Below, piece by piece: positions 1-64,000 of a stretch of 64,000 nt of DNA. Position 1 is the first letter of the stretch. Every line of letters begins with the position of its first letter. The stretch lies in IMG/VR virus record IMGVR_UViG_3300012940_000021, positions 63,912 to 127,911 of that record, one strand, 5' to 3'. The position numbers were made by a program, and so were the translations under genes. A model generated the notes under the pieces. That model worked only from the letters and a program-made list of their open reading frames with translations. It did not search any database and was not told the origin of the DNA. This stretch comes from a virus (taxonomy: Duplodnaviria > Heunggongvirae > Uroviricota > Caudoviricetes).

Positions 1-115
1 GGGACATCAAGGCTCGCGTCTTCAGACGCTCGACCTTGATTTCGAGGCCGGACTCCAGCGTGATTGGAGTGGCCTCGGCGGCGATGGTGTCGATGTCGTT
101 GTTGCCGGTCGTCAT
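1..115 (-). CDS. 5' end of a gene running off the window (N-terminus MTTGNNDIDTIAAEATPITLESGLEIKVERLKTRALMS...); unknown function, lies downstream of the putative major tail gene (tail assembly chaperone position)
   Basis: ATG at 115 (minus) preceded by CAGGAGAG Shine-Dalgarno; coding-like GC3-rich frame continues to window edge. Confidence 0.4.
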   Translation of the reverse strand, partial: MTTGNNDIDTIAAEATPITLESGLEIKVERLKTRALMS

Positions 116-166
116 GCGACTCTCCTGTTCATCGGTGTTGGGTTATGCGGTGACCTCAGACGAGGA

Positions 167-745
167 TCAGATCGGGCGGCTCAGGAGCCGTCCGACGGCC
201 TTGGTCGGCTGGCCGGTGAGCGAGTCGAGGACGGGGTTGCCCGCCTCGTCGGTGTCGCTGAACAGCGCCGATCCGTTGTAGTTGAGGAGCAGGCCCTCCT
301 TGTACGACGGACCGTCGAAGGAGAAGGGCTGGAACTGGACCTTGTAGAGGATGAAGTCCAGGTAGCGCACGAGGCCGTCGCGGTCCTTCGAGGGCACGCG
401 GATGAGCATCGGGCGTGGAGCGGTGTTCATCGTCCGCTCTTCCCAAAGCGGGAGCGAGAAGGTCTCGTTGTCGCCGCCGCCCGAGGAGGTCACGACCGAG
501 CCGGAGATCAGCGCGAGCGTGCGGAACGGGATGTAACCGCCCTGGATCGTGACGTTGACCTTGTTGGCCCAGTACCACGTCGAGAGGATCGTGTCGTCGC
601 CCGTGTTGTCGTAGCTGTCCTGGTCCAGCTCCAGCGAGCCGGAACGGATGCCGTAGATGTCACCGAACTCCTCTTCGAGGCCCGTGGAGCCGTCGAGGAT
701 TGCGGCGTGGGAGAGGGAGAACCCCTCCACGATGGGGCTTGCCAT
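167..745 (-). CDS. hypothetical virion structural protein, 192 aa; possible major tail subunit
   Basis: ATG at 745 with AAGGAGA SD 6 nt upstream; conserved promoter-like motif plus hairpin ~65 nt upstream; position after head-tail genes and before chaperone-position gene. Confidence 0.5.
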   Translation of the reverse strand: MASPIVEGFSLSHAAILDGSTGLEEEFGDIYGIRSGSLELDQDSYDNTGDDTILSTWYWANKVNVTIQGGYIPFRTLALISGSVVTSSGGGDNETFSLPLWEERTMNTAPRPMLIRVPSKDRDGLVRYLDFILYKVQFQPFSFDGPSYKEGLLLNYNGSALFSDTDEAGNPVLDSLTGQPTKAVGRLLSRPI

Positions 746-804
746 TGCTGTCTCCTTCAGAGCCGTGTCGAAGCCGATGCCTGGTACGGGCCAAGGCCCG
801 ATTT

Positions 805-825
805 CTCTATGTGATATCGGCCTCA
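805..825 (-). promoter_or_regulatory. left-arm conserved motif copy 1 (minus strand GAGGCCGATATCACATAGAGA), followed by GGGCCTTGGCCC hairpin and SD of gene 167-745
   Basis: near-identical 18-20-mer found 6 times, always in gene orientation upstream of starts. Confidence 0.6.
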
Positions 826-1036
826 GTCGCTCGGAGTGGCGACGGCGGTCTCTACCAGTTCCCCGGCGAGGTTGTAGCGGTGGAGGACCCGCGTCACCAC
901 ATCGCCGCGCTGGCGCATCGTTCGCTTGCAGTCGTCGCAGGCGAACTCGATGAGGTTACCCTCGACCACCTGGGGCTTCCCGCCCGAGAGGAGCAGCTTC
1001 GACAGGAGCCGCCGTGGACCAACGGGGCACCGGATC

Positions 1037-2197
1037 TCAACTGTCTGCATGGAACCCATCCCGTCGAGCCATCTGGGCCAGCGTCCAGAGCCGCTCGCCC
1101 TTCTCTGGAAGGGCCTCCCGCAGCTTCAGGAACAGGTTCTCGACCACCTTGTCCCACGAGTGCGATGCGGGCACGACCTGGGCGGCGATGTGGCCCTTCT
1201 CCCGGACCTCCGCTCGATTGCGGAAGCAGTGCAGCATCAGCTCCGCCAGGTGCTGCACGTCGGCGCGAGCGTTCAGGGTCTCCTTGTGGTAGATCGACTC
1301 TGGAGCGAGCGAGTAGTTGAGCGGGTAGGCATAGTCGGGCGACAGCCATTGCTTGTGCCCCGCCCAGTTGGTGGCGATCACCGTGCCGCCCGTGCTCATG
1401 AACTCCAGGGCGGGCATGTTCTTCCCCTCGCCGCGAGAGGGGGCGAGCAGCACGTGCTGGACCTTGTAGAACTCCTTCACGACCGAGGTCGGCCAGATGT
1501 CGTAGAACACCCGGAGCGACGTGTACTCCTGGCCGGTCTCCGGGTCCGTCTGCCGGTAGAGGTCTTCGATCTTGTGGTGCAACCCTGGGGCCGTCGTCTT
1601 CAGGCTGAGCCGCGCCCAGCGGTCGAACTCGGGGTCGGCCTGCTTGGCGCGGTTGAACGCCTCGATGGCGACGAAGGGGTCCTTGCGCTCGGAGAGCACG
1701 CCGATCATGAAGAAGTAGAACTCGCGGCAGTCCCAGTCCCGAGGCAGCTCCGGCCACTCGGTGGGATCGAACCCGCCCTGCTGCACGAAGATCGGCCCCT
1801 TGTAGTAGGGCCGGAAGGAGTCCACGTCGATGTCGGAGTAGCCCACGAAGGCGTCGAACCGCTTCAGGCGCTTGCGGAGGGTCTTCAGCGGCTTCTTGTC
1901 CATGTTGAGCACGTTCGAGTACTCCCACATGGTCCAAGCGATGCTGACCCCGCAGTTGCGGACGACCTCCTCCTTCGCTTCGAGGGCCATCGGGTCCACG
2001 TGGTTGATGAAGAGGTCGAAGGGCGCTCGCAGCTCCTTGGAGAGGAGCATCGCCACGTCCTCTGGAAGGCCGGAATCGACGTGGGTGGGGGACACGTAGA
2101 CATCGGCCCCCCAGCGCATGAGCGCCTGAGCCAGACCGATGCCGTCGTTGCCGTAGCCCGAGTATCTCGACAGCGGGATCTTCAGCAGCACCTTCAT
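1037..2197 (-). CDS. glycosyltransferase, GT-B fold family 1/4 (386 aa)
   Basis: C-terminal motif LAPSRGEGKNMPALEFMSTGGTVIATNWAGH resembling the GT4 E-X7-E nucleotide-sugar binding signature; full-length ORF. Confidence 0.8.
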   Translation of the reverse strand: MKVLLKIPLSRYSGYGNDGIGLAQALMRWGADVYVSPTHVDSGLPEDVAMLLSKELRAPFDLFINHVDPMALEAKEEVVRNCGVSIAWTMWEYSNVLNMDKKPLKTLRKRLKRFDAFVGYSDIDVDSFRPYYKGPIFVQQGGFDPTEWPELPRDWDCREFYFFMIGVLSERKDPFVAIEAFNRAKQADPEFDRWARLSLKTTAPGLHHKIEDLYRQTDPETGQEYTSLRVFYDIWPTSVVKEFYKVQHVLLAPSRGEGKNMPALEFMSTGGTVIATNWAGHKQWLSPDYAYPLNYSLAPESIYHKETLNARADVQHLAELMLHCFRNRAEVREKGHIAAQVVPASHSWDKVVENLFLKLREALPEKGERLWTLAQMARRDGFHADS

Positions 2198-2230
2198 GTG
2201 GACCTCCTGGGTCTCTCTTGTTTTCAGAAA

Positions 2231-2740
2231 CTACGGCTTGTTCACGCCGTAGGTGAGTCGCCCCATGTACGCGCCTTCGGCGTTGCTGATCGGGGAGAAG
2301 GTGGGACCGTCGAGCCGCTGGCTGCCGGTGATGGGCACCCCCGTCTTCGAGGCGATCTGCTCAGCGGTGCCCCAGATGTAGATTTCGCCAGAGGGCGTGC
2401 CGGAATCCACCAGATGCAGGTGCTTGTCCACGAACGCCTGGATGTCCTCGATCTTCTTCTTGGCGTCGAACTTCTTGATCGACTTGTCGGAGTTCCGAGT
2501 CGGGTCGGCCCAGATATCCACGAAGAGGCGAGGGAACCGCATGGTGTTGTGCTGGTTCGGCGTCGTCCAGGTGTCCTCCTCGTTGACGACGATGAGGCAC
2601 CTGCCGGTGTTCTCGACCTTGACGTTGACCGGGTGCTCATCGAAGATCCACGTGTCCCAGCTCTGCGAGCGCCCGAGGAGAGCACGCAGACCTTGGTCCT
2701 GGGCAAGAAGATTTCGAACGGCGAGGGAGAGGTCGGTCAT
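2231..2740 (-). CDS. hypothetical protein (169 aa), head-tail joining/tail region
   Basis: start MTDLSLAVRNLL... ATG at 2740 overlapping stop of upstream gene (ATGA coupling). Confidence 0.55.
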   Translation of the reverse strand: MTDLSLAVRNLLAQDQGLRALLGRSQSWDTWIFDEHPVNVKVENTGRCLIVVNEEDTWTTPNQHNTMRFPRLFVDIWADPTRNSDKSIKKFDAKKKIEDIQAFVDKHLHLVDSGTPSGEIYIWGTAEQIASKTGVPITGSQRLDGPTFSPISNAEGAYMGRLTYGVNKP

Positions 2741-3120
2741 CCTGCCAGTCCCTTCTTGACGGCGGCGATCCACTGCTCGTGGAGGACTCCGAGGCCAGCC
2801 ATGAAGTCGTGGTTGCCGTAGTGCTCGTCCGGCTCGCGCCGCTGCTCGTAGATCGCGTAGTCCACGGGGTTGTTCGGCCCTGTCGAGGGTCCGCCGTACT
2901 CGATGGTGCCCTCCCAGGTGTGATCGAGCTTGTCGGTGGAGGTCTCCTCCTTGCCGGACCCCTTCAGCGAACCGGTCTGGACGTGGACCTGGGCCTGGGT
3001 GATGCCGAAGCCCTCGCTGAGGACGGCACCGAGCAGAGCCTGGGTCTTCGCGTCGGGCATGCCGATGATCCGATCCAGCTCCTTGTCGATCTCGCTCCAG
3101 TCGCTCTCGATGCGGATCAT
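2737..3120 (-). CDS. hypothetical protein (127 aa), head-tail region
   Basis: MIRIESDWSEIDKE...; ATG at 3120 overlaps TGA of upstream gene (ATGA). Confidence 0.55.
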   Translation of the reverse strand: MIRIESDWSEIDKELDRIIGMPDAKTQALLGAVLSEGFGITQAQVHVQTGSLKGSGKEETSTDKLDHTWEGTIEYGGPSTGPNNPVDYAIYEQRREPDEHYGNHDFMAGLGVLHEQWIAAVKKGLAG

Positions 3121-3602
3121 GGCTCGTCCTCGATGGGGTCTTCGATGGGGTCTTCGATGGGGTCTTCGATGGGGTCTTCGCCCGGCCAGTTGTTCTGGGT
3201 CAGCTCCTGGCCGGTCTCGGTGATCTGGACCTCGATGTGATGCCGGGAGGAGAAGCCCACGGCCTCGTCCGGGATGGCTCGGATCTCGAAGGTTCCCTCG
3301 ACCGGAATCTCGTTCTGCTCGTTGGGGATGGCGACGATCCGGTCCCCCGCCTTGATCGGAGCGTAGGGGTAGGTGAACATGACGCCGATCCGGTCTGGAG
3401 CGCGCCCGGCGACCGGAGCCGGTGGGATGTCCTTCCCCTGCCGGATGAAGTTCATGTCGAGGCGGCACTTCAGGAAGTGCAGCATGTCGTTGAGCGCCGG
3501 GTCTTCGTCCGTCGCCTGGGCGTAGTCCATCACGGCCTCGCCGTCGGTCACGACGAGCTGGATGCGCTCGACCCGCACCGCCGAGTTGAACAGGTGGTCC
3601 AT
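3117..3602 (-). CDS. hypothetical protein (161 aa) with C-terminal (EDPI)x4 repeat
   Basis: complete ORF, coupled to neighbours; ends ...EDPIEDPIEDPIEDPIEDEP. Confidence 0.6.
   Translation of the reverse strand: MDHLFNSAVRVERIQLVVTDGEAVMDYAQATDEDPALNDMLHFLKCRLDMNFIRQGKDIPPAPVAGRAPDRIGVMFTYPYAPIKAGDRIVAIPNEQNEIPVEGTFEIRAIPDEAVGFSSRHHIEVQITETGQELTQNNWPGEDPIEDPIEDPIEDPIEDEP
3128..3180. repeat. perfect tandem 12-bp repeat (gatggggtcttc x4) encoding EDPI x4 at the C-terminus of gene 3117-3602
   Basis: directly visible in sequence 3132-3179. Confidence 0.9.
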
Positions 3603-3605
3603 GGG

Positions 3606-4157
3606 CTACTCCTGGTAGTACTGCGATCCGGGAGCCGGGTCGATGCCATAGGTGAAGTACTGGGAGAGCCGGATGTCGGCGGGCGAGAGGTAGTCCACGT
3701 TCCCGTTGCTGCCCGGAACGAAGACGCCATCGTTCTCGAACATCTCGATTCCGCCACCGCCGAACCCGATCTTGGCCGGGTCCACGTCGCCACAGACGGA
3801 GAGGTCCGCGATGGCCATGTCGAACCACGAGACCCCGGTGGGCAGTCCCATCTGAACGGCCTTGGCCATCTTCGAGTACGAGTAGGAGCCGATGGTCTCC
3901 GAGTTGAAGGGGGACGCGAGGACGGTCTGGTACGGAGCCACGAGATGGATCGCATCGGCCATCGACAAGATGGCGAAGTCCACGAGCTGCTTCTGGTCAT
4001 CCGTCAGGTCATCTGGAGATGCCAGGCAGGTGCCCAGCTTGAAGAGCAGAAGGGCCTGGGGGAGGGCGGAGTTCTCCACGTAGGCTTGCGGGAACGACGC
4101 CAATGGTCGCCCGGTGAAGTCCGCCAGGTCCTGGCGCGTGTACGTCTTGTAGCCCAT
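3606..4157 (-). CDS. hypothetical protein (183 aa), possible head-tail connector/adaptor
   Basis: complete ORF following capsid-proximal genes. Confidence 0.5.
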   Translation of the reverse strand: MGYKTYTRQDLADFTGRPLASFPQAYVENSALPQALLLFKLGTCLASPDDLTDDQKQLVDFAILSMADAIHLVAPYQTVLASPFNSETIGSYSYSKMAKAVQMGLPTGVSWFDMAIADLSVCGDVDPAKIGFGGGGIEMFENDGVFVPGSNGNVDYLSPADIRLSQYFTYGIDPAPGSQYYQE

Positions 4158-4177
4158 CCCCCAGTCCCTTCTCTTGG

Positions 4178-4828
4178 TCAGGCTCGAACGATGGGCACCC
4201 GGCGACCGCGACGGGCATCCGCCTTGGCGATCTCGTCATCGAACTTCTCGTGGCGCAGGCCGACGAACGGGCCGGGGGCGATGTACTGCTTGCCCCAGCG
4301 GTCGTACTGACCCTGCACGTCGTGCGCCAGGTCGAGCCAGGACTCGCCCCGACGGTTGACGGTGCGGAGGTAGTCCGGGCTTCCCTTGACGAACTCCAGC
4401 TCCTGGCCCCGATACCAGACCTCGCCCAGCGCGGTGAAGCCGTCCAGCACGACGTGGATCAGAATCTTCTCGCCGTCGGCCACGGTGTCCGAGTACACCG
4501 GCTCGGCGTGCTCGACAGCGGCGGCGGTGCGGCGAGCGAGCTGGTCCTCCAGGTCCTGGATCTCGCGCTGCTTCTCCGTGAGAGGCGCGGGAACCGCTGG
4601 AGTGGCCGCGAGGGCTGCCTTCAGCTCGCGGATGCGTCGGTCCTCGGCATCCTCCTCCACGACGACGGACGGGGAGGAGGTCCCGGCATCCAGCTTCTCC
4701 GGGGCGTCCAGAGGGTCGGCGTCGGGAGGAGACACCGGCTCTGGAGTCGGCTCTGGAGTCGGCTGCTCGGCGTCGTCGTTCGTGAGATCGAGCAGGTCAT
4801 CGAAGTTGTCGGGAGTGTTCTCGGCCAC
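4178..4828 (-). CDS. hypothetical acidic protein (216 aa) downstream of major capsid gene
   Basis: GTG at 4828 with AGGAGG SD 8 nt upstream and conserved motif immediately upstream; longer ORF to 5056 overlaps capsid gene and is rejected. Confidence 0.5.
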   Translation of the reverse strand: MAENTPDNFDDLLDLTNDDAEQPTPEPTPEPVSPPDADPLDAPEKLDAGTSSPSVVVEEDAEDRRIRELKAALAATPAVPAPLTEKQREIQDLEDQLARRTAAAVEHAEPVYSDTVADGEKILIHVVLDGFTALGEVWYRGQELEFVKGSPDYLRTVNRRGESWLDLAHDVQGQYDRWGKQYIAPGPFVGLRHEKFDDEIAKADARRGRRVPIVRA

Positions 4829-4847
4829 TGGTGCGCCCTCCTGGGGG

Positions 4848-4868
4848 TCTCTATGTGATATCGGCCTT
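4848..4868 (-). promoter_or_regulatory. left-arm conserved motif copy 2 (GAAGGCCGATATCACATAGAGACC)
   Basis: identical core to other copies; sits between capsid gene stop and next SD. Confidence 0.6.
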
Positions 4869-4941
4869 CTGGTCGATGCCCTTAGCGTACAAGCGGGAGG
4901 CCCCCGCTCCGTAGAACGAGGGCCTCCGCGTGTGGGCTGGC

Positions 4942-6054
4942 TCAGGCAGCCTGCGTCACGTTGCTGACGTAGATGAACTGCTCCGGGCGCGTGATGACCG
5001 GCAGGAGGTTCCACTCCAGCAGGTACTGCCGCGCCGACGGGTCCTTGTCCTTCCACGTCTTGGCGAACTTGCCCGTGTAGTTCTCCGGGGCCTCGTCATC
5101 GGCGGTGGGGCCGATGAAGACCTCGATGGGGCGGTTCTCCGTGAAGTTGCCCAGGACGAGGGCGTCGTCCGCGAGGAAGAGCTGCTCCTGGCCGGGGTCC
5201 GTCGGGGACGACGTGTAGGCCGCGCCTGCCGCGTCGTACACCGCCTCCTGCGGACGCCAGTTGAGACCCATGAAGCCCGGCAGCACGCCCGTCTGGTAGT
5301 ACTGGTCCTTCATGCGGTCGGAGAGCAGGATGCCGCCCTGGGTGCCGGGGGCGCTGAGGCCCGCGTTGGCGAACGAGTCGAAGATGTACGCGATGGTCTT
5401 CTCCGTCGCGTAGGCATCCTGCGCCTCGACGCGACCGTCGCGGCGGATGAGGCGCTTCCACGCCCGGATGTCCTCCACGATCTGGCCCGGAGCGGCGCTG
5501 TCCCAGCCGACCGACGGGGACGGCTTGTGGGACGGCAGGAACTTGTAGTCCACCGTCGCCTGGACATCCGGGTAGTCCAGGACCAGCTCACCCGTGAGGG
5601 CCTGCCAGATCATGAACTCCGCGAAGTTGTCGAAGCGCTGGTTGAGGTCCGCGACCTCGCGCAGGACGGCCTCCTCGGCGCGCCGGTTGGCCAGCTCGCT
5701 GATGGAGTTCGCCGCCTGGCGGAGCCAGTGAAGAGTGGTCGGCTCGAAGACCTTCTTCTCCCGGAGGTAGACGAAGGCCGCGCTCTCGGTCGAACGACCG
5801 AGGCGAGGCACGATGTGCGCCTCGGAGTTCGGCACGTTCGGGCGAGCGATGGCACGCGAGCCACGGATCACTTCCCACTGGACGGTGGGGAAGGGGTGCG
5901 GCGTCTGCGGGATGCGGCTGAGCATCTCCAGCGACTCTGGGGCCGTGAAGCGCTCGACCACACCACGGAGAACCGTGGGCTGGAGCAGGGAGATCTCGGG
6001 CACTGGAATCATCCTTTCGTTGCGCCAGAGCTTGACTGGGTTGAGCAGCGACAC
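4942..6054 (-). CDS. major capsid protein (370 aa)
   Basis: size, position after scaffold/decoration genes and before head-tail genes; abundant-protein codon usage. Confidence 0.65.
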   Translation of the reverse strand: MSLLNPVKLWRNERMIPVPEISLLQPTVLRGVVERFTAPESLEMLSRIPQTPHPFPTVQWEVIRGSRAIARPNVPNSEAHIVPRLGRSTESAAFVYLREKKVFEPTTLHWLRQAANSISELANRRAEEAVLREVADLNQRFDNFAEFMIWQALTGELVLDYPDVQATVDYKFLPSHKPSPSVGWDSAAPGQIVEDIRAWKRLIRRDGRVEAQDAYATEKTIAYIFDSFANAGLSAPGTQGGILLSDRMKDQYYQTGVLPGFMGLNWRPQEAVYDAAGAAYTSSPTDPGQEQLFLADDALVLGNFTENRPIEVFIGPTADDEAPENYTGKFAKTWKDKDPSARQYLLEWNLLPVITRPEQFIYVSNVTQAA

Positions 6055-6190
6055 CTGGCGGTGCCCGACCTGCGCCCCACCGCGAAGGTGGTCACTTGGC
6101 TGGTCTGTTTTCGAGTTGTCCGGTTGGGCTACTCGCGGATCGGCTGGGGCTTTCGACCCAGCCTCACCGTCAGTCTCCCGACCCCTCGGA

Positions 6191-6583
6191 TCAGAACTTG
6201 AAGGTTCCGATGACCGAGTTCACACGAGCGCCGAGGACGTTCGTGAGGGTGACGCCGGAGTTGGCCGACGAGACCTTGGCGAGCTTGGCGATGCCCGTGA
6301 GGACGATGTTCGCCTGCCATGCCTGGCCGTCGGGGTCGGTGCCGGTGTCGGTGGTCTGACGCAGGAGGCCCTCGGCGGTGTTGTCCGTCGCCACGACGTA
6401 GTGCTTCGTCGAGGGGTCCTGCTTGATGAGCGTTCCGAGGAGGAGGACACCCTGGCCGGGCTTCAGCGTGACGCCCTTCTGGGTGTAACCGACCGTGGAG
6501 AAGAGCAGCTCGTCATCGACGGACGTGGCGCTCTTCGCGTAGCCGGGAGCTGGCATCGCGTTGCCGGTGTAGGGGATGGACAT
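6191..6583 (-). CDS. putative head decoration protein (130 aa)
   Basis: small Thr/Gly-rich protein between scaffold and capsid genes (lambda C/Nu3-D-E type order). Confidence 0.4.
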   Translation of the reverse strand: MSIPYTGNAMPAPGYAKSATSVDDELLFSTVGYTQKGVTLKPGQGVLLLGTLIKQDPSTKHYVVATDNTAEGLLRQTTDTGTDPDGQAWQANIVLTGIAKLAKVSSANSGVTLTNVLGARVNSVIGTFKF

Positions 6584-6627
6584 TTCGAGGTTCTCCTATT
6601 CGAGTGGGTCGGTGACTGAGGGGCGGG

Positions 6628-7152
6628 TCAGGCGCGAACCTTCGCGCTGGTCTTCTCGGCGGCGATGTTCGAGAGGCGGGCGATCTCCTGCTCGACGGTC
6701 TCCTCGTGGGACTCGTCGGCGGGCTGGAAGCCCTCCTCGACCGAGAGCTTCACGACGGGCTTCTCCGGGATGAGCTTGTCGAAGAGGTCCTTGTTCGTGA
6801 GGCGGAGTTCGAGCATCGCCTCCTTGTCCTTCGGGAGGATGAAGCCGGAGAGCGAGAGCTTCTCGACCTCGGCCTGCGCCTCCTTCTTGGCAGCCTCCTC
6901 GCGGATCTCGTTGACGCTGTTGGTCAGCTCCACGATCTTGTTGCCCGCCTCGGCCACCGCACCGATGAGGGTGTCGGCGTCCACGGTCTCGTCCGTGTTG
7001 GAGAGCTTCAGCAGGCCGGTGCCCACCAGCTCCTCCTGGATCTTGTTGGACAGCGCGAGCGCCTTGTCCGCCTCCGCCGCCTTCGCCTGGAGCGCGGCCA
7101 CGTCGATGCCGTGGTCCGTCTTCAGCTCCGCGAGCAGTTCATCGAGAGTCAT
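6628..7152 (-). CDS. possible nested in-frame scaffolding protein (174 aa, MTLDELLAELK...) made from an internal start, lambda C/Nu3-like
   Basis: internal ATG at 7152 preceded by AAGGAAGAGGAAG and, ~50 nt upstream, an extra copy of the conserved motif inside the coding region. Confidence 0.35.
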   Translation of the reverse strand: MTLDELLAELKTDHGIDVAALQAKAAEADKALALSNKIQEELVGTGLLKLSNTDETVDADTLIGAVAEAGNKIVELTNSVNEIREEAAKKEAQAEVEKLSLSGFILPKDKEAMLELRLTNKDLFDKLIPEKPVVKLSVEEGFQPADESHEETVEQEIARLSNIAAEKTSAKVRA

Positions 7153-7737
7153 CGTGACTTCCTCTTCCTTGGTCTCGGTGGCTGGTGTCAGGACCACCAT
7201 CTGGTTTGTGATATCGGCCCCACGAGCCGACGCTGCGATGACCTCTTCGAATCCGTCGAGGTCGGTGACGTAGGGACGGTTGGTGATGGCCGTGTGAAGG
7301 AGGGTCGGTCCCACCTTCTGACCGGTCTTGGTGTCGGTGTAGTTCAGGTGGAGCATGGCGCTCGCCCCGAGCAGGGTCTTGCCCACCTTGTCCGCGTCCT
7401 CGGTGCGCACGTCGATGTCGGCGTAGAGACCCTTCGGGGTCTTCACGAGGTTGATGACCTCACCAATGTTCCGGTCCGGGTCCTCGGTGTGCTCGTTGTT
7501 CGGTCCCGCCTTCGGGACCTGAACGATGTCGGCCACCTTGTTGCTGAAGTTGGTGATGAGGGTGTCCACGAACTCCTCATCGACCTTCACCTTGCCGCCC
7601 TTGACGCCGGGGTAGATGAGGTCGCCGTAGTGCAGGATCTGCTTGCGGAAGACGCGACCCTGCTTCGAACGCGACAGCGGAATGAAGCCCTCGTCCTTCG
7701 TGGGAGGGACGATAGCGAAGCCATCGAAGTCGGTCAT
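6628..7737 (-). CDS. capsid maturation protease/scaffold fusion-like protein (369 aa): N-terminal globular domain plus C-terminal Glu/Lys/Ala-rich coiled-coil scaffold domain
   Basis: ATG at 7737 directly abutting conserved motif (leaderless arrangement); C-terminal half strongly coiled-coil-like. Confidence 0.55.
   Translation of the reverse strand: MTDFDGFAIVPPTKDEGFIPLSRSKQGRVFRKQILHYGDLIYPGVKGGKVKVDEEFVDTLITNFSNKVADIVQVPKAGPNNEHTEDPDRNIGEVINLVKTPKGLYADIDVRTEDADKVGKTLLGASAMLHLNYTDTKTGQKVGPTLLHTAITNRPYVTDLDGFEEVIAASARGADITNQMVVLTPATETKEEEVTMTLDELLAELKTDHGIDVAALQAKAAEADKALALSNKIQEELVGTGLLKLSNTDETVDADTLIGAVAEAGNKIVELTNSVNEIREEAAKKEAQAEVEKLSLSGFILPKDKEAMLELRLTNKDLFDKLIPEKPVVKLSVEEGFQPADESHEETVEQEIARLSNIAAEKTSAKVRA
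7201..7221 (-). promoter_or_regulatory. left-arm conserved motif copy 3 (GGGGCCGATATCACAAACCAG) located inside the protease/scaffold ORF
   Basis: 13-mer core TGTGATATCGGCC identical to intergenic copies. Confidence 0.5.
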
Positions 7738-7757
7738 GCTATGTGATATCGGCCTCT
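7738..7757 (-). promoter_or_regulatory. left-arm conserved motif copy 4 (AGAGGCCGATATCACATAGC) immediately followed by ATG of the protease/scaffold gene
   Basis: motif-CATAGC-ATGACCGAC identical to copy at 26211. Confidence 0.6.
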
Positions 7758-7828
7758 GCGCCGCATACTTGACCATCTCGCAGACATGCCGAAGGCCCCC
7801 GCCGAAGCGAGGGCCTCCGTGCTCCCGG

Positions 7829-9064
7829 TCAGACCGAGTTGACGAACCGCTGGAAGGCGCTCCAGGTCATCTTGCCGGGGATGCCGTCCACTGGACCCGC
7901 GTACCCCCAGTCGCGCTTCAGCCACCGCTGGAAGGCGCTCCAGGTGTACTTGCCCGGCACCCCGTCGATGGGACCGGTGTAGCCCCAGTACTTGGCGAGG
8001 AACCGCTGGAGCGCCTTGTAGGTGTTCGGGCCGGGGATACCGACCACCGGGCCGGTGTAGCCCCAGTCTCGCTTCAGCCAGAACTGGCCGCGCTTCCACG
8101 TGATCGTGCCGGGCACACCGTCGATCTGGGTCCGAGGCAGCGCCTCCTGAGCTGGAGCGGACGGCTTCGGAGGGTTCTTCAGCGCCTTCCCCGCCCGGCC
8201 CATGGCCGCGTAGGTGAGCGGGCCTGGAATGCCGTCCACGACTCCGGTGTAGCCGTACTCGGCCTTCAACCAGCGCTGCGTCGCTCCCCACGAGAGCTTC
8301 GCTGGAAGGCCGTCGATGATGCCGAGGTAGCCCCACTTCTGCTTCAGGAAGGACTGCATCGCCTGCCAGGTCAGGCGACCTGGAATGCCGTCGATGATGC
8401 CGGAGTAGCCCCACTGACGGGCGAGCCAGGTCTGGAGGCCCTTCCACGCCTCGATGCCTGCCGCACCCCCGAGGTTGTAGCCCGCCGTGCCGTCACCTGC
8501 GGGGCCGGTGCCGCCGCCCCCTGGAATCGGCGCTGGAGCCTGGCCCTGGCCGAGGATCTCCCGAGCGCGGTTGACGATCCAGTCCATGTTGAGGCCACCG
8601 GGGCAGGCGGTGGCGTAGGAGGCCCGGTAGCGGGTCCACAGCTCGCGGTGCCCCTCGACGGTCGAGGTCCGGTTGAGGTCGATGCCGTACCGGCGAGCCA
8701 CGTCGGCGCAGAGCTGGGCGACTCGCTCGTGCGCCTTCGAGGACACCGGCCAGTTTGGAGCGCCCGCCTCGTTCTCGATCTCCAGCGTGATGGAGCGGCG
8801 GTCGAAGGCTGCGCCCTTCCCGCCGTCGGTCGAGGACCCTGAAGTCCAGGCGCGGTCCTCCTCGTCCACCACGCCCGTGATGCGGCCCTCGTTCGAGACC
8901 GTGTAGTTGGAGGAGACCTGGCGCGAGCCGGTCACCATCATGTTGATGACCGCATCGTCGTTGGTCCCCGCCTGGTGGTGGAGCGTGATGTGGTCGATGC
9001 GTGCGCCCTGGCGAGCCGAGCGCTGTGGAGAGCGCCGGATCTGGTCGGTGAGTCCCGAGAACAT
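7829..9064 (-). CDS. endolysin: N-acetylmuramoyl-L-alanine amidase (Amidase_2/PGRP-type) with 6-7 C-terminal PG_binding_1-like repeats (411 aa)
   Basis: HITLHH...GHRELW...ACPGG zinc-ligand pattern of T7-lysozyme-type amidases; repeats WGYxGxxDGxPGxxTWxAxQRFL. Confidence 0.85.
   Translation of the reverse strand: MFSGLTDQIRRSPQRSARQGARIDHITLHHQAGTNDDAVINMMVTGSRQVSSNYTVSNEGRITGVVDEEDRAWTSGSSTDGGKGAAFDRRSITLEIENEAGAPNWPVSSKAHERVAQLCADVARRYGIDLNRTSTVEGHRELWTRYRASYATACPGGLNMDWIVNRAREILGQGQAPAPIPGGGGTGPAGDGTAGYNLGGAAGIEAWKGLQTWLARQWGYSGIIDGIPGRLTWQAMQSFLKQKWGYLGIIDGLPAKLSWGATQRWLKAEYGYTGVVDGIPGPLTYAAMGRAGKALKNPPKPSAPAQEALPRTQIDGVPGTITWKRGQFWLKRDWGYTGPVVGIPGPNTYKALQRFLAKYWGYTGPIDGVPGKYTWSAFQRWLKRDWGYAGPVDGIPGKMTWSAFQRFVNSV
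7832..8497. repeat. tandem ~75-81-bp coding repeats (peptidoglycan-binding modules) in the endolysin gene
   Basis: protein-level repeats ...DGIPGxxTWxAxQRWLK... x6-7. Confidence 0.7.
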
Positions 9065-9085
9065 GTTGGCCCCTTGTTTTTGGAA

Positions 9086-9361
9086 TTACTGCGACTGGTA
9101 CTGACTGCGGGCGTCGAGGAGGATCTCCTCCAGGTCGATGCGGTCATCATCGACCGATCCCCACCAGAAGCGGTGATTCGCGGAGCGTGTCTTCTCTTCC
9201 ACGAAGACATCCCAGGGAACGCTCGTGCCCTTGTACCCGACGATCTGCTCGCCCTGCTTCTGGAGCTGCTCGAAGCCCGGCTGGTAGAACACGTCACCGA
9301 CCTCGGAGAAGATTCCGACCGGTTCGCCCTCCAGGGTCTTGTGGATCAAGAACAGGGCCAT
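9086..9361 (-). CDS. hypothetical protein (91 aa)
   Basis: ATG overlapping TGA of upstream gene; complete ORF. Confidence 0.5.
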   Translation of the reverse strand: MALFLIHKTLEGEPVGIFSEVGDVFYQPGFEQLQKQGEQIVGYKGTSVPWDVFVEEKTRSANHRFWWGSVDDDRIDLEEILLDARSQYQSQ

Positions 9362-9657
9362 CAGAACTCCTTCATCGTCGTCTTGATGGCCTTCTCCTGC
9401 TCCGCCGAGAGGGGGGCGAACCGGAAGCGCCGACCCTCGGAGTGGAAGACCCAATCGCCGTCCTCGCGGACCATGATGTCCTCGGGGTAGAACACCATGT
9501 CCTTCATCGGCAGCGCCCAGCCGATGACGACCGTCTTGCCCTGGTCTTCTCCGACCTCGACATCGACCATCTCGAAGTTCGGGCGCTCGCCCTCCTGGGC
9601 GACGATCACACCGTGCGGGAAGGCCCGGTGAAGCTCCTCCTGAGTCACTTCGTCCAC
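9361..9657 (-). CDS. hypothetical protein (98 aa)
   Basis: ORF overlapping 13 nt with the end of the giant gene. Confidence 0.5.
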   Translation of the reverse strand: MDEVTQEELHRAFPHGVIVAQEGERPNFEMVDVEVGEDQGKTVVIGWALPMKDMVFYPEDIMVREDGDWVFHSEGRRFRFAPLSAEQEKAIKTTMKEF

Positions 9658-12600
9658 TGAGCCTTCACCTTCGCAATCGCTGCCTGCAAGTTTACGCGCA
9701 TGACGAACCGATCCTCGATGGGCAGTCCTCGGAGCATGGCGAAGCCGAGCGCCTTCATGCGCTGGATGGCCTCGTTCCGCTTCTCGGCGTTGTCGAAGAC
9801 GAAGATCTCCAGGTGGTCGAGGATCGACATCGCGTTCGGAACCATGGTCTCGTTGCTCGATCCGGTGAAGCTGGTCAGCGCCTTCAGCGGGTCGTACTTG
9901 TTCTGGCTCTGCTGGTCCGTGCGATCACCGAAGCGGTCGCCGGAGAACGAGTAGGTGTCCACCTGAGTGAAGACCGACGGGTTCCAGTAGGCCACGTGCT
10001 TGCCGTAGATCGAGCCGGAGAACTCGACGCTCGCCCCGGTGTGCGCGATGCGCGTGAAGACGCTGTTCGCGCCACCCGTCCCCTGGTCGGAGCCGGAGGA
10101 GGCACCCTGCTTGAAGTAGCCGAGGATGCGCAGACGCTCCTCCGTCGAGAGCATTCCACCCGACGTGATGTAGCGCAGGAGCGAGTCGTCCTTGCCGTTG
10201 TTGCCGATGGCCACCATGTGGCCCTTCTTCAGCACCTGCTCCAGGTCCACATCGATGCGCTCGTAGTACGGCTTGCCCGTGGCCAGCTCCGGGTTGGCGA
10301 GGTCCATGTGGTTGAACTTCGGCATGTGCTTGCCCTGGGCGATGAACGAATCGACGCGATCCTTGCCCCAGGCTTCCTCCGAGATGCTGCGGTAGAACGC
10401 CAGCTCTTCGGTGTCGCTCATGCTCAGGCCGATGCCTTCGATGAGGGTCCAGTCGGTGAGGTTCTCCCCGTTCGGTCCCTTGACCGTCTGCTTCTTGTCC
10501 TTCAGCTTCTTCAGGGCGCTCTTCACCGTGGCTGGGGCGCTCGACTCCGCGTAGGTGAAGATGACGCGCTCCCACATCGCACGCCAGTAGTTCAGCTCCG
10601 CCTGGGTCTCATCGGCCCCCGTGAGGTCGAGGCCCATGAGTTCGAGCTGGGACTGCACCCGAGCGAGCGAGGCTTCCTTGTCCGGCCCGACGAGGCGGAA
10701 CGACACGGTGCCGCGCTGCGACCGAGCGGTGTTCGTGCTCGTGGAGTTGCGGAAGAAGATGACCTCGCCGGACGGCAGCGTGATCCGGTACTCCTTGCCG
10801 GTGTGCCCGGACGTGCCCTCGTCCTTCGAGTTCTCGACCTTCAGACCACCCTCGTTGAGGGTGCCGCCCTTGCCCGCCGCAGACTGGACGGTGTACAGGA
10901 CCTCCTTGACCGCCTCCTGCGGCTCGGCCTCGACGTTGTTGGTCCAGCCGTCCGGCAGGGCGTTGGGGTCCACCGGCAGCGCCCCGACCGAGACCTCGGA
11001 CCCCTTGGACGAGAGCCACTGCCCGTTCGCCAGCTCGGTGTAGGTGATGCCGTCGGGGCTGACGATGATCCGCCCCTCGACCTTCGGAGCGAGGCCCTGG
11101 AAGACCGTGAAGTCGCCCTTGTTGGTCGTGCCTCCCTCGGAGATGGCCGTCTTCACCTTGCCGATCTGGGTGAAGTAGTGGTCCAGCATCATCTTGTACT
11201 GGGAGAGGTACTCCGGCGCGACTCGCTTGCCCGACGGGAACTCCACGTAGTCGGCGTTGCCCTCTGGCTCCAGGTCCGGCTTCCAGAAGGCGGCGTCCGC
11301 CAGGAGGGTCTGCTCCAGGCTGTTGAACGCCGAGATGATGTCGGGGTCGTACTCCTTGTCCACCGAGTTCTTGGTGACGTTCTTGCCCGCCGCCGTGATG
11401 GTGGACTTCCAGTCGTTCGTCGTTGGGAACTGTGCCTGGTTCAGGTAGATCGGCTGGGTGTTGACCGAGTTGACCTGAACCTGCTGCGCCTTCGGCTGGA
11501 GGAAGGCCAGCAGCTTGTTCTGGGCGAGGTCCCCGAGCGTGATCTGGCCCTTGTGCAGCTCCTCCCCGGTCTCGTTCTGCTCGGTCCAGAGCAGCGAGTG
11601 GCCGTTGTGGATCGAGGCGCTTCCGTGCAGCGGGGCGGCTCCCCAGACCTTGGTCTCGGCTGCCTTGTCGAGAACGCCCGGCTCGTCCCAACCGGAGATG
11701 TGCTCCTCGAAGACGGTCGGCGGCTCCTCGGGGAGTCCTCCGAATCCGGCGTCCTGGAAGATCTTGTCCCACATCTGGTCGATCTGCTCGACCAGCTTGC
11801 TCTTGCGGTGGAGGAACGCCTTCACGAGCTGGTCCGCGTTCGCCGGAGCATTGCGGTGCGTGAAGTGGGTCATGTAGTCCGGCACGTCCCAGTTCGTGCG
11901 GAACTCGACCGCCTCGCGGACCATCTGCTCGGCAGCGGCGTCGTCGGACTTCTGGATGCGGGACGCCGCCTTGCGGGCACCCTGGTACGCCTTGACGGCG
12001 GTCTCGTAGTCGATGGTGCCGTTGCGGATCTTGTCGTAGAGCTGGGTGTAGACCAGGGTGGCGTTCGTGTGCGCCGAAGCGTCCCCAGAGATGCCGTTCC
12101 AGTTGCCGTAGACGAAGAACGCCCGCCCCTTGTCGATGCCGACCACTCCGCCGCTCGGCGTCATCAGGAGGTTGTCCGGGTGGGTGTCGTCGTTGTCGAG
12201 CGCCCAGTCGAGCACGTGCTCAGCCGCGATGGCCGCGAGCTGCTTCTCGTTGAGGGTCTCCATTTGGATCTCGCCATCGCCGTTACCGGCGAACGACCCT
12301 ACGTTGTCCACGAAGTTCTGAATGAGTCCCTCGTGACCGTCCTCGGTGGTCGCCATGACCGTCTTGGCCGACTGGAAGCCCCACATCCGAGCCAGCTCGT
12401 TGGCCTTGTGCTCCATCTGGGCGCGGGCCTTCTGGTCCTCGCTGTTCCAGGGCTTGAAGATGTACTTCCGGTCGAACTGGTCCTTGACGAGCCAGACCTC
12501 GTGGCTGCCCTTGTCGATCTGCTCCACCTTGAAGTACTTGGGCTTGTTCAGCTCCTCCAAGTACGCGGCGTGCTTGGCGTCGAAGTAGGCGGCGACGATC

Positions 12601-15600
12601 TCCTCGGACTTGTACTTCGTGCTGTAGTCGGTGTTCGAGGGGTCCCACTCCAGACCCCCGACCGACGTGTCGTAGTTGGAGTAGAACTCCTTGAAGTCCG
12701 GGTCCTGGAAGTGGTCCTTCGCCCAGTCGGTCGTCACGTCGTAGGGGGTGGCCTTCCAGATGCTGCCCTGCGGCCACGGAGTGTCCGGGTTGTTTTCGAA
12801 AACGTGGTCGTAGCTCTTGGCGGGCTGCACGTCGTCGGTCCAGGTCGGAGCATCCGAGAGCGCGGCGTCGCCGTTCTGCTTGCGGACCTGCGCGAGCGCG
12901 GAGAGCTGGTCCACCTTCTCCTTCTGGCCCTGCTTGTGAGCGAGGACCCACTGGCGCTTCTCCGCGTTCGACAGGAACGTCGGGTTCTGCATCTGGGCCT
13001 TGATGAGGTAGTTCTGGATCTCCGGGAGGGATGGCTCGATGCCCGGCGAGGTCCAGTTGCCCTCCACCGGCTCACCTGCCGGAATCTCCCCCTCGACGGC
13101 AGGCCCCCAGGTGATCTGATGCGTGGCCTCGCTGCCCTCGTAGCCGGGGTGCAGGTAGCCCGAGTTGTGGGCCTTCCCCTCCTTGGCAGCCGCCGAGACC
13201 TCGATCTGGTAGAGCGCCTTGAAGTCGCCCTTCTTGAACGCCGCGACCCACTTCTGGCGCTCCCACTTGTCCATCTTGGTCAGGTGCTGGCCGATGATCT
13301 TGCCGTCACCGATGGACGCCGACGCCGCCTTGATGTACGAGCCGAGGGAGTTCTTGTCGTAGGAGTTGACGGTGAGCGCCGCGACCGAGGCGGGGAACTT
13401 GGCGTAGCCCATCTCGTTCCACTCGAAGAGGTCGGCGGCGTTCGCCTCGGGCGTGCTGGTGTCCACCCCGGAGAGGAGGCCGTCCATGGCCTCCTTCAGT
13501 GCCTGCACCGCGTTCTCGGGGGTGTTCTCCGTGAAGCCGTTCTCCGCACGCCACTTGACCCAGAGCGGCTGCTGCCAGAAGACGCCGAGGCTCTTCAGCT
13601 TCTCGCCCATGGCGTAGGCGCTCTCGTCCGTCACCGTGTCGAGGTACTGCCGAGCCTGCATCAGCGACGGGACGGTCGTCTGCGAGCCGAAGAAGAACAC
13701 CGACCCGGTGTAGCCCTCTGGCAGCACGGACATGCCGAACTTGTCCGTGAGCTGCCCCTTCGAGAAGAGCGTGTTGACCTTCTTCTTGTCGAACTCCACC
13801 GGGTCCTGGAGGCCGTGGCTGAGGACGTGCGAGTAGTAGGTGGCCCAGATGTTGGGCTGTTCCTCGGGAGGCTTGACCTCCTCCCCGGTCTTGGGGTCCG
13901 TGAAGTGCCACTTGCCGTCGGAGTGCTTCGTGGCCTCGTAGGGCTGCACGTACTCGCCGTCTTCGTAGTGCGAACTCGTGACCTCGTACTTCGCTCCCAC
14001 GCCTGCGGCGTTCAGCCAATCGGTTGTCGGGTAGCCCCCGATCTTGACCCCGGTCATGGCGGTCACGTCGGTCTTGGGCTTGAAGATCTTCGCCGTGTCG
14101 GTCGAGACCTCGTAAACCGCCGTCTTGGGGTTCTGCGGGCTTCCGGCGAAGTAGGTGCCCGGAGTGAGATCCGACACGACGACGGGCTTCTTCGGCGCGG
14201 CCTTCGCCGTGGGCGACGGGATGTCGTCGGGCATCCCGTGGTACTCCTTCATGCCCTTGTCGTAGTTCGTCTTCACCGCCTTGGCCGTGAGCTTCGACAC
14301 CCCGCCCTTGGTGTTGACGTAGACGCCCGTGCCGTCGGCGGCGACGACCATGTACGCCTTGCCTCCCGGCGAGGAGTACTTGCCGGGCACGATCTCCGGG
14401 TTCTCATTGAGGGTCGGGTTCTCCACCGGGGAGAAGTCCCAGTCGCCCTGCATGGCGTTGAACATCTCGGAGTCGTTCATGAACCCGAAGCCGTTGTCGG
14501 AGAGGTTGTCTCCCGTCTTGGCGTCGTAGATCGTCCAGTGGTCCTCCCCCTCCTTCACCGCGACCATCTGGAAGTCCGTGCCGGGCGCACCGTTCTGAGC
14601 CTTGGTGCCGACCGGAGCGTCCTGGACCACCTTCAACGAGAAGTCACCGTCGTCCTTGCTCAGCTCCTCCTGCTGCTTGTCCTGGAGCGCCGGAGGGGTC
14701 TTCGCGTAGTCGGGCAGCACGTCCGGCTTCGACTCGATGCGGAGGAACCCGTTGTCGATGGCCCCCGAGAAGGAGTCCTCGCCCAGCACATTTCCACTGC
14801 CGTCGTCGGTCCACTGCGCCGCGCTGATCTTGGTGTAGGTGTGCGGAATCCCTCCGGTGCCCTGCCAACGCACCACGGTTCCCACAGGGAGACCCGACAG
14901 CTCTTCGAGGCTCTTCACCTTCGGGTGCTGGATGTCGGTCTCCGTGCGGACCAGCTTGGCCTTCAGGAGGTCGATGAACTTCTGCTTGGTGACCGTCTTG
15001 TCCTTGTCGAAGCCGACGATGGAGTTCGGGTTGAGAGACCCGAGAGCGTTCATCTTCTTGTTCAGCTCGGACTTGAAGTTCTTGCCCTGGAACGATTCCA
15101 GGATGTCGATGGCCTGCTGGACCTGGGACATCGTGAACTCTCCGCCGTCCATGCCCTGCACGCCCGTGCTCTTCGGCGTCTTCGAGCCGATCCAGACCTT
15201 GGGGGCGTTCTCCTCCTCGACGCTCGTCCCTTCCTCGATGCCGATGGAGTCCTTCAGGTACTTGATGACGGCAGGCTTGGCCTTCAGATCCGGGTACTTG
15301 TTGAGCGCGGCGACCTTCAAGGACTCCTGGTTCTCGGCGCTCTTCAGCGGGTTGCTGTCCGGCAGCGCCTTCAGGCCGTAGCTGACGTGGAAGGACGAGT
15401 GCTCCTCCAAAGCCTTGTACGCCTCCGCGATCTGGATGGAGGACATGGCCGGAGCACCTGGCCAGAGCTGCTTGTCCTTGGCTCCGAAGCTGCTCTCCGG
15501 GGCCTTCGGCGCGACGTAGCGCAGATTCCCCGCCGCGACGGCATCGCCCATGTCGCCGGGCGTGAACGCCAGGTTCGGCCACTTCGGATCGTCGGCGGGA

Positions 15601-18600
15601 GCCTTCCAACCCTCCTCGGTCTTGTCCACGAAGTTGAGGAAGTTGCCCGCCTGGTCGAACATCGCCAGCCGCTGTCCCACCGGGAAGGCGTTGACGTGGG
15701 CCATCTTCGTGATGGCGTCGCCCTCGGCGTAGCCGAACTCGTTGACCTCGCTGGGGGACGGGACGTTCGGCTCCAGGGCAGGAAGCGAGAAGACGGTGAA
15801 CTTCTGGCTCTTGGCCGAGCCGGAGAGCTGCGACGCCGCGTAGACGTTGCCCCCCGGCGTGAGGAAGGCCCCGTTGTCGAGCTTGGTGTAGTAGGTCTTC
15901 GACCCGTCCTTCTTGGTGTACTCCAGCTTCGTGCCTGGCAGCAGCGACTCCAGGTCCTCGACGCTCGTGATGGTGTGACCCTCGCCCCACTCCCAGGGAG
16001 CCTGCTCCTCAGCCGACTGGCTCTGGAGCGGAGCCGGGACGTAGTAGTGCTTGTTCCCCCCTGGAGCGAAGAAGATGTCGTTGAGGGTGAGCATCCCGCC
16101 GTCCAGTCCAGACGGAAGCAGGGCGCTCCACTCGTCGCCGTCCTGGGCCTTCGTGTAGGTGATGATCTTGCCCTTGCCGGTGACCTCGAAGATCTGGTCC
16201 CCCGGCTTCGGGGCGTGGGTCACGATGTCCTTGTTGACCAGGACCGCGTTGGTGGGCACCCCCTCAGGCAGGTCGTCGTCCGTCGCCGGAGCCTCCGACT
16301 CGCTCGTCTGGTCGGGCACCAGATGCGGAGACTCCTCCGGCAGCGGGAGCGAGTAGTGCTCCGCGATGTACTTGCGACGGGCGAGGAGGGTGTTCGCCAT
16401 GGACTCGTCCATGCCGTACTCCGAGACCATCTCCTGGATGCGCTCGGGCGACAGGTTGACGATCCGCTGAGCACCGTCCAGCTCCTCGGCGTAGGTCATG
16501 TCCGATCCGAAGACCGCCGCCTTCTTGCCGGTGCGGTAGCTCTCCAGCTCGGTGACGCTCGGACCGAAGTCGGACCCCTTCGCGCTGCCCATGGCGCGGT
16601 ACTTCAGCGCGCCGCCGTTGTCGATGCGCCACGGGTTGCCGTCCTTGTCCGTGAGCACGTTGTCCCACGACAGTCCGAACACATCCCAGTTGGCCAGCCA
16701 GGCGTCGATGGCGAAGTCGCGTCGGACCTTGGAAAGCCACACCTGGTCGTTGAGCCGGGCCTGCATGTCCTGCTTGCCGTCCACGATCTTGGAGTAGATC
16801 TGGCCATCCGAGGCGACATCGACCTCGGGGGCGTTCACGCCCAGCTCGCGGTAGAGCGCGTTGGCCAGCGCCTCGTTGTTGCCGTGATCGGCGGTCTGCG
16901 GCTTCTTGACGTAGTACTTCGCCGGGCCGTCCGGCGTCGGCAGCTCGTAGAGGCCCCCCGGATTCGAGCCGCTCTGTCCACCGATCTTCTTCGCGCCCTC
17001 GTCCGTGATGAGACCGTGGCTGGGGATCGGCTCCTGAGTGGCCGGTGCCGGACCAGCCGTCAGGGCAGCGCCGTACTGCGCCAGCTCCTCATTGGAGTAG
17101 GTGTTGCCGTTCGCCCACGACAGCCACTGCCCGTTCGACTGCTTGGTGAGAGTCACGCCGTCGAGGTTCACCTGAGCGCCGGTCGGCGCGATGGCCAGGT
17201 GGTTGCGCTTCTGATCGACGGTCAGGTCCGGCGAGTTGAAGATCGGGGAGAAGCCCGAGATCGGCTCTCCAGGGTCGGCGGGCTGCTCCGGCTCCTGGGT
17301 CCCCGTCGGGGTCACGAGCGTGAGCTGATCGCGCATCGCGTACATGACGCCGTGGGACACAGGCTTCTTCTTGCCGCCCTGCGTCCAGGTGCCGTTCTCC
17401 TGCTTGCGGAACGGGACCTGACCCTCCTCCGGGATGAGCTTCGAGCCGACCGGAGCGTTCACCAGTGCGGTCGAGAACTCGACATCCGTCATCTCGGCCA
17501 ACGGCTTGTCGGCAGCCGGAGCCTCCTGAGGCTGCTGCTTGGTCGAGTTGCCCTTGAAGGCGTAGAGCTGCTCCGGCTGGTACTCGCCCTCGGAGGCCAT
17601 GACCGCCGTCATCAGATCTTCTTCGGTGACTCCGGCCTGCGGGTGGGTGAGGTTCTTCCACGAGCCGTCCGGCTGCTTCTCCACGAGGTCCGCCGCCTCA
17701 TAGTGCGGGGCGTCGCCGTCGGCGGTGTTCTCCTCGAAGTCCGGGTCGTAGCCGATCAGAATCTTGTCGCCCGGCTGGGCGTTCGTGATGTCGTCCTGGG
17801 TCGCCTCGGCGGTGTAGTCGTAGTCGCCGGGGAAGAGGTAGTGCGGGGATTCCTCGCTCAGGATGTCGAGCGGGGCCATGTCCTCGTGCCAGATGAGATC
17901 CGTCGAGTTGACGTTCGGCTCGTCCTCATCGACCTCCGGTGGCAGCGGCTTCGACTGCTTGGTGGCGTGGATGTAGACCTTCTCGGCACCACCGTCCACG
18001 ACCATCGCGTTCATGGCGACCTGGCCGAACCAGTCCTCGTCGTCATCGACGTTGGACCAGATGGCGAGGCCGTCCCCGGAGTCGGTCAGTTCGTACTCGG
18101 AGACCATCGCTCCGTTGTCGAAGGCCACGAGCACGCGGTCACCGATGGTGGAGACCTGCATGTGGCCGGGCGTGGCCAGCTCGGTGTAGTCGCCCTCGCC
18201 GGGCACGAGCTTGGAGGTCGAGCGGGGCTTGTCCCGCTTCGGCAGCTCCGGCGCGGGGCCATCTCCGATGTCCGGCGCGAGGATGGCGACGTTCTCCGAG
18301 GTCAGGTCGTTGCCGGTCTTGCTGGACTTCCAGGTCCCGTCCTCGTTCTTCGTGAGCGTGGCCTCGCTGTCCACCATGTAGATCTGGTGGCCGACCTCCG
18401 CGCTGTCGAGGAGTCGCTGAACCTCCGCCACGTTGGAGTTGCCGTTGATGGCGGAGATGTCCTTCGGCTTCGGACGCTTCGGCTTGGCCGGTGCCGGAGA
18501 GGGCTGCTCGGGCTGGGGTCCGTCCGCCAGCCCCTCCGGGCCGATGGCAGCCAGGAGCGCGTTGGTCGAGACCACGACCCCCGTGCTGCTGTCCCAGTCG

Positions 18601-20075
18601 CCGTCTTCACGCTTGGTGAACTCCCGGTCGCCATTCGTCTGGTGGATGACGTGACCGACTTCAGCCGCGTCGAGCAGCTCCTTGGTGTCGGCTTCGGAGA
18701 GGTCGGGACCGAGCGCGCTGAGGTCCGGCTGCTCAGTGGACTCCTGCGGAGCGGAGGAGTCCCCACCGTCGAGTGGAGAGCCAGCCGGAGCCTTCGGCTC
18801 CTTGCCCTCCTTGGCGATCTTCACGTCGCTGTTGTTGACCGCGATGGCGGACTTGAACGACTCGGCGTCGAGCTGGCCCCCGAACTGATTCGTCCAGGCG
18901 TCGCCCTCCTTGTCCTTGGTCCAGTTGGTCTTGTTTCCAGCGGGCGACGTGTACGTGACCTGAGCGCCGGGCAGCGCCTTGTCGATCCAGTCGTTCGTCG
19001 GGGTGTCGCCCACGGAGACAGGCGCGGGCTTGGAGGCTGCCTCTCCGTCGAGCGGATTCACCGACTTGCCATCGAGCGGGTTGTACTCCGGCTCCTCGGG
19101 AGCACCGATGGAGAGGATGCTCTTCAGGTGCGCGAGGTTGTCCGCGCTGACGCCCTGAGTAGTGCCCTCGTCCTGTCCGTCGAAGGTGCCTTCCGAGTTC
19201 TTCACGAAGGGGCGATCCGCCACCATGACGGTGACCCCCTCGGGAAGCCCTTCGAGCGCCTGCAACGCCTCCTCGAAGTTCATCTCCCCGAAGTTCATCG
19301 CCTCGGTGTTGGCGAAGGTCTCCTCGACCACGGAGATGTCGTCGTCGCTCGTGTCGGGCACGAGGTCACCGGAGTCGTAGAGGTCCTGGAGATCGGCGTC
19401 CTTCAGTCGCACCCCAAGATCCACGTGCTCCCAGGTGTCGTCCGCGAGCTTCTTGAACTGAGGGGTGCCTCGACTGTCCACGAGGGTCGCGCCCACCTTC
19501 AGGGCGTTGAGGCTGACCGACCCGCTCGTGGCCTCGAACTCCTCGACGGAGTAGTTCTCGTCGCCTTCGAAGTCCGGTCCGAACTTGTTTTGGAAAACAG
19601 CGGTGAGAGTCTTCGGGATCTCGATCTCGCCAGCCTCGTTGAAGGCGTGAACGGACCCGTCGGGGGTGACGACGTAGGCCATGCCCGGCTGAGAGGCCGG
19701 ACGGATGAGCTTGGAGCCGTTGGGCGCGGTGTACTTCGCCTTGCCGATGCTGAAGTGCTTGTTGCCCGTGAGCGTGGACTTCTTGATCTTGAGCTTCAGC
19801 TTCGGCTTCTCGGCAGGCTTCGGCGCGTTCTTCTCGGAGGCTGCCTTGCCGGAGATGGTGCCCTGCGACATGAAGCCGCCTGCGGCGCTGCCCGAGGAGA
19901 TGGCTCCCTGCGGAGGGGTGAGGCCCTGGGCTGCGGCCTCGGCGTTCTTGGCGTCGATGATGTCCTTGGTGATCGGAGCGCCGATGGGCAGCCCGTAGAA
20001 CTGAGCACCCTCCGGGGTGCGCACTCGACGGACGGCCAGCTCCAGGACCTGGGACTCGAACTGTTCGACGCTCAC
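9645..20075 (-). CDS. giant multidomain protein (~3,476 aa from GTG at 20075; longest ORF extends to 20273 = 3,542 aa). Candidate virion-packaged 'polyvalent' protein: N-terminal capsid-targeting-like motif, >=10 copies of a ~35-40-aa repeat, two HipA/APH-like kinase catalytic-loop motifs
   Basis: uninterrupted 10.6-kb frame directly downstream of MuF; GTG with GGAG SD after conserved motif+palindrome; motifs HVLDWALDNDDTHPDNLLMT...GGVVGIDKG and AIDAWLANWDVFGLSWDNVL...RIDNGGAL. Confidence 0.8.
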   Translation of the reverse strand: MSVEQFESQVLELAVRRVRTPEGAQFYGLPIGAPITKDIIDAKNAEAAAQGLTPPQGAISSGSAAGGFMSQGTISGKAASEKNAPKPAEKPKLKLKIKKSTLTGNKHFSIGKAKYTAPNGSKLIRPASQPGMAYVVTPDGSVHAFNEAGEIEIPKTLTAVFQNKFGPDFEGDENYSVEEFEATSGSVSLNALKVGATLVDSRGTPQFKKLADDTWEHVDLGVRLKDADLQDLYDSGDLVPDTSDDDISVVEETFANTEAMNFGEMNFEEALQALEGLPEGVTVMVADRPFVKNSEGTFDGQDEGTTQGVSADNLAHLKSILSIGAPEEPEYNPLDGKSVNPLDGEAASKPAPVSVGDTPTNDWIDKALPGAQVTYTSPAGNKTNWTKDKEGDAWTNQFGGQLDAESFKSAIAVNNSDVKIAKEGKEPKAPAGSPLDGGDSSAPQESTEQPDLSALGPDLSEADTKELLDAAEVGHVIHQTNGDREFTKREDGDWDSSTGVVVSTNALLAAIGPEGLADGPQPEQPSPAPAKPKRPKPKDISAINGNSNVAEVQRLLDSAEVGHQIYMVDSEATLTKNEDGTWKSSKTGNDLTSENVAILAPDIGDGPAPELPKRDKPRSTSKLVPGEGDYTELATPGHMQVSTIGDRVLVAFDNGAMVSEYELTDSGDGLAIWSNVDDDEDWFGQVAMNAMVVDGGAEKVYIHATKQSKPLPPEVDEDEPNVNSTDLIWHEDMAPLDILSEESPHYLFPGDYDYTAEATQDDITNAQPGDKILIGYDPDFEENTADGDAPHYEAADLVEKQPDGSWKNLTHPQAGVTEEDLMTAVMASEGEYQPEQLYAFKGNSTKQQPQEAPAADKPLAEMTDVEFSTALVNAPVGSKLIPEEGQVPFRKQENGTWTQGGKKKPVSHGVMYAMRDQLTLVTPTGTQEPEQPADPGEPISGFSPIFNSPDLTVDQKRNHLAIAPTGAQVNLDGVTLTKQSNGQWLSWANGNTYSNEELAQYGAALTAGPAPATQEPIPSHGLITDEGAKKIGGQSGSNPGGLYELPTPDGPAKYYVKKPQTADHGNNEALANALYRELGVNAPEVDVASDGQIYSKIVDGKQDMQARLNDQVWLSKVRRDFAIDAWLANWDVFGLSWDNVLTDKDGNPWRIDNGGALKYRAMGSAKGSDFGPSVTELESYRTGKKAAVFGSDMTYAEELDGAQRIVNLSPERIQEMVSEYGMDESMANTLLARRKYIAEHYSLPLPEESPHLVPDQTSESEAPATDDDLPEGVPTNAVLVNKDIVTHAPKPGDQIFEVTGKGKIITYTKAQDGDEWSALLPSGLDGGMLTLNDIFFAPGGNKHYYVPAPLQSQSAEEQAPWEWGEGHTITSVEDLESLLPGTKLEYTKKDGSKTYYTKLDNGAFLTPGGNVYAASQLSGSAKSQKFTVFSLPALEPNVPSPSEVNEFGYAEGDAITKMAHVNAFPVGQRLAMFDQAGNFLNFVDKTEEGWKAPADDPKWPNLAFTPGDMGDAVAAGNLRYVAPKAPESSFGAKDKQLWPGAPAMSSIQIAEAYKALEEHSSFHVSYGLKALPDSNPLKSAENQESLKVAALNKYPDLKAKPAVIKYLKDSIGIEEGTSVEEENAPKVWIGSKTPKSTGVQGMDGGEFTMSQVQQAIDILESFQGKNFKSELNKKMNALGSLNPNSIVGFDKDKTVTKQKFIDLLKAKLVRTETDIQHPKVKSLEELSGLPVGTVVRWQGTGGIPHTYTKISAAQWTDDGSGNVLGEDSFSGAIDNGFLRIESKPDVLPDYAKTPPALQDKQQEELSKDDGDFSLKVVQDAPVGTKAQNGAPGTDFQMVAVKEGEDHWTIYDAKTGDNLSDNGFGFMNDSEMFNAMQGDWDFSPVENPTLNENPEIVPGKYSSPGGKAYMVVAADGTGVYVNTKGGVSKLTAKAVKTNYDKGMKEYHGMPDDIPSPTAKAAPKKPVVVSDLTPGTYFAGSPQNPKTAVYEVSTDTAKIFKPKTDVTAMTGVKIGGYPTTDWLNAAGVGAKYEVTSSHYEDGEYVQPYEATKHSDGKWHFTDPKTGEEVKPPEEQPNIWATYYSHVLSHGLQDPVEFDKKKVNTLFSKGQLTDKFGMSVLPEGYTGSVFFFGSQTTVPSLMQARQYLDTVTDESAYAMGEKLKSLGVFWQQPLWVKWRAENGFTENTPENAVQALKEAMDGLLSGVDTSTPEANAADLFEWNEMGYAKFPASVAALTVNSYDKNSLGSYIKAASASIGDGKIIGQHLTKMDKWERQKWVAAFKKGDFKALYQIEVSAAAKEGKAHNSGYLHPGYEGSEATHQITWGPAVEGEIPAGEPVEGNWTSPGIEPSLPEIQNYLIKAQMQNPTFLSNAEKRQWVLAHKQGQKEKVDQLSALAQVRKQNGDAALSDAPTWTDDVQPAKSYDHVFENNPDTPWPQGSIWKATPYDVTTDWAKDHFQDPDFKEFYSNYDTSVGGLEWDPSNTDYSTKYKSEEIVAAYFDAKHAAYLEELNKPKYFKVEQIDKGSHEVWLVKDQFDRKYIFKPWNSEDQKARAQMEHKANELARMWGFQSAKTVMATTEDGHEGLIQNFVDNVGSFAGNGDGEIQMETLNEKQLAAIAAEHVLDWALDNDDTHPDNLLMTPSGGVVGIDKGRAFFVYGNWNGISGDASAHTNATLVYTQLYDKIRNGTIDYETAVKAYQGARKAASRIQKSDDAAAEQMVREAVEFRTNWDVPDYMTHFTHRNAPANADQLVKAFLHRKSKLVEQIDQMWDKIFQDAGFGGLPEEPPTVFEEHISGWDEPGVLDKAAETKVWGAAPLHGSASIHNGHSLLWTEQNETGEELHKGQITLGDLAQNKLLAFLQPKAQQVQVNSVNTQPIYLNQAQFPTTNDWKSTITAAGKNVTKNSVDKEYDPDIISAFNSLEQTLLADAAFWKPDLEPEGNADYVEFPSGKRVAPEYLSQYKMMLDHYFTQIGKVKTAISEGGTTNKGDFTVFQGLAPKVEGRIIVSPDGITYTELANGQWLSSKGSEVSVGALPVDPNALPDGWTNNVEAEPQEAVKEVLYTVQSAAGKGGTLNEGGLKVENSKDEGTSGHTGKEYRITLPSGEVIFFRNSTSTNTARSQRGTVSFRLVGPDKEASLARVQSQLELMGLDLTGADETQAELNYWRAMWERVIFTYAESSAPATVKSALKKLKDKKQTVKGPNGENLTDWTLIEGIGLSMSDTEELAFYRSISEEAWGKDRVDSFIAQGKHMPKFNHMDLANPELATGKPYYERIDVDLEQVLKKGHMVAIGNNGKDDSLLRYITSGGMLSTEERLRILGYFKQGASSGSDQGTGGANSVFTRIAHTGASVEFSGSIYGKHVAYWNPSVFTQVDTYSFSGDRFGDRTDQQSQNKYDPLKALTSFTGSSNETMVPNAMSILDHLEIFVFDNAEKRNEAIQRMKALGFAMLRGLPIEDRFVMRVNLQAAIAKVKAQWTK

Positions 20076-20087
20076 GACGCTCCAAAA

Positions 20088-20128
20088 TCTTCTGGCCAGA
20101 AGAATGTCTGCTCTGTGATATCGGCCTC
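20088..20128 (-). promoter_or_regulatory. left-arm conserved motif copy 5 (AGAGGCCGATATCACAGAGCAGACA) followed by 16-bp perfect palindrome TCTTCTGGCCAGAAGA, upstream of the giant gene
   Basis: seen in sequence. Confidence 0.6.
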
Positions 20129-20349
20129 TACTCGTCTTGCCGAACGGCCCCTGGAATCGCCTCGACCTTCTCCACAACCTCCGAGATCTCACCTTCGAGC
20201 AGGAGACCGCTTCGATAGACCGTCGTGGCGTCGAGTCCACCGAAGCGGTAGCTCTTTTCGGTGGTTCGAGCATCGAGAACTACGGCCAGCAGCCCAGCCG
20301 CTGCCGACGGCACCGAGTCGAAGAAGAATCTTGTGGTCGAACTAGCCAT
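20128..20349 (-). CDS. hypothetical protein (73 aa)
   Basis: ORF overlapping 8 nt with MuF stop. Confidence 0.45.
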   Translation of the reverse strand: MASSTTRFFFDSVPSAAAGLLAVVLDARTTEKSYRFGGLDATTVYRSGLLLEGEISEVVEKVEAIPGAVRQDE

Positions 20350-21145
20350 CGTCGCCTCCCCGACGCACGAACGAGATGATTCGCTGGAGGGTCCTCACGA
20401 CGGCCCGGAAGATCATGCCGGGCATCCTCTTCACGTCCTCGGTGGTCATCGTGAGCGCACCTGGCCCTGGAGAGTCGATGTCGAGTGTCTCCAGGGTGTT
20501 CGCCAGGGTCACGATGAGGATGGCGAGGTAGCACTGGCACCGAGGATGGCGAGGAGGTCCGAGCAGGTCCCCGTAGACCTTCAGCCGGTTGTCACCGGTC
20601 GGGAACTCCTCGTGCAAGCCGACCTCGGTGCCGTGGAGTGCGCGGCAGTACTCGCAAGGCGTGTTGTTGACGAAGTTCGCCAGCCAGATCTTGCGGACTC
20701 GGTAGCCGAAGTCCTCCAGCTCGGTGTACGCCTGGATCATCGCGTCGGTGTAGCCTCGCTGGGCTGCGACCCCGGCGCTGTGCTGCATCCGCAGGATGGC
20801 TCGACGGCGAGCCTTCTCGTCGCGGCTGCTCTTCTTGTACTCACGGAGATTCCGGCGCACATCCGCGAGAAGATTCTGGAGGTACTCGGAGTTGAAGATC
20901 TCCGTGGGCGTCCATCCGGTGAGGCCGGACTCTCGGACCGCATGCGCAGAGGCCACGGCTGCGCTCGCTCGGTAGGCGCTGCGCACGATGGCTTCGAGCT
21001 GCCAGCGCACCGACTGCGGGCTGAAGCGCCCCTGATCCCACGCATCGAAGGTCGCGGCAATCTGCTGCCGAACGGTGGCCTCCAGGGCGCGGGCAGCGAG
21101 ATGAGCCTGACGGGCAGCCCGGAGTTGTTCCGCGAAGCTCGCCAT
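20342..21145 (-). CDS. MuF-like head morphogenesis (minor capsid) protein (267 aa)
   Basis: C-terminal PCEYCRALHG...HPRCQCYL cysteine pattern of phage F-like/SPP1 gp7 family; position after portal. Confidence 0.75.
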   Translation of the reverse strand: MASFAEQLRAARQAHLAARALEATVRQQIAATFDAWDQGRFSPQSVRWQLEAIVRSAYRASAAVASAHAVRESGLTGWTPTEIFNSEYLQNLLADVRRNLREYKKSSRDEKARRRAILRMQHSAGVAAQRGYTDAMIQAYTELEDFGYRVRKIWLANFVNNTPCEYCRALHGTEVGLHEEFPTGDNRLKVYGDLLGPPRHPRCQCYLAILIVTLANTLETLDIDSPGPGALTMTTEDVKRMPGMIFRAVVRTLQRIISFVRRGGDDG

Positions 21146-21507
21146 CAGCCCTCCTCGGGCTTCTGCTCCTCCGCCGCGTCAGCCAGCTCCGAGAGCACTG
21201 GGGTGCCGGGACGAGCCTCTCGGAACTGCTTCACCGCATTGGTGAACTCGCTCTGGATGTCCTTCATGAGGGCCGTGTTGCCCGTGCGCTTGGCCTCCAC
21301 GAACTGAGCCTGGAGAGACTTCAGACGCTCGATGGTGACCGGACGAGCGCCGCCTTCTGGAGCCTCCTCTCCACCCCCGATTGGAGACCCGATGGGCTTG
21401 CCATACAGACGAGCGCCCGCATCCGTCGCCACTCGACGGACCGCCAGGCTCACGAGCGAGGAAAGCTCCTCGCGCTCAGTTGGAATCGACGGCATCGAGC
21501 AGGTCAC
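21145..21507 (-). CDS. hypothetical protein (120 aa) sharing an N-terminal ~30-aa motif with the giant protein
   Basis: SLVSLAVRRVATDAGARLYGKPIGSPI vs giant VLELAVRRVRTPEGAQFYGLPIGAPI (17/31 identical). Confidence 0.6.
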   Translation of the reverse strand: MTCSMPSIPTEREELSSLVSLAVRRVATDAGARLYGKPIGSPIGGGEEAPEGGARPVTIERLKSLQAQFVEAKRTGNTALMKDIQSEFTNAVKQFREARPGTPVLSELADAAEEQKPEEG

Positions 21508-23053
21508 CCGCCATCCTCATCAGCTCCGAGTAGGCGTCCAGCGGCTGAGAGAGCTGCATCGCCTGCTCTTCGAAGTCCCGGAGGGCCTGGTCCTCTGGAG
21601 AGGCCGGAGCTGGAGGCCCGCCTGGAGCCGGGGCCACTGGACCGCCAGGGAGTGGCTGACCGTCGGGACCCAGGGCCGGGACGGCTCCGCCTGCGGCAGC
21701 GGCGAGCTGCGCCTGAGCGGCTGCCTGCTCCTCCTCGATCCGACGATCCACTTCGTCGTAGTCGATCTCCAGGCCCATCTCCTCGGCCACGACCTCCTCC
21801 AGCGCCCGCATGAACTCGGGGGTCGCGTTGACGCTCTGACCCGCCGAGGCGAGCTTGTCGAAGGTGGCCGAGATGGCCTGCTTCTGCTCGTCGGTGAGCT
21901 TGCCCCAGGTGAAGGTCGGGTACTTGCCCCCGTCGAAGTTGAAGTCGATGAGCTGCGGGATGATGTAGTGGTTGATCTGGTTGGCGATGTCGTCCATGAT
22001 GGCGCGGAGCATCAGGATGAACATGTCGTCGCCCGGCTGGGCGAAGTTCACCATCGAGCCTTCGCCCTGGCCCGCGCCGGTCTCCTTGTCCATGAAGCCA
22101 GCGAGCATCGACTTCGACATCTGGTTGTTGTGGTGGTTGATGAGGTTCAGGTACTCGAAGGACCCGGCCTCCTTCAGCAGCTCCACCTTGAAGCCGTCCG
22201 GCACCATCATCCACTGGGCCAGGGCGAGGTTCGCCAGGTTCTGCGCGAACTCGCGCTTCGCACCCATCGAGGCGTTGGGCGGAACGGTGCCGATGCGGGT
22301 GCCGACGGCGGCTCGCTGCGCGGCCAGGTGGGCGGTGTAGTAGAGCTTGACCTTCTTGTCGTAGTGGTAGAAGGCGCTCTGGAAGAACGAGACCCCGTAG
22401 AACTTCCGCTCCTCCTCCTGGGCCGCGTAGTAGAAGCAGTACTCCGGCTCGATGTACACGTCGGTGACCTTGCCGCCGTTGGTGGCCCGCTGGCGGATGC
22501 CCGCGAAGCCACCGCCCTTGTCGGTGACGAAGGTGACGGTCTCGCTCGGGCGGTAGGCGAGCTTCTTCAGGGTGATCTTGCCCGCGAGCGGGCCGAACTC
22601 TGGACGCCAGAAGACCTTCTCGAAGGCGGCGAATCCATCGAACAGAGCGCCGAGGAGCTGACTCATGAAGCGGTGGAAGGTGACGCTCATGCCGCCCTGA
22701 GCTGGAGGCGTGTGGAAGACCTGCTCGATGAACTCGGCCTCCTTCTCCCCGCCGTCGGCGGGAACGAAGGTCGCCGTGCTGAGCGCGGCACGAATGGGCA
22801 GCGAGAGGAGTCGGAACAGCGCTCGCGCCTGACCGTCCATACGCCGCATCGTCACGAGCTGTCGGACAGTCGGCCCCATCTCCTCCGACTCGTCGCGGAG
22901 GATCTCCTGAAGCTCCTCGTCCACGCTCTTCTTCAGGCCGACCGAGAACGGACGGAATGGAGTCGTGAACGCGAGGTTCTGATCGACGCCCTGCTCGACG
23001 CCAAGCTCCGGGACCTCGGTCTTCTCCGGCGCAGTTACGTCTTCACCAGCCAC
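21476..23053 (-). CDS. portal protein (525 aa)
   Basis: size and position directly downstream of terminase large subunit; overlaps TerL stop. Confidence 0.7.
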   Translation of the reverse strand: MAGEDVTAPEKTEVPELGVEQGVDQNLAFTTPFRPFSVGLKKSVDEELQEILRDESEEMGPTVRQLVTMRRMDGQARALFRLLSLPIRAALSTATFVPADGGEKEAEFIEQVFHTPPAQGGMSVTFHRFMSQLLGALFDGFAAFEKVFWRPEFGPLAGKITLKKLAYRPSETVTFVTDKGGGFAGIRQRATNGGKVTDVYIEPEYCFYYAAQEEERKFYGVSFFQSAFYHYDKKVKLYYTAHLAAQRAAVGTRIGTVPPNASMGAKREFAQNLANLALAQWMMVPDGFKVELLKEAGSFEYLNLINHHNNQMSKSMLAGFMDKETGAGQGEGSMVNFAQPGDDMFILMLRAIMDDIANQINHYIIPQLIDFNFDGGKYPTFTWGKLTDEQKQAISATFDKLASAGQSVNATPEFMRALEEVVAEEMGLEIDYDEVDRRIEEEQAAAQAQLAAAAGGAVPALGPDGQPLPGGPVAPAPGGPPAPASPEDQALRDFEEQAMQLSQPLDAYSELMRMAGDLLDAVDSN

Positions 23054-24974
23054 CGCTCATCCCCTTCATTCCGATGGGCAACCCGAGGTTGCCCTGCCCG
23101 AAGCTCAGCTCCGCCATCCCGACCAGCGGGGCGACGGCATCCCCCACTTCGAAGAAGCCGACCCCGACTTCTGTGATCTCGTGCTCGGGGTCTTCCTCGC
23201 CTCCGAGGTTGATGGCTCCCACGATAGAGCACGCGAGTGCGTCAGCCTCGTCTTTCGACCCGCCAGGCGGGTGGTCCACCTTGCCCTTGTCGCCCCGAGA
23301 GAGGGCCTCCAGCTCATCCATCAGGCGCTGGCTGAACGGCATGTAGAGGCGCGACTCGCTCGCCACGTCCTTCAGCGTCTTCCAGATGTCGGGGTCCCGG
23401 TCCGTGCTCACCCGGTCCGATTCGATGCCGTGGGAGAGCAGGATCTGGATCGTGTCCGTGCTCTGGAACCCGTCGAAGGTGAAGGAGCCGATCCAGAAGC
23501 CCCGCTTGATGAGTTCGAAGGCGAGCATGCGCGCCCAGCGGATCTGGATCTCGCGGGGGAGCTTCGACCCGTCCTCGTCCTTGGCCGACACGTCCGCCTC
23601 GAACGAGATGGTGAAGTCGTTGCGCAGGATCGGCACCGTCGTCGGCACCTGCACGATGAAGCCGGTCTCGTCCTCGACCTCCGCGATGCGCTCCTCCCAG
23701 CGCTCCACGTGGCTCATGGCGATGCCCGCCCGGTCGCCCTTCACCGCGAGGTCTCCGTGCATGGCGTAGCGAGCGCCCGCGATGGGCTTGAAGTCTGGGT
23801 CGAAGGTGAACACCGGCTCCCAGCCGCGCACCGTCTTGCCGGTCTTGGGCGAGGTCACCGCCGTGACCCGGTAGTCGATCTGGATCGGTTGGTCGGCGCG
23901 GTCCACGGCCTGCTTGAAGATGACCGGGTTGCGGAAGTAGGCGTCGGTGGCTCGGGTCGGCTTGCACTCGTACATCGAGGCAGCCTCGTCCGGGTCCTTG
24001 TCGTAGTCCTCCTGGAAGTCCTCCGGCCCCTTCACGCGAGGGTTGACCTCCCACGTGGCCAGCGGGCCGGACACGTAGTGGATGCTCTTCTCGCCGTACT
24101 TGGCGATGGAGTCGCGGCCCTCCTTGGTCTGCTTCTGGATGGTCGATCCGAGGTAGCGGGGGTAGGAGATGGTGACGCGCTTGTAGGTCTGCGGGAATCG
24201 GGTCGAGGCCGACCCCTTCAGCATCTTCAGGATGGACTCGGCGGAGGTCGATGCCTCTCGGGCGCGATTGCCCAGACCGACCATCTCGTCCTTGGCGCGG
24301 AAGGCGTCGATCTCGTCCGCGACGCCGAGCATGATGTTCAGACCCTCCTGGCTCTCGGCGTCCGAGTGGCCGGAGATGGCGATGATGTGCTTGTCGTACT
24401 CGATGATGTTCTGCTTGGCGTCGGCCTTGTCCTTGAACCAGCCGCGCTTGACCGCCTCTCGCATCGGGGTGAAGAAGGCGTTCATGGCCTGCGCCGAGTT
24501 CGCCGCGATGTTGAGCAGGTGGATCGAGTCGAAGTCCGGCATCTGGAAGTAGCGCTGCGGCGACTTCATGCAGAGCAGGAGATACGCCACCCGGAGCGAC
24601 GAGAACCGGGCGATGGCGTCCTTGCCGGACCCCTTACCCCACTGGAGCGTGATGATGTTCTTGACCGGGATGTCCTTCGCCCAGTACTCCTTGGTCTTCG
24701 GGTCATCGAAGCCCTCGGCCATGAGCGGGTACAGGTCCGGGTAGAAGATTCGCTCGATGTGCCGGACCGCATCCTCCTGCACTTCGGAGAGGTCGATGTC
24801 GGGCAGGTTGAGGAACTTCGAGTCCTGGATGAAGGTGCGCAGATCCACCGGCTCCTCCCAGAAGATGTCCTCCAGGGGGGACGGTGGGGTCCAGACCTCT
24901 ACCTCCGGCTCTGCGAAGGCAGCCGACATCTCCAGCGGGTTGCGGATCAGCCGAGGCCCGAGTTCGAGAGCCAT
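23043..24974 (-). CDS. terminase large subunit (643 aa)
   Basis: Walker A-like LQWGKGSGKD, Walker B GVADEIDAF, C-terminal RNaseH-like nuclease region HGDLAVKGDRAG. Confidence 0.85.
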   Translation of the reverse strand: MALELGPRLIRNPLEMSAAFAEPEVEVWTPPSPLEDIFWEEPVDLRTFIQDSKFLNLPDIDLSEVQEDAVRHIERIFYPDLYPLMAEGFDDPKTKEYWAKDIPVKNIITLQWGKGSGKDAIARFSSLRVAYLLLCMKSPQRYFQMPDFDSIHLLNIAANSAQAMNAFFTPMREAVKRGWFKDKADAKQNIIEYDKHIIAISGHSDAESQEGLNIMLGVADEIDAFRAKDEMVGLGNRAREASTSAESILKMLKGSASTRFPQTYKRVTISYPRYLGSTIQKQTKEGRDSIAKYGEKSIHYVSGPLATWEVNPRVKGPEDFQEDYDKDPDEAASMYECKPTRATDAYFRNPVIFKQAVDRADQPIQIDYRVTAVTSPKTGKTVRGWEPVFTFDPDFKPIAGARYAMHGDLAVKGDRAGIAMSHVERWEERIAEVEDETGFIVQVPTTVPILRNDFTISFEADVSAKDEDGSKLPREIQIRWARMLAFELIKRGFWIGSFTFDGFQSTDTIQILLSHGIESDRVSTDRDPDIWKTLKDVASESRLYMPFSQRLMDELEALSRGDKGKVDHPPGGSKDEADALACSIVGAINLGGEEDPEHEITEVGVGFFEVGDAVAPLVGMAELSFGQGNLGLPIGMKGMSGGW

Positions 24975-24982
24975 GAGGAGAC

Positions 24983-25753
24983 CTACCGATTCTGGGCAGC
25001 GATGGCCTGGATGGTCTCCAGGTAGGACTTCCGGCTGGCGCTGAGGGTGAGCACGTCCTGGAGGAGGAGCTGCTCGATCTCGTTCAAGTCGTCGGAGTCG
25101 AGGTCGTCGTCTTCGGTCTCCTTCCAGACCTGCTCGACCTGCTCCGCCTCACCGAACATGACCTTGTTTCCCGAAACGGTGTACGGGATCTTCAGGAAGG
25201 ACTGGTTCGCGTCCTTGCCCTCGCACTCCACGATGATGAAGTCGCTCCACAGCTCCCGAATCCACCGGTACGGGTAGAGCACCGACGACGGCGCGGCGAT
25301 GTCCTTGGCGTCCTCGTGCAGCTCCTCGTACAGGTGCCGACGCTCGCGCTCCTGGGCGTCCCACGCCCGGCGCACGATCTCGGTGTTGAACGACCCGACG
25401 CTCGTGAGCATGAGGTAGTCGGAGCCGCTCTCGTGGGTAGCCCGGACGATCTTCTTCGCCTTGTTCTTGGCCTTCAGCGCCTCCCACGCGGCGGCAGCCT
25501 TCGCGGCCTTGGCCTGCGTGTCGGCATCCACGTCGTCCCCACCAGCCGCCCACTTCTTCACGCGGGAGACAGCGATGGCGATGGCCGACGACTTCGACTT
25601 GCCGCTGCGCATGACCGCCTTGGCGATCCGGCAGATGTAGTTCGGCAGCCCGCCGCTCTTCTCGACCCAGTTCTCTCCCGGCGACGAGTCCAGGGAGCAT
25701 CCGCTCCCCGCCGCGAGGAAGACAACGAGGTCGGTGTCGTGCTTATCCAGCAT
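24983..25753 (-). CDS. hypothetical protein (256 aa) between putative TerS and TerL
   Basis: ATG at 25753 with GAAGGAG SD. Confidence 0.55.
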   Translation of the reverse strand: MLDKHDTDLVVFLAAGSGCSLDSSPGENWVEKSGGLPNYICRIAKAVMRSGKSKSSAIAIAVSRVKKWAAGGDDVDADTQAKAAKAAAAWEALKAKNKAKKIVRATHESGSDYLMLTSVGSFNTEIVRRAWDAQERERRHLYEELHEDAKDIAAPSSVLYPYRWIRELWSDFIIVECEGKDANQSFLKIPYTVSGNKVMFGEAEQVEQVWKETEDDDLDSDDLNEIEQLLLQDVLTLSASRKSYLETIQAIAAQNR

Positions 25754-25763
25754 GATGCTCCTT

Positions 25764-26210
25764 CTACTGGCCGATGGCGGCGTACTTCTCCGCGAAGTGC
25801 CGACGGACGCGCTGGCGCTCGGACGCATCCGAGATGAGTTCCACGGCCTCCAGCGAGATCTTGGTGACCTCCTCCATGAGCGCGGCGCGGAGCTGCTCCT
25901 GGCTGACCTGGAGCACGCGGTTCCACTCCTTCAGCAGGTCGAGCCACTGAGCATTGAAGTCCTTCTCGGTGTTGACTCCGACCCAGCCGTGCTCCTCGCG
26001 GTACTTGATGATGAGGTAGCGAGTGACGATGCGCTCCAGCAGGATCTCCTGGGCGGTGTGCATCGGGATGCCGAAGGCTTCGGCGCGCAGGCGGCTCTTC
26101 AGCTCGTCGTGGAGCGCGAGCAGCTCGGGGTCCTGGGCGATGTACTCCGGCAGACGGAACGCTCGTTCGAGACCGTCAGCGGGTGCTGCATCGAGATCGC
26201 GGTCGGTCAT
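25764..26210 (-). CDS. hypothetical protein (148 aa), possible terminase small subunit by position
   Basis: ATG at 26210 immediately after conserved motif (leaderless arrangement identical to 7737). Confidence 0.4.
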   Translation of the reverse strand: MTDRDLDAAPADGLERAFRLPEYIAQDPELLALHDELKSRLRAEAFGIPMHTAQEILLERIVTRYLIIKYREEHGWVGVNTEKDFNAQWLDLLKEWNRVLQVSQEQLRAALMEEVTKISLEAVELISDASERQRVRRHFAEKYAAIGQ

Positions 26211-26230
26211 GCTATGTGATATCGGCCTCG
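26211..26230 (-). promoter_or_regulatory. left-arm conserved motif copy 6 (CGAGGCCGATATCACATAGC + ATG); its TAG is the stop codon of the upstream GT2 gene
   Basis: seen in sequence. Confidence 0.6.
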
Positions 26231-26946
26231 CGGAAGGTGGGCGACCCCCAGAACTGCTGGAAGTGCGGGTTTCGGAAGAAGTTCTCGGCGGTCCCGTGCG
26301 TGCCCACGACTCCGATGTGGTCCGAGCGAGGGGCGCACGGAACGGCGCACCGCAAGCCTCGCTGCGGCAACACCCTCGTGTTGAGGTTCCAGTCCCAGCC
26401 GGACTGGTGCCCCGGATAGTCGTTGAAGGTCGAGTAGTCGTGGTCCCACGTCGGGCTGATGACCTGCTCCCAGCGGTCGCGCCACGTGCCCCAGACCAGA
26501 GGGCTGAACTGCCGCGACCGCTGGACTACATCGGGCTGCGTGGGGTCGCTCGTCATCGTGTTGAAGGCGTTGACGGTGGCGATCTCTGGATCGTGCTCGA
26601 AGTGCTCGGACGACCACTCGAAGAACTTCAGGATGTCGTCGGACACCACGATGTCGTCCTCCGTGCGGACCACGAAGTCGAAGCCCTCGGAGAACAGGCG
26701 CTCGAAGACGACCCACGGGTGACGAAGCACTCCGTAGCGCTCGGGGTTGATGGTCAGCTCGATGTCGATCCCCATGCGATCCGAGAAGGACCGAATGATG
26801 TCGGAGACCGCACTCTGGAGAGGCGACGGCTCGATGGTGGCCAAGACGGTCCACCCCTCCAGACCCTGCACCGACTCCCACGAGACCAGCGAGTCTCGAA
26901 GGTAGTCGGGACGGTTGTAGGCCGTGAGGAAGAGCGCTCGCCGCAT
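26212..26946 (-). CDS. glycosyltransferase, GT-A fold (family 2-like), 244 aa
   Basis: N-terminal FLTAYNRPDYL and TEDDIVVSDD (DxD-like) motifs; upstream part of the long ORF is wrong-frame artefact. Confidence 0.6.
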   Translation of the reverse strand: MRRALFLTAYNRPDYLRDSLVSWESVQGLEGWTVLATIEPSPLQSAVSDIIRSFSDRMGIDIELTINPERYGVLRHPWVVFERLFSEGFDFVVRTEDDIVVSDDILKFFEWSSEHFEHDPEIATVNAFNTMTSDPTQPDVVQRSRQFSPLVWGTWRDRWEQVISPTWDHDYSTFNDYPGHQSGWDWNLNTRVLPQRGLRCAVPCAPRSDHIGVVGTHGTAENFFRNPHFQQFWGSPTFREADIT

Positions 26947-27719
26947 CAGAGGGTCTCCACTGGAGGGGCGGCTTCCACGACCGGCTCCAGGACCTCCACT
27001 ACCTCGCCCACCACGAGGTCGGGGATCGGAGTGGCGGTCTCCACGACGTTCGAGCGCCCATCCTTCTTGTGCCCCCAGTGGTGAACGGCGATGGTCTCTG
27101 GAGGGAGCTGGTCGAGGAACTCCTGGGCGTCGCCGCCCGGCACGATCCGACTCCAGTGGATCGGGTTGAAGGTCGGGACCGGGTAGACGTGGATCAATCC
27201 AGGATGAAGCCGAGCCTGCTCGGTCAGCAGCGAGGGGCCGGTGGTGAGGACCATCTCGGCGGTCGGGTTGGCAAAGTACTTCTCGGGGAGTCGGGCGAGC
27301 ACCTTGCCCCAGAACTCGTTCTGGGGATCTGGAGCGCCGAAGGCGGCGTTCACGATGTCCCCGATGTCGTTCTCGTAGGAGGCCCAGGCTCGGTCGGGCA
27401 GGTTCTCCGGCAGCGGGCGCACGGGCTGCATGTCGCAGTTCACGTAGACGCCGCCCCACTTGTGGACCAAGGCGTAGGCCACCACGTCCGCGAGCTGGAC
27501 GTACAGCTCGATGCCGTGCCGTCCGGCGTCCCGCTCGTAGAGGCTGTCGAAGACCGGCTTCAGGTCGGGGAAGTCGCTGAGGACGCTCTCGTCCCAGAGG
27601 AGGACCTGCCAGCCGGGGTTGAGGTCTTGCCACATCCAGCCGTAGACCTCGTACTCATCGGGGATGACCCGCCCGGCCCAGAAGCGGTGGATGATCCGGG
27701 TGTGGCCGAACTCGTTCAT
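26946..27719 (-). CDS. glycosyltransferase with DXD sugar-binding region (Och1/GT32-like), 257 aa
   Basis: RIIHRFWAGR...NPGW...LLWDE motif block typical of Gly_transf_sug family. Confidence 0.55.
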   Translation of the reverse strand: MNEFGHTRIIHRFWAGRVIPDEYEVYGWMWQDLNPGWQVLLWDESVLSDFPDLKPVFDSLYERDAGRHGIELYVQLADVVAYALVHKWGGVYVNCDMQPVRPLPENLPDRAWASYENDIGDIVNAAFGAPDPQNEFWGKVLARLPEKYFANPTAEMVLTTGPSLLTEQARLHPGLIHVYPVPTFNPIHWSRIVPGGDAQEFLDQLPPETIAVHHWGHKKDGRSNVVETATPIPDLVVGEVVEVLEPVVEAAPPVETL

Positions 27720-27723
27720 CGCC

Positions 27724-28641
27724 CTAGCCCCGGTAGTACTCGACCGTCCGTCGCACTCCCTCTGGAAGGGGGACGAACGCCCGGCCCTCTGGACCATAGA
27801 TCACGTTCAGGGTGCTCGGATCGGCCTTGACCACGGCCCCTGGAGTCTCGCCGGGTCGAAGTGGAAGGTGGACGATGGACCCCGAACCGACCTCCCGGAT
27901 GACTGCCTCCGCGATGTCGAGGACGGTGGTGTCAGCCCCGGTGCCTGCCTCCAGGACGTGGATGAAGTTCCCGTTCTGGGCGGTCGCGTAGAGGGCATCC
28001 ACCAGGATGTCGGCCACGTCGCTGACGAAGATCATGTCCATGATCTGCTGGCCGTCGCCGTAGACCTCGATGGGGTCTCCGTGCAGCGCTCGCATCACGA
28101 ACGACGGCATGATCTTGCGGACCTTGCTCGGACCGTAGGGAGCAGCGACCGACTGCCGAGGCCCGTAGGCGTTGAGCGCCCGGACGACCGAGATGTTCGT
28201 GCCCCGGTACTTGTTGAACATCCAGCAGAGGCGCTCGACCGTGGACTTCGAGATCGAGTAGGGGTTCTGCTCCCAGTGGTTGCCGACCGCGATGTTGACG
28301 CCCGGAATCTTGTACTGCGCCGCCGCCTCCAGGATGTTCAAGCCACCTTGGATGTTGGTCATGATGGCTGGAGTCGGGTTGCCGATGGTCTCCTGCGTGC
28401 CGAGCACTCCGGCCAGGTGGATGAAGGCGTCGGCGTGGGCCATGGCCTCGGTGACAGCGACCGGATCGCGCATGTCTCCGAGGAAGGCCGTGACCCCTGA
28501 AGGGTGCATGTGCGTCGCGGTGTGGTCGAGCACGAGCACGCGGTTCCCGTCCGCCAGGAGGCGCTCCACGACGTAGGAGCCGATGAAGCCTGCCCCTCCG
28601 GTGACGAGTACGGTCTGGTTCTTCACTGAGCGCTCCTTCAT
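27724..28641 (-). CDS. NAD-dependent nucleotide-sugar epimerase/dehydratase (SDR family), 305 aa
   Basis: VTGGAGFIGS Rossmann motif, YSISK catalytic YxxxK. Confidence 0.85.
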   Translation of the reverse strand: MKERSVKNQTVLVTGGAGFIGSYVVERLLADGNRVLVLDHTATHMHPSGVTAFLGDMRDPVAVTEAMAHADAFIHLAGVLGTQETIGNPTPAIMTNIQGGLNILEAAAQYKIPGVNIAVGNHWEQNPYSISKSTVERLCWMFNKYRGTNISVVRALNAYGPRQSVAAPYGPSKVRKIMPSFVMRALHGDPIEVYGDGQQIMDMIFVSDVADILVDALYATAQNGNFIHVLEAGTGADTTVLDIAEAVIREVGSGSIVHLPLRPGETPGAVVKADPSTLNVIYGPEGRAFVPLPEGVRRTVEYYRG

Positions 28642-29756
28642 CGTTCTCGCATCTCCGCGAGAGAGAGCTTGCGAGGGGGGCCTGCGGTGGGTTCGGCGGG
28701 TCTGGCCGAATCCGGTGGAGCGGGTACTACACCGGGGGACGAAACCGCCTTCCCCCGAGTGAACGCTTCAGCGATCAGGATAAGGGCCAGCTCCAGGTTG
28801 CCGCGAGGATCGGAAGACCCCCGAAGGCGGGTATTGACCTCCCACAGCGTCTTGACGGCGAAGAGCAGTCGTTCCTGCTCCAAACGCAGGGCGAGTTCGC
28901 GCCGTGCCTCGAACGAGGCCCCGGTCACCTGGAGGGTCCCTCCGGCCTTCAGCACGAACAGGTCTCGGATGCAGGCCACCAACTCGGCCTGGATCTGGGA
29001 GGGGGAACCGATGGTGGCTAGCTGCTCGTCCAGGAGAGCGAAGATGCGCTCGTGGTTGCCGGTCATCATGGCGGCGAGCAGCGCTGGGGCCGGGTCGTGC
29101 TCGCCCGCAAGCGTCGCGTAGCCCTCCAGGGTCGTGACACGAGCGCGCCAGGCCATGTCGAGCGACTGGATGGCGCGGCGGACGTTCCCGTCGCTGCGCT
29201 GAGCCAGGTGGTGCAGGAGCGCAGGCTCGACCTCGATGCCTTCCTTCTGCGCGATGACGACCAGGCGGTCCAGGACCTCCGCCGCCGAGACCGAACGGAA
29301 CTGGAACTCCACGAGCCGGGACAGGATGGTCTCCGGGATCTTGTGCGGCTCGGTCGTGACGAGCACGAAGACCGTCCCGGCAGGCGGCTCCTCCAGCGTC
29401 TTCAGGAACGCCTCGTAGCCCTGCTTCGTGATCGACTGCGCCTCGTCCAGGATGACGACTCGGTAGGAGCCTCCGGTCGAGTAGCGCACCACGTCGATGA
29501 GCTTGCGAATCTGATCGACGCCTCCGTTGCTGGCCGCGTCGATCTCGATGGTGTCGCTGGCGTCCATGGCCGAGGCCAGGATGCGCGCCGCCGTGGTCTT
29601 GCCGACGCCGGACGGGCCGGAGAAGAGCAGCCCCGGAGGGACGGACTCCGTGGTGACCATCTGCTGGAGCACGATGGCGTTCAGGCGCTGCCCGATCATT
29701 TCTGAAAACGAAGTCGGGCGGTACTTCAGAACGAGGGGCTGCCCGTCAGAGGCCAT
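28638..29756 (-). CDS. DNA polymerase III clamp loader subunit (DnaX/gamma-tau-like AAA+), 372 aa
   Basis: KYRPTSFSEMIGQ, GPSGVGKTT Walker A, VVILDEAQ Walker B, SRL sensor. Confidence 0.85.
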   Translation of the reverse strand: MASDGQPLVLKYRPTSFSEMIGQRLNAIVLQQMVTTESVPPGLLFSGPSGVGKTTAARILASAMDASDTIEIDAASNGGVDQIRKLIDVVRYSTGGSYRVVILDEAQSITKQGYEAFLKTLEEPPAGTVFVLVTTEPHKIPETILSRLVEFQFRSVSAAEVLDRLVVIAQKEGIEVEPALLHHLAQRSDGNVRRAIQSLDMAWRARVTTLEGYATLAGEHDPAPALLAAMMTGNHERIFALLDEQLATIGSPSQIQAELVACIRDLFVLKAGGTLQVTGASFEARRELALRLEQERLLFAVKTLWEVNTRLRGSSDPRGNLELALILIAEAFTRGKAVSSPGVVPAPPDSARPAEPTAGPPRKLSLAEMRER

Positions 29757-29994
29757 CTTCGATGTCCTGGGTCAGGTCATCGAGGAGGTCCCGACGCATG
29801 TCCTCGATCATGCGCTCCAGCAGCTCGGCCTCGTTTTTCGAATCTCCGTAGTAGAAGTCGAAGGCCAGCGTGATGTTGTCGTGGCACGCCTTGCAGGGCT
29901 GCTGCGAGATCAGGCAGTCGTTGTGGACTCCGAGCTGGTGCGCCTTGCGGAGCACCTTCCGGGGCATTCCGGGGTCGATCATCAGCTCAGCCAT
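29746..29994 (-). CDS. small Cys/His protein (82 aa), possible zinc-binding
   Basis: CLISQQPCKACHDN motif; overlaps neighbours. Confidence 0.45.
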   Translation of the reverse strand: MAELMIDPGMPRKVLRKAHQLGVHNDCLISQQPCKACHDNITLAFDFYYGDSKNEAELLERMIEDMRRDLLDDLTQDIEDGL

Positions 29995-30637
29995 CCTCGC
30001 GCACCTGCGTCTTCCCGTCCTCCAAGGTGAAGCGGTACACCTTGTCGGCATCTTCCGCGAACTCGGGCTGGTGGGTGACCATGAAGATCTGGACGCTCGT
30101 CTTGTCCACGATCTGGCGGAGGAACTCCCGGAGCGGGTCCAGGTACTCGGCACTCACGTGGGCGAAGGTCTCGTCCAGGATCAGGATGTTCTCAGTCTTC
30201 GTGCCCTTGGACAGGAGCATCACGACGAGCCGGAGCAGGAAGCCGATGGTCGCGGCCAAGCCGCCGCCTCGGGCCTCCATGACGTTGGTCTCGAAGACGC
30301 GGCCCTCCAGGGTCGTGCGGACGATGAACTCCACGGTCGCGGACTTGCCGCGCACCGCCTGGATGATGTGGAAGGACAGCGACTCATCGAAGATCGTCTG
30401 GAGTCCACGAGTGACCAGCTCCTCGATGATGCGCTGCGCCTTCATCTGCCGGTCCTCGCCCAGCGAGTTGAGCAGGATGGTCACCCGCTCCAGGGTCTCG
30501 ATGGTCTCGGCAAGGTCAGCGACCTCGGCCTGAAGCTCCTTGCCGCGCAACAGGGTCGCTCGCATCTCGCCTTGCTCTGCGTCGATGCGACGACGCGCTT
30601 GGCGAGTGCGGATGGTGAGGGTGTCGAGGTCAGCCAT
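29987..30637 (-). CDS. Rad50/SbcC-type ABC ATPase C-terminal lobe only (216 aa): coiled-coil, signature-like motif, Walker B, H-loop; no Walker A lobe
   Basis: GGGLAATIGFLLRL (signature-like), ILILDETFAHV (Walker B), FMVTHQ (H-loop); ATG 3 nt after right-arm motif. Confidence 0.5.
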   Translation of the reverse strand: MADLDTLTIRTRQARRRIDAEQGEMRATLLRGKELQAEVADLAETIETLERVTILLNSLGEDRQMKAQRIIEELVTRGLQTIFDESLSFHIIQAVRGKSATVEFIVRTTLEGRVFETNVMEARGGGLAATIGFLLRLVVMLLSKGTKTENILILDETFAHVSAEYLDPLREFLRQIVDKTSVQIFMVTHQPEFAEDADKVYRFTLEDGKTQVREDG

Positions 30638-30638
30638 T

Positions 30639-30657
30639 TCACGTTGTGATACGTCCG
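30639..30657 (-). promoter_or_regulatory. right-arm conserved motif (GGACGTATCACAACGTGAA) abutting start of 29987-30637
   Basis: core CGTATCAC shared by >=9 sites. Confidence 0.55.
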
Positions 30658-31088
30658 GCTGTAGGAATCGCACAGCGCGTAAGCGGTAATCGCTGGGGGT
30701 TTACAGCTCGGGATGTCTGGTGTATGCGCGCAGGCAGCCCCGCGCTCGCGGGAATCAGATGAAGTTGAATCTCTCCAGGTAGCGATCCAGAGCCTGGGAT
30801 GCTGGATAAGGCCCCTTACCCCACGCGGTGAAAAAATCTCACCCATGGTGGTGACTCGCCCGGTCTCGACGCCGTTGTCGAAGGTGGACGGCCAGGCCCA
30901 GATCTCAGCTCCCGGCTCGGATGCTCCCTGGAGAGCGAGTAGCACTCCAGTACAGCGACCGTCGCCTCCGAGGATTGCCCTTCGAGGGGTTCTCGCGGAT
31001 GGGAGAGGCTGGAGCGCCCGACGGCGCGGCCCCTACTGCTGCACGCAGTGCGAGTGAATGTACCCCCGGAGATGCTCCCTCGCAAGTC

Positions 31089-31130
31089 GAAGCCCCTCCA
31101 CTGCGTGCAGCAGTTCGGTGGAGGGGCTTC
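31089..31130. terminator. 13-bp perfect inverted repeat (GAAGCCCCTCCAC...GTGGAGGGGCTTC) with 16-nt loop in the 750-bp non-coding region; probable bidirectional terminator/boundary of the plus-strand island
   Basis: seen in sequence. Confidence 0.5.
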
Positions 31131-31151
31131 GCGCTGGAAACTGTACCGGAG

Positions 31152-31340
31152 TCAGCTTTGCTGGTCAAACTTCAGCGGCGTATCACTCCGAGAGGGCACT
31201 GCCAGCGCGACCTTGATCCGACGCCGCTCCTTGCGAGTCGGATCGGTGAGTGCGAAGTAGGCCCAGGTCGCAATCGTGATCGGGATCATCGCCGCCGCGA
31301 TCCAGAACGCGACGATGGCGAAGGTCAGGAAGGTGTCCAT
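31152..31340 (-). CDS. small hydrophobic protein (62 aa, two predicted TM segments)
   Basis: ORF with hydrophobic stretches; no clear SD. Confidence 0.3.
   Translation of the reverse strand: MDTFLTFAIVAFWIAAAMIPITIATWAYFALTDPTRKERRRIKVALAVPSRSDTPLKFDQQS
31177..31195 (+). promoter_or_regulatory. right-arm motif in plus orientation (CAGCGGCGTATCACTCCGAGAGG; 16-mer identical to copy at 41066-41083)
   Basis: seen in sequence; only plus-oriented copy, upstream of plus-strand island. Confidence 0.4.
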
Positions 31341-31360
31341 GAGTCTGGCACTCTAGCAGG

Positions 31361-31392
31361 TTGCAATTGTCATCCGCTAGGTATAGTCTGAA
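31361..31392 (+). promoter_or_regulatory. sigma70-like promoter P1 for plus-strand island: TTGCAA-15 nt-TATAGT, overlapping TTGCAATTGTCA element
   Basis: hexamers seen in sequence ~45 nt upstream of ATG 31431 (SD AGGAGGA). Confidence 0.55.
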
Positions 31393-31430
31393 TCACGGTC
31401 AACATTCATTTCCGAAAATAGGAGGACACC

Positions 31431-31796
31431 ATGGCCCAGCTCCCCGAAGGTCTCACCCAGAAGGACATCGACCGGCTCGCGCAGCTCGACGCCGGGATGA
31501 AGAAGCTCCAGGACGAGTACAACGCCCTGAAGGACAAGGTGAAGCGTGCCCATCAGGACGCGGGCCTCACCGGCAAGCAGACGCTCGTCTACCCGAGCGA
31601 CAAGTACGGGACCGTCATCGTGGACCTCAACGAGCAGAAGCGCGTGGACACCGAGGCCCTCATCAAGGCGCACCCCTTCGACAAGTTCCCGCAGTACTGG
31701 CGGATGCAGTTCGACCAGGCGGCGGTGGACGAGACCGTCCTCAACAAGTTCCGCACGAACGTCATCCCGACGCTCTCGATCAAGGTCGCGCAGTAG
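31431..31796 (+). CDS. hypothetical protein (121 aa)
   Basis: first gene of plus-strand island, strong SD. Confidence 0.65.
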   Translation: MAQLPEGLTQKDIDRLAQLDAGMKKLQDEYNALKDKVKRAHQDAGLTGKQTLVYPSDKYGTVIVDLNEQKRVDTEALIKAHPFDKFPQYWRMQFDQAAVDETVLNKFRTNVIPTLSIKVAQ

Positions 31797-31865
31797 GGGA
31801 GGGCACGCCGACAGAAGACGCCGACGAGCACCAAACCCAACGCCAGATCCTTCGAAAGGACATCC

Positions 31866-32846
31866 ATGTTCGTTCTTGCCATCATCGTCTTGCTGCTGGC
31901 CCTCGTGGCCTTCGTCGCCTCGTTCTTCATCCGGGTGACCGGCGAGCGCCGCAACCCCGAGACTCGGGAGTACGAGACCGTCGAGCTGAGGGGACCCACG
32001 CGGTGGACTCGCCTCGGTGCCTTCGGCGGATTCGTCCTCGGCGGTCTCTTCCTGCTGTTCGCGTCCTCCTACACCCAGGACCCCGGCGAGGCCAACGTGC
32101 TCCGCTCGTGGACGGGTGAGGTCGTCGGCTACGAGACCACGCCGGGCTTCCACCTGAAGGCCCCATGGGTGGACACCGTGACCTTCGACATCCGCAACCA
32201 GCGCGCCGTCTTCGTGAGCGAGCAGGTCGCAGGAGAGGGCGACAACGCGGGCGGCGTCGCGGATGGCCCGCAGATCACCGTGCAGGACGCCGAGGGCGTG
32301 ACGGCGAACATCGACATCGCCATCCGCTACAGCATCGACCCCGACGCGGTGGAGGGCATCTACGCCGACTACGGCAACGAGGAGAACCTGCGCTCGCGGC
32401 TCATCTTCAACGACATCCGCTCGGTCGTGCGCAACGTCCCCGGCTCGTTCGACACCATCGAGCTGCTGACGAACCGCACGGATGTCCAGAACGCCATCCA
32501 GGAAGCCCTGGAGGCGCGCTGGGAGGACGACGGCATCATCGTGGAGGACGTGGCGCTCCAGGAGATCCGCTACGGCGAGAGCGTGACCGCTGCCTTCGCG
32601 GCGGCGCAGGAGGCCCAGATCCAGGTCGAGACCGAGCAGGCTCGCCTGGAGGCCGTCCAGGTGTCGGCGCAGCAGAAGGTGGTCCAGGCACAGGCCGAGG
32701 CGGACGCCAACGCCATCCTGAACGCCTCGCTCACCCCGGCCATCCTCCAGCAGCGCTACTTCGACACGCTGCGTGAGCTGGCGGCGGCGGGCAACCTCGT
32801 CATCACCGACGGCACGAGCACCCCGCTGGTGCAGATTCCCCGGTGA
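31866..32846 (+). CDS. SPFH/band-7 (stomatin/prohibitin/HflKC-like) membrane protein (326 aa)
   Basis: N-terminal TM helix, band-7 core (LKAPWVDTVTFDIRNQ...), C-terminal coiled-coil/oligomerisation region. Confidence 0.75.
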   Translation: MFVLAIIVLLLALVAFVASFFIRVTGERRNPETREYETVELRGPTRWTRLGAFGGFVLGGLFLLFASSYTQDPGEANVLRSWTGEVVGYETTPGFHLKAPWVDTVTFDIRNQRAVFVSEQVAGEGDNAGGVADGPQITVQDAEGVTANIDIAIRYSIDPDAVEGIYADYGNEENLRSRLIFNDIRSVVRNVPGSFDTIELLTNRTDVQNAIQEALEARWEDDGIIVEDVALQEIRYGESVTAAFAAAQEAQIQVETEQARLEAVQVSAQQKVVQAQAEADANAILNASLTPAILQQRYFDTLRELAAAGNLVITDGTSTPLVQIPR

Positions 32847-33064
32847 TGAACACCCCGAAGTCCCTCGTGAGGGCGGGTGCGGTCCTGGTGGCCGTGCTCG
32901 CCCTCACGGGCTGTGAGCGCGCCGACGGCTTCACCGAAGAGGCCGAGCGGCAGTACACCATCGACTGCCTGGAGCTGGGCGGCGAACTGCGCGAGATCGA
33001 GGTTCCCGAGGTCAGCGCGCAGTGCGTCTTCACGTTCCCCGACCTCCCCTCCACTGACCAATGA
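32843..33064 (+). CDS. small lipoprotein (73 aa), translationally coupled to SPFH gene
   Basis: signal peptide with LTGC lipobox; ATGA start/stop overlap. Confidence 0.6.
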   Translation: MMNTPKSLVRAGAVLVAVLALTGCERADGFTEEAERQYTIDCLELGGELREIEVPEVSAQCVFTFPDLPSTDQ

Positions 33065-33465
33065 GCACTCGACTCGGACCCCTGTACCACTGGTCTCCAC
33101 GGGACCGGCTCAACAGCATCAAGCGTTACGGGCTGCTGCCCGGCAAGCGCAACATCCGAGGTCCCGTCTGGCACGGGAACGAGACCAACCCGAACATCGA
33201 CAACAACGAGGACATCGGGGAGGGGGAGTTCCTCCAGCGAGGCATCTGCTTCGCTCCAGACCCGGCTACGGCCTGGGACCTGTCGCACCGCATCTTCGAC
33301 GTGCCCGGCACCTACGACCTCTGGCAGGTCGTGCTGGAGGAGAGCGACGAGGTTCACATCCTGCCTCAGTGGGGGGCGCGCATCTGGGAGGTTCGCGTCT
33401 TCAACCGCATCTACAAGCGCCGCCTCATCTGGGTGGGTGAACGCACCATTCTGCCCCCCGACTGA
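33061..33465 (+). CDS. small protein (134 aa) with DarT/ADP-ribosyltransferase-like N-terminal motif; candidate toxin/effector
   Basis: LYHWSPRDRLNSIKRYGLLPG resembles DUF4433/DarT N-terminal NAD-binding motif; ATGA coupling to lipoprotein gene. Confidence 0.3.
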   Translation: MSTRLGPLYHWSPRDRLNSIKRYGLLPGKRNIRGPVWHGNETNPNIDNNEDIGEGEFLQRGICFAPDPATAWDLSHRIFDVPGTYDLWQVVLEESDEVHILPQWGARIWEVRVFNRIYKRRLIWVGERTILPPD

Positions 33466-33473
33466 GGGGTGGT

Positions 33474-33515
33474 GGCAATTGTCATCTATGCGATAGGGTG
33501 TCAATTGCAATCCCC
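33474..33515 (+). promoter_or_regulatory. promoter/operator region P2 with inverted pair GGCAATTGTCA ... TGTCAATTGCAA upstream of surface-protein gene
   Basis: two copies of the TTGCAATTGTCA-family element in opposite orientation; SD GAAGGGAGA before ATG 33553. Confidence 0.5.
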
Positions 33516-33552
33516 GTCTTGGGGAACAAGCTGGTCAACGAAGGGAGACCAC

Positions 33553-35481
33553 ATGAAGTTGAAGAAGATGTTGGCGGCGCTCTGTACGAGCGCGCTGATC
33601 GCAGGTGCTGCCGTCATCGGCATCGCCTCGGCGGCGCACGCCAGCGGGTCGGACAGCCCGACTCCGTACACGGTCGATGCCACCGGCATCACCCTGCCGA
33701 GTGGAGCGACCTTCCCGGACGGCGGTCACGTCAACATCAAGACGAGCGCCGGGGACAAGGGAATCCACTTCGAATCCCTCAACTGGCCCGACGACAACCC
33801 GAAGAAGTACTACATCGGCAAGTCGTTCATCCCGTGGAGCGCCTTCGGTCTGACCGGATGCTTCACGGTGACGTGGGTCCAGATCTCGATGTACAACGAG
33901 CACTTCGGTGATGGCGGGCAGTCGCCCATCCAGGTCGGAGACTGCGGCGAGGAGACCCCCAACAAGGTCTACGTCTGCAAGTACGTCGGGACCCCCGGCG
34001 TGAACGAGACCCTCCAGACGGGGAACAACCCCATCGAGGTCAGCGTGAACGCGATTCCGGGCTGGGACGGCACCACCATCCCGTTCCCCTTCGCGGATGC
34101 CCAGGGCAAGTCCGTGGTCATCGCGTTCTCGGATGGTCCCGGAGGAGGTCAGGGAGACGAGCCGGATCTGAGTGACTGTCCGACTCCCGAGGGTCCTCCG
34201 ACGGAGGAGCCGGAGTGCATCACCGCAGCCTGGCTCATGCCGGGTCCGTGGGTCGAGGGACAGGCCTCCTGGCCGCAGACGCTGATCGGCTTCGAGCCGC
34301 GTGCGTGTGGCGACCTGACCTGGCCGACGCCCGAGTGCGGGATCTCCATCCAGATCGACTCCTACAACGACAACGCCATCACGACGGCGCTCCTGACGCC
34401 GGGGAGGGTCCTCAACGGCCCGAACAACCCCCCGGAGTCGCTCTGGAGCGGATCTCCGGCGTGGCGGTTCGTCTACGGTGGGGATTGCCCGCCGCCCCCG
34501 GTGAACGAGTGCGTGGCCGGTGTCGGTGAGACCTTCACCAACGCCAACCCGATGATCGAGACCCCCGGTGCCAACCTCGGCACCTACACGGTCGAGTACG
34601 TCGAAGGCGCGGTCGAGCTGACGGTGGCTGACGGCAACTCGAAGATCAACCTCTCGTCGGGCAACCCCGGCTTCGCGCTCCACGACCTCGGTGTCCTCGA
34701 CATCCAGGCCACGGATCTGCACGACGCCTCGGACCCGTCGGGTGGCCTCGGACTGAACCTCTACGTCGATTTCGACAACGATGGTGATGTGGACGGCACG
34801 CTCGTCTACGAGGAGGTCTACGAGCAGGGTTCGGAGCAGGATCTCTGGCTGACCGGAGGCTCCGCGCAGTTCGTGAAGGACGCCGCGCCGGACACCAGTG
34901 GGGGCTTCGGCTCCGGCTGGCACGGCACGGCGAACGAGTGGCTGACGGAGTTCCCGGACGCTGAGGTCGTGGACTGGGCTGTCAACCTGGGTCGTTTCAC
35001 GGACTCGTCGTGGTCGCTGACTCAGGTCGGCATCAACTGCGCCGTGTTCGACTACGACCTGTACGTCGAGCCGGAGCCTGACCCCGAGGTCGTGACGCCG
35101 GAGGCCCCTGAGGCCACCGACGTGTGCGGCACCGAGGATGACGGCTACACGATCCCGGAGGACACCGAGGAGTTCGACTACTCGCTGTTCAACGACGACC
35201 GTGAGAGCGGCGTGGGCGAAGTGACGATCATCGCGGAGCCGAACGAGGGCTTCGAGGTCGCCACGCCTGGCGAGGGTGACACCTACGAGGTGGTGGAGGG
35301 CGTCGCGGTTTGGACGTTCGACTTCACCAACGAGGCGTGCCCGACCCCGACGCCGAAGCCCCCGGTGACCCAGGGGCTGGCCAACACCGGAGCTGAGATC
35401 GGGGCTGGCGTTCTCGCCGCCCTGGCCCTGCTGATCGGTGGCGGCGTCGCCCTGGGGATTCGCGCCCGCAAGAGTGCGTAG
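33553..35481 (+). CDS. secreted cell-wall-anchored surface protein (642 aa): signal peptide, Cys/Pro-rich central region, C-terminal LANTG sortase-type sorting signal + TM + basic tail
   Basis: MKLKKMLAALCTSALIAGAAVIGIASAAHA signal; C-terminus LANTGAEIGAGVLAALALLIGGGVALGIRARKSA. Confidence 0.7.
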   Translation: MKLKKMLAALCTSALIAGAAVIGIASAAHASGSDSPTPYTVDATGITLPSGATFPDGGHVNIKTSAGDKGIHFESLNWPDDNPKKYYIGKSFIPWSAFGLTGCFTVTWVQISMYNEHFGDGGQSPIQVGDCGEETPNKVYVCKYVGTPGVNETLQTGNNPIEVSVNAIPGWDGTTIPFPFADAQGKSVVIAFSDGPGGGQGDEPDLSDCPTPEGPPTEEPECITAAWLMPGPWVEGQASWPQTLIGFEPRACGDLTWPTPECGISIQIDSYNDNAITTALLTPGRVLNGPNNPPESLWSGSPAWRFVYGGDCPPPPVNECVAGVGETFTNANPMIETPGANLGTYTVEYVEGAVELTVADGNSKINLSSGNPGFALHDLGVLDIQATDLHDASDPSGGLGLNLYVDFDNDGDVDGTLVYEEVYEQGSEQDLWLTGGSAQFVKDAAPDTSGGFGSGWHGTANEWLTEFPDAEVVDWAVNLGRFTDSSWSLTQVGINCAVFDYDLYVEPEPDPEVVTPEAPEATDVCGTEDDGYTIPEDTEEFDYSLFNDDRESGVGEVTIIAEPNEGFEVATPGEGDTYEVVEGVAVWTFDFTNEACPTPTPKPPVTQGLANTGAEIGAGVLAALALLIGGGVALGIRARKSA

Positions 35482-35488
35482 TTCTACC

Positions 35489-35525
35489 CCTACCGAGAAG
35501 CCCCCTGGAGAGATCCGGGGGGCTT
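35489..35525 (+). terminator. stem-loop (AAGCCCCC...GGGGGGCTT) just after surface-protein gene
   Basis: seen in sequence. Confidence 0.5.
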
Positions 35526-35672
35526 CTTGGCGTGCGTGTCAATGTCCTCTGGACGGGGGACTTGTACCTGTAGTCTTCCTGGGAGTTGCGAAACCTCCGG
35601 CTCCTGCGGCGTCATAGTGGGGCTGGTCATCAGTCCCCTCGGTAGAACACAGGCCGACGCTGGGAGAGAAGA

Positions 35673-35954
35673 ATGGCCGATCTGACCGTCGAGAACATGT
35701 TCACCGAGCGGAGCTACGCCATCGAGGACCGGCTCCCCGTCGAGGCGCTCTCGGCGCTCGACCGCAAGCGGATGCTGGTCCACGTGCTGGCCGACATCAC
35801 TCAGAAGATTCTGAGCGCTCCAAGCGCCAACCCCGTGGGCCTCGCCATCACGGTCACTGTGGTGCCCGGCATCTGCCCTGAGCGCAAGCCGGATCTGCTG
35901 GTGACGGCGACGTGCCCTCAGTACGAGCTGGACGACTCGTTCTTCTCGCCCTGA
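35673..35954 (+). CDS. hypothetical protein (93 aa), last plus-strand gene of island
   Basis: SD GAGAGAAGA; complete ORF. Confidence 0.5.
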   Translation: MADLTVENMFTERSYAIEDRLPVEALSALDRKRMLVHVLADITQKILSAPSANPVGLAITVTVVPGICPERKPDLLVTATCPQYELDDSFFSP

Positions 35955-36181
35955 TCGAACAGCTCTGGAGCCAGTTCTTCGAGCGTGACGATCTCCACGT
36001 CATCTGGAGTACGCCCGTGCCGCTTGATGGCGATGTGGGCCGCGATGCCCACGCCAAGGAGCACAGCCGCGTAGGCTGCGCCGACGATCACGAATGCGAG
36101 CACCACGGCACCCCCTTTCGAGTCGGATAGTACGCCGAGAGGTTCCTGAGAACGCCCTCCCCCGAAAGGGTGTCACGAAAC

Positions 36182-36502
36182 TCAGTTGTCGAGGATGTGC
36201 TCGACCGCGAGCCACTTCTCCGTAGCGCTCGATCCCATGGTCCGCAGGGTGCGGATGGCGGCGAGCTTCAGCTCGGCCTGGTCTCGGTCCGGGAAGATCG
36301 CGTCCATGAGCGCCACGCGGTCGGAGTAGTACCGGTAGATGGTCGCCACCGAGCAGCCCGCGAGGGCCGCGACCCCATCGAAGTTGAAGCGGTCGCGGCC
36401 CACGTCCTCGTAGTGCTGTCGTGCAGCGGCCAGGATGGCCTCCACGCGGGCCTTGGCACGTCCCTGGACCGGAATGGCACGCAGGTTGGTATCGAGGCTC
36501 AT
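36182..36502 (-). CDS. TetR-family transcriptional regulator, short (106 aa)
   Basis: HTH signature GRDRFNFDGVAALAGCSVATIYRYYSDR; SD GAGAAGGAGAAGG. Confidence 0.7.
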   Translation of the reverse strand: MSLDTNLRAIPVQGRAKARVEAILAAARQHYEDVGRDRFNFDGVAALAGCSVATIYRYYSDRVALMDAIFPDRDQAELKLAAIRTLRTMGSSATEKWLAVEHILDN

Positions 36503-37125
36503 GCGGCCTTCTCCTTCTCGCTCGTCAGCCACTTCTGGACGAACTCCTGAGGGACCAACTGGCCCTCCCAGGCGTCGATCCCGACGTGGAGCTGGTTGGG
36601 GAACTCGAACTTCTCGTCGCTGTGGACGTGCCCGTGGACGAGTGGGAGGCCGAGGTTCGGCAGCCGGTACTGCTCGAAGCGCGGCTCCACGCGGTCGTAG
36701 GGCATGTACGGGAAGTGACTCAGCAGGAAGTCGATCCCGTTGAGCTTCCGCCGCAGGTACGGCTGGATGGTCTCGAAGTACTTCAGCCAGTGCGGCAGGA
36801 GCCGAGTCGAGCGCCGGTCCCACGGCCCGACCGGATCGTGGTTGCCCGCGATCAGGTGCTTGATGCCCGGACGCCGCTCGATCCAGTCGAGGGCGTGCTG
36901 CCCGCCGTTGATCGAGATGTCGCCCAGTACGAAGATCTGGTCGTCGTCGCGGAGCGTCGAGTCCCAGATGTCCGCGAGCCAGGCGTCGTGCGCCTCGGTA
37001 TCCGGCATGGCGACGGGACCGCCGAGCGGGTCGTCCGCCACGTTGTCCTCGTCGTAGAAGCCGCGAAGGCCCGCCACGAGGCGGTGACCGATGTGCAGGT
37101 CGCTGGTGTAGTAGATGCGGCTCAT
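36499..37125 (-). CDS. calcineurin-like metallophosphoesterase (208 aa)
   Basis: SDLHIGH, VLGDIS, GNHD, GHVH motifs. Confidence 0.8.
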   Translation of the reverse strand: MSRIYYTSDLHIGHRLVAGLRGFYDEDNVADDPLGGPVAMPDTEAHDAWLADIWDSTLRDDDQIFVLGDISINGGQHALDWIERRPGIKHLIAGNHDPVGPWDRRSTRLLPHWLKYFETIQPYLRRKLNGIDFLLSHFPYMPYDRVEPRFEQYRLPNLGLPLVHGHVHSDEKFEFPNQLHVGIDAWEGQLVPQEFVQKWLTSEKEKAA

Positions 37126-37535
37126 TTCGAGACCACCTTCACTTCGCGGGCGAATGCCTGGACCCACTCGGGGGCCTCGTGCAACTGGAGCCGACCGACG
37201 GAATCCATGAAGTCCCACGGGTTCGCCAGATCGACCTCGCAGGTGGCGGGAGCGTGCTCTGCGAAGAACTTCTCGTACCAGACCCGCCCCTCCCACCAGT
37301 TGTAGGTGTGGATGCGGATCGTCTGGGGCCAGAAGTTGTTGTCGCGCATCCACACGGCCACCCAGATGAAGGTCCAGCCCAGCGTGGCGTGCGCGTCGTA
37401 GTCGAACGAGACCACTTCGACGGTCTCGCCAGTCCGCTGAGCCTCTTTGAGCGCGAGGATGGCCTCCTCGACGGTCCACGCCTGACGGTCGTAGAACGAC
37501 GGGAGCGGGCGGTTGTCGTCAATCCAGAGCTTCAT
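37122..37535 (-). CDS. hypothetical protein (137 aa)
   Basis: GAGGAGG SD; ATGA coupling. Confidence 0.55.
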   Translation of the reverse strand: MKLWIDDNRPLPSFYDRQAWTVEEAILALKEAQRTGETVEVVSFDYDAHATLGWTFIWVAVWMRDNNFWPQTIRIHTYNWWEGRVWYEKFFAEHAPATCEVDLANPWDFMDSVGRLQLHEAPEWVQAFAREVKVVSK

Positions 37536-37548
37536 GATCCGCCTCCTC

Positions 37549-38352
37549 TCAGGCGTATCGGTATCGGTTGAAGTCGATGAGGATGTCCCAGGCTCGGGCA
37601 TCCCGGATCTCGGTGTCGAGCACGCCGAGCGAGAAGTTCATGTTGTCCTTGGCCAGGCCGAGGACCTGGCACTGGTGCCACTGCTCCCCGCGCTGGACGT
37701 TCAGGTGCTCGGTGACGAGGAAGTGGTAGTGCCCGTGCAGCAGAAGGCTCGGAGCGACCTCCTTGAAGGCCCTGGTGAGCAGCGCCCGTCCTTCGGCGGC
37801 GTACTCCAGGTCCTCCGGCGTGAAGCCGTTCGGGTTGCCCGCGATCCGGCGCTCGATCTCCTGGACGCCCCTGGGAGCGTCATGACAGACCATCACGTCG
37901 GCGTAGCCGCCGTCGATGACCTTCTGCACGTCCTCGTCGGTAATGGCCTCCTCCGGCCACCAGGACTTCGCCGCCGTCTTCAGCCGATAGGCCCGGTCCA
38001 CCGACGGAGCGCCGCCGAGAGCCACGAAGGACACCCCGTCCCACTCCCAGCGGTGGCCGCGAGGCGCGAGCAGGATGCGCTCGCGGAAGCGCTGCCAGCC
38101 GTCGTCCTGCACCGGCAGGGCGTTGATCTGGTCGTAGTCCTCATGGTTGCCGGGCACCACGTAGAGCTTCTGGTGGTAGTTCCGCAGCAGGATGTTGACC
38201 CGGTTCATCAGGCCGACGTTCTGCTCGCCGGGCCAGATGCCGAAGTCCCCGAGCTGGAGGATCGTGGTGACGCCCTCGCGGTTGAACTTGTTGAGGGCGT
38301 ACATCAGCCAGGCGTAGTTGGCATGCGTGTCGCCCAGGAGTCCGATCTTCAC
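37549..38352 (-). CDS. Ser/Thr-phosphatase-like metallophosphoesterase (267 aa)
   Basis: KIGLLGDTHANY, LQLGDFG, GNHED, GHYH motifs; GTG start in GTGA overlap. Confidence 0.75.
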   Translation of the reverse strand: MKIGLLGDTHANYAWLMYALNKFNREGVTTILQLGDFGIWPGEQNVGLMNRVNILLRNYHQKLYVVPGNHEDYDQINALPVQDDGWQRFRERILLAPRGHRWEWDGVSFVALGGAPSVDRAYRLKTAAKSWWPEEAITDEDVQKVIDGGYADVMVCHDAPRGVQEIERRIAGNPNGFTPEDLEYAAEGRALLTRAFKEVAPSLLLHGHYHFLVTEHLNVQRGEQWHQCQVLGLAKDNMNFSLGVLDTEIRDARAWDILIDFNRYRYA

Positions 38353-38630
38353 AGGTGCTTCCCCGCCTTCTCCGACACGTAGGCCCAGGTCAGGAACTTC
38401 TTCTGGCCCAGGGCCTGGAGCCGACGGAAGGCGTAGACGGTGCATTCGAGATCCCGGATGAGCTTCGCCGGGTCGGTGCAGTCGTCCATCCACACCACGT
38501 GCTCGCCCACCGTGACCTCCGCAACCCACGTCAGATCGACGCCGTGACCGCGCTCCGTGTAGAGCGCGCCCCGGACTGGGCCACTGGTCTTCTTGATGGG
38601 CATGTGTTCCTCTTTCTGACTATCGGTCAA
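38349..38630 (-). CDS. hypothetical protein (93 aa; alternative start MPIKK at 38603)
   Basis: first gene of operon downstream of TTGCAATTGC element. Confidence 0.5.
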   Translation of the reverse strand: MTDSQKEEHMPIKKTSGPVRGALYTERGHGVDLTWVAEVTVGEHVVWMDDCTDPAKLIRDLECTVYAFRRLQALGQKKFLTWAYVSEKAGKHL

Positions 38631-38637
38631 TCCTACC

Positions 38638-38658
38638 AGAAGATTGCAATTGCTACTA
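38638..38658 (-). promoter_or_regulatory. P3: TTGCAATTGC operator-like element / -35-like TTGCAA upstream of operon 38630->36182
   Basis: member of 5-site TTGCAATTG(T/A)CA family. Confidence 0.4.
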
Positions 38659-39183
38659 CTTCAGCCACGGGTTGCGCATCTGCTGGACCACGCCGATGAA
38701 GCCGTGCTCCCGGTCCTCCACGAAGAGCGGGGTCAGCATCGTCTTGGTGTCCTCGCCCACCTTGAAGATGACGGTCTCGACCTCGTAGGCCGACAGAAGA
38801 TCCGAGAGGTAGTGGTGGTTGACCACCCACTCCCGAGCCTTCCCGTTCCCGGCCCACTGGCACTCGATGACCTCCTGGCTGGCGTTCCCCGCCGCATCCT
38901 GCGCACGGACGGCGAGGGACCAGACGATCTGGTTCTGGGCGTCCCTCGGGCCGGGAACGAGGCGCAGAGCGATGGCGGCGGTGTCGGGGTCCGCGTTGAT
39001 GCGCACCCGCTTGACGGACTCGGCCAGCTCCAGTCGGTCCACGGTGAGTGAGAACGGATTCGAGAACGCCGCGCCGAAGATGAGGGTGTCCAGTTCTGGG
39101 AAGGGGATGAGCAGCCGCTGCGCGACAATGAAGTCCTCCCCGATTCTGAAAACGAGATGGATGTCGTCGTAGCCCATCTCCAT
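38656..39183 (-). CDS. dnaN: sliding clamp (DNA pol III beta-like) domain III portion (175 aa); same frame as 39220-39900, separated by one in-frame TAG
   Basis: beta-clamp domain III-like sequence; 36 nt (12 codons) in frame between the TAG and this ATG. Confidence 0.6.
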   Translation of the reverse strand: MEMGYDDIHLVFRIGEDFIVAQRLLIPFPELDTLIFGAAFSNPFSLTVDRLELAESVKRVRINADPDTAAIALRLVPGPRDAQNQIVWSLAVRAQDAAGNASQEVIECQWAGNGKAREWVVNHHYLSDLLSAYEVETVIFKVGEDTKTMLTPLFVEDREHGFIGVVQQMRNPWLK

Positions 39184-39219
39184 GAACTCGGCGTCGGTCT
39201 CGGTGAGCGCCTTCAGGAG

Positions 39220-39900
39220 CTAGTCGGTCACCTTCAGAGGGATCGAGACATCGGTGGTTGTAGCGACTACTCCTAGGTCGGCTCGGTGCAATCGCCCCCC
39301 ATCACACCCGGTAACGGTTTGGTTACGAACCTGGACCTGGGAGAGGGCGAGCCGGGCACTCGTGGACGCCGCCTTGCGGGCGATGCTCAGGGCATTCACG
39401 AATGGCCCGATGGCGACTGTCTGCAACTCGATGCCGCTCACGTCCAGGAGGGTGCTCAGCGAGTCCCCCACCGGAATCTGAACGGTCCACTGTGCCCGGC
39501 CCGACCGGATGATCGCCGCCGTGCCGATGACCTCGATTTTCGCGGTCGCGGACGGGGCGAGCTTCAGGATGTCTGAGATGCGCTTGGCGGGGACGAGAAC
39601 TGCCCCGGCCATGAGCACCGAGATGTCGTCCACGACCACGGAGACTGTCTGGTCGCCGTCGCTGGCGGTGATGCGCAGGTGCGCCGCCTGGGTGTTCGTA
39701 GTCTGGACGGCCTCCAGCAGCGCGTGAGCGGTGCCGGGGATGACCTCGCGCTGTGGGAGGACGGCGGCGGCACGCGAGAACAGGGCGAGGAGCTTCGACA
39801 CGCTCGCCTTGATGCTCAGCCTGGCATCGACGGGCAGGATCTCCGGGACGAACTCCGAGTCCTCGTGCTCCATCTCCACCAGCTCGGAGAGGTCAGGCAT
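39220..39900 (-). CDS. dnaN: sliding clamp domains I-II portion (226 aa) ending at in-frame amber codon
   Basis: LKLAPSATAKIEV...IRSGRAQWTVQIPVGD typical beta-clamp; stop TAG at 39220-39222. Confidence 0.65.
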   Translation of the reverse strand: MPDLSELVEMEHEDSEFVPEILPVDARLSIKASVSKLLALFSRAAAVLPQREVIPGTAHALLEAVQTTNTQAAHLRITASDGDQTVSVVVDDISVLMAGAVLVPAKRISDILKLAPSATAKIEVIGTAAIIRSGRAQWTVQIPVGDSLSTLLDVSGIELQTVAIGPFVNALSIARKAASTSARLALSQVQVRNQTVTGCDGGRLHRADLGVVATTTDVSIPLKVTD

Positions 39901-40267
39901 CCGGGATCGGGTCCCCCAGGTAGTCGAGCCGCTTCAGCTCCTTGCGGTAGACGTTGGCCCGATGGGTGAACGACTCGACGGCCTTCTCCAGGACCTTCCG
40001 CCACGGGATCAGGCCGGAGCCACCGTCGAACTCAACCGGCTCATTCCGGTCCACGAGCTTGACGAGGAGGGTCCGGCGCTCCGCCGTGGGCAGTTCGAGA
40101 ACGACGCCCCGCGTCCCGTAGGAGATGCCGTCCTGCTTGCCGTGCTCCCAGAGCACCTGCTGGCCGACGTAGTAGCGGTAGTGCTCTGCCGACCAGTGGT
40201 GCCGAGTGTTCCGACTCTGGTACGACTGCACGCCCTCCGGGACGGGGGCCTTGATCGTGGTGCTCAT
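39893..40267 (-). CDS. hypothetical protein (124 aa)
   Basis: ATGA coupling with upstream gene. Confidence 0.5.
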   Translation of the reverse strand: MSTTIKAPVPEGVQSYQSRNTRHHWSAEHYRYYVGQQVLWEHGKQDGISYGTRGVVLELPTAERRTLLVKLVDRNEPVEFDGGSGLIPWRKVLEKAVESFTHRANVYRKELKRLDYLGDPIPDA

Positions 40268-40506
40268 GCTCCTGCTTCCTCCAATGCCTTCTCGACCTCA
40301 GCGACGGCTGCATCCCGCTCGGCTTGCAGCTCGGTGAGCTTGGCGCGAGCCTCCTCCTTGGTCTTCACGCCGTAGTCAGCCAGCGTGGCGTTCGCCTGCG
40401 CGAGTCGCTCCTCGGCCTGGTCCTTCTCGACCTGGGCACGGGTCTTCCGGGCCGTCGCCTGGGAGATGGCTTGCCGCAGCTCGCGGATCTTGTCTTCGAC
40501 CGTCAT
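40264..40506 (-). CDS. hypothetical coiled-coil protein (80 aa)
   Basis: MTVEDKIRELRQAISQ...; ATGA coupling. Confidence 0.5.
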   Translation of the reverse strand: MTVEDKIRELRQAISQATARKTRAQVEKDQAEERLAQANATLADYGVKTKEEARAKLTELQAERDAAVAEVEKALEEAGA

Positions 40507-41054
40507 TCGAGTGCCTTTCGTGGAGTGAGCGTCTTGTCGATGAGGACGAGCCGTCCTGGAAGGCCCGAGTACGCGAGCGCCCTGGTGTCCTCCGCTCCGT
40601 AGGCCACCAGGCACGATGGAGCGCCCGAGTTGGCCTTCGCTGGCTCGAAGGTCAGGTCATCGAGGAACGTCAGCCGCCCCTTCAGGAAGAGCACTGAAGT
40701 CGCTCCCTCCCAGACGGTCTCGAAGAACATCTCGGTCTCGACCCGAGCGAAGATGAGCGCCGTCCCGTGACGGTGCTGCACCATCCTGCGCAGGAAGGGG
40801 TACGCCTCCTTGCCGTAGGGCGGGTTGCACCACACGCGGCCCTCCCAGGGCAGCTCCAGGCCGTCCTCGCCGTTCTCCAGCAGGAAAGTCCGGTCGGCCA
40901 GTTCCCACCCTGGAGCACCGCACGGGTCAAGATCGAAGTGCCCGAGGGACTCCACGAGGGGGCGCGGCGTCAGCCATCTGGTCTTGCGGATGTCGTTGCC
41001 CCCCAGGCCGTCGAGGAACCCCTTGAGCTTCGTGGGTTTCAGGTCCGTCGTCAC
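40503..41054 (-). CDS. DNA N6-adenine methyltransferase (phage Dam-like), 183 aa
   Basis: LDPC...WCNPPYG catalytic NPPY motif; GTG start with TAGGAG SD downstream of right-arm motif. Confidence 0.65.
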   Translation of the reverse strand: MTTDLKPTKLKGFLDGLGGNDIRKTRWLTPRPLVESLGHFDLDPCGAPGWELADRTFLLENGEDGLELPWEGRVWCNPPYGKEAYPFLRRMVQHRHGTALIFARVETEMFFETVWEGATSVLFLKGRLTFLDDLTFEPAKANSGAPSCLVAYGAEDTRALAYSGLPGRLVLIDKTLTPRKALE

Positions 41055-41065
41055 GTTGACTCCTA

Positions 41066-41083
41066 TTCAGAGAGTGATACGCC
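41066..41083 (-). promoter_or_regulatory. right-arm conserved motif (GGCGTATCACTCTCTGAA); its TGA is the stop of the Cas4-like gene
   Basis: 18-mer identical to copy at 42947-42964. Confidence 0.55.
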
Positions 41084-41939
41084 GCTGACCGTTGACCAGA
41101 ACAGGCTGGAACTTCGAGCAGGCGTGCTTGACCGGGCAGTAGCCGCAGAGGCTCGTGTCCTTACGGGGGGTCTTGTCGTCGCGCCAGATGTCGTTGGCCA
41201 TCCCGACGATGCGCGTCATGAGCTGCGCCCGGCTCTCTGGAGAGGGCGCGTAGGGGACAGTCGGACGCTTGCAGAGCGGCTGGAGCAGCCCGGTGCGGAT
41301 CGTCGGCTGACCGAACATCAGCTCCACGGCGAGGTCGTAGAAGCCGAGCTGGCCGATGGTCTTGCGCCAGTACGACTCGTCGCGGGTGTGCTTCACGTCC
41401 CAGACCCACCAGCGGCCCTTGTCGTCCCGGACGATGATGTCCATGAAGCCGATGAGCAGGACGGTCTCCATCCCGCCATCTGGATGTGGGATCGTCACGG
41501 GGGCCTGGAATCGGAAGTCCGGCTGGAACTCGTAGGGGATGACGTACTTCAGCAGGAGCGGCTCGATCTTCGTCACGGCCTCGATGCAGTCGCGGAGCAC
41601 CCGCTCGCGGTCCTGGCTGTCCTTCCAGCGCATCACGCCGGGAGGGACGCCCTTCTCTGGATCTCCCTCCAGAATCTTCTGCCGCTCGCGCTCCATGATG
41701 GTCTCGACCATCTGGGGCATGACGCCGCGCTCGTGCGAGCGCTCGTTGAGGAACTCCCGGACCACTCGGTCGGTGACGTTGCCGGGGAAGTAGTTCCGGG
41801 TGTTCTCCAGCGGGGCCTTCTTGCCGGTGCGCGTGAGGTAGCCCTTCTGCTTGCACTCCTCGTGCGTGCGAAGACCAGACCATGAGATGCGCAGGGTCAC
41901 GCGACCACACTCCTTGCAGACATCACGCCCGACAGCCAC
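41067..41939 (-). CDS. Cas4/RecB-family PD-(D/E)xK exonuclease with Cys cluster (290 aa)
   Basis: IVRDDKGRWWVWDVKHT nuclease core plus N-terminal Cys and C-terminal CGYCPVKHAC Fe-S-type cysteines. Confidence 0.6.
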   Translation of the reverse strand: MAVGRDVCKECGRVTLRISWSGLRTHEECKQKGYLTRTGKKAPLENTRNYFPGNVTDRVVREFLNERSHERGVMPQMVETIMERERQKILEGDPEKGVPPGVMRWKDSQDRERVLRDCIEAVTKIEPLLLKYVIPYEFQPDFRFQAPVTIPHPDGGMETVLLIGFMDIIVRDDKGRWWVWDVKHTRDESYWRKTIGQLGFYDLAVELMFGQPTIRTGLLQPLCKRPTVPYAPSPESRAQLMTRIVGMANDIWRDDKTPRKDTSLCGYCPVKHACSKFQPVLVNGQRRITL

Positions 41940-41943
41940 GGCT

Positions 41944-42492
41944 TCACGCGGCAGCCGGGAGGAGTGTGCGCCACTCCGACCAGTTCATGAGCCGACGCTG
42001 CGGGAGGCCCTGGTTGTAGGGCTGATCGAAGAGCACGTGCTCCCAGGTCGGGTCGGCCACGCCGTGGATCTCCGGCTTGTCGTCCACCAGGATGTCGCCC
42101 TGCACGAGGGTCTTGTCCTTCGTGATGATGACGCGCTCTCGCCACCCCTCTCCCAGGTGCTTGGCCACCCAGTCGAGCTTGTCCTGGGCGCAGGTGGGAT
42201 TCGTCAGCCACGGCGAGGTCACGATGAAGACCTCGTGCCCCTCGGCCTTGATGGCGCGCATGGCGTCGATCCAGCCGTCGATGGGGGTCAGCTCGGCGTA
42301 GAAGCCGGGGTGGTCCATGATCGCCTGGATGGCCTCGACCACGGCTGGAGGCTGGCCGTCGTAGAAGTTGAACGACATCCGCTCGTGCTTCAGAGGGATG
42401 CCGGGCACGTGCGCCCAGTTGGTCTGGATGTGCCAGTCGAAGTGGTTGTCCCACTCGCTGCCGACACCATCGAGGTCGGAGAGGAAGATCAC
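41944..42492 (-). CDS. 5'(3')-deoxyribonucleotidase, HAD superfamily NT5C-like (182 aa)
   Basis: MIFLSDLDGV HAD motif I, conserved family layout. Confidence 0.65.
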   Translation of the reverse strand: MIFLSDLDGVGSEWDNHFDWHIQTNWAHVPGIPLKHERMSFNFYDGQPPAVVEAIQAIMDHPGFYAELTPIDGWIDAMRAIKAEGHEVFIVTSPWLTNPTCAQDKLDWVAKHLGEGWRERVIITKDKTLVQGDILVDDKPEIHGVADPTWEHVLFDQPYNQGLPQRRLMNWSEWRTLLPAAA

Positions 42493-42710
42493 GGGGTGGC
42501 CCCCTCGGAGTGGTATCCCACCCAGTCGCAGGACAGACCGCCGCCGTAGCCCTGCTTCGCCCAGACGCAGGTGACGAACTTCCCCGGCTCGACCTCCTGC
42601 TGGAAGACGTAGTGGCTCTCCGGGGCGTAGGTCCCGATGGTCTGGCCCTCCGAAGCACAGCCGGAGAGCAGGAGGGCGGCGCTCGCCGCCACGAGGAGGA
42701 GTCGCTTCAT
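42489..42710 (-). CDS. small lipoprotein (73 aa)
   Basis: MKRLLLVAASAALLLSGC lipobox signal peptide. Confidence 0.55.
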   Translation of the reverse strand: MKRLLLVAASAALLLSGCASEGQTIGTYAPESHYVFQQEVEPGKFVTCVWAKQGYGGGLSCDWVGYHSEGATP

Positions 42711-42712
42711 GG

Positions 42713-42904
42713 TCACTTCCCGTCGAAGTCGATGGTGACGCCGCCGACGTTCATGCCGAGCGAGCCGTCGGAGAGGTCGATGGCGAGACCGCCACCCAGG
42801 CCCATCGTGAGGTCGCCTTGGGTGTCGATTCCGATGCGGCCCGAGTTGTCGCGCTGGCACTCGGAGTCCCAGCAGTTGAAGCGGTTGTGCGCCTTGCAGT
42901 TCAC
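42713..42904 (-). CDS. hypothetical small protein (63 aa)
   Basis: GTG start with GAGGAA; downstream of right-arm motif. Confidence 0.4.
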   Translation of the reverse strand: MNCKAHNRFNCWDSECQRDNSGRIGIDTQGDLTMGLGGGLAIDLSDGSLGMNVGGVTIDFDGK

Positions 42905-42946
42905 GGTTCCTCACAGGTGGATAGGGCTGTGGATAACTGATCGTCG

Positions 42947-42964
42947 TTCAGAGAGTGATACGCC
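42947..42964 (-). promoter_or_regulatory. right-arm conserved motif (GGCGTATCACTCTCTGAA), copy 2 of identical 18-mer
   Basis: seen in sequence. Confidence 0.55.
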
Positions 42965-43234
42965 TCAGAGGCCCTCCAGCCAACCCTCGACCGCAGTCTG
43001 ATGATCTGGATGGAGGAACACCCGGTAGCGGCCATCCTCGAAGTGTTGTCGGTCCATGATGTAGCCGCGCTCAGGCGGCACCGACGACGAGTACTCGAAG
43101 ATCACGTTCCTCGGTGAACGCGCCCATTCCTCCTTCTGGAAGGACTCGTGGAGCTGCCGAATCTTCTCGATGATGTCCGGGATCGGGCGCTGCCATTCCG
43201 GGACGTGGTTCGGGTCGATCTGGAAGTCCGACAC
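42965..43234 (-). CDS. hypothetical protein (89 aa)
   Basis: complete ORF; overlaps C-terminal part of HNH ORF in another frame. Confidence 0.4.
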   Translation of the reverse strand: MSDFQIDPNHVPEWQRPIPDIIEKIRQLHESFQKEEWARSPRNVIFEYSSSVPPERGYIMDRQHFEDGRYRVFLHPDHQTAVEGWLEGL

Positions 43235-43586
43235 GGCTCTCCTTCTTGCGCAGTGCGTACAGTTCTCGGCGGCGACGGTTCCGTCGCTCTCGTCGGGCGG
43301 CTTCGAGCGCCCGTTCCAATGCTGCCTGGCGCGCTCCCTCGCGGGCGTTGCAGCTCATGCACGCCGGACGGACGTTGCCCTTGGCGTACTTGCCGCCCTT
43401 CCGGCCTGGAATGGGATACCGGTCCTTCGTGATCTCGCTGTAGAAGAGCCGACGCCCGCATCCGAACGAGCACGGCACCGTGATGCCGTCCCCGAACTCC
43501 GCCAGCATCCAGACCTTCAGCGCCCGGCCCGCGTAGGAGTTGGGGCGCTGGTTCTTGTTCCCGGTCTTGCTCGCTCGCCTCACCAT
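43071..43586 (-). CDS. HNH endonuclease (C-terminal extent uncertain)
   Basis: PCSFGCGRRL...KDRYPIPGRKGG...NVRPACMSCN HNH zinc-finger pattern. Confidence 0.45.
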   Translation of the reverse strand: MVRRASKTGNKNQRPNSYAGRALKVWMLAEFGDGITVPCSFGCGRRLFYSEITKDRYPIPGRKGGKYAKGNVRPACMSCNAREGARQAALERALEAARRERRNRRRRELYALRKKESRVGLPDRPEPRPGMAAPDPGHHREDSAAPRVLPEGGMGAFTEERDLRVLVVGAA

Positions 43587-43712
43587 CCGAACACCTGCAC
43601 CACTCCGCATTCGCCGCAGACGGTTCCCATGCCGTCGCGGATCTGGCTGTCGATGGGATGCTGGCACTCTGGATCGCCGTAGCGAGGGAAGCGCGCCCTG
43701 GTGTCCTCGTCC

Positions 43713-44123
43713 TCAGACATCGAACCGCTCGCGGTCTCGGAGCCACTCCTCGAACGTCGGTGCCTTCAGGCGCTCTCCGATGATGTAGCGCTCCTCGTAG
43801 ACCCAAGTCTTGTACTCCTCGTACAGCTCGGGGAACCGCTTCGCCAGCACCATCGACCGAGGCATGAGCACCTTGGTCAGTCGGGCCTGGAGCCACGGGC
43901 GGAAGACTCCGATCAACAGGAGTCCGATGGCTCCTCCGCCGACCACTCCGAGAAGGATGCGCGGCGCGAGCGGCATGCGAAAGACGAGGAAGAAGAGCAC
44001 CACGAACAGCGCGAGCGTCGCCACGATGCTGAAGATCCAGGCGAGGACGACGGCGGCGAGTTCGGGGCCGACGAGCTTGGGACGAGGCTCCTCGTCCCGA
44101 CGGCGGGAGATGCGGATGGCCAT
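43713..44123 (-). CDS. membrane protein (136 aa, two TM helices)
   Basis: hydrophobic segments AAVVLAWIFSIVATLALFVVLFFLVF and LLGVVGGGAIGLLLIGVF. Confidence 0.5.
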   Translation of the reverse strand: MAIRISRRRDEEPRPKLVGPELAAVVLAWIFSIVATLALFVVLFFLVFRMPLAPRILLGVVGGGAIGLLLIGVFRPWLQARLTKVLMPRSMVLAKRFPELYEEYKTWVYEERYIIGERLKAPTFEEWLRDRERFDV

Positions 44124-44125
44124 GG

Positions 44126-44605
44126 CTATACCTCCGGGATGAGTGCGGTGCCCCTGCGGGGCGCGATCATGATGAACCCCATGCCCATCATCTGATCGGC
44201 CTGTTCGCCCTCGATGCCGAGCGTCTGCGGAGTGACGACCTCCCAGAGGCCCAGGTGGTTGCCGAGCGCCATGAACGCCATGGCGAGGCCCTGGTCCCCG
44301 ATCCAGCCGCCGAGTTCGATGTACGACGGCCCTCCGGCCAGGCGCTCCACCGGCTCGTCGGCGTGGTAGCCCTTCTCCGCTGCTCGGATGGCGTCCGCGA
44401 ACGCCTCGGCGGTGAGCGTGGAGTCGTCCTTGGCCTTGAACCGGAGGAAGCCCACGTCGATCCCTTCGTCGCTCTCCTTCGGGAGCTGGACGAGGTTGTT
44501 GCGGACGATCTCCGCGAGGGTCTGAATGCCGAGGTAGGGGTCGGCGGCGGTGTCGTTCACGGTGCCTCCTATGGGTTGATGCGGACGCCGTGCTCGTAGA
44601 GCCAC
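44126..44605 (-). CDS. hypothetical protein (159 aa)
   Basis: complete ORF. Confidence 0.45.
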   Translation of the reverse strand: MALRARRPHQPIGGTVNDTAADPYLGIQTLAEIVRNNLVQLPKESDEGIDVGFLRFKAKDDSTLTAEAFADAIRAAEKGYHADEPVERLAGGPSYIELGGWIGDQGLAMAFMALGNHLGLWEVVTPQTLGIEGEQADQMMGMGFIMIAPRRGTALIPEV

Positions 44606-44937
44606 TCCGCGATGGTCATGCGTCGGTAGGTGGTGTTCCGCGAGTTGTACTCCCGGAGGATGAGCGTGAGCCGCTCGACGGTCTCTCGCTTGTCGAAGTA
44701 GATGTGCTGGAGGGGGTCCTCCGGCTTCTTCTTGGGCCGCTTCGGTGCCGTCCCGGCGAGCCTCTCCATGAAGTTGTCGATGTCCTCGCTGGTCGGCTGG
44801 ACCTCAACCACTTGGCGTCCGACGATTCGCTTCGTCGGGATCAGCTCCGAAGTCGGCACAGTCCGACGTGGCGGCTCCTCCTGACGAGGAGGCGGCAGCG
44901 GCTTCTTGCGCCACGGCGGCGTGAACTCGATGGGCAA
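44569..44937 (-). CDS. hypothetical protein (122 aa)
   Basis: complete ORF. Confidence 0.45.
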   Translation of the reverse strand: MPIEFTPPWRKKPLPPPRQEEPPRRTVPTSELIPTKRIVGRQVVEVQPTSEDIDNFMERLAGTAPKRPKKKPEDPLQHIYFDKRETVERLTLILREYNSRNTTYRRMTIAEWLYEHGVRINP

Positions 44938-44982
44938 GGGGCGACCTCGTTTCCTAAAACTAGAGTTGACCTACGATCAGGA

Positions 44983-45411
44983 CTACAGCTTGCGCACCAT
45001 GGCCGAGGAGGCGATGGTCACCGGACCGCGCTCGGTGTCCACGTGCAGCCAGTGCGACCCCTTGTCGATGGTGGAGATCCGGCCCTTCAGCCAATCGCCG
45101 TTCTTCATCGCCTCGACCTCCTCGCCCTGGCGGTACTCCTTCAGCGGCGGCTGCGGGTTCTTCTCGGGCTGGGGCACGTAGTTCCGGCCCTTCCAGTTGA
45201 TGACCTTCTCGTCGGTCGATGCGAAGATCTCCGGGCCGAGCACGATGGTGTCACCCTCCAGGCGCGGATAGTCCACCGAGGCGTCGTCCTTGGGGGAGGG
45301 CTTAGCCCAGCCCTTCTCGACCAGCTTCTCCGCGAGCGCCGCCGCTCCGAGGTCGTTGCTGCCGTCCACTTCGCGGATGTCGGCGGCGAGGTCGTTGATG
45401 ATGTCGGTCAT
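44983..45411 (-). CDS. hypothetical protein (142 aa, MTDIINDLAAD...)
   Basis: ATG overlapping stop of upstream gene (ATGA). Confidence 0.5.
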   Translation of the reverse strand: MTDIINDLAADIREVDGSNDLGAAALAEKLVEKGWAKPSPKDDASVDYPRLEGDTIVLGPEIFASTDEKVINWKGRNYVPQPEKNPQPPLKEYRQGEEVEAMKNGDWLKGRISTIDKGSHWLHVDTERGPVTIASSAMVRKL

Positions 45412-45971
45412 GGGCGTGCTCCGTAGTTGATCTTGTTGACGGTGAGCTTCGAGCGGTTGAAGTAGGTCCCCAACTCCTTCAGCCACTTCTCCTTCGCGTC
45501 GGCCTTCACATAGGCCAGGGTCAGGTGGGGACGGTAGTCGGGGTAGGTGTTGACGTGCGGCAGCAGCTCCAGGCGCTTGTGCCCCTCCAGCAGCTCGTCG
45601 GTCACCTTGATGTGCGCGACGATGCAGGCATACGGCTCATCCTGGAACGGGGAGTCGAACGAGCCGAGCGACTCGATCTCCAGCACCGGGGGAGTCCAGT
45701 CCGCGAGCACGATATCCACGAGGGGCTTCCAGGTGACCGCGCTCTCCAGGAGGCCGTAGAGCAGCGTGACGTGCGCGACGGTCTCGGCCACCGCTCCGTC
45801 GATCCAGAAGCGCTCCTTGTTCTGGGCGAAGTACAGGTCGTCCTTGCCCTTGGTCACGAGGTCGGTGACGGTCAGGGGGTCCACGTCGAGCATGACGCAC
45901 CCCAGCTCGTTCACCTTGACGCCGAGCGCCGTGTAGACATCCGGGAACTGGTTGGCATTGAGGCCGGTCAT
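45408..45971 (-). CDS. 2H phosphoesterase superfamily protein (LigT/cyclic phosphodiesterase-like), 187 aa
   Basis: two H-x-T-x motifs: AHVTLLYG and PHLTLAYV. Confidence 0.6.
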   Translation of the reverse strand: MTGLNANQFPDVYTALGVKVNELGCVMLDVDPLTVTDLVTKGKDDLYFAQNKERFWIDGAVAETVAHVTLLYGLLESAVTWKPLVDIVLADWTPPVLEIESLGSFDSPFQDEPYACIVAHIKVTDELLEGHKRLELLPHVNTYPDYRPHLTLAYVKADAKEKWLKELGTYFNRSKLTVNKINYGARP

Positions 45972-46237
45972 ACGGGTTCCTTCTCGTGCAGGCGGTTGAT
46001 GGCCCCGATGTAGTCGAAGACGGCGTGGGCCTGCGCGGTCTCGTGGGTGGGGTAGGAGCCGTCCACCACGGCTTCGATGTGCTCCGTGCGGCCCCTGAGG
46101 GCCTCGACGCCCACCGTGAACCGCACGATGTCCCTGCCGGGCTTCAGGCCCCGCGTGGCGGCGTACTGGCCCATTCGCTGGGCGTTGCCGAAGAAGACGA
46201 TCACGAGGCCACCTTCGGACGGATGGCGGCGTACCAC
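45968..46237 (-). CDS. hypothetical protein (89 aa)
   Basis: complete ORF. Confidence 0.45.
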   Translation of the reverse strand: MVRRHPSEGGLVIVFFGNAQRMGQYAATRGLKPGRDIVRFTVGVEALRGRTEHIEAVVDGSYPTHETAQAHAVFDYIGAINRLHEKEPV

Positions 46238-46590
46238 CGGCTCATGAGCCAGGCGACCGCTGCCTCCTTGTGCTCGTGCTTCGGCTCGAAGGAGCGCATG
46301 ATCGTGTGCAGGTGCCGGAACGCGGCCTCACCGTCCACGTCGGGGCGCTGGTAGAGATAGCGGTCCTCCGGCCAGCCCTTGAAGAACCAGTCGCGCACGA
46401 AGACGTTCCACTCCGTCCGCCCGTTCATGTTGCGGAACTCCTCCGGGATCGAGTCCCAGGGCGGCAGGAGCTTGTCCAGGTGGCCGGGGAAGGCGTAGAG
46501 CACGTCGTCCACGACCAGGGGCTGGTCGTAGCCGTCGTTCAGCGGTGGCGGAGCCTCCCACTGGATCTCGGGAGCGTCGGATGTCGTCAT
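46201..46590 (-). CDS. hypothetical protein (129 aa)
   Basis: complete ORF. Confidence 0.45.
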   Translation of the reverse strand: MTTSDAPEIQWEAPPPLNDGYDQPLVVDDVLYAFPGHLDKLLPPWDSIPEEFRNMNGRTEWNVFVRDWFFKGWPEDRYLYQRPDVDGEAAFRHLHTIMRSFEPKHEHKEAAVAWLMSRWYAAIRPKVAS

Positions 46591-46868
46591 CGGCGTGGGG
46601 CCTTTCCGGTACGGAGGAACTGGGCGAGCTGCTCCAGCATCGCGGGGAACTGCTCGCGGAGCAGGGGGAGTAGCTCGGGGTTTTCCTCCAGCGAGCGGGT
46701 GAGGTCGTAGAGGGCGAGGTTGGCGGGGACGACGTGCTCCCTGGTGCGGTTGCGCTCGTCACGGATACCGAGCCGGTAGCCCTCCATGAAGTCTCGCTTG
46801 CGCAACTGCCGCCGACGCCCATAGCGCAGGAAGCGCTCCTTGTAGCCGCGCCAGGCGGTCTCGGCCAT
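46587..46868 (-). CDS. hypothetical basic protein (93 aa from ATG; GTG at 46883 in motif also in frame)
   Basis: starts right after right-arm motif. Confidence 0.45.
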   Translation of the reverse strand: MAETAWRGYKERFLRYGRRRQLRKRDFMEGYRLGIRDERNRTREHVVPANLALYDLTRSLEENPELLPLLREQFPAMLEQLAQFLRTGKAPRR

Positions 46869-46879
46869 CTCGATATCGG

Positions 46880-46897
46880 TCACGTGGGTGATACGCC
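46880..46897 (-). promoter_or_regulatory. right-arm motif (GGCGTATCACCCACGTGA); GTGA supplies stop of upstream and possible start of downstream gene
   Basis: seen in sequence. Confidence 0.5.
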
Positions 46898-47746
46898 TTC
46901 GTGGGTCACTCGGTACAGGGTCTCGAACAGCTCGCCGTAGCGCTTCCCCGGCGTGGTCTTCTCCATCCAGACCCACCGCTCCTTCGGATCGAGCTTCTTC
47001 ATCTCGGCGCGGAGGGCGACGAACTCCTGGCCCTCCTCGGTCTTGATCCACTCGGCTTCGAGAGCGCGGCGGGCCTCGGCAGCCTTGCGCTGCTCCTCCG
47101 CCTTGCGCTTGTTCTCTCGTGCCTTGCGGCGTCGCTCGGCCTCGTAGCGCTTGCGGGCTGCCTGCGCCTTGCGGTGAGCACTGCGGATGCGCTTGTCGAG
47201 ATGGTCGCCGCCGATGAGGATCGAGATCTCCACCGGGAAGAGCGAGTCCGGGAACCGGTTCTCCCACGTCACCTTCGGAGGCTGGTAGGGATAGCCCGCG
47301 TTGGTGTATCGGCCCCCGTAGGGGTCGTCTTTCGGCACGCGCTTCCGCTTGGCCCCCAGGAAGGGGTCCTCGACGCCCGACTCGCTCTGCGGGGGGAAGA
47401 ACTGGAACGGCTCTCGAATCCAGCCGGTGAACGTGATGTTGCCATCCCACGAGTGCTTGAACTGCACGCTGTGAAGGGCGACATAGAACGGCTTGGACAC
47501 GTCCCCCTCGTCATCACGTGCCCACGGGTGACGCAGCTCGATGAAGGCTCGGTTCGGCTCGCCGGGGTTGGCGTTCAGGGCACCGTTCATGACGTAGAAG
47601 AGCGTGCGGCTCAACTCGCTCGGCCAGCCGACCTCGTAGGAGAAGGCGTCGTCCAGGGAGATCTTGACGACGTAATCGACCGACTCTCCCTCCGCATCCT
47701 CGATGAGGTACGGGAAGAGGGGGCGCTTCAGCGTGATGGCGTTCAC
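46880..47746 (-). CDS. hypothetical protein (288 aa) with C-terminal Arg/Lys/Glu-rich coiled-coil
   Basis: complete ORF. Confidence 0.5.
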   Translation of the reverse strand: MNAITLKRPLFPYLIEDAEGESVDYVVKISLDDAFSYEVGWPSELSRTLFYVMNGALNANPGEPNRAFIELRHPWARDDEGDVSKPFYVALHSVQFKHSWDGNITFTGWIREPFQFFPPQSESGVEDPFLGAKRKRVPKDDPYGGRYTNAGYPYQPPKVTWENRFPDSLFPVEISILIGGDHLDKRIRSAHRKAQAARKRYEAERRRKARENKRKAEEQRKAAEARRALEAEWIKTEEGQEFVALRAEMKKLDPKERWVWMEKTTPGKRYGELFETLYRVTHEGVSPT

Positions 47747-48447
47747 GCCCCCTCCTCCCGAACGATCTGGGCGATGCGAGCACGCTCGTCGTCCGTCAGG
47801 GCCTTCCAGATGGCTCGCGCTCGGTCGGCGCGTTCCTCGGCCCAGACCGGCTCGGAGAGGTCGATGATCTCGCCCAGGACAGACGTGTCGTCCTTGCGCT
47901 CCCGGAAGACCTCCGTGGCGTAGAGGCCCCCTCGGGTGGCCTTGACCGCCCAGCCCGCGTCGATGACCGCCTGCTCCGCCTCTCGGCGCAGCCCGATGAC
48001 GTGAGAGCCGAAGGCTTCCGTGTCCTGGAGGTCTTCCAGGTCCGAGATGCTCACGAAGGTCTCGCCGGACTCCGCCTCACGTCCGAGGCTGGGATAGGCC
48101 GGGATCGTGTACGGCAGCACCACGCCGTGGCGCAGCTCGATGCTCGTGGCGATCTTGACCTCGCTGCCCTTGGTGTACTTCGGCTCCACGGGCTTCGGCG
48201 GGTCCCACTCGAAGTGGCGAGCGCGGTGCTCCTTGGACTGGCTCTCCCAGCCGAGGGCGTAGCGGTAGCACTCATCCACCGAGTCGCCGTTGGTCGGCAC
48301 CTTGGATCGGGGGTCCTCGCCGGGCATGACGTAGATCGGGTAGTTGTCGCCGGAGAACGAGTCCCAGGCCACGATCATGTGCGTCGCGCCGAGGCGTTCG
48401 CCTTCGTCGTAGGCCGCTTTGATGTCGGCTTCGAGCCAAGTCGCCAT
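47743..48447 (-). CDS. hypothetical protein (234 aa)
   Basis: AGGAGG SD; consensus sigma70-like promoter upstream. Confidence 0.55.
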   Translation of the reverse strand: MATWLEADIKAAYDEGERLGATHMIVAWDSFSGDNYPIYVMPGEDPRSKVPTNGDSVDECYRYALGWESQSKEHRARHFEWDPPKPVEPKYTKGSEVKIATSIELRHGVVLPYTIPAYPSLGREAESGETFVSISDLEDLQDTEAFGSHVIGLRREAEQAVIDAGWAVKATRGGLYATEVFRERKDDTSVLGEIIDLSEPVWAEERADRARAIWKALTDDERARIAQIVREEGA

Positions 48448-48451
48448 GGTT

Positions 48452-48500
48452 CCTCCTGATAGTTGACCTACCGTTAGCTTAGCACTCGGATTGCAATTGT
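48452..48500 (-). promoter_or_regulatory. P4 sigma70-like promoter TTGACA-16 nt-TAAGCT embedded in TTGACAATTGCAA element
   Basis: hexamers and spacing read directly; followed by AGGAGG and ATG 48447. Confidence 0.6.
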
Positions 48501-48599
48501 CAACTACGAGGGTCCTGGCGCTTCCTCTCGTCGGTGGCCTTCATGAGCACGTAGATGATCGGGAGGCCGACCACGAGGATGCCCAGAATGGAGAGCGCT

Positions 48600-48872
48600 T
48601 CAGCCATCGACGGCCTCCCCCGTCCTGGTCCAACCGAGGATGATGAGCTGCTGCACGACCATCTCGGCGTTCTGCCGGGAGACTCGATGGGACTCCAGGC
48701 GACGCACGGCCTCTCGGTACTCGTTTCCAGAAACCTGGAAGCGGGGGCACTGAGGATCGACGCACCAGCACACCCAGTAGTGGATGGCCTCGAAGTCCTC
48801 CTCTGGCCCCTGCGCCTGGTTGTTGACCGGGAGGGGGAAGTGCTCGGGCACTTCGACCATGGGGCTGGTCAC
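48600..48872 (-). CDS. hypothetical protein (90 aa)
   Basis: complete ORF (alternative frame 48541-48771 also open). Confidence 0.35.
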   Translation of the reverse strand: MTSPMVEVPEHFPLPVNNQAQGPEEDFEAIHYWVCWCVDPQCPRFQVSGNEYREAVRRLESHRVSRQNAEMVVQQLIILGWTRTGEAVDG

Positions 48873-49636
48873 GGAGAGACCTTCTCGCCGGAGTAGGTGG
48901 GGTCCCCGGTGAGCGGCGACAGAGCGGAGACCGTGCCGACCATCGACCGGGCCGGGTCCTCCAGATGCGCCTTGGCGAGCGCGAGGGCCATGCTGTGCTG
49001 GTTGCCGCTCGTGCCCTCCTCCCGCGAGATCTTCTTGATGGCCTCGGACTCGTGCTCGTTGATCTCGAACACGTCCTTGTCGAGGATGACCTCTCCGAGA
49101 GCGGCGTACTCGACGGCCAGCTCCGCGATGATCAGCTCATAGCCCCAACCGTCCGTCTGGAACTTCTCCCCTCCCGTCGCGTGGAATCCTTCGATCCGCT
49201 GGCGAATCCAGTCGGGGAGGGCGTCCTGACGCCGCTGCCAGTCGGCCCTGTTCTCCTCCAGGCGCTCCCGATTCTGGCGCTCGAAGGAGGCGACGAACGC
49301 CTCGTGCTCCCGCTGGAGGTCCTGGTCGCTCTTGCGGTCGTACCACCTGCCGTCGATGATCCAGCCGGTGATGTGGCTGAAGCCTCGGGTCTCCAGGATG
49401 AACGCCTTGCCTTCGGGCAGCAGGTCGTAGACCTCCTTCGAGCACCCAGCCGTCCAGCCGCTGGTGCCGGTGATGGCATACCAGTCGCTGCCCTCCCGGT
49501 GCTCCCGCTCCTTCACCCACTGGGCCTGAAGGCGGCGGTCGCTGTACGTCGGGATCTCCAGTACGGACATGAGCGCCGCGTGGTTGGCGTCGATCTTCTC
49601 CAGCTCGGCCAGGGCCTGCTCCAACTGCTCGTTCAT
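48869..49636 (-). CDS. hypothetical protein (255 aa)
   Basis: complete ORF. Confidence 0.5.
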   Translation of the reverse strand: MNEQLEQALAELEKIDANHAALMSVLEIPTYSDRRLQAQWVKEREHREGSDWYAITGTSGWTAGCSKEVYDLLPEGKAFILETRGFSHITGWIIDGRWYDRKSDQDLQREHEAFVASFERQNRERLEENRADWQRRQDALPDWIRQRIEGFHATGGEKFQTDGWGYELIIAELAVEYAALGEVILDKDVFEINEHESEAIKKISREEGTSGNQHSMALALAKAHLEDPARSMVGTVSALSPLTGDPTYSGEKVSP

Positions 49637-49645
49637 CTTGCTCTC

Positions 49646-50089
49646 CTATTCGAAGGTCACTGGAACTCGTCGCAGCCCGAGGATTCGGGCGACGAGCAAC
49701 CGATGGTGCCCGTCCCAGACTCGGCCATCTGGACCGAGCGACACTGGAGATGTCATGCCGTCGCGGGAGACCTCCCCCATGAGCCACACGATCCTCTCGG
49801 AGCGGTTCTCCACGAGCCAGGCGAAGGTCTGCTCCCACCCCAGCTCGTCGCCGTCCTTGTAGCGACGCAGGAGGTTCTCCACGGGCATGGTCTGCGGATA
49901 CCGAGGCGGGAGCGGCTTGCCCGTTGGGTAGAGGTCCTCGACGCGCACATAGCGGTCGGGGTTGACTGCTTGGTCGAGCCGGACGTGGGCATAGCCGCTC
50001 GGCATCAGCCGAACGAACGTGACCTCTAGGTCCTTCCGGCCCGATTGGCCGCGCCAGATGTATCTCTGACCGTCGATCAACTTGAACAT
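49646..50089 (-). CDS. ParB-like nuclease domain protein (147 aa)
   Basis: DGHHRLLVARILGL (ParB/Srx DGxHR motif). Confidence 0.55.
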   Translation of the reverse strand: MFKLIDGQRYIWRGQSGRKDLEVTFVRLMPSGYAHVRLDQAVNPDRYVRVEDLYPTGKPLPPRYPQTMPVENLLRRYKDGDELGWEQTFAWLVENRSERIVWLMGEVSRDGMTSPVSLGPDGRVWDGHHRLLVARILGLRRVPVTFE

Positions 50090-50304
50090 CAGAGGTCCCC
50101 CCAATCCGTGTACGTGACCGTCTTGGTTCTTTTCTGAAAACGTGCGTCCGGGTACTCCTGGCGCATGTCCTCCAGCCACTCCTCGACGGTAACCCCCTCT
50201 GGCCACTCAGGGCTGTCAATAGCGGGGGTCGAAATGACCGGCCCCCCAGGCCCCTTGCGGATGACGCGGTACTCGACCTCTTCTTCAGTCCAGTTCGCCA
50301 TCAC
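50089..50304 (-). CDS. hypothetical protein (71 aa)
   Basis: complete ORF. Confidence 0.4.
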   Translation of the reverse strand: MMANWTEEEVEYRVIRKGPGGPVISTPAIDSPEWPEGVTVEEWLEDMRQEYPDARFQKRTKTVTYTDWGDL

Positions 50305-50403
50305 GCATCCTCTCGTGGACGCGAGCCATGTGCCTGCCGAAGGCCAGGATGGTGCCAGCCAGCGCGACGACGACGGCTCCGAGGACGGCGAGGATGGCCT
50401 GCA

Positions 50404-50781
50404 TCAGAAGATCAGGTCGTCCGGCTGCATCTGGCCGATCTGGTAGCGCGGCTTGGGCTGGGCCTCCTCCTCATCCACCGGGTGGCGGCGAGGGTCGAAC
50501 GTGGCCTCGAAGAAGTACATGTCGCTGGGGTCGCTCGCCCAGTCCACCTTCGTGATGCGGTAGCGAGTCGAATGAGGCCCGTTGGGCAGCAGGAGCCAGT
50601 CGCCAGCCCGGATGCTCAACCCGAACAGGTGACCCTTGATCGTCATCCCACCGGAGTCCACGAGCTGGAAGTAGCAGGCGTAGCCCCAGATGTTGCCCCG
50701 GCTGTAGTCGTGGGTCTTCCCCGTGGCGGGGGGAAGCGCTGGCTCGCGCCTACGGCGATGGAACAGGTTGCGCAGGCCCAT
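50404..50781 (-). CDS. hypothetical protein (125 aa)
   Basis: in-frame ATG with coding-like composition; upstream part of ORF is artefact. Confidence 0.4.
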   Translation of the reverse strand: MGLRNLFHRRRREPALPPATGKTHDYSRGNIWGYACYFQLVDSGGMTIKGHLFGLSIRAGDWLLLPNGPHSTRYRITKVDWASDPSDMYFFEATFDPRRHPVDEEEAQPKPRYQIGQMQPDDLIF

Positions 50782-50783
50782 GG

Positions 50784-51041
50784 CTACTCCTCGAAGTCCT
50801 TCGTGTAGTCGTGCATGAGCGCACGAGCGACCGCGACGACCTTGGGTACAAGCGGGTCGAGTGGAGCAGCAACAGCGGCCTCGAAGAGGTCGATCATCCG
50901 CTCGGTCGTGGCCATCCACTGGCGGGCAGCGGCGGAGATCTGCTCGGGCGCGGTGTAGGCGAGCTTCGACTGGGCGTCGTGCAGTTTCTCGCGCAGGCTC
51001 TCGGCGCTCTCCAACAGGAACTGGGTATCGACTTCGTTCAC
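50784..51041 (-). CDS. hypothetical protein (85 aa), GTG start directly after right-arm motif
   Basis: leaderless-type arrangement. Confidence 0.45.
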   Translation of the reverse strand: MNEVDTQFLLESAESLREKLHDAQSKLAYTAPEQISAAARQWMATTERMIDLFEAAVAAPLDPLVPKVVAVARALMHDYTKDFEE

Positions 51042-51055
51042 GTGGGTGATACGCC
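51038..51055 (-). promoter_or_regulatory. right-arm motif (GGCGTATCACCCACGTGA) preceded by terminator-like hairpins
   Basis: seen in sequence. Confidence 0.55.
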
Positions 51056-51060
51056 GACCG

Positions 51061-51160
51061 GGTGTCCCCTGACAAGGGGTCAAGATTTGAAACTCGATCA
51101 GGCGACTGCCGAACTAGCCTTTAGGCTAGTTCGATTCTGAGAATCGGTCAAGTCAAGGTC
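51061..51160 (-). terminator. cluster of three stem-loops (CCCCTGACAAGGGG; GAACTAGCCTTTAGGCTAGTTC; GATTCTGAGAATC) in intergenic gap
   Basis: seen in sequence. Confidence 0.5.
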
Positions 51161-51307
51161 GTACTTCAGCAGCGCCCACTCCCGAAGCTGCTCAGCGAGC
51201 TTGTGGTCGCCTTCCTTCTCAGCACGGGCGATCAGGAAGCGGTACTCGCGCTCCAGCGTGGTCACGAACCAACCACTTCGGCGGAGCCGTCCCAGTGGAA
51301 CTCCCAA
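51098..51307 (-). CDS. hypothetical protein (69 aa)
   Basis: ORF. Confidence 0.35.
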   Translation of the reverse strand: MGVPLGRLRRSGWFVTTLEREYRFLIARAEKEGDHKLAEQLREWALLKYDLDLTDSQNRTSLKASSAVA

Positions 51308-51621
51308 ACGGGGAGATGGGTGCGGCAGCCGGAGCAGTACGTCAGGCCGTAGTACTTCGGGTCTCGGGCGAAGGTCTCCGCGATGGCGGTGGCCATGGTC
51401 GTCGCCGCACCACAGCCGCCGAGATTCGACAGGTGCTCGTTCAGGACGACGAGAGGCATCGGGGAGCCGTCGAGGGTGTACCTGTGGACGTAGGTCTTGC
51501 GCAGTGGTCGGACGAAGCCCTTGGCCCGCTCCTCCTCGCTGAGGACGAGGTACGCCTCCTGGAGGCCGTCCTTCCCCTCGGAGATGAGTCGTGGGTCGTT
51601 CGGGTCCGTGGTGATGGCCAT
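51262..51621 (-). CDS. hypothetical Cys-containing protein (119 aa)
   Basis: in-frame ATG (MAITTDPND...). Confidence 0.4.
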   Translation of the reverse strand: MAITTDPNDPRLISEGKDGLQEAYLVLSEEERAKGFVRPLRKTYVHRYTLDGSPMPLVVLNEHLSNLGGCGAATTMATAIAETFARDPKYYGLTYCSGCRTHLPVWEFHWDGSAEVVGS

Positions 51622-51641
51622 GGGAGCAGGGTATCGCTGGC

Positions 51642-51941
51642 TCAGCTCGCGGGACCGGACGCCACGCTCGACTGCAACTCGACCAGGCTGAGCCGCTGGA
51701 TCTCGACCCGCTCCTCGGTCCCGAGGGGAGCGCCGACGCCGTTCGTCGGACTGTTCGGGTCCTTCAGATGGGGGTACTTCGATTCGAGAAATAGCAGGTT
51801 CCTCCACCAGAGGTCGTACTCCTGGTCATCGACCTTGGCGACGCCGTAGTAGTACGCCTGCTTCCACTCCCGGATCTGGTCAGCGAGCTGCCGCATGTAG
51901 CGCTTCTGCCAGAGGTCCGAGGGGTAGACCGGCGTCCTCAT
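51642..51941 (-). CDS. NAD-dependent DNA ligase domain-Ia-like protein (99 aa), stand-alone
   Basis: LADQIREWKQAYYYGVAKVDDQEYDLWWRNLLFLESKYPHLKDPNSPTNGVG matches LigA N-terminal Ia domain pattern; no adenylation KxDG domain follows in frame. Confidence 0.4.
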   Translation of the reverse strand: MRTPVYPSDLWQKRYMRQLADQIREWKQAYYYGVAKVDDQEYDLWWRNLLFLESKYPHLKDPNSPTNGVGAPLGTEERVEIQRLSLVELQSSVASGPAS

Positions 51942-52104
51942 CGAGCGTGCCTCGGCGGAGGCTCTGGAGCACCGCTGGCGCGCCGTGTTGCGGCATCCGC
52001 GATGCCCTGCTCGATCAACGAGTCGAACGATGGCTCTGGAGCCGGATGCACTGAACGGGCCGCGAGCGCTCGTTGCAACTCCTGCTCGAAGAAGACCGGT
52101 CTGT

Positions 52105-52593
52105 TCACGGGTTCCTGGGTTGATGCCATGGCTTCCTCCACTCAATCCGGGGCAGAGCGCTCTGACGCTGGCGCTCTTCGTAGACGGCAAGTCGCGCCTC
52201 GGCTTCACTGACTACCTTCGGCTCGCCCACGGTCACGAACTCTTGAGGACGCATCACGGAGGGGGCGTAGGGAAGGAGATGAGGCAGCGACCCCGAGCGC
52301 TCTCGGGTCTTCGCCAGAGCGGCAGCCGTGCGCGGCCCTGGAATGCCGTCGATGGGTCCGAAGTACTCGCCCTTCGCGGCCAAGTCGGACTGGATCTCGC
52401 GCACCTTCTCCCGATCCTGCAACCGCTGAAGCTCCAGGAGAGTGGCGACCTCGTTCATCGAGGCCAGGGAGGTCTTCACCTGTCGCTCGACGGCCTCTCG
52501 CCGGTTCTTTTCCATCGCGGCGCGGACGAGAAGGTAGACGATGAACACGGCGAAGCTGCCGAGGCCAGCGGAGAGGACTGAAGTGATGTCCAT
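52105..52593 (-). CDS. membrane-anchored peptidoglycan-binding domain protein (162 aa)
   Basis: N-terminal TM helix; PG_binding_1-like GEYFGPIDGIPGPRTAAAL; GGAGG SD. Confidence 0.5.
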   Translation of the reverse strand: MDITSVLSAGLGSFAVFIVYLLVRAAMEKNRREAVERQVKTSLASMNEVATLLELQRLQDREKVREIQSDLAAKGEYFGPIDGIPGPRTAAALAKTRERSGSLPHLLPYAPSVMRPQEFVTVGEPKVVSEAEARLAVYEERQRQSALPRIEWRKPWHQPRNP

Positions 52594-52790
52594 CACGCCT
52601 CCCCCGACTTCAGATTCGCCTGCACTCCATCCAGCCGGGTGCGAACGCGATCCCAGAACTCCTCGGAGCCTATCTTCTCCGGCTCCATCCGGGCATCGTA
52701 TTCGTTGACCTCTGCAAGAACTGCCAGCCCCACGAGCGCCCGCCCGAAGGTCTTGGCGAGTTCGTCCATCATGGCTCGACTTCCTCCCAC
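52593..52790 (-). CDS. hypothetical protein (65 aa)
   Basis: ORF. Confidence 0.35.
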   Translation of the reverse strand: MGGSRAMMDELAKTFGRALVGLAVLAEVNEYDARMEPEKIGSEEFWDRVRTRLDGVQANLKSGEA

Positions 52791-53080
52791 TGGAGAGCCT
52801 TCCGGTCGAGCCAGACCTTGCTGACACCGATGGGCAGGTCACCGGAGGAAGCGGCGATGTGGACGAGCTGCTGCATCGTGCAGTCGAAGAGCCTGCCCTC
52901 CAGGCGCTCGGTGATCGGGTGCTGGAGCGTCCATCCGCTGTCGGTCACGCGAACGTAGTGGTCGGTGCCTCCGCACGCCTCGATGACGGCATTCCAGCCC
53001 GCCTGGAACATCGGGTCCACGGTGTCGTGCTTCGGAGACCCTCCGAAGAGGTCGTGGTAGGCATCCTTCATCGTCGTCAT
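52769..53080 (-). CDS. hypothetical protein (103 aa)
   Basis: ORF coupled to Mre11-like gene. Confidence 0.45.
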   Translation of the reverse strand: MTTMKDAYHDLFGGSPKHDTVDPMFQAGWNAVIEACGGTDHYVRVTDSGWTLQHPITERLEGRLFDCTMQQLVHIAASSGDLPIGVSKVWLDRKALQWEEVEP

Positions 53081-54129
53081 CCGACTTCCTCCAGGATCTC
53101 GATGGCGGTCTTCTTGACCTTCTCCGGTACGTCCTCGCGGCTCTGGATGTGCGAGATGACGTTGCTCGTGTTCGAGATGTCGAGCGTCGAGTGCCCGACC
53201 TCGGAGAGGAACGAGTCGAGCGAAATCTTGTCGGCCTTCTCCTCCGACGCCTGGGCGATCTTCAGGACCTCCTCGGCGGGCTTGTGCGGCACCGGGATCT
53301 CGATGAACCCAGGCTCGCCCAGCGTGGTGTAGCCGGTGCCGTCCGACATCTCGAAGCGCTCCTCCGCGCCGTCCGTCCAGAGGGCGACCTTGATCTCGCG
53401 CTCGATGTTGTACTCGGTCAGCGAGCCACGGGAGATGGCCCCCATGTTGGCGTAGGTCACGCCCTCGACCTCGAACACCGAGTGGTACTCGTGGATGTGC
53501 CCGTAGTACAGGAAGCCCTCGTTGCCCATCGCCGCCGACAGACCGTGCTCGCCCTGTGTGGGCACCAGCTCGAAGAGCTGCTTCTCGGCCTCGCCGGGCG
53601 GGTAGATCGGGGCGTGCGTGACCGCGAGCGAGCGCTCGGGGTAGCGGGGGTGCTCTTCGTCGTGCTTCGCCACGCGCCAGTTGTAGAAGGCGTCCATCGA
53701 GGCGGACTCGTCCGTGGTCCAGTTCGCCTGCCAGGGCACCCCGAACAAGGGCAGTCCGGTCTTGTCCCAGCCCACCAACTCGACGGCCCCGGCCTTGTAG
53801 AGCACCCCCAGCGGTTGCTTCTCGTGGACGGTGGCGAGCACGTCGTTCGAGATGTCGTGGTTGCCCGTGACGATGTAGAGCTTCAGGCCCTTCTTGCGGT
53901 AGTAGCGCACGACGGCGATCATCCGCAGGACCAGGGCGTGCGAGGTCTTCGAGGGCTGCTTGAAGTGGAACACGTCGCCCGCCCAGACGACGGCATCGAC
54001 TTTCAGCCGGTCGGCCTCATCCGCGATCCAGTAGAGCATCGAGATGATGTCGTCGGTGTAGCTCTCGGTGGCGTTCTTCGGGGGGCGGTCCATCACGTGG
54101 ATGTCCCCGACGCAGATGATCTTGGTCAC
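53077..54129 (-). CDS. Mre11/SbcD-like metallophosphoesterase nuclease (350 aa)
   Basis: CVGDIHV, AGDVFH, TGNHD, GHIHE phosphoesterase motifs. Confidence 0.75.
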   Translation of the reverse strand: MTKIICVGDIHVMDRPPKNATESYTDDIISMLYWIADEADRLKVDAVVWAGDVFHFKQPSKTSHALVLRMIAVVRYYRKKGLKLYIVTGNHDISNDVLATVHEKQPLGVLYKAGAVELVGWDKTGLPLFGVPWQANWTTDESASMDAFYNWRVAKHDEEHPRYPERSLAVTHAPIYPPGEAEKQLFELVPTQGEHGLSAAMGNEGFLYYGHIHEYHSVFEVEGVTYANMGAISRGSLTEYNIEREIKVALWTDGAEERFEMSDGTGYTTLGEPGFIEIPVPHKPAEEVLKIAQASEEKADKISLDSFLSEVGHSTLDISNTSNVISHIQSREDVPEKVKKTAIEILEEVG

Positions 54130-54145
54130 AGTGTCTCCTCAGGTC

Positions 54146-54445
54146 TTAGGCGGTCGTCGGGAGGGAGAACTCGTCACCGATGAGTTCTCCGTTCGGTCCC
54201 TTGCGTTGGCACTTCCAGGGGGTCTTCGGGGTCAGTGAGTAGTGCTGACGGTACGACCGGGACACAGACTTGCTGCGGTCGTCGGATCGCCGCATCTCGA
54301 CCGTCGTGTTATCGGCCAGCTTGACGAGTCGGTAGTAGGCGCTATGCCTCCAGAACCCGATCACCTTGATCTGGAGATGCTTCTCCAGGGCGATCACGTC
54401 TGCACTGTCCCAAGGCTGCACCCGGAGCACTGGATCACGCCTCAT
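54146..54445 (-). CDS. hypothetical protein (99 aa)
   Basis: in-frame ATG; upstream ORF part artefactual. Confidence 0.4.
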   Translation of the reverse strand: MRRDPVLRVQPWDSADVIALEKHLQIKVIGFWRHSAYYRLVKLADNTTVEMRRSDDRSKSVSRSYRQHYSLTPKTPWKCQRKGPNGELIGDEFSLPTTA

Positions 54446-54644
54446 CTCTCTCGACCTTCCAGTCGAGATCCCGGTGGTCCTCATTGTCGATGGTGCGCTG
54501 TGTGAGCATGCCCGCAGCCCCCACGATGACCCATCCGATGCTCGAAGCGAGCACCCGACCATGGATCACGTCGCCCTGATTGTTGGTGACGACGACCTTC
54601 TCCAGGTGCTTGTAGAGCGTCAGGTCATTCCCAAGGTGCTTCAT
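54435..54644 (-). CDS. hypothetical protein (69 aa)
   Basis: ORF. Confidence 0.35.
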   Translation of the reverse strand: MKHLGNDLTLYKHLEKVVVTNNQGDVIHGRVLASSIGWVIVGAAGMLTQRTIDNEDHRDLDWKVERDEA

Positions 54645-55115
54645 CCGAACAGCTCCCGCAAGGCAGCGAGCATGTCACGGAAGGCTTGCCCGAAATCCTG
54701 AAAGAAGGTCCGCACCGGGCCGGGTTCGCTGCTCAGGTGGATCTGGATCATTCTGTCTTCCCGTAGGGCGCACCGAAGTACTCGAAGGCGACGATGGCCT
54801 CACGCCGCACGAAGATCCGCTTCCGGGTGTCTCGGCGGAAGAACGGAATCCAGTGGAGTTCGGTCGTCGGCGTCCGTCACTTCTGACCCTTCGTCAGGTG
54901 CTTGAAGAGCACGTCCAGGGCCTCGCGGCGAGTGTTCCCTCCGCCGACCAGGCTGTCGTTCGCGTCGGAGGCGACCCAGCGAAGGAGCGGGCCTCCGGGC
55001 GGGGTCTTGCGCACGTGCCCGAGCACTGGACCGGACGGGCCGGTGCCGAGGTTGTTCCGGTCACGGACGACGCCGTTTCGAGAAACGTGGAGATGGTAGG
55101 TGGCCGTGGCGAGCA

Positions 55116-55298
55116 TCAGTCCCGCCCGATGACGTTGCGCTCGTCGGCGGTGAGCCGCATGGGCGCGAGCGGAGGCTGCACGTCGGTGCCTCCGGCCCGC
55201 CGCTGCCGACGGATCTCCCGGATGCGGCGACGGATGGCTCGCACGCGGGAGTAGTGCCACTCGATGACTTCGCGGAGTTCGCTCTCTTCGGGGTTCAC
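55116..55298 (-). CDS. hypothetical Arg-rich protein (60 aa), GTG start directly after right-arm motif
   Basis: motif-GTG arrangement as at 51041. Confidence 0.4.
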   Translation of the reverse strand: MNPEESELREVIEWHYSRVRAIRRRIREIRRQRRAGGTDVQPPLAPMRLTADERNVIGRD

Positions 55299-55312
55299 GT
55301 GTGTGATACGCC
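55295..55312 (-). promoter_or_regulatory. right-arm motif (GGCGTATCACACACGTGAA)
   Basis: seen in sequence. Confidence 0.5.
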
Positions 55313-55705
55313 TCTCGCTGGGATCTCGACAGGGGACAGGCTGCGGTGAGCGGGCCGCAAGCGGGGACGCTTCCCCGCCAGCTCGCGCTCGAACTTGTAG
55401 AGCAGGATGCGCTCGTCTTCCTGAGCCTTCGTTTCAGGAATCTTCTCGCTGCTGTGCCTCGGCAACTTCCCTCCTCAGTCGGTGCTCGCGGAACCGCAGG
55501 ATGGGCGGGACCGCGATCAGGGTGAAGGTGAGCGCGTTCACCAGGAACGAGATGGCCGTGAACACCGAGCCGCCCGTGGCCACGGTGACGAGGAAGAGCA
55601 CCAGGGTCGTCAGGACCCAGAGGACGCAGAAGCCGATCAGGACGGCATCCGCCTTCCAGGTCCGATGCCGATCCTCGGCGTTGCCGAACTTCAACTCCAG
55701 CCGTT

Positions 55706-55975
55706 TCACGGGAAGACAAGCTCCTCGCTCGGGACGTTCGCGGCGAGCGTGAAGATGCAGTGGATGGCGAAGGCGGACAGCTCCTCGCCGTCCTCGACCA
55801 GATCGAGCATCCCGAACAGCATGCGCTCGCCAGTGTCCCCCGTGACGTGGAGCGGCTGGCCGTCGCCACCGGAACGCAGCTCCTCGACCCAGCCCCGGAT
55901 GAACGCCGACCACTGATCGGACTTGGCGGTGAACGCCGGAGGGACCTCATCGGGCGGCGGAGGATTGAACGTCAC
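55706..55975 (-). CDS. hypothetical protein (89 aa)
   Basis: GTGA overlap with upstream gene. Confidence 0.4.
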   Translation of the reverse strand: MTFNPPPPDEVPPAFTAKSDQWSAFIRGWVEELRSGGDGQPLHVTGDTGERMLFGMLDLVEDGEELSAFAIHCIFTLAANVPSEELVFP

Positions 55976-56139
55976 GTCGGCTCCTCGATGACCTGCTCCA
56001 CGGGCTTGGCCGCGTAGATGCGCAGCTTGTACGGCAGCTCGACCTCAGCGACCACCTGCCAGTTCGCGTGCGGAGCCATGATGCGGATGCCGACCTCGGC
56101 CTTGACCGTGCCCTCGATGACCTCGCTGCTACGCGCCAT
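55972..56139 (-). CDS. hypothetical protein (55 aa; below ORF-track size cutoff)
   Basis: manually translated MARSSEVIEGTVKAEVGIRIMAPHANWQVVAEVELPYKLRIYAAKPVEQVIEEPT; good GC3 bias. Confidence 0.4.
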   Translation of the reverse strand: MARSSEVIEGTVKAEVGIRIMAPHANWQVVAEVELPYKLRIYAAKPVEQVIEEPT

Positions 56140-56731
56140 TGGTCATCACCCTCTTGCAGTAGCCACACTTCCCGCTGCCGTCATCGCGGTGCTTGATCGG
56201 GTCGTCGGGCATGGACGCGATGGGGCAGTCGTACTCCGGCGAGATCGGCTCCTTCGCGTCAGGGAAGTGCCGGTCGATGTGCTCGATGGCGGCGACGAGG
56301 ATGGACGCGGCCTGCTTCAGCTCGTGACGGACGGCTCCGGGGGACGAGACCTCGCCCAGGTGGCCCAGGATGTAGTGCGACTCCTGGATCAGGTGCCCGA
56401 GGCCCTCTTCGTCATCGTGCTGGATCGTGTAGCCCCGGTCGAAGTGCGTGAGCCGCTCGTCCCCGATCTCCAGGATGACGGCGGTCGTGGTGACCTCCTG
56501 CTCGGATGGCTGGGGGGTGCCCTGCTCGGCGTCGATCTCGCGGAAGCGCTCCAGGGCGGCGAGCAAGCCGCTCTGATCGAGCGAGTGCTGCCGGAAGTGG
56601 TAGCCGACCTCGAAGGCTCGGGCCACGTCGTCGTCCGTGTGGGGGCTGAGCGCGCCGAGGCTCTCGACGTACTCCTTGGCCAGGGTCTCGCGCTTCGGGT
56701 CCTGCTGGATGCCCTCGTAGAAGTCGGTCAT
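56129..56731 (-). CDS. hypothetical protein (200 aa)
   Basis: TAGGAGG SD after right-arm motif variant and hairpin. Confidence 0.5.
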   Translation of the reverse strand: MTDFYEGIQQDPKRETLAKEYVESLGALSPHTDDDVARAFEVGYHFRQHSLDQSGLLAALERFREIDAEQGTPQPSEQEVTTTAVILEIGDERLTHFDRGYTIQHDDEEGLGHLIQESHYILGHLGEVSSPGAVRHELKQAASILVAAIEHIDRHFPDAKEPISPEYDCPIASMPDDPIKHRDDGSGKCGYCKRVMTNGA

Positions 56732-56740
56732 CGTGTCCTC

Positions 56741-56962
56741 CTACCGTGTGATACGGCGCTGAAGGTCTTTCAGCAACGCTTCGGACTGCACGACGGTGAT
56801 GGCGGTGCTGCCGTGCTCCTGAGCGTGCTGCTCCAGCGAGTTGCCATCGACCTTGGGCGACGGGCAGCCGTCCTCGGTGCAGCGGAAGATGACCGAGGCG
56901 TTGGGGTCGGCTCCCTCCGCTAGCGGCTGGAGCACGAACGTGGTCTTGCGGTCGTTGGTCAC
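56741..56962 (-). CDS. hypothetical small Cys/His protein (73 aa)
   Basis: GTG in GTGA overlap; FRCTEDGCPSPKVDGNSLEQHAQEH. Confidence 0.35.
   Translation of the reverse strand: MTNDRKTTFVLQPLAEGADPNASVIFRCTEDGCPSPKVDGNSLEQHAQEHGSTAITVVQSEALLKDLQRRITR
56745..56759 (-). promoter_or_regulatory. right-arm motif variant (GCGCCGTATCACACGG) followed by TAGGAGGACACG-ATG
   Basis: seen in sequence. Confidence 0.45.
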
Positions 56963-57165
56963 TTCTGTCCTCTCAGGGCTTGGGCCATGGCCTCTTCGTC
57001 GGCAGTGAGCTTCCCGCCCCACCACTCCATGTGGTGCTCTCGGTTCCGGTGCTTGCCGGAGTGCCCCGGCGAGTACTTCCCGACGCCTCGGTCGCACTCG
57101 ATCAGGATTCCGTGCTTCAGCCCTCCCGGCCACGCCTGAGGGCAGGGGGTGTCACTCGCGGGCAT
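56959..57165 (-). CDS. hypothetical small Cys/His protein (68 aa)
   Basis: MPASDTPCPQAW...CDRGVGKYSPGHSGKHRNREHH. Confidence 0.35.
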   Translation of the reverse strand: MPASDTPCPQAWPGGLKHGILIECDRGVGKYSPGHSGKHRNREHHMEWWGGKLTADEEAMAQALRGQK

Positions 57166-57446
57166 CAGTACGCCTTCTTGTCGAAGCCGATGGGGTCGGT
57201 GTTCAGCGGGTCCTCCCACTGCTGCGCGGCGATGACGGCGCGGGTCAAGGTCTCGGCGTCGGTGCCGAAGTAGCAGTAGCCGTGCTCGTAGACCATGCCG
57301 TAGAGGTCCGGCACGGCCACGTGGACCCGCCAGTTGAAGATCTGCCGCACCACGTCGATGACGTACTCGTCGGTGCGCTTGACGATCCAGCCTCCCTGGA
57401 TCGGCTCCAGCTCGTCCCGGTCGAGCGTCTTCGGCTCAGGCATCAT
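57165..57446 (-). CDS. hypothetical protein (93 aa)
   Basis: in-frame ATG. Confidence 0.35.
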   Translation of the reverse strand: MMPEPKTLDRDELEPIQGGWIVKRTDEYVIDVVRQIFNWRVHVAVPDLYGMVYEHGYCYFGTDAETLTRAVIAAQQWEDPLNTDPIGFDKKAY

Positions 57447-58384
57447 CCCTCCCCAGTCCGTCCAGGCGGTCGAGGCGCGAGTACTCGGGGTTCGGGTCAT
57501 CCGCGACGACGTTGCGCTCCCACCACGCCCTCAGCGCCGCCAGGAGCCTCATTCCGAGCCTCGGAGGGCCGGGAACATCAACCCGGTCTTGCCGGGCCAC
57601 AGGTCGGCCTTCAGGGCGGTGGGGCGTTCCTCTCCGAGATCCTCGGGGAGCACGACGCGGAAGTTCTGCGAGCGCGTCCGGCCTTCCCAGCCCGCCCACT
57701 CGACCTCGACAGGCACTTCTCGGTCGCCGTAGACCAGCACGACGCCCTCGGGCGGGTGCATCTCGCCGCGCTGCCACGGCCACCGTCCCTTCGGGGCCTG
57801 ACGGGCTTGGCGCTCCGCTCCGGCGCGGTTGTCGGCCTGCCACGGGTCGATCATGTCGTTGCTCCTCTGCTCAGTCCACGGGTGGAAGGCCAGCCCTCCA
57901 GCGGTTCGTTCGTGACGCACACCGGCTCTTCCCAGCACCCGCTCTGGCACACGGGCTGCACCCCCTCTGGAAGGGGCTGCTTCAGGAAGGCGCTCTGGAA
58001 GTACGGGCAGGTGCCGTAGTCGGGGTCGTCCTCGAAATCTTCTCCGTCGTCAGCCAATGAACTCTCCGGCTCGGGTGTACTGCTCGGGGTAGCCGGTGGG
58101 GTTCGGATGACCCTTGGTCGGGTGCTCGGGGCGGAAGACGCACTGGCCCCGGTTGTCGAGCGGCTGCCCGCAACAGGTCGCCGTGCCGAACTCGCCGGAC
58201 GCGAGGAAGTCGGCTGCGTCGCGGTAGGCACGGGCGATGGCGGTAACGCTCAGGGGGCGACGATCAGGCACTGGGGGCCTCCTCGACGGCTCGGTAGGTC
58301 TCGGTCCACTGCGAACCCGACCACCAGCGCTCCAGGCCGGGTCGGTACGCCTTCCAGCCAGACGTGCGCTCCTCGGGCGCGTTG

Positions 58385-58756
58385 TCATCCAACGGAGACC
58401 TCCTGCGGCTCGATGTGGCCTTCGTCGTCCTCGTGGTCGTCGGCGTGCCCCGTCGCTCGGATGCATTGGAAGCGCACGATGCTGTCCTCGACGGCGACCA
58501 TGTGCTGGCACTGCCCCAGCTCCTCGGGGTACGGCTCGATCTCGTGCGGCTTCATGAGCCATCCGATGTCGTCCATGCCGAACACGACGGGGCCTGGCTT
58601 GGGCGCTCCCTCCCACTGCACACGGTAGGGCAGCTCCTCGTTCGGGTGCGTCCAGGTGATGACGCCCACGGTGCCTGCGGGAAGCCCGCTGTACTCGGTC
58701 GTCAGACGGACGGGCTGCCCCTTCCGCAGGGGCGGGCGGTACTTCGGTGCGGTCAT
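58385..58756 (-). CDS. hypothetical protein (123 aa)
   Basis: MTAPKYRPPL... Confidence 0.4.
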   Translation of the reverse strand: MTAPKYRPPLRKGQPVRLTTEYSGLPAGTVGVITWTHPNEELPYRVQWEGAPKPGPVVFGMDDIGWLMKPHEIEPYPEELGQCQHMVAVEDSIVRFQCIRATGHADDHEDDEGHIEPQEVSVG

Positions 58757-59349
58757 GCGAACCTCGCTGCGATGGTGTCGGCCAACCGGTTGAAGTCGTC
58801 CGGGTCGTTGTTCCACGCCGGGGTGCTCAGGTACTCCTGCCCGACCGGATCACCGGGCGCGAACGGTCGGTAGTCGAGGATCGTATCCCCGTCCTGGAGC
58901 AAGCGATAGGCGGGGTCGTTCGGGGTCCAGAGCTTGGTGATGGTCATCCCGACGGGGCCGGGCACGTTCAGCCGCCCCGGACGGTCGAACTGGTCGGCGC
59001 TGATGTCGATCAGGTGGCGGGGCTGCCCCGGCTCGCGCACGATGGCCACCAGATGCCCGTTCCAGCCGTCGGGGGGCACATCCCCCTGCCGGAAGCCGAC
59101 GCCCAGGTTGTACGCCTCGTCCGGCCACTGCTTGAACGGCACGTTCGCGTTCATGAGGTTCCAGGACAGGCGGTTCATGACGGCCACGCGCACCGGCTGC
59201 GGCCTCGCAGGGATGCCCAGGCGCTCGAACACGAGGAGTCCCAGCCGGGTGGACTCGATGCACGAGTTGACCTCGCACCACGACAGCACCGCGTTGCGGA
59301 CTTCGAGCGCGACCTCTCCGACGAGGGTCGTTTCCTGGGTCATCGTCAT
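58753..59349 (-). CDS. hypothetical protein (198 aa)
   Basis: TAGGAGG SD; upstream GGATGGCAAATGCCATCC palindrome. Confidence 0.45.
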   Translation of the reverse strand: MTMTQETTLVGEVALEVRNAVLSWCEVNSCIESTRLGLLVFERLGIPARPQPVRVAVMNRLSWNLMNANVPFKQWPDEAYNLGVGFRQGDVPPDGWNGHLVAIVREPGQPRHLIDISADQFDRPGRLNVPGPVGMTITKLWTPNDPAYRLLQDGDTILDYRPFAPGDPVGQEYLSTPAWNNDPDDFNRLADTIAARFA

Positions 59350-59389
59350 GCCGCCTCCTAATCGTTGACCTGGGGTCAGTTTACCACAT

Positions 59390-59407
59390 GGATGGCAAAT
59401 GCCATCC
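59390..59407. promoter_or_regulatory. perfect 8-bp-arm palindrome GGATGGCAAATGCCATCC upstream of gene 58753-59349 (operator- or terminator-like)
   Basis: seen in sequence. Confidence 0.35.
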
Positions 59408-61794
59408 GCTACAGGACGCCCTCGTAGGCGTAGCGGTGGATCTCGACCACGGGGAACGCCCCCTCGCGCTCGGGTCCGGCCTCCCGCCAGTGGACGACAT
59501 CGACGCGGCCCAGCCCTCTGCCGTCGTACAGGACCCATGTGCCGTCCGGTAGGCGTAGGTCGGCCATCGTGCTCCCGTCGTGGCGCACACGGCGCGTGGT
59601 GCCCGCTCTGGGGCCGTTCACGGGGGCCAGGACGGTCATAGCGACTTCACCAGGCAGTCGGGGCACGTCACGTCCTCCTCCTTGGTCGAAGCGCTGATCT
59701 TCGCCCTCTCCCCGTCGTCCGAGTGGAACCGGATGCCGCATGCGGTCGTCCACGGGGTCTGCTGCACGTCCCACAGGTGGACCGGCAGGTAGGTGAACTG
59801 GCTCTGTCGCACCGCTCTGTCGCACCGCTCGGTCAGTGGCTCGCTCCAGCTCGTCGGCGGCGAGTCCCAGGGCGGCTGCGAATCCGGCCTTGAACGCCTC
59901 GGCCTCTCTCGTTCCCATGCCGGGCCGGTAGAACCGCTGCCAGGCTCTCCCGACGGGCGTCAGGGGATCGTTGACCGGCTCCACGTGAACGGGGTCCGGG
60001 CCAGGGGTGCCGTTGCACTGCACGTCGGGGTAGGGGCCTTCGTTGAACACGACGGTGTGCAGGTGGGGCGCGTGCGGCTCTTGGCGTCCACAGTGGCTCC
60101 AGGTCCCTACGTCGCCCTCTGTCGGCTTCGGGGGCGGCGGGGTGTAGTCCTCCCGGAACATGGCGAACGGGTCGCGCTCGGTCACAGGTCCAGCCCTTCG
60201 GTCGGGTCGATGCGGCGTCGGAACCGCTTGCCGAACGATGCGCAGTCGGCCACCACGGTCTGGGTGCGTGCGGTCTCCGGTTCCGTCCGGTAGGTGACCT
60301 CGTGGACGCGCTCCCCGAACCGGTAGGTGCGCCACTCGACGCCCAGAATCTTCACGGCGCGCCCCTGGGAACCGCGCTGCTCCCAGATGTCGCCCGCCAC
60401 GGGGTGCGGCTTCGTGGGGTCGTGGACGGCCCGTGTCATCTCGTGAACTCCTCGACCGTGAGGTTGACGCGCTCCCCGGTCTCGTAGCTCCAGTCCACCA
60501 GCCCTCCGCCTCGGATGCGGACCTTCGTCACGCCCTTGGACGTGTGCGTCACCATGGTGATGCGCGCCCATCCCCACTCGTAGCGGTAGGCGGGATCGTC
60601 AGCCTCTGGCAGGTCCGTGGGCCACTGCTCGCGGGGGAGGTAGCGGATGCGCGCCCAGATCCCCTTGCCGATGTCCTGCGCGGTGAGGTCGCCTGCGCGC
60701 TTCCAGACGCTCTGCGCGGTCACTGCTCGATCACCTTCTCCACGGGAGTCCACGGTCCGGCGACCCGCGTGAGCAACTGCGCCTCCGGCCTGCCCGCCTT
60801 CATCGTTTCGGCCAGCAGGGGGTTCGTCGTGACGTAGGTGAGACCTGGCTGCGGGGAATCGAAGCCCCACTCCTGGGTCTGTGGCGCACGGGGCGCGAAG
60901 TCCTCCTCCAGTCCGATCTGAGCGGCGTCCGCGACCGCCTGCCGAATCTTGTCGCCTGCGAGGTCGTATGCCTCCATGACCTGCCGGGCGATCTGGTCGG
61001 CGCGCTCTTCAGCGGTCATCACATCTCCTTCAGGATGAGGTAGCTCTTCACGGGGCCGATGCGCCCGTGGGTCTTGCACTCCACGGGGTCGTTCGGATGC
61101 GCGGCCTTCCAGTCCCGGATCTGCGCCGCGTGCTCGTCGCACAGGTACATGAGCTGCCCGGTCGTCGCCTCGCACTCGGGGCCGTAGACGTACCCTGCGG
61201 GCCGTCGGCACCCCTTGGCCTCGCACGTGACGTTCTGGGGCTTGCCCAGTAGGAACCCGTCGCTCACCGGACTACCAGCCGCTCTGCGAGGGCCGCGTAG
61301 ACGGGGGCCTTCGTCCGCACGTCGGCATCCGCTGCCAGGTGCGCTGCGTAGCCGGACACGGTGGCGCGCTCGTCGTGCGCCTCGGGGAGGACCTGCGCCC
61401 CGCTCTCTTCGTAGACGGCGCTCATCGTGCTTCCGCCTCTCGGATGACGTACTCGACGGCGGGGCCGATGCACTCGGGCGAGCACGCATAGACGGCGGGG
61501 ATCGGGCCTCCTCCGCCTTCGTGGTGGTAGGTCCCCCTTCCCAGGTAGTACCCCAGGGCCGGTTCGTAGCGGCTCGTCACCCTCGGCGGCGTCCTGCACG
61601 CGGGGTTGTCGCACTCCATGACCTCGGCGCGGCGCTTGCCCATCAGTCGGCCTCCTCTCGGATGTGCGCCTTCAGGTCTTCCGTGGCCTCGTCGGCGGTG
61701 TCTCCCCAGATGCGCTCTCCGCAGTAGCAGTCCGCGTAGAACTGATCCCGGTTGGCGTCCCAGGTGGGCCGCGATGCGAGGGGGCGATGGTCGG

Positions 61795-62031
61795 TCACGT
61801 GCGATCCCCTCGGCTCTGCGCGAGGGTGGCGTGGATCTGCGCCCGCATGAGGGCGGCATCCTGCGCCTCCCGCTCACGGTGGAGCTGAATCATGATCTCG
61901 TCGGCGCTCCGGGTGAACCCCTGCGCGAGGGCGTGCTTGCGCGCCTCGTCCAGCTCTGCGATCCGCTGCGTGTGGAGGTCGGCCTGCGTCAGCAGCTCCT
62001 CGGCCTTGGCGTAGTGCTCTGCGGGGGACAT
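61795..62031 (-). CDS. hypothetical protein (78 aa)
   Basis: ORF downstream of motif + inverted repeat. Confidence 0.4.
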   Translation of the reverse strand: MSPAEHYAKAEELLTQADLHTQRIAELDEARKHALAQGFTRSADEIMIQLHREREAQDAALMRAQIHATLAQSRGDRT

Positions 62032-62073
62032 GTAAGCGGTAATCCTTTTTCGAGAAACGTCGTTACCGCTTAC
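62032..62073. repeat. 11-bp inverted repeat GTAAGCGGTAA ... TTACCGCTTAC separated by 20 nt; GTAAGCGGTAAT also present at ~30680
   Basis: seen in sequence. Confidence 0.5.
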
Positions 62074-62083
62074 GGGAGCGGCC

Positions 62084-62100
62084 TTCGTGAGTGATACGGC
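62084..62100 (-). promoter_or_regulatory. right-arm motif variant (GCCGTATCACTCACGAAGG)
   Basis: seen in sequence. Confidence 0.45.
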
Positions 62101-62145
62101 GATCCGGGGCTACCGGCAAGTCATATCACTCGGGCCGGGGGCGAG

Positions 62146-62799
62146 TCACTCCCACAGGTGCGCGTTCGCATGCGCCTGCAACCAGGCGTAGGGGTCCACA
62201 GGGACGCCCCCCAGGTGAACCTCGAAGTGCAAGTGGTTGCCCGTGCTGATCCCGGTGCTGCCCACCAGTCCCAGGACGGTGCCGCGCTCGACGTGCTGCC
62301 CCGGCTCGACCCGGATGCTGCCGTACTGCATGTGCCCGTAGACGGTGGTGACGCTCTGCCCGTCCAGGATGTGCTCCACGGTGACCGCCTGCCCCAGTCC
62401 TCCATTCGGGCCTGCCTGCGTGACGGTGCCGTCCGCGATGACCTCCACGTCCGTTCCGCCTCCAGGCGTGAGGTCCACGCCCTTGTGGTCGCTGCTCGCG
62501 CCTGCGGTAGGCGACACGCGCCACCCGAACCCGTCCGAGTAGTCGTAGGGCGTGGGTCCCGTCGTAGGCCACTGGATGACCGACACCATGGTGACGCCCC
62601 AGTCGTCGCGCTGCGGCTCGGGAACTACTACGTCGGCGGCGACCTCGAAGTGCTGTGCGGGCTGAGGCGCGTCATCCTGCGCCCCCATGATGACCTCTGC
62701 CGCTGCGGGGCCGGTTGGGAGGGCGACGGCGGTCCAGGCGAGCAGTCCAGACACCAGGGTCAGCACTCCGGGGAGCGCTCGAAGCTTCATGGCGGACAT
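62146..62799 (-). CDS. secreted M23 (LytM-type) metallopeptidase (217 aa)
   Basis: signal peptide MSAMKLRALPGVLTLVSGLLAWTAVA; HKGVDL...GNHLHFEV zinc-binding motifs. Confidence 0.75.
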   Translation of the reverse strand: MSAMKLRALPGVLTLVSGLLAWTAVALPTGPAAAEVIMGAQDDAPQPAQHFEVAADVVVPEPQRDDWGVTMVSVIQWPTTGPTPYDYSDGFGWRVSPTAGASSDHKGVDLTPGGGTDVEVIADGTVTQAGPNGGLGQAVTVEHILDGQSVTTVYGHMQYGSIRVEPGQHVERGTVLGLVGSTGISTGNHLHFEVHLGGVPVDPYAWLQAHANAHLWE

Positions 62800-62946
62800 G
62801 GGTCGAAATCTTCCTTCGGGTCGGGTCACGGTGCCCCTCGGCGGGGTCTCTTCCCTCCCAGTGGGCGCTTCGTTTCTCGATCTGAGGCGGTGCTACCTCG
62901 GCGTGTCGTGGGATCGACCCCCCGCATGGGGGGCAAATCCGAGTGG

Positions 62947-63918
62947 TCAGGGGGTCGTGGCGGATCTCGTCCAGGCGAGCATGGCTGCGGTGCGCTCGTA
63001 CAGGTCGTCCAGGGTGCCGGTGTTCTCGATCACGTAGTCGAAGTCGTCGGCCTTCAGGGTGACCTCTGAGGCGTGCTGCGCCACGTTGTGCGCCGCGAGC
63101 GCTTCATCCATGGCTGCAAGGGTCTTCGCCAGCCTCGGCGGCGTCTGAGGGGCCTCGGAGGGCCGCTCGATCCACACCAGGCGTCCGCCCAGTGCTCGAA
63201 CCATGTCGGCCTCGTTCTGGAAGCGGATGCCGGTGATGACGACGGGCTGACCTTCGGCCCACAGGGCCTCGATCCGTCGGCGGGCTGCCGTCGTCCAGGT
63301 GTCTTCGCCCAGCAGCTCGCGCCCGACCTCGGTGCCCAGGGCCTGCAACAGGCGTCGGACCTCTGGAATCCGCTTCGCCTCGGTGTACCCGATGGCGTCC
63401 GCGATCACTCGGTAGCGCTCGTAGCGGCTGCTCGTGCCCCATCCGACCTCGGCGGCGAGCGCTGCGCCTCCCTCGAAGTAGCAGTCGATGATCGGATTGA
63501 GCCGGTACAGGGCCTCTGCGAGGGTCTCGGCCATGAACGTCTTGGCGTACCCGTGCTTCTCGACCAGGCGATCCGCGACGGCATCCTTCCCGGCTCGAAG
63601 CCTCCCGCCGATGCCGATGAGGCGTAGGGACTGGATGGACACGGGCCTCGGCGCGTAGGGCTGCGGGGTCGGCGTGGCTCCAGGCGGGGGGAAGTACTCG
63701 TCGGGCAACTCTCCCGCCGCCAGGGTGTCGCTGAGGGCCTCTGAGCGCTGGATGCCGACGCCCATGTCGTTCAACGCGCTCTGGAGGGCCTGCGCCCGGC
63801 CTACGGCCTCCCGTAGGGCGCTGAGGTCCGGCTCCGGGGCCTCTGGCTCGCGCAGCTCGGGGGGAACCCGCCTCCGGCGCTCCTCGGCCTGCTCTGGAGT
63901 CTCGTCAACGTCCGGCAT
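62947..63918 (-). CDS. deoxynucleoside monophosphate kinase-like P-loop protein (323 aa; N-terminal ~100 aa low complexity)
   Basis: IGIGGRLRAGKDAVADRL P-loop resembling phage dNMP kinase GxxRSGKD. Confidence 0.55.
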   Translation of the reverse strand: MPDVDETPEQAEERRRRVPPELREPEAPEPDLSALREAVGRAQALQSALNDMGVGIQRSEALSDTLAAGELPDEYFPPPGATPTPQPYAPRPVSIQSLRLIGIGGRLRAGKDAVADRLVEKHGYAKTFMAETLAEALYRLNPIIDCYFEGGAALAAEVGWGTSSRYERYRVIADAIGYTEAKRIPEVRRLLQALGTEVGRELLGEDTWTTAARRRIEALWAEGQPVVITGIRFQNEADMVRALGGRLVWIERPSEAPQTPPRLAKTLAAMDEALAAHNVAQHASEVTLKADDFDYVIENTGTLDDLYERTAAMLAWTRSATTP

Positions 63919-63934
63919 GGTGCCCTTCCTGCTC

Positions 63935-63966
<32 letters not shown>

Positions 63967-64000
63967 GCAGCACAGAACGGGCCGCCCGTGCGGAGCAGCC

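Follow-up and report, generated by a model that had tools for sequence, protein, structure and literature searches.

Two families of start-proximal motifs as the probable promoter classes of a Magritte-related actinobacteriophage encoding a FliA/WhiG-like sigma factor

The DNA analysed here, a window of 64,000 nt, is half of the 128-kb genome of a lytic siphovirus, a soil actinobacteriophage related to Microbacterium phage Magritte. Two families of motifs recur near its gene starts (Table 1). The left-arm family, GAGGCCGATATCACATAG, is represented by 6 copies at structural genes. The layout of the right-arm family comprises a weak TTG-type -35 element, a spacer of 17-18 bp, the core GGCGTATCAC or GGCGTAT(C/A)AC, and 4 nt to the start codon. 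Searching the window for GATATCACATAG with up to 2 mismatches returned 6 matches, all on the minus (gene) strand, compared to 0.98 expected from shuffled sequences; none of 100 shuffles reached 6, which confirms the six gene-oriented left-arm copies of the original prediction. GGCGTATCAC matched 11 times with at most 1 mismatch (2.7 expected), and the exact core CGTATCAC is contained in 9 of these matches, 8 on the minus and 1 on the plus strand, as had been predicted. Also found as described were the arrangement CATAGC-ATGACCGAC in two left-arm copies, CGTATCAC-NN-ACGTGA in three right-arm copies, the 18-mer GGCGTATCACTCTCTGAA (at 41074 and 42955) and the 16-mer CAGCGGCGTATCACTC (at 31181 and 41074). 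The hexamer TATCAC occurs 16 times in the 64 kb, about 14-15 times on the gene strand, where every copy belongs to either CCGATATCAC (6) or CGTATCAC (8), far above chance. The claim that this core is common to both families holds within the window but not outside the lineage: the left-arm family of Magritte is CGATATCCCTG, and TATCAC appears to be lineage-specific rather than a defining feature that both families share more widely.

Table 1. Motif matches and candidate promoters in the window (positions counted from its first nucleotide; SD, Shine-Dalgarno sequence; leaderless starts are predicted).
Feature	Sequence	Position	Strand	Context
Left-arm matches, up to 2 mismatches	GATATCACATAG	807-818, 4851-4862, 7204-7215, 7739-7750, 20111-20122, 26212-26223	-	
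Right-arm exact cores	CGTATCAC	30646, 41074, 42955, 46888, 51046, 55303, 56748, 62091	-	
Right-arm exact core	CGTATCAC	31179-31186	+	
Candidate late promoter 1	GAGGCCGATATCACATAG	26212..26229	-	then C and leaderless ATG 26210-26208 of gene 25764-26210
Candidate late promoter 2	GAGGCCGATATCACAGAG	20111..20128	-	then palindrome TCTTCTGGCCAGAAGA, SD, GTG 20075 of 3476-aa ORF
Candidate late promoter 3	GAGGCCGATATCACATAG	7739..7756	-	then C and leaderless ATG 7737-7735 of scaffold-like gene 6628-7737
Candidate late-type promoter 4	GGGGCCGATATCACAAAC	7204..7221	-	inside scaffold-like gene; then hairpin, SD, ATG
Candidate late promoter 5	GAAGGCCGATATCACATAG	4851..4868	-	upstream of gene 4178-4828
Candidate late promoter 6	GAGGCCGATATCACATAG	807..824	-	then hairpin and SD; upstream of major tail protein gene 167-745
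Right-arm core	GACGTATCAC	30646..30655	-	ATG 30637 of exonuclease-like gene 8 nt downstream; first gene of leftward operon
Right-arm core	GGCGTATCAC	31177..31186	+	TTGCTG 17 bp upstream; faces plus-strand gene block from 31431
Right-arm core	GGCGTATCAC	41074..41083	-	then SD and GTG 41054 of Dam-like methyltransferase gene
Right-arm core	GGCGTATCAC	42955..42964	-	upstream of gene 42713-42904
Right-arm core	GGCGTATCAC	46888..46897	-	then CCAC, leaderless GTG 46883-46881
Right-arm core	GGCGTATCAC	51046..51055	-	TTGTCA 18 bp upstream; then CCAC, leaderless GTG 51041-51039
Right-arm core	GGCGTATCAC	55303..55312	-	then ACAC, leaderless GTG 55298-55296
Right-arm core	GCCGTATCAC	56748..56757	-	TTGCTG 17 bp upstream; then SD and ATG 56731
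Right-arm core	GCCGTATCAC	62091..62100	-	TTGCCG 17 bp upstream; ATG 62031

Starts follow the left-arm copies at a distance of 6-70 nt. In the right arm, a co-oriented ORF begins 5-60 nt downstream of 8 of the 9 copies, and the copy on the plus strand is 245 nt upstream of its ORF. Copies 26216, 41074, 46888 and 56748 share nucleotides with the 3’ end of the gene before them, which at 26212..26229 involves the TAG stop of a glycosyltransferase gene and at 41074..41083 the end of a PD-(D/E)XK nuclease gene, and copy 7204-7221 lies within the scaffold gene, indicating that the motifs are more than intergenic filler. This placement, together with conservation at orthologous positions, supports their interpretation as promoters. 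As proposed originally, several motifs directly abut start codons that lack a Shine-Dalgarno sequence, which indicates leaderless mRNAs; the GTG at 55298-55296 opens a 60-aa ORF with a GC content of 0.85 at third codon positions. Two left-arm starts can be read in another way. The ENA gene caller chose an alternative in-frame ATG of the scaffold gene at 7776, which would place the motif at 7739-7756 in coding sequence, and the start at 26210, at 1 nt from the stop codon of the gene before it, could be used by translational coupling instead of as a leaderless start.

The fixed distance from motif to start codon, and the location of some copies inside upstream coding sequence, where they would be transcribed by read-through, would also suit elements acting in the RNA, either processing sites that generate leaderless mRNAs or start-associated translation signals resembling the SAS/ESAS of Cluster K and EF phages; SAS-type elements are known from Microbacterium Cluster EF phages. 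However, the motifs neither contain nor replace a Shine-Dalgarno sequence, which in leadered copies follows 15-60 nt further downstream. Several copies are located 3’ of terminator hairpins, the tRNA-gene region of Magritte contains two copies, and a tRNA gene, with no upstream ORF, precedes the copy ahead of g98. An RNA-level function, which would moreover reduce to coincidence the sigma factor match described below, is very improbable.

In Magritte, each of the 6 left-arm sites is matched by a copy at the orthologous position, and this holds for the scaffold-internal site as well. The counterpart of candidate late promoter 1 is GGCCGATATCCCTGAC-ATG (5338-5355), and a CGATA core precedes the orthologue of the downstream gene in 41 of 60 related loci, compared to 3% of random windows. 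Site 2 has orthologous copies ahead of g17 in Magritte (11981) and ahead of the giant gene in the relative L008 (11039). For site 3, the annotated ATG of Magritte g19 (18374) is directly 3’ of CCGATATCCCTGAC, and scaffold orthologues in the clade have CCGATA-type cores upstream; the internal copy of g19 at 18889 corresponds to site 4, which may drive a nested shorter product. Site 5, directly after a strong hairpin terminator 3’ of the major capsid gene, and site 6 have orthologues upstream of Magritte g23 (21966) and g33 (29541), respectively. Two further late copies on this contig stand ahead of the lysis cassette. Among dozens of related metagenomic phages of 120-150 kb with a GC content of 49-68%, the CCGATA core is kept upstream of two orthologous genes at 68% and 54% of loci, compared to 3-4% of random windows. 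The 5’ half of the motif is the same in both phages (GGYCGATATC), whereas the 3’ half changed in concert from ACATAG in the window to CCTGAC/G in Magritte, as would be expected if the motif co-evolved with a factor carried by the phage.

For the right arm, the Magritte form is GCGTATCAC-YCAC-ATG with approximately 9 leaderless ATG starts; several copies are positioned at annotated gene starts and two directly after terminator hairpins, and the position following the nuclease gene is occupied there as well (127224).

This conservation pattern also bears on the suggestion that TCACATAG in the motif resembles the initiation region TCACTATAG of T7-type promoters. Contrary to this analogy, TCACATAG is the least conserved part of the motif, being CCTGAC in Magritte and variable in the clade, while the conserved core is CCGATA. 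Promoters of a phage RNA polymerase, T7-like or delivered with the virion, would explain a contiguous conserved block of 18-22 bp ending at the start site, and the orphan 3476-aa ORF lies in the head module, which is the position of N4-type virion polymerases. However, this ORF has no similarity to Pfam, PHROG or PDB entries and no DxDGD or T7-type catalytic motif, and it is poorly conserved in length and sequence (1991 aa in Magritte, 2270 aa in L008). No RNA polymerase was detected here, and none is annotated in the complete Magritte genome. T7-type promoters share with the present motifs a contiguous conserved block and a superficial TCAC(T)ATAG similarity, and reading by such a polymerase is highly unlikely.

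The search of the rest of the genome for a sigma-like gene was successful. A 235-aa FliA/WhiG-like sigma factor is encoded on the same contig, approximately 19 kb beyond the left window edge and adjoining an SNF2 helicase gene. Of the phage-encoded specificity factor or RNA polymerase postulated earlier, it is thus the former that is found, and its class matches the left-arm motif. The best full-length PDB matches of this protein (L174:19617-20324) are FliA 6pmi (2e-10), FliA 1rp3 and WhiG 6pfv; it contains the RI(R/T)GA..D...R..D..P block and the D87-equivalent residue, while the R82 equivalent is Thr. Its Magritte counterpart g47, annotated only as "DNA binding protein", matches Pfam Sigma70_r4_2 (3.4e-9) and exceeds the NCBIfam cut-off for the sigma-70 superfamily (TIGR02937; 51 bits versus 42.9). 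Over the full length, FliA_WhiG (TIGR02479) is the best NCBIfam match of g47 and the best or near-best of five homologues, and JGI labels homologues FliA. The FliA_WhiG scores, 53-75 bits, fall far short of the trusted cut-off of 189.6; the protein is a divergent relative and no bona fide FliA. Every relative examined in this region (Magritte, L166-L175 and the window’s own contig) carries such a sigma factor, and in five relatives its gene lies downstream of a common promoter-like GGCGTATAAC. Sigma regions 2, 3 and 4 are present; it counts against a reading of the late motifs by this factor that it has a region 4 while neither a TAAA-type nor any other -35 element is conserved in these motifs in the window, Magritte or the clade.

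GAGGCCGATATCACATAG contains GCCGATAT, which in promoters of the sigma-28 class (FliA/SigD/WhiG) is the (extended) -10 element. The sigma-28 consensus, with -35 TAAA and -10 GCCGATAA, is common to actinobacterial WhiG (PMC8325347), and in a solved P. aeruginosa complex the element occupies positions -15 to -8, with -11A flipped out and -7 not conserved (PMC12784957). Taking the ATG of the leaderless Magritte late promoters as +1, GCCGATAT is at exactly -15 to -8; in the leaderless copies of the window it lies 1 nt further upstream, a departure from the canonical register that counts against the assignment. The left-arm class thus most likely carries a sigma-28 ("flagellar") promoter signature matching the phage FliA/WhiG-like sigma factor.

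Exclusive use of host sigma factors has to be weighed against this. The late family would then depend on a host FliA/WhiG-type factor or on SigA recognizing a CGN-extended -10, SigA would also serve the early family, and the phage sigma factor would have another task. Actinobacteria do possess WhiG-class sigma factors, and CGN-TANNNT, a common extended -10 of mycobacterial SigA, overlaps CGA-TANNN in sequence but differs in register and in conservation of -7T. Moreover, the right-arm family has a TAT(C/A)AC hexamer that differs from TATAAT by one base, and a TTG-type -35 spaced by 17-18 bp. It would drive the sigma gene and nearly all non-structural genes, which requires that some of its copies at least are recognized by something available when infection begins. 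However, the motifs do not fit the actinobacterial TANNNT -10, as stated in the original prediction: the final T is absent from every copy of both families in this phage, the clade shows no conservation at that position, and with leaderless starts TATCAC would lie at -10 to -5 or -11 to -6 instead of -12 to -7. Two canonical TANNNT-type promoters in the divergent region look unlike either family, and the right arm shows no enrichment of canonical sigma-70-type promoters (1 versus 1.5 expected and 0 versus 1.0 expected). Host sigma factors are too conserved to make a concerted change at all orthologous late sites between two phages probable, and the FliA-class gene is carried by all relatives examined. 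Reading of both families by host factors is hence unlikely.

As asymmetric repeats of 13-18 bp in one orientation near gene boundaries, the motifs are also reminiscent of the stoperators of Cluster A mycobacteriophages. They might accordingly be sites of a phage DNA-binding regulator, operators or activator sites on or beside promoters and separate from the core elements; GATATC is a palindrome, a TetR-family protein gene is located in the right arm, and similar, unexplained repeats of 18 bp are present in Microbacterium Cluster EC/EI phages (PMC7302621). In leaderless cases, however, the motif occupies the entire -1 to -20 region and leaves no room for another promoter element, the conserved core equals a sigma -10 element that is already known, register included, and neither an integrase nor a repressor is annotated in Magritte. 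A separate candidate operator, TTACCGCTTAC, exists in 3 copies, one at 30679-30689 over the -35 region of the promoter candidate at 30646..30655 and an inverted pair in the 60-nt leader between 62091..62100 and its ATG. A regulator site is therefore a rather remote alternative.

Altogether, the two families are most likely the two main promoter classes of this phage, and we consider a phage sigma cascade, with a late left-arm class read by the phage FliA/WhiG-like sigma factor and an early/middle right-arm class, to have a probability of roughly 0.7. We infer from sequence comparison that this sigma factor reads the left-arm motifs, and likewise where transcription starts and when each class is active. 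Together with this factor, host core RNA polymerase would open the left-arm promoters and turn on packaging, head, tail and lysis genes. Transcription would start 7-8 nt downstream of GCCGATAT, at 7737 and 26210 with the A of the ATG, giving leaderless mRNAs, and elsewhere with a short hairpin-containing leader and a Shine-Dalgarno sequence. The right-arm class would drive the non-structural genes and, through its GGCGTATAAC variant, the helicase-sigma operon, and must then act before the late class; its start would lie exactly 4 nt after the core, often at a leaderless GTG in the window and a leaderless ATG in Magritte. It may be recognized by a weak second sigma-like protein (gp60 family, suggestive) or by a host sigma factor.

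Compared to FliA, B. subtilis SigD and WhiG systems, the left-arm class shares the -10 GCCGATA(A/T), a position fitting the -15 to -8 register with -11A and an unconserved -7, and a sigma factor with FliA and WhiG as best matches. It differs in that the TAAA -35 is missing, the sigma factor is phage-borne and scores far below the family’s trusted cut-off, and the targets are virion and lysis genes with many predicted leaderless mRNAs; no anti-sigma factor (FlgM or RsiG) was identified in the phage. The late -10 of the Bacillus phage SPO1, GATATT, is close to GATAT(C/T) of the present phage. SPO1 redirects the host core polymerase stepwise, using host SigA early, gp28 in the middle phase and gp34 late (PMC13401047). 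Phage sigma factors directing the host core to promoter classes with their own consensus are proposed here as well, but the host phylum and the sigma lineage differ, one sigma factor is firmly identified while the second (gp60 family) is suggestive, and there is no known gp33-like partner. T4 late promoters (TATAAATA), read by gp55, likewise consist of an extended -10-type element alone without a -35, and the present phage also encodes a sliding-clamp-like protein and a clamp-loader-like ATPase. T4 gp55 lacks region 4 and requires gp33 and the sliding clamp, whereas the sigma factor described here has regions 2, 3 and 4. Microbacterium Cluster EC/EI phages combine a phage sigma factor with 5-12 oriented copies of an 18-bp motif upstream of genes, the function of which was stated as unknown (PMC7302621). 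These phages are unrelated and smaller, and their motif, TAGaCTCTaGGTgTaAgC, differs in sequence and is placed 5’ of the ribosome-binding site at 21-30 bp from the start, with no assigned link to a sigma class. A phage sigma cascade would be an already-known kind of system, here with a previously unannotated FliA-class member.

The TATCAC hexamer occurs just 16 times in the window, 14 of them on the gene strand, and all 14 are accounted for by six CCGATATCAC copies in the left arm and eight CGTATCAC copies in the right arm. A ninth CGTATCAC lies on the plus strand and is oriented toward the plus-strand gene block. Allowing up to two mismatches, GATATCACATAG was found six times (0.98 expected) and on the gene strand only, and GGCGTATCAC with up to one mismatch was found 11 times (2.7 expected). 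Each motif copy faces a downstream ORF. In four cases the copy runs into the 3' end of the gene before it, and a further copy lies within the scaffold gene, which implies that the motifs are maintained against coding constraints. The original prediction of phage-specific promoters with leaderless starts had described copies continuing into CATAGC-ATGACCGAC, others of the form CGTATCAC-NN-ACGTGA, and a duplicated 18-mer and 16-mer, all of which are borne out by the window sequence. Exactly NCAC and then GTG follow three of the right-arm copies, and the GTG opens an ORF of coding-like composition. Downstream of the late-type copy inside the scaffold gene come a hairpin, a Shine-Dalgarno sequence and then an ATG, and this copy is conserved inside the Magritte scaffold gene; this suggests a nested, separately transcribed C-terminal product.

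By exact protein matching, the window (GC content ~65%) corresponds to positions 786-64785, reverse-complemented, of the ENA metagenome contig ERZ27256362 k141_473844 (128,478 bp). Megablast against 50,697 phage records identified Microbacterium phage Magritte (OR553905, 133 kb, host M. foliorum) as its only relative, with 75-79% nucleotide identity confined to the structural genes. A codon-usage gene call gave ~82 genes, whose order is syntenic with Magritte 100-133 kb and then 1-30 kb. Using a terminase profile, we retrieved ~150 related loci from JGI metagenomes and IMG/VR, most of them on contigs of 120-150 kb with a GC content of 49-68%.

Positions of gene blocks, motif copies and further features. 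Coordinates refer to the window unless another sequence is named (L001-L003, parts of Magritte; L171 and L173, related phages; L174, the window's own contig beyond the window).
Feature	Position	Strand	Remark
Structural and packaging genes	~30.6 kb down to 1	minus	
Short gene block	31.4-36 kb	plus	
Small non-structural genes	64 kb down to 36 kb	minus	
Magritte left-arm copies orthologous to those of the window	upstream of g9, giant gene g17, scaffold gene g19, g23 and major tail protein gene g33; one inside g19		
Late-type copy inside scaffold gene (6628-7737)	7204-7221	minus	Magritte g19 (18889)
Sigma orthologue on the window's own contig	L174:19617-20324 (record ~83.4-84.1 kb)		235 aa
Right-arm copy after PD-(D/E)XK nuclease gene	41074 / Magritte 127224		
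Magritte early promoter at gene 1	L003 33171-33228 / L001 1-291		leaderless ATG at 133181
TTGACC-N17-TACAGT	31168-31140	minus	divergent region
TTGCAA-N15-TATAGT	31361-31387	plus	divergent region
Strong bidirectional hairpin	~31089-31130		
TTACCGCTTAC	30679-30689	minus	
TTACCGCTTAC	62032-62042	minus	
TTACCGCTTAC	62063-62073	plus	
Region upstream of gp60-type gene	Magritte L002 3426-3644; L171 18520-18712; L173 16975-17151		
Giant ORF	9645-20075	minus	3476 aa
Amidase/endolysin-like gene	7829-9064	minus	PHROG endolysin 1.5e-33, Amidase_2
Clamp-loader/RFC-like AAA ATPase	28638-29699	minus	DNA_pol3_delta2, RFC lid
Sugar-modification module	26212-28641	minus	
Additional glycosyltransferase	1037-2197		among tail genes
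Holin-containing lysis cassette	L174 15.7-17.5 kb		

The left-arm sequence GATATCAC is absent from Magritte, which carries instead ten gene-strand copies of CGATATCCCTG. Six of these occupy positions orthologous to the window's six. GGYCGATATC is common to the left-arm copies of both phages, and the 3' half changed in concert at every site, reading ACATAG in the window and CCTGAC/G in Magritte. T7-type promoters have a conserved block from -17 to +6, with the initiation region inside it, and a cognate single-subunit polymerase. Promoters for a T7-like polymerase, brought up on account of a resemblance of the initiation-proximal half to T7-type promoters, or for a virion polymerase are hardly credible: this half is precisely the part that varies between relatives, the window yielded no detectable polymerase, and the Magritte annotation lists none.

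Among the related loci, 41 of 60 have CGATA immediately ahead of the g9 orthologue and 20 of 37 have it ahead of the scaffold orthologue, compared to 3-4% for windows drawn at random from these loci. Aligning the sites gives the logo ggCCGATA with information neither upstream nor downstream, and in very many cases the start codon comes 8-9 nt after the core, without a Shine-Dalgarno sequence. Two more left-arm copies, GAGGCCGATATCACATAG and GGACGATATCACAAGG, are situated on the window's contig ahead of the lysis cassette. An exact-pattern scan of IMG/VR for GCGTATCACYCACRTGA returned three 48%-GC contigs with one copy each, dissimilar to Magritte, which we treated as chance.

The -10 element of sigma-28/FliA/WhiG promoters is GCCGATAA, comprising a GC extended -10 and a CGA core (PMC8325347, PMC12784957), and actinobacterial WhiG has the same promoter specificity as the sigma-28 class (PMC8325347). 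In the P. aeruginosa sigma-28 open complex the element is positioned as (-15)GCCGATAA(-8); GC works as the extended -10, contacts are made to -12G and -13C, -11A is flipped out, and the -7 base is neither flipped nor conserved (PMC12784957). Judged by sequence, the left-arm core GCCGATA(A/T) is a sigma-28-class -10 element. GCCGATAT is present in all six window copies and in four Magritte copies, and the remaining copies and the clade carry CCGATA or TCGATA. Taking the presumed leaderless ATG as +1, GCCGATAT is located at -15 to -8 in Magritte g9, g19 and g98, and at -16 to -9 at window 7737 and 26210. Neither TAAA ~15 bp upstream of GCCGATAA nor any other conserved -35 was found in the window copies, the Magritte copies or 89 aligned related upstream regions, and the information content of the left-arm alignments is ~0 upstream of -17.

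Pfam scans of 58 window proteins detected neither a sigma factor nor a polymerase; the sigma sits outside the window. Magritte g47, annotated as "DNA binding protein", matches Sigma70_r4_2 (3.4e-9) and Sigma70_r4, with weak matches to regions 2 and 3. The phage sigma passes the cut-off of the sigma-70 superfamily model TIGR02937 (42.9 bits) with 51-68 bits. Of the NCBIfam models, FliA_WhiG (TIGR02479) ranks first or close to first for g47 and for five homologues, with full-length alignments (E 3e-14 to 5e-21) and scores of 53-75 bits that are far under the curated trusted cut-off of 189.6; as far as protein sequence tells, the phage sigma is a divergent, phage-specific lineage. Save for one misbinned phage contig, no close bacterial homologue of the family was found in 185,579 species genomes, which argues for a phage lineage and not for a recent acquisition from a host. 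JGI names homologues "sigma factor FliA", and the gene follows the SNF2 helicase gene in all cases examined.

Searching beyond the window for sigma-like genes, a check suggested together with the original prediction, uncovered a FliA/WhiG-like sigma on the same contig outside the window. Look-ups of six homologues led to sigma genes of other phages, and a search with the helicase missed the contig of the window; the sigma gene of this contig was found by walking along it from the last gene of L010, one of the sequences examined. The best PDB matches of this protein, end to end, are E. coli FliA 6pmi (2e-10), Aquifex FliA 1rp3 and Streptomyces WhiG 6pfv. The region 2.3-3.0 block is kept (FARRRITGAIMDWQRARDHVPK versus YAVQRIRGAMLDELRSRDWVPR), with the D87-equivalent Asp present and the R82-equivalent Arg being Thr; D87 is implicated in reading -12G/-13C (PMC12784957).

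We favor, with a probability of about 70%, a sequential scheme in which the late class is transcribed by host core polymerase with the FliA-like sigma at -35-less GCCGATAT promoters. Recognition of both motif families by host factors only appears unlikely. The SigA -10 hexamer of actinobacteria, TANNNT, spans -12 to -7, and its -11A and -7T are conserved (PMC3898074). All ~35 TATCAC/TATAAC hexamers examined end in C, and the -7T is missing. At leaderless starts they are placed at -10 to -5 or -11 to -6, a register that does not fit SigA and disfavors host-only recognition, the left-arm TA being nearer to the start by 1-2 nt than in SigA promoters, with an unconserved final T. That the 3' half shifted jointly at all sites from one phage to the other, and that every relative examined carries the phage sigma, likewise speaks against it. 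Operator or stoperator-like sites are a highly improbable explanation, as the motif fills the whole core-promoter space in the leaderless copies. The chance that the motifs act at the RNA level, as processing sites or SAS-like signals, is very slight: they have no ribosome-binding-site complementarity, and terminators or tRNA genes precede some copies. SAS/ESAS elements of Cluster K and EF phages are found at the position of the ribosome-binding site and are complementary to the 16S rRNA 3' end (PMC7302621). We rejected membership in this group, as the motifs are devoid of a GGAGG-like core and the Shine-Dalgarno sequence, where present, is separate and downstream.

The right-arm consensus of the window consists of a weak TTGnnn-type -35, a distance of 17-18 bp, and GGCGTATCAC. 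Magritte has 11 gene-strand copies of (G/C)CGTATCAC, nine with YCAC/CTAC/CTAT-ATG; copies are found at about four annotated starts, with g77, g119, g155, g222 and g228 named among them, and two lie directly behind terminator hairpins. One clear orthologous position follows the PD-(D/E)XK nuclease gene. Six phages have the variant TTGTTC-N18-GGCGTATAAC ahead of the helicase-sigma operon; what comes next is 4 nt with a leaderless GTG in some and a Shine-Dalgarno sequence in others. The leaderless ATG of one Magritte early promoter is in frame with gene 1, which is annotated from base 1 and has probably lost its beginning where a circularly permuted genome was opened at an arbitrary point. For Magritte g9, g189, g218 and g245, too, ATGs next to a motif point to starts other than those annotated.

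With the start codon as +1, the right-arm motif reads G-14 G-13 C-12 G-11 T-10 A-9 T-8 C-7, and in this register it is not a TANNNT promoter; consensus sigma-70-type promoters occurred at chance level only in a promoter scan of the right arm. ECF-type sigma promoters have a GGAAC-type -35 with an AAC core and a CGT motif in the -10, and are read by a sigma2-sigma4 protein. CGTA at -12 to -9 places CGT in the ECF -10 register, and the -35 is of the TTG/GTT type, not AAC. One candidate reader is the Magritte gp60 family, conserved in the related phages L171 and L173. Matches of its N-terminus are weak (Sigma70_r2 E = 1.3e-3, below the cut-off; SigX/ECF models 25 bits; RpoE in PDB E = 0.12), and its C-terminal helix-turn-helix compares to sigma region 4 with E = 0.0018 at an hhalign probability of only 15%. 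These fragmentary matches make the gp60 family a weak candidate for a second sigma. Tentatively, and with a minor share of our confidence, the entire genome may be expressed from non-host promoter classes through a cascade of two phage sigmas, a highly divergent sigma2-sigma4 protein of the gp60 family reading GGCGTAT(C/A)AC and the FliA-like sigma reading GCCGATAT. The two classes share the TATC at -10 to -7; the differences are confined to -14 to -11, where sigma-28 recognition is specified. If this were true, the use of the cellular flagellar/WhiG promoter code by the late class could let the phage sigma cross-activate host WhiG/FliA regulons, or host anti-sigma factors could equally block it, and infection would be linked to host motility or development.

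The divergent region contains two canonical-looking promoters and a strong bidirectional hairpin, and these two sigma-70/SigA-like promoters may be true host-dependent immediate-early promoters. The region upstream of the gp60-type gene, conserved in three phages, is ordered as GTTGACC, a hairpin that has a T-run, GGTCAA and finally a Shine-Dalgarno sequence; in Magritte this gap includes a minus-strand GCGTATCAC too. Its arrangement resembles that of a regulated attenuator or terminator. There are three copies of the 11-mer TTACCGCTTAC (0.15 expected): one covers the -35 region of the early promoter at 30646, and the leader that follows the early promoter at 62091 contains the remaining two as an inverted pair. 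The 11-mer may serve as an operator or form an RNA hairpin. Somewhere in the right arm there is also a gene for a TetR-family protein.

In the favored scheme, host core polymerase, with some recognition factor, would first act at GGCGTAT(C/A)AC promoters to express the non-structural genes and the helicase-sigma operon, and the FliA-like sigma would then redirect the polymerase to the -35-less GCCGATAT promoters. These would split the structural region into g9 with the terminase-portal genes, the giant gene, the scaffold gene with its nested internal unit, the post-capsid head genes, the tail genes and the lysis cassette. Terminators precede some late units, such as the strong hairpin after the capsid gene. 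We infer the start sites, the timing and the pairing of the FliA-like sigma with the left-arm promoters. Leaderless starts would be consistent with actinobacterial translation, leaderless mRNAs with ATG or GTG both being common in actinobacteria (PMC3898074).

The giant ORF lies in the head module between portal-proximal genes and the amidase/scaffold pair. It has no sequence match in Pfam, PHROG or PDB and no DxDGD motif or other catalytic motifs, and its interpretation as a virion polymerase is unsupported. Its orthologues in Magritte (g17, 1991 aa) and in the related phage L008 (2270 aa) are of very different length and share ~20-33% identity in short stretches only. The amidase/endolysin-like gene belongs to the head-morphogenesis module by position, at a great distance from the lysis cassette beyond the window, which contains the holin. 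The sugar-modification module, just upstream of the first late promoter, encodes an epimerase/UDP-glucose dehydrogenase-like protein and two glycosyltransferases. T4 late transcription is coupled to the T4 clamp; for this reason, the clamp-loader/RFC-like ATPase and one right-arm protein matching the sliding-clamp N-terminal domain (DNA_pol3_beta, 1e-7) are worth noting.

Phage sigma cascades are classical, and T4 uses gp55 as a sigma. In SPO1 the cascade runs from SigA via gp28 to gp34 (PMC13401047), and Microbacterium Cluster EC and EI phages possess a sigma gene and unexplained oriented 18-bp repeats (PMC7302621). In the searchable literature, neither these motifs nor a FliA-like sigma of an actinobacteriophage turned up. 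A FliA/WhiG-class sigma conserved over this large clade, its correspondence to a -35-less late promoter of the sigma-28 type that is conserved at orthologous sites, and extensive leaderless late and early mRNAs all appear to be undescribed there.

More than 100 related metagenomic loci are available, and Magritte is the sole cultured relative in the phage database. The analysis provides a concrete, testable transcription programme for this large, almost unstudied clade of 120-150-kb soil actinobacteriophages, with genome-wide promoter prediction that includes exact leaderless starts and the nested scaffold-gene promoter, and with several gene starts corrected. A conserved protein so far labelled "DNA binding protein" is re-annotated as a FliA/WhiG-class sigma factor. 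The analysis also provides a model for the oriented repeats of other sigma-carrying Microbacterium phages and suggests compact, orthogonal -35-less promoter-sigma pairs for high-GC hosts. In this scheme, a phage lineage would have taken over the flagellar/WhiG promoter code for the expression of its virion genes.

Follow-up and report, generated by a model that had tools for sequence, protein, structure and literature searches.

A predicted in-frame scaffold start and a putative internal promoter within a phage capsid protease-scaffold gene

Why would a motif that otherwise stands ahead of genes occur intact in the middle of one? The question is raised by a minus-strand ORF (ATG at 7737, stop at 6628, 369 aa) in a 64,000-nucleotide stretch of phage DNA, called here the window. 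A nested scaffold within a protease gene is textbook in Mu, lambda and the herpesviruses; for the nested gene to have a promoter of its own is documented only in the herpesviruses, for which this has recently been termed a pan-Herpesvirales trait. The original prediction for this locus was a scaffold gene nested in the manner of lambda C/Nu3, with an internal copy of the promoter motif. Our preferred reading, to which we give a probability of about 0.7, is that two promoters direct two in-frame products of the gene, the longer of them joining a Mu-I-like capsid maturation protease to its scaffold.

Results

Architecture of the long product

The predicted structure of the 369-aa product has three parts: an N-terminal domain of the capsid-protease fold (assemblin/T4 gp21), a disordered linker (pLDDT <50 at residues 157-178 and 183-196) and a helical C-terminal half, with AlphaFold2 helices covering residues 198-363 (Table 1). 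A Foldseek search with the N-terminal domain returned T4 gp21 as the top match (5jbl, E=6e-5, prob 1.0) and herpesvirus proteases next, with structural matches to the EBV, KSHV, PRV and VZV enzymes at prob 0.8-0.9 and 12-16% identity. Three residues, H83, S126 and H148, are invariant across 54 sequences and are candidate catalytic residues on this comparison. In the model, then, the N terminus of the long product is a capsid maturation protease domain, with catalysis predicted.

Sequence searches agree to different degrees. The window protein scores 22.9 bits against Pfam PF10123 (Mu-like_Pro), below the 25.2 cut-off, and 52 of its 54 homologues match the same model at E<=1e-3 (best E=2.7e-9). 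Pfam gave no S49 or ClpP domain match in the window protein, and neither a PHROGs search (with the whole protein and with its halves) nor a PDB sequence search with the family profile gave any match. The gene caller places the start further upstream (P0001, ATG 7776, 382 aa); this is probably wrong, since in relatives the start codon directly adjoins the motif described below.

Table 1 Features of the protease-scaffold locus and of its surroundings in the window.
Feature	Position	Strand	Basis and remarks
Full-length protease-scaffold gene	6628..7737	(-)	ORF and translation; ATG directly after P1; leaderless or 1-nt-leader mRNA predicted
N-terminal domain, aa 1-155, beta-rich, predicted capsid maturation protease fold	7273..7737	(-)	AlphaFold2, pLDDT 85-94
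Linker, aa 157-195, predicted disordered	7153..7269	(-)	AlphaFold2; carries the internal motif and the Shine-Dalgarno-like run
Nested in-frame gene, 174 aa, about 19 kDa, MTLDELLAELK...	6628..7152	(-)	Same as the C terminus of the long product; helical scaffold part
Shine-Dalgarno-like purine run AAGGAAGAGGAAG	7158..7170	(-)	GAGG core 8 nt 5' of the internal ATG
Exact copies of GGCCGATATCACA	810-822, 4854-4866, 7207-7219, 7742-7754, 20114-20126, 26215-26227	(-)	Motif search of the window
Internal copy, putative promoter P2	7204..7222	(-)	Exact 13-mer at 7207-7219; sigma-28-like -10 GCCGATAT at 7211-7218
Upstream copy, putative promoter P1	7742..7754	(-)	GCCGATAT at 7746-7753; ATG 7737 at predicted +2
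GC-rich hairpin between endolysin gene and P1	7788..7822	(-)	13-bp main stem; -36.3 kcal/mol, z=-2.2
130-aa ORF between scaffold and major capsid genes	6191..6583	(-)	Decoration-protein position
Major capsid protein gene, last in the putative P1/P2 unit	4942..6054	(-)	Pfam Phage_cap_E, E=3.3e-26
Strong terminator-like hairpin after capsid gene	4893..4929	(-)	-42.7 kcal/mol, z=-5.1; 0/200 shuffles as good

Copies of the motif

The 13-nt motif GGCCGATATCACA occurs six times exactly in the window, always on the minus strand and co-oriented with the genes, and five of the six copies lie just 5' of gene starts. Allowing up to two mismatches yields 8 matches where 1.1 are expected, a count reached in 0 of 100 shuffles. 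That one copy sits inside the 369-aa ORF, and that it is the only one inside a gene, had been claimed before and holds: the exact 13-mer falls within the linker DNA. The one caveat is the copy at 20114-20126, which is enclosed by a mechanical 3542-aa ORF, yet is most likely in a 5' UTR because it stands upstream of a probable GGAG+GTG start at ~20075. We call the copy ahead of the protease-scaffold gene P1 and the internal copy P2, with a predicted P2 transcript start at about 7202-7203.

Compared with the 18-nt consensus GAGGCCGATATCACATAG, the internal copy matches at 15 positions and departs from it at the 3' end, where AAC replaces TAG; a full match to the consensus would create an in-frame TAG. 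A palindromic restriction or methylation site at GATATC was considered and rejected, as relatives retain CCGAT alone and not GATATC.

A putative sigma-28-like promoter element and a candidate sigma factor

The -10 element of sigma-28 promoters, GCCGATAA, spans -15 to -8 (PMC12784957). All six window copies carry GCCGATAT, identical to this element at 7 of 8 positions. Counting 7 nt on from GCCGATAT puts +1 at or beside the ATG of two window genes, and exactly on the ATG of two genes of the related phage Magritte, which infects M. foliorum. On this sequence match the motif is a putative promoter element of the sigma-28 -10 type.

The match to the class (FliA/SigD/WhiG) lies in the -10 sequence, in its distance to the start codon and in the presence of FliA/WhiG-like sigma genes in the phage family, and there are three differences. 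First, nothing is conserved 5' of -18 among six window and seven Magritte copies, where a -35 element (TAAA or TCTAAAG, about 15 nt upstream) was sought, despite the candidate sigma factor possessing region 4. Second, conservation within each phage is phage-specific and runs through the discriminator to -1, well past a -10 element, for which a sigma factor alone is not an obvious explanation. Third, the sigma candidates score far under the family cut-offs.

The motif is most likely read by the host RNA polymerase with a phage-encoded FliA/WhiG-like sigma factor, for which Magritte gp47 offers a candidate. Its top NCBIfam match is FliA_WhiG (E=3e-14, 53 bits versus a family cut-off of 190); it clears the sigma-70 superfamily model (51.1 versus 42.9) and carries Sigma70_r4_2. 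Homologues of gp47, some of them called FliA by JGI, share contigs with protease-scaffold homologues in at least 5 genomes of the family, on contigs of 133228, 126252, 135342, 84002 and 124313 bp. None of the 55 window ORFs matched Sigma70, and the syntenic sigma position falls outside the window. The window phage's own 128,478-bp contig was not recovered by a sigma protein search or by a metagenome scan with the sigma alignment, and a search of viral contigs with a single sigma protein returned nothing. Two other readers were rejected. A consensus scan of positions 1-10000 found no ordinary sigma-70/SigA promoter, and the motif hexamers are unlike TANNNT; a phage-encoded RNA polymerase is neither annotated in Magritte nor present in Pfam scans of 55 window and 58 Magritte ORFs.

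Conservation and covariation of the internal copy

We compared 29 non-redundant relatives (41-82% identity) from what is a family of large phages of about 125-140 kb, in which the internal motif, the Shine-Dalgarno-like run and the in-frame ATG are conserved at a homologous position. A CCGAT-core motif occupies the equivalent linker position in nearly all 29. The outcome that would have counted against the original prediction, a motif not kept here in relatives, is not what the comparison shows. The CCGAT core is near-invariant over 26 upstream and 28 internal copies (family-wide core GCCGATA), and what follows it changes from phage to phage in step: over the next 8 nt, an upstream and an internal copy share 4.58 identical positions when both come from one genome and 2.94 when they come from different genomes (permutation p<1e-5). 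Upstream and internal copies share GATATCACA in the window, GATATCCCTGA in Magritte (where the internal copy carries GTCGATAT), GATAGTACA in L045 and CCAATGGTAG in L025. The linker peptide differs among relatives (linker codons of 27 genomes compared); L045, at 80% identity, reads ADSTYQ to the window's ADITNQ. Some distant relatives (L021, L027 and L040) show little or no covariation, and one locus, L019, has no recognisable internal copy. Two pairs of loci (L022/L042 and L033/L041) keep the internal copy and have no upstream copy within 100 nt.

Codon choice also points to selection acting on the DNA. All 24 genomes scored use GAT for the Asp encoded within the motif, a codon that accounts for 23% of Asp in these genes. 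A constraint on the protein, such as a cleavage site, could also act on the conserved A-D residues and on the AAS just upstream of them. Kept matched to each phage's own intergenic motif, the internal copy appears to behave as a working signal and not as a relic.

The first alternative to two promoters is that the nested scaffold arises by internal initiation on a single P1 transcript, the internal motif being a fusion relic or some other DNA-binding site; as a relic, it would descend from a separate scaffold gene that was fused ancestrally together with its own promoter, now decaying. Translation alone suffices in Mu and lambda (PMC4378225), and the last 4 nt of the internal copy are off consensus, the -35 is not conserved and the copy is missing from L019. 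We nevertheless consider this alternative unlikely. A relic would not stay matched to a motif that changes in each phage, would not fix the rare GAT in every genome scored and would not survive where the upstream copy is missing, and the 3' deviation in the window is accounted for by avoidance of the in-frame TAG.

The predicted nested scaffold start

Downstream of P2, the purine run AAGGAAGAGGAAG is followed by TCACG and then by an ATG at 7150-7152. This ATG is in frame with the long ORF and opens the 174-aa product at residue 196, two residues ahead of the first scaffold helix. In Magritte the corresponding internal Met would open a product of 185 aa, MATKEELIEAL..., and transcript starts are predicted at the gp19 ATG (record position 18374) and near 18902, about 8 nt past the internal GTCGATAT. 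The ribosome site, the in-frame start and the MTLDELLAELK... reading frame of the original prediction are all present in the sequence, and the predicted product coincides with the helices that the structural model places at the C terminus. An in-frame internal start with a ribosome site is present that would, if used as its sequence suggests, yield the C-terminal scaffold.

The arrangement recurs in 29 of 29 non-redundant loci, each with a Shine-Dalgarno site and an ATG or GTG. By script, a Shine-Dalgarno-like core precedes the internal start at 25 of 27 scored loci, compared with 19% at other in-frame positions; four long-linker loci were missed or mis-scored by the script, and their cores were found on reading the sequences. 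In 115 of 120 homologues the alignment places a Met at the internal start or no more than a few columns from it, while the neighbouring residues vary. The in-frame ATG 7200 (M180) was rejected as a leaderless main start: it would fall at +3 or +4, not +1, and most homologues carry Val, Leu, Ala or Ile in place of this Met. Folding of the predicted 5' leader of the nested message showed nothing out of the ordinary (z=-0.03).

Assemblin-type proteases cleave at Ala-Ser. This fits a conserved E-x-[IL]-A-A-S that stands just before the linker, and could mean that only the full-length polyprotein is made, with the scaffold freed when the protease cuts its own linker (perhaps at AAS) and the Shine-Dalgarno site and ATG incidental to Lys/Glu-rich coding. 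We judge this improbable, given a Shine-Dalgarno site and start codon at every locus, against the 19% background of such cores elsewhere in frame, and a Met so widely kept precisely where the helical part begins. The two mechanisms, cleavage and internal initiation, could also operate together.

The proposed transcription unit

The hairpin that separates the endolysin gene from P1 resembles a terminator, though it lacks a T-run. Beyond the capsid gene stands a stronger hairpin, and the next motif copy comes after it, at 4854-4866, so that strong hairpins precede two of the six copies; both are GC-rich structures missed by a scan for T-run terminators and found by RNA folding. A stem-loop lies immediately 5' of the motif in L004, L005 and L007 too, with a T-run in that of L004. 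The head module of the window runs from Portal_Mu and Phage_Mu_F upstream to the capsid gene downstream, with the hairpin and motif ahead of the protease gene. Pfam and PHROG searches gave no match for the 130-aa ORF; in Mu-like phages the decoration-protein position has been argued from synteny (PMC4378225).

Least probable, and very doubtful in our view, is a motif that acts in RNA, as an endoribonuclease site making leaderless mRNAs or a sigma-dependent pause, with the internal copy processing or pausing the long transcript: it would suit the position directly 5' of start codons in two genes, the per-phage conservation right to -1 and the ACA included in the window motif, but the family-invariant part is CCGAT and not the 3' part, the motif fits the sigma-28 -10 element in sequence and start-codon distance, FliA-like sigma genes exist in the family, and two copies sit after terminator-like hairpins, which would leave no upstream transcript there to process.

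Discussion

Under the two-promoter reading, the unit would be ordered as terminator, P1 (leaderless protease-scaffold), P2 (scaffold, 130-aa protein and major capsid protein) and terminator. P1, just after a terminator-like hairpin, would set the transcript start at ATG 7737 or 1 nt before it, and the mRNA for the 369-aa product is predicted to be leaderless because the start falls there. P2, embedded in the linker codons, would start a second transcript at ~7202. This message would have a 5' leader of ~50 nt and, behind a good Shine-Dalgarno site, ATG 7152; it would encode the 174-aa helical scaffold, followed by the 130-aa and major capsid proteins. The internal promoter would then drive the 130-aa and major capsid genes too, and not the scaffold alone. 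The internal ribosome site would be usable on P1 transcripts as well. We infer that the protease would be scarce and the scaffold and capsid protein plentiful, and that the scaffold tail would carry the protease into procapsids.

The likeness to lambda C/Nu3 was only partly upheld. The nested in-frame layout stands: Nu3 is translated in frame inside C as its C terminus, and a decoration gene and a gpE-type capsid gene follow. The protease does not. Lambda gpC is an S49/ClpP-like protease and not assemblin-fold; the window protein has no S49 signal and has the assemblin/T4 gp21 fold. Lambda, moreover, relies on a single late transcript, and no internal promoter is known there.

Mu I/Z, not lambda, is the closest precedent at the family level. 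It shares the PF10123 family signal, the Mu-like head module (Portal_Mu, Phage_Mu_F) and the succession of terminator, late promoter, ~360-aa protease gene, mid-gene in-frame start with a ribosome site, and capsid gene. The dimensions are also alike: I has 361 aa and Z begins at its residue 179, compared with 369 aa and residue 196 in the window phage. The differences are that no internal promoter is annotated in Mu; that aligning the family profile to Mu gpI with hhalign gives a marginal result (E=0.07, over 52 C-terminal columns only); that the window protein falls under the Pfam cut-off and its long form is predicted to be leaderless; and that the window phage has a 130-aa gene between scaffold and capsid, with a capsid of the lambda gpE type (Phage_cap_E).

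Phage P2 gpO, also invoked by the original prediction, matures by autocleavage and is not known to be made from a second start inside its gene; it is probably a poor precedent on that account. For an internal promoter, the architecture proposed here finds its closest precedent in herpesvirus UL26/UL26.5, where an assemblin-fold protease is likewise fused to scaffold; the phage family has an invariant Ser/His/His-like set. The shorter in-frame UL26.5 scaffold has a transcript of its own, begun inside the ORF, and its abundance is about 10-fold greater (PMC11565193). Herpesviruses infect another domain of life and use other transcription machinery, and the internal promoter of the phage is a predicted one; the resemblance may be convergent, not inherited. 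In the literature, as far as our incomplete coverage of it extends, we found no published internal promoter in a phage protease-scaffold gene.

On balance we lean towards the wider view that this phage family uses the herpesvirus solution, a promoter in the linker codons giving an excess of scaffold, 130-aa protein and capsid protein over a leaderless protease message. The linker promoter would have to keep matching a fast-evolving, sigma-28-like factor of the phage, and because it must track that factor, the linker peptide (ADITNQ, ADSTYQ, VDIPED and so on) would be dictated by promoter specificity. If true, the linker would offer a clear example from nature of a stretch of protein that evolves to follow a transcription signal, and a two-transcript layout in tailed phages would make the strategy either far older than herpesviruses or easily reinvented.

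The analysis also corrects several annotations. For this family of 125-140 kb phages, which has hardly been annotated, it supplies a probable late-promoter motif together with a candidate sigma factor. The family consists of large actinobacterial phages; the singleton Magritte is the only cultured member that we saw among them.

Protein architecture of the protease–scaffold gene

The window is 65% G+C, with its structural genes on the minus strand. Portal_Mu and Phage_Mu_F lie upstream of the 369-aa protease–scaffold ORF, and a 130-aa ORF (at the position of a decoration gene) and a Phage_cap_E major capsid gene lie downstream, in agreement with a Mu-like head module. The protein scores below threshold against Pfam PF10123 (Mu-like prophage I protein; 22.9 bits, cut-off 25.2), a family matched at E ≤ 1e-3 by 52 of 54 homologues. 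An AlphaFold2 model built on 54 homologues comprises a confident β-rich domain (aa 1–155, pLDDT 85–94), a disordered stretch (aa 157–196, pLDDT < 50) and helices (aa 198 to 363). Its best structural match is the T4 gp21 capsid protease (5jbl; E = 6e-5, probability 1.0), followed by many herpesvirus proteases. H83, S126 and H148 are invariant across the family, the pattern of a predicted assemblin-type Ser/His/His site. The first long helix begins two residues past Met196 (codon ATG 7152), so a product initiated there would be the helical, scaffold-like part.

Features of the protease–scaffold region, neighbouring genes and Magritte counterparts
Feature	Position	Strand	Remark
Exact GGCCGATATCACA copies	810, 4854, 7207, 7742, 20114, 26215	-	
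P1, putative promoter	7742–7754	-	motif copy upstream of the 369-aa ORF
P2, putative promoter	7207–7219	-	motif copy inside the 369-aa ORF
369-aa ORF	ATG 7737 to stop 6628	-	
(I/L)-A-A-S	7222–7240	-	aa 166–171
SD-like run AAGGAAGAGGAAG	7158–7170	-	after the internal motif copy
Internal in-frame ATG	7150–7152	-	five bases past AAGGAAGAGGAAG; opens 174-aa product
GC-rich hairpin	7788–7822	-	after endolysin gene; -36 kcal/mol, z -2.2; motif copy (7754) directly next
GC-rich hairpin	4893–4929	-	after capsid gene; -43 kcal/mol, z -5.1; motif copy (4866) directly next
Leaderless-type motif copies	7737–7754, 26210–26227	-	28 nt identical (GAGGCCGATATCACATAGCATGACCGAC)
Endolysin gene	7829–9064	-	Amidase_2 plus PG_binding_1
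Endolysin repeats	7841–8415		six copies, 78 nt (26 aa)
Giant ORF	9645–20075	-	~3,476 aa from probable GTG; motif copy 20114–20126 precedes
Tandem repeat, 12 nt	3122–3180	-	GATGGGGTCTTC on plus strand
Magritte gp19	L001:15992–17119		nested start L001:16562
Magritte gene 9	L001:2950–3417		ATG L001:2971 directly follows motif copy
Magritte gp47	L002:11756–12493		annotated 'DNA binding protein'; sigma-70-family protein
Magritte gp60	L002:18245–18943		annotated 'DNA binding protein'; weak Sigma70_r2/sigma70-ECF signal

A conserved putative nested start

All six exact occurrences of the 13-mer GGCCGATATCACA are on the minus strand, and every copy is co-oriented with the genes. Allowing up to two mismatches gives 8 matches against 1.1 expected, a count reached by no shuffle. 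Five of the six copies sit just 5′ of gene starts, the other lying within the 369-aa ORF. The original prediction took this to be the only intragenic copy, a reasonable view: the copy at 20114 falls within a mechanically called 3,542-aa ORF, yet upstream of GGAG and a probable GTG start at ~20075. The motif, SD-like run, in-frame ATG and 174-aa product that it described are all in place.

Magritte, a singleton Microbacterium phage (133 kb; PMC11663251) with a 54% identical gp19, is the sole relative in culture. The family is large in metagenomes: protein matches number 744, many from 110–140 kb contigs, and there are 39 viral-contig loci and two closer relatives at 82% and 80% identity. The internal SD and start are kept: each of 29 non-redundant loci has an in-frame start codon (ATG, or GTG in a single case) where the helical part begins, and GGAG, GAGG or AGGA 5–14 nt 5′ of it (background rate of an SD-like core at other in-frame positions, 19%). 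Scoring SD plus start by script gave 25/27 positives, with two further loci yielding no start; these four loci all come from a subclade with long linkers, in which the true Met is placed further 5′, and an SD is present on direct reading. Met falls within a few aligned columns of the internal start in 115 of 120 homologous proteins. An in-frame ATG at 7200, right after the internal motif, was rejected as the main nested start, its position not being conserved in homologues. Magritte gp19 is annotated as a scaffolding protein only, but the N-terminal half of this protein falls in the protease-fold domain; the annotation also lacks the nested start.

The internal motif covaries with the upstream copy

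Nearly all relatives have a CCGAT-core motif ~18–21 codons past a conserved NRPY, with a similar motif 6–8 nt 5′ of the protease–scaffold start codon; the sole clear exception is one locus (L019) without an internal copy. The core is almost invariant across 26 upstream and 28 internal copies, whereas the bases that follow vary between phages and agree within one phage. Both copies read GATATCACA in the window, GATATCCCTGA in Magritte and GATAGTACA in L045; L006, L032 and L020 agree in GATACTAC, GATACTCC and GATGGTAGT, respectively, and in L025 even CCAATGGTAG is common to both. Across 24 non-redundant genomes, 4.58 of the 8 positions past CCGAT agree within a genome versus 2.94 between genomes, a within-genome sum reached by 0 of 100,000 re-pairings. 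The half of the family closest to the window shows this covariation strongly; some distant members show it weakly.

The linker peptide shifts with the motif (ADITNQ, ADSTYQ, VDIPED, ADTTYR, ANGSED). The motif Asp codon is GAT in 24/24 genomes, against a GAT share of just 23% among the Asp codons of these genes (naive joint probability 10^-16.7, the genomes not being independent). Protein-level constraint can explain neither the fixed synonymous base nor the match to intergenic sequence; the internal site is selected as DNA.

Two pairs of loci (L022/L042 and L033/L041) have an SD-led protease–scaffold gene start; no upstream motif copy was found within 100 nt of the gene, and the internal GCCGATAA copy is retained. 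Separately, the (I/L)-A-A-S directly preceding the internal motif is conserved in most homologues. It may be a protease cleavage site (assemblin-type Ala-Ser) splitting protease from scaffold, so proteolytic scaffold release may occur alongside internal initiation.

A putative sigma-28-like promoter

Two strong, terminator-like GC-rich hairpins each stand directly before a motif copy, the same order of terminator and promoter that precedes Mu gene I; a stem-loop also adjoins the motif in L004, L005 and L007, with a T-run in L004. The two window hairpins have a common stem sequence, GGAGGCCCTCG...GGGGGCC, and look like copies of one element.

The sigma-28 -10 element is GCCGATAA, spanning -15 to -8 (PMC12784957), and is matched by GCCGATAT of the motif. 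Numbered in this way, the motif puts +1 at, or adjacent to, the A of ATG at 7737 and 26210 in the window, and exactly on the ATG of two Magritte genes; the genes concerned would be leaderless. No -35 conservation is seen upstream of the motif. Within each phage, motif conservation reaches down to -1, further than a -10-binding sigma by itself explains. The identity between the two leaderless-type copies takes in the three opening codons (Met-Thr-Asp) of two genes that are unrelated; it could reflect a recent copying event, or selection on the sequence transcribed or translated first. For Magritte gene 9, L001:2971 is the more likely start than 2950.

Candidates for middle and late sigma factors in Magritte are gp47 and gp60. 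The best NCBIfam match of gp47 is FliA_WhiG (E = 3e-14; 53 bits, far under the family's cut-off of 190 bits). The protein passes the sigma-70 superfamily model (51.1, cut-off 42.9) and contains Sigma70_r4_2 (E = 3e-9). Its homologues, some named FliA by JGI, share contigs with protease–scaffold homologues in at least five genomes. Among 55 window ORFs there is no Sigma70 match; by synteny with Magritte, the sigma gene would lie ~17 kb outside the window, on the side of its start. A phage sigma-28-like factor is thus a well-motivated candidate for reading the motif.

Proposed expression and comparison with known systems

From sequence comparison, we infer an expression unit bounded by the two hairpins. 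P1 would give a leaderless message for the full-length protease–scaffold. P2 would start transcription near 7202, giving a ~50-nt leader (predicted to be without special structure), a good SD and ATG 7152, on a message encoding the 174-aa scaffold, the 130-aa protein and the major capsid protein. The internal ribosome site would be usable on P1 transcripts too. The predicted outcome is that scaffold and capsid protein are made in quantity and protease in small amounts, with the protease brought to procapsids via the C terminus common to both products.

A lambda C/Nu3-style gene had been proposed. The functional resemblance stands, but the lambda protease belongs to another fold class than the assemblin/T4 gp21-like domain here, so this gene is not a C/Nu3 family member; its nested start arrangement is that of Mu I/Z. 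In Mu, the I product has 361 aa; Z begins at its residue 179 and has a separate ribosome site (PMC4378225). For the putative internal promoter, our literature search returned no report in a phage protease–scaffold gene; the documented counterpart is herpesvirus UL26/UL26.5, where a separate transcript, about ten times as abundant, encodes the scaffold, an arrangement described as conserved across Herpesvirales (PMC11565193).

Neighbouring genes and repeats

The giant ORF has an inverted repeat in its 5′ leader, and Pfam gives nothing beyond a weak, below-cut-off match to PI3_PI4_kinase (E = 1e-3, aa 2559–2654); homologues range from 1,991 aa (Magritte) to >3,100 aa, all without annotation. The non-structural part of the window (26–64 kb) encodes a sliding clamp (DNA_pol3_beta), clamp-loader subunits, a Dam methylase, a 2′-5′ RNA ligase, an Acb1-like anti-CBASS protein and a Band_7 protein; the clamp and loader genes recall T4, where late transcription is clamp-dependent. 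The endolysin repeats take the form W-G-Y-x-G-x-(I/V)-D-G-(I/V)-P-G. The 12-nt tandem repeat lies within a structural-region gene, and L043 carries a related 18-nt repeat at the syntenic place.

Follow-up and report, generated by a model that had tools for sequence, protein, structure and literature searches.

The window, the whole 64-kb stretch of DNA analyzed (64,000 nucleotides), contains the head gene block of a ~128-kb phage on the minus strand. The features considered here are listed by coordinate.
4942–6054, minus strand: major capsid protein, which closes the head block (PHROG 29, E=1e-30; Pfam Phage_cap_E, E=3e-26)
6628–7776, minus strand: Mu I-like scaffold, possibly a protease-scaffold, 382 aa (Pfam PF10123, Mu-like_Pro, E=8e-5, sub-threshold)
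9645–20075, minus strand: giant putative cargo protein, 3476 aa, start GTG 20075; tag at the N terminus, then a long body with little annotation
19962–20033, minus strand: motif core of the giant protein, residues V15–D38, VRRVRTPEGAQFYGLPIGAPITKD (HMM E=9e-13; kept in 9 homologues)
20054, minus strand: start, at S8, of the stretch of the giant protein that aligns with the small protein
20128–20349, minus strand: conserved 73-aa gene between the MuF-like and giant genes (homologues of 71–75 aa in the same position at 10 loci)
20342–21145, minus strand: MuF-like minor head protein, 267 aa (Pfam PF04233, E=9e-4, below the cut-off; head-morphogenesis PHROGs)
21145–21495, minus strand: small tagged protein, 116 aa; tag, acidic/Gly linker, and conserved three-helix domain (RPxTIERLKSLQAQF...)
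21370–21441, minus strand: motif core of the small protein, residues V19–G42, VRRVATDAGARLYGKPIGSPIGGG (HMM E=3e-11; kept in 17 homologues)
21476–23053, minus strand: Mu-type portal protein, 525 aa (Pfam Portal_Mu PF06074, E=2e-35; PHROG 113, E=5e-44)
23043–24974, minus strand: large terminase (PHROG 17415, weak)

The gene order (terminase, portal, small protein, MuF-like protein, 73-aa gene, giant protein and, further along, scaffold and capsid protein) is kept in loci L007 and L023–L026. The block has the order of a Mu-like head module: Mu-type portal, F, I/Z protease-scaffold, and capsid protein. The terminase and portal region is 76% identical at the nucleotide level to that of phage Magritte, the MuF-like protein is 58% identical to Magritte gp15, and the scaffold is 51% identical to Magritte gp19, a "scaffolding protein." The 267-aa protein scored 20.4 bits against the Phage_Mu_F profile (PF04233; cut-off, 29.6) and matched nine head-morphogenesis or portal PHROGs. 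Many of its 210 homologues have a precomputed PF04233 match, and a solved MuF fold for comparison with it was not found.

The start of the giant protein was assigned to GTG 20075 (MSVEQFESQ...), which has GGAG 4 nt upstream and is the residue at which the homologues also start. The mechanically called open reading frame, starting at ATG 20273, was rejected on the agreement of the homologue starts with GTG 20075; the conserved 73-aa gene occupies the upstream region. This gene also qualifies the earlier description of the giant and small genes as flanking MuF, which they do, but with the 73-aa gene between MuF and the giant. The small protein, first taken as 120 aa from GTG 21507, most likely starts at ATG 21495 and has 116 aa, since 16 homologues begin MPS..., MLS..., or MAS.... 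Its gene overlaps the portal stop in the +1 frame. The body of the giant protein has a weak PI3/PI4-kinase-like match at residues 2560–2655 (PI3_PI4_kinase, Pfam, E=1e-3) and no match in PDB or NCBIfam. Magritte gp17 aligns over the first ~170 residues of the giant protein and, at 19% identity, over a region in its middle, but not over most of the rest.

BLASTP of the N-terminal regions of the giant and small proteins returned a single alignment, SQVLELAVRRVRTPEGAQFYGLPIGAPI with SSLVSLAVRRVATDAGARLYGKPIGSPI, and nothing outside this 28-residue stretch. The pair has 17/28 identical and 21/28 positive residues, 0 gaps, and E=1e-8, which is still about 1e-5 after scaling to the six-frame content of the window. 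The sequence-only reading had reported such an N-terminal peptide on two otherwise unrelated proteins, and it lies where that reading placed it, on the minus strand. A motif HMM built from 253 instances detected both proteins (E=9e-13 and 3e-11) and no third open reading frame in any of the six frames of the window (next best, E=0.009). The reading had also described an 18-nt identical DNA stretch; the stretch is present on the coding strand of both genes as CTGGC[C/G]GTCCGTCGAGTG, although it is identical at 17/18 positions and its longest exact run is 12 nt. A run of this kind could arise by recent local duplication or gene conversion without function. Over the whole motif, however, the DNA is identical at only 56/84 nt, and codons differ at 7 of the 17 identical residues, which indicates selection on the peptide rather than a recent DNA copy. 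The motif was kept in every homologue examined (17/17 for the small protein and 9/9 for the giant, with Magritte gp14 and gp17 among the motif-bearing proteins), so the proposed refutation by loss from related phages failed. Conservation at the protein level also means that it is translated, and not located upstream of a true start. The E value, the codon differences, and conservation in distant relatives and in 804 protein clusters refute chance similarity or nonfunctional duplication, which is almost certainly not the explanation.

The 804 clusters come from an exhaustive profile search at E<=1e-3 (93 at E<=1e-10). The consensus is [VI]-R-[RH]-V-R-T-[PA]-[AE]-G-x-[RK]-[RK]-[YF]-G-x-P-I-G-[STA]-x-I. 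The motif is ~24 residues long with a sharp-edged logo, and proline is mildly enriched (1.6-fold) in the segment that follows. Sharing by otherwise unrelated proteins of one phage recurs in Magritte, DalanDe, Forza, Mwe-JY05, and VanLee, and the motif occurs in phages of Actinobacteria and of a cyanobacterium, with lineage-specific variants. The motif matches no model in Pfam, NCBIfam, or PHROG, the LysM, HTH, and LPD domains included. Pfam searches of six short carriers left it without a match even at E<=10, and a synthetic double consensus gave only a chance-level Wzi match (E=0.11). In Cantare gp12 the LysM domain begins just past the motif and does not overlap it. The motif was not found in the searchable literature; it is a widespread, previously undescribed ~24-residue module. 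Core identity is 0.61 between copies within one protein and 0.52 between proteins, and the C-terminal extensions differ by lineage (HP in L009, RD in L010 and L011, GE/TxD in the window). These patterns fit coevolution with a phage-encoded partner.

The domains attached to the motif were cataloged in 50 carriers. The most frequent were topoisomerase IB (10), zeta toxin (5), 2H RNA ligase (5), and MuF (4), followed by PG_binding_1 (3), ADP-ribosyltransferase (2), and glutamine deamidase toxin (2). Further cargo includes Tad3 anti-Thoeris, LysM, GNAT, S78 prohead protease, and PI3/PI4-kinase-like domains, and some carriers combine domains (GNAT and Topo IB in P0011, 2H and Topo IB in P0009, and MuF and DUF7178 in P0007). 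These are kinds of domain typical of virion-delivered, injected effectors, and the catalog fits such effectors. The carriers are probably packed into phage heads and injected into the host; published proteomics were looked for and found for none of the carrier phages. The motif could instead act after injection by binding a conserved host component or by aiding refolding or localization of the effector in the host cell. The many toxin and anti-defense domains, and the single copy ahead of several mapped effector domains, are compatible with such a role. We nevertheless consider it very unlikely, because the motif spans phages of Actinobacteria and a cyanobacterium with lineage-specific variants and is also found on a prohead protease fusion, a portal, and a small non-enzymatic protein, with no obvious host target.

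The position of the motif was mapped within the carriers. The first copy lies <=60 residues from the N terminus in 93/147 carriers, the motif is N-terminal in both window proteins (residues 15–38 and 19–42), and 18 proteins start directly with the motif (MARYVRT..., MVERKVRT...). Many carriers hold 2–7 copies at intervals of about 300 residues, most of them separating one domain from the next. In the six proteins for which Pfam domains were mapped, the copies fall in the gaps between these domains, and the median spacing is about 300 aa. The motif is not only an N-terminal signal. A single tag serves all 3476 residues of the giant protein, and a tag for every domain is therefore not required. 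An [ED]xK sequence occurs 0–4 residues upstream of 58% of the copies compared to 8% of control 12-mers. The spacing and the upstream sequence could reflect a role in maturation, in which the prohead protease would recognize the motif or the upstream [E/D]-x-K and cut polyproteins and portal/MuF fusions into effectors, with targeting achieved by other means. The carriers encode S78 or Mu I-like proteases. The tag also lies at the MuF/cargo boundary in P0007 and P0116, which are MuF-tag fusions, as it does in P0120, and release from the portal would need a cut. We regard processing as the chief function as unlikely. The invariant 22–24-residue block far exceeds the needs of known prohead-protease sites, the 18 proteins that begin with the motif have nothing there to remove, and the window family has ELA in place of ExK, with both copies N-terminal.

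Carrier genes are almost always located between the portal and major capsid genes, as in the window, Magritte, DalanDe, Cantare, Hanem, Forza, Microcystis phage Mwe-JY05, L007, and L009–L010. L008 encodes several tagged proteins and has no identified capsid gene, and the genes for the N-terminally tagged gp127, gp128, and gp130 of Gordonia phage VanLee lie outside the head module. The portal and capsid Pfam families vary among carriers (PF06074 and Phage_cap_E in the window; PF04860 and Phage_capsid in L010). Most carriers checked have a MuF domain (the window, DalanDe, Cantare, Forza, and L009; weak in L008), but none was detected in the proteins scanned from the Microcystis phage. Because MuF occurs widely in tailed phages, its co-occurrence is not discriminating. 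In L019 and L020 the portal C terminus continues in frame into the small tagged protein, and P0120 is a single portal-MuF-tag-cargo chain. These Rosetta-stone fusions support a tie between the motif and the portal vertex. The L020 fusion has lost three of the best-conserved motif positions (17 versus 32 bits), which would be expected if a docking constraint is relaxed once the two proteins are covalently joined. AF2 predicted no docking of the motif (pLDDT 37–54) when the small protein and MuF were modeled as a single chain, which is weak evidence because the small part was modeled without an alignment.

Simple targeting would require neither the internal repeats nor the tag that is still present in portal-fused proteins (P0120, L019). 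Since portal-fused proteins need no targeting, the tag may have an additional or a different role, at processing boundaries or in ejection. One such role would be binding to the packaged DNA or its leading end, making the motif an ejection handle rather than an assembly handle, with the tagged proteins leaving with the genome. Its conserved basic residues (net charge about +3 to +4 in the logo), the small strand-helix-strand unit that it forms in an AF2 model, and its persistence in portal fusions would suit this post-assembly role, and P1 DarA-Hdf contact capsid and DNA and leave with the DNA (PMC12810830). We judge DNA binding improbable, because no DNA-binding family matched even at E<=10 in the Pfam searches, the motif is very short for sequence-independent DNA binding, and the lineage-specific extensions suggest a protein partner.

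The idea of an N-terminal head-targeting signal thus survives in part: the tag is portable, with portal-capsid context, virion-type domains, and fusions behind it, but the 2–7 internal copies mean that it is not simply N-terminal. We see an even chance that the motif acts as a portable tag for head cargo, holding the cargo at the portal-MuF vertex or close to it and perhaps also marking the boundaries at which proteins are cut during maturation. The tag would dock its protein on a conserved component inside the assembling procapsid, likeliest the portal-MuF vertex complex. As a result, the docked protein would end up inside the head, in place to leave with the DNA at ejection. In the window phage, the 116-aa protein would be a detachable extension of the portal crown, and the other tagged protein a 3476-aa effector-type protein. 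In other phages, the tag-cargo cassettes would be separate genes or polyproteins with one tag per roughly 300 residues, and maturation cleavage at the [E/D]-x-K often found just upstream of the tag may split them apart again.

Known packaging systems offer partial parallels to this head-cargo tag. The T4 capsid-targeting sequence (CTS) is a short peptide common to the otherwise unrelated internal proteins IPI–III and Alt that directs them into the prohead. Its cargo includes an injected ADP-ribosyltransferase, and it is coupled to prohead-protease cleavage. Since the T4 peptide is also a cleavage unit, a processing role may hold together with a head-cargo tag. The motif is likewise a short peptide on otherwise unrelated head-associated proteins of one phage (only 28 residues align in the window). 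The CTS has about 10 residues, is always N-terminal, is specific to the phage lineage, and is not known to be related to the motif in sequence; in contrast, the motif has about 24 residues, occurs across hundreds of lineages and two host phyla, and is often internal, repeated, and also fused to portal and MuF. The encapsulin cargo-loading peptides and the C-terminal targeting tail of the HK97 protease are short, portable, and dock inside an HK97-fold shell. They are C-terminal and bind the shell protein, whereas the motif is N-terminal or internal, capsid families vary among its carriers, and the fusions point to the portal vertex. An encapsulin-type loading peptide was rejected on placement and the varied capsid families, and the analogy is functional only.

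Experimental precedents for N-terminal capsid-targeting peptides are T4, whose packaging system is discussed in PMC9024508, and the first 30 residues of P1 DarB, a giant (250 kDa) injected protein packaged via this ~30-residue segment (PMC9024508). The small P1 DarA-Hdf adaptors lie on the inner capsid wall and are required for DarB incorporation (PMC12810830). The window similarly has a 3476-aa protein and a small companion, both tagged, beside the portal. No sequence relationship to the Dar proteins was seen, and Pfam's polyvalent-protein LPD domains gave no match. The P1 adaptors sit at penton-hexon junctions, whereas the fusions of motif carriers point to the portal, and the P1 signal is neither common to the adaptor nor repeated. 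Polyvalent proteins, predicted to be packaged and injected, are described in Iyer et al. 2017 (PMC5512222) as large, multi-domain proteins among late head genes with ADP-ribosyltransferase, kinase, GNAT, 2H, zeta-toxin, peptidoglycan-binding, and MuF domains. In that paper the link to the head is fusion to MuF or portal, and about 40 new domains are described; a term search of it returned no short inter-domain tag like the motif (PMC5512222). Motif carriers show the same architectures; P0011, P0009, and P0007 clearly combine domains, and the window giant is encoded among portal-terminase late genes with only its weak PI3_PI4_kinase match (E=1e-3). The difference is that cargo of motif carriers is mostly tagged and not MuF-fused.

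A broader proposal, which we hold tentatively and think less likely than not, is that the motif serves Mu/HK97-type phage heads in general as a portable tag for loading and delivering cargo. It would be recognized by the portal-MuF vertex and would be the phage equivalent of encapsulin cargo-loading peptides. Hosts are available for the cultured phages Magritte, Cantare, DalanDe, and Forza, which makes the key experiments straightforward. The capsid-targeting peptides known so far (T4, P1 DarB) are lineage-specific and have been discovered phage by phage. A conserved tag, if confirmed, would give a sequence handle for virion-packaged, host-injected proteins in many uncultured phages, reaching anti-defense proteins such as Tad3 and toxins scattered among "hypothetical" giant open reading frames. 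If the tag is general, the full set of injected effectors (toxins, anti-defense proteins, and topoisomerases) could be recognized from sequence alone in hundreds of uncultured phages, and actinophage polyproteins would be concatenated tag-cargo cassettes. It would also provide a testable link between the portal-MuF vertex and cargo loading, which is poorly understood for giant injected proteins, and it could serve as a ready-made tag for packaging foreign proteins in the heads of actinophages, which would then deliver them to Gordonia, Microbacterium, or related hosts.

The head genes of the window lie on the minus strand in the order terminase, portal, small tagged protein, MuF-like protein, 73-aa gene, and giant gene.

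Genes of the head block (window coordinates)
23043-24974, minus strand: terminase
21476-23053, minus strand: Mu-type portal (Pfam Portal_Mu, E=2e-35)
21145-21495, minus strand: small tagged protein, start ATG 21495
20342-21145, minus strand: MuF-like protein
20128-20349, minus strand: 73-aa gene between MuF and the giant, overlapping the MuF stop (ATGGCTAG)
9645-20075, minus strand: giant gene, start GTG 20075 with GGAG upstream; homologues begin MSVEQFE...

The small gene and the portal overlap in the +1 frame, with the small gene beginning 20 nt ahead of the portal stop (window 21476-21495), and inspection of this overlap by eye revealed no obvious slippery site. The small protein had been placed at 21145-21507 by the sequence-only reading; its gene end at 21145 was correct and its start was moved to ATG 21495. 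The motif lies downstream of the corrected starts of both tagged genes and is translated. The 73-aa gene has no family match and is conserved at 71-75 aa in the same position in the isolated relative Magritte (gp16) and in nine metagenomic relatives. The giant has a weak PI3/PI4-kinase-like match at aa 2560-2655, and a second similar segment (GGLYEL...YYVKKP...NEALANALY) was seen by eye at aa ~1110-1200; the PI3_PI4_kinase match is clearer in another motif carrier, P0008 (E=3e-8). The protein at 6628-7776 (minus strand), equivalent to the Magritte 'scaffolding protein', matches the Mu-like prophage I protein below threshold (PF10123, E=8e-5), by which the head module resembles that of Mu (portal H, F, I/Z, capsid). 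This protein may have protease activity. Between the giant and this Mu I-like scaffold, within the head-gene block, is an untagged endolysin at 7829-9064 (minus strand; Amidase_2 plus PG_binding_1/3; PHROG 7698, E=1.5e-33). Magritte has no gene at that place.

The amino termini of the small and giant proteins were aligned by BLASTP, which returned a single ungapped stretch (17/28 residues identical, 21/28 similar, E=1e-8). A six-frame translation of the whole window was then scored against a motif profile of 253 instances. The two tagged ORFs scored 9e-13 and 3e-11, and the next-best ORF 0.009. These data bear out the claim that the two proteins share a motif. The underlying DNA is identical at 56/84 nt (67%) with a longest exact run of 12 nt, and different codons encode 7 of the 17 identical residues. 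What is preserved is thus the peptide rather than a freshly copied piece of DNA, and a recent duplication or gene conversion is ruled out as the origin of the similarity. An 18-nt DNA stretch previously described as identical is present but matches at 17/18 positions.

Microbacterium phage Magritte is the only isolated relative, with 76% nucleotide identity over the terminase and portal and the same gene order as the window. The motif is present in its gp14 (108 aa) and in its gp17 (1991 aa). Magritte gp17 resembles the window giant in the first ~170 residues, a region of ~440 residues in the middle of the protein (19% identity), and a short repeat, and the two proteins are otherwise unrelated. 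The motif is retained in all 17 small-protein homologues, where a conserved helical domain follows it, and stands at the start of all nine giant homologues, so it is not lost from related phages. Contigs of ~110-130 kb keep the order terminase, portal, small protein, MuF (266-268 aa), 71-74-aa gene, and giant. One compared locus, L025 (1-1402), has a terminase gene whose intein bears a LAGLIDADG endonuclease; ahead of the giant this locus has an inserted Endonuclease_7 gene. The small-protein family itself was found at only two loci in IMG/VR and two in JGI contigs.

The motif alone extends much further. Searches with tblastn found it in Gordonia and Brevibacterium phages and in Microcystis phage Mwe-JY05, often at two or three places per genome, in proteins annotated as ADP-ribosyltransferase, capsid maturation protease, HNH, HTH, or hypothetical. 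When the motif alignment was used in a word-indexed search of proteins, limited sensitivity left just five short fragments, and an exhaustive search was needed. HMMER with a 34-position profile against 1.84 billion representatives yielded 804 proteins with E≤1e-3, of which 93 reached E≤1e-10. A total of 261 instances went into the logo, which reads [VI]-R-[RH]-V-R-T-[PA]-[AE]-G-[AV]-[RK]-[RK]-[YF]-G-[QL]-P-I-G-[STA]-x-I-[VT]-x-D. Its edges are sharp, and proline is mildly enriched (1.6-fold) in the segment after it. The motif is matched by no Pfam, NCBIfam, or PHROG model even at E≤10, which excludes an HTH or other known domain at that threshold, and its strings appear in no searchable paper. 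A weak match beside LysM in Cantare gp12 does not make the motif a LysM relative, because LysM begins where the motif ends. The motif defines a large family not described before. It is nevertheless rare among isolates (29 of 50,697 phage records) and in bacterial genomes, where a degenerate DNA pattern located six places among 185,579 species (Gordonia, Pseudonocardia, and MAG contigs). A VIP2-like ADP-ribosyltransferase toxin and its neighbours (gp26 and gp27 of Hanem, gp128 of Gordonia phage VanLee) bear a variant, RRVRDxxYWGxPxGTPI, which may be a sister motif.

At all but one of the loci examined, carriers lie between the portal and the capsid protein. VanLee departs from this placement: its gp127, gp128, and gp130 have an amino-terminal tag or variant far from the head module. 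These three genes occupy 3956-7512 of the compared locus (68-71 kb of the genome); gp130 is an acetyltransferase, and HRDAIRR precedes the tag in gp127 and gp130. The cyanophage Mwe-JY05 has the same arrangement as the window: portal, a tagged 390-aa protein (locus L006, 7558-8730), a 72-aa gene, a tagged 1669-aa giant with a winged-helix domain (9091-14100), scaffold, and capsid protein. The 390-aa gene has the annotation 'capsid maturation protease' and no Pfam match; a common flank, VVELARYVRT, accompanies both tag copies. Of 147 proteins, 93 have their first copy within 60 residues of the amino terminus; 18 proteins open with the motif. A single copy is found in 57 of the top 150 proteins and two copies in 71, the others having up to 6-7; the median spacing is ~300 residues. 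Locus L009 has 12 copies over three consecutive giant genes. In the six Pfam-mapped proteins (P0006, P0007, P0009, P0010, P0011, and the DalanDe protease fusion) the copies always fall between domains. The polyproteins would most simply be viewed as fused tag-cargo cassettes. The cargo comprises Topoisomerase IB, zeta toxin, 2H RNA ligase, MuF, peptidoglycan-binding, LysM, ADP-ribosyltransferase, glutamine-deamidase toxin, GNAT, anti-Thoeris Tad3, a PI3/PI4-kinase-like domain, and the S78 prohead protease (DalanDe gp27). The set matches that of the 'polyvalent' virion-delivered proteins (PMC5512222), and term searches of that paper found no such tag. Such cargo would suit a tag that acts after injection; we regard that role as very unlikely.

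Fusions connect the tag to the portal. The small tagged protein is joined in frame to the portal carboxy terminus in two IMG/VR relatives, L019 (ORF from nt 2294, 698 aa) and L020 (ORF from nt 2396, 632 aa). In portal structures generally, the carboxy terminus (crown) points to the head interior. The small protein could be pictured as a detachable extension of the portal crown. The L020 fusion has a tag without three near-invariant positions, a single case that fits a docking constraint relaxed by covalent attachment. P0120 is one 2239-aa chain of portal (68-495), MuF (734-823), tag (905), tag (1189), and cargo, and P0007 and P0116 are MuF-tag proteins. A MuF domain is present in most carriers checked (the window, DalanDe, Cantare, Forza, and L009; weak in L008), and none was found in the Microcystis phage proteins scanned. 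In the DalanDe portal, a ~70-aa domain (aa 590-660) separates the portal part from the MuF part; it recurs in tag-bearing P0009, P0010, P0045, P0062, P0116, and P0141, and ends 2-54 residues ahead of a tag copy in P0045, P0062, P0116, and P0009. Portal and capsid families vary among carriers. Copies within a protein are slightly more alike than copies between proteins (0.61 versus 0.52), and tag-specific extensions are common to lineages, which suggests a phage-encoded partner.

In the AF2 model built with 17 homologues, the tag forms a small strand-helix-strand unit with a short helix (pLDDT ~75), and a confident helical domain follows. In a single chain of small protein and MuF, with an alignment for MuF only, MuF was confident, the tag was disordered, and no docking was seen, an uninformative outcome. 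Fold searches with both models returned nothing significant. The tripeptide pattern [ED]xK lies 0-4 residues upstream of 58% of copies compared to 8% of controls and is a possible cleavage site. This enrichment would suit a processing element; a role in processing only is unlikely. Autoproteolysis at the conserved Thr was set aside on sequence alone, the module being too small and many copies lying at the very amino terminus.

The tag was proposed to be an amino-terminal head-docking signal. The observation is confirmed, and the proposal has partial support and is broadened. Internal copies and tags retained in portal-fused chains show that simple amino-terminal targeting is not the whole story. 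We favor a portable head-cargo tag that would tether or load cargo at or near the portal-MuF vertex, a reading to which we give an even chance. The T4 targeting peptide and residues 1-30 of P1 DarB (PMC9024508) would be its analogues, and the small protein is loosely comparable to the P1 DarA-Hdf adaptors (PMC12810830). The internal copies and portal-fused tags would be explained if the unit served both targeting and cleavage, as in T4, or had a role in ejection. A handle for DNA or ejection, taken as the tag's function, is nonetheless quite unlikely. The literature holds no virion proteomics that we could find for carrier phages. The portable head-cargo tag would be a new, widespread sequence module in a known functional class, the packaging signals of injected head proteins, and because its carriers include cultured phages, decisive tests are feasible.
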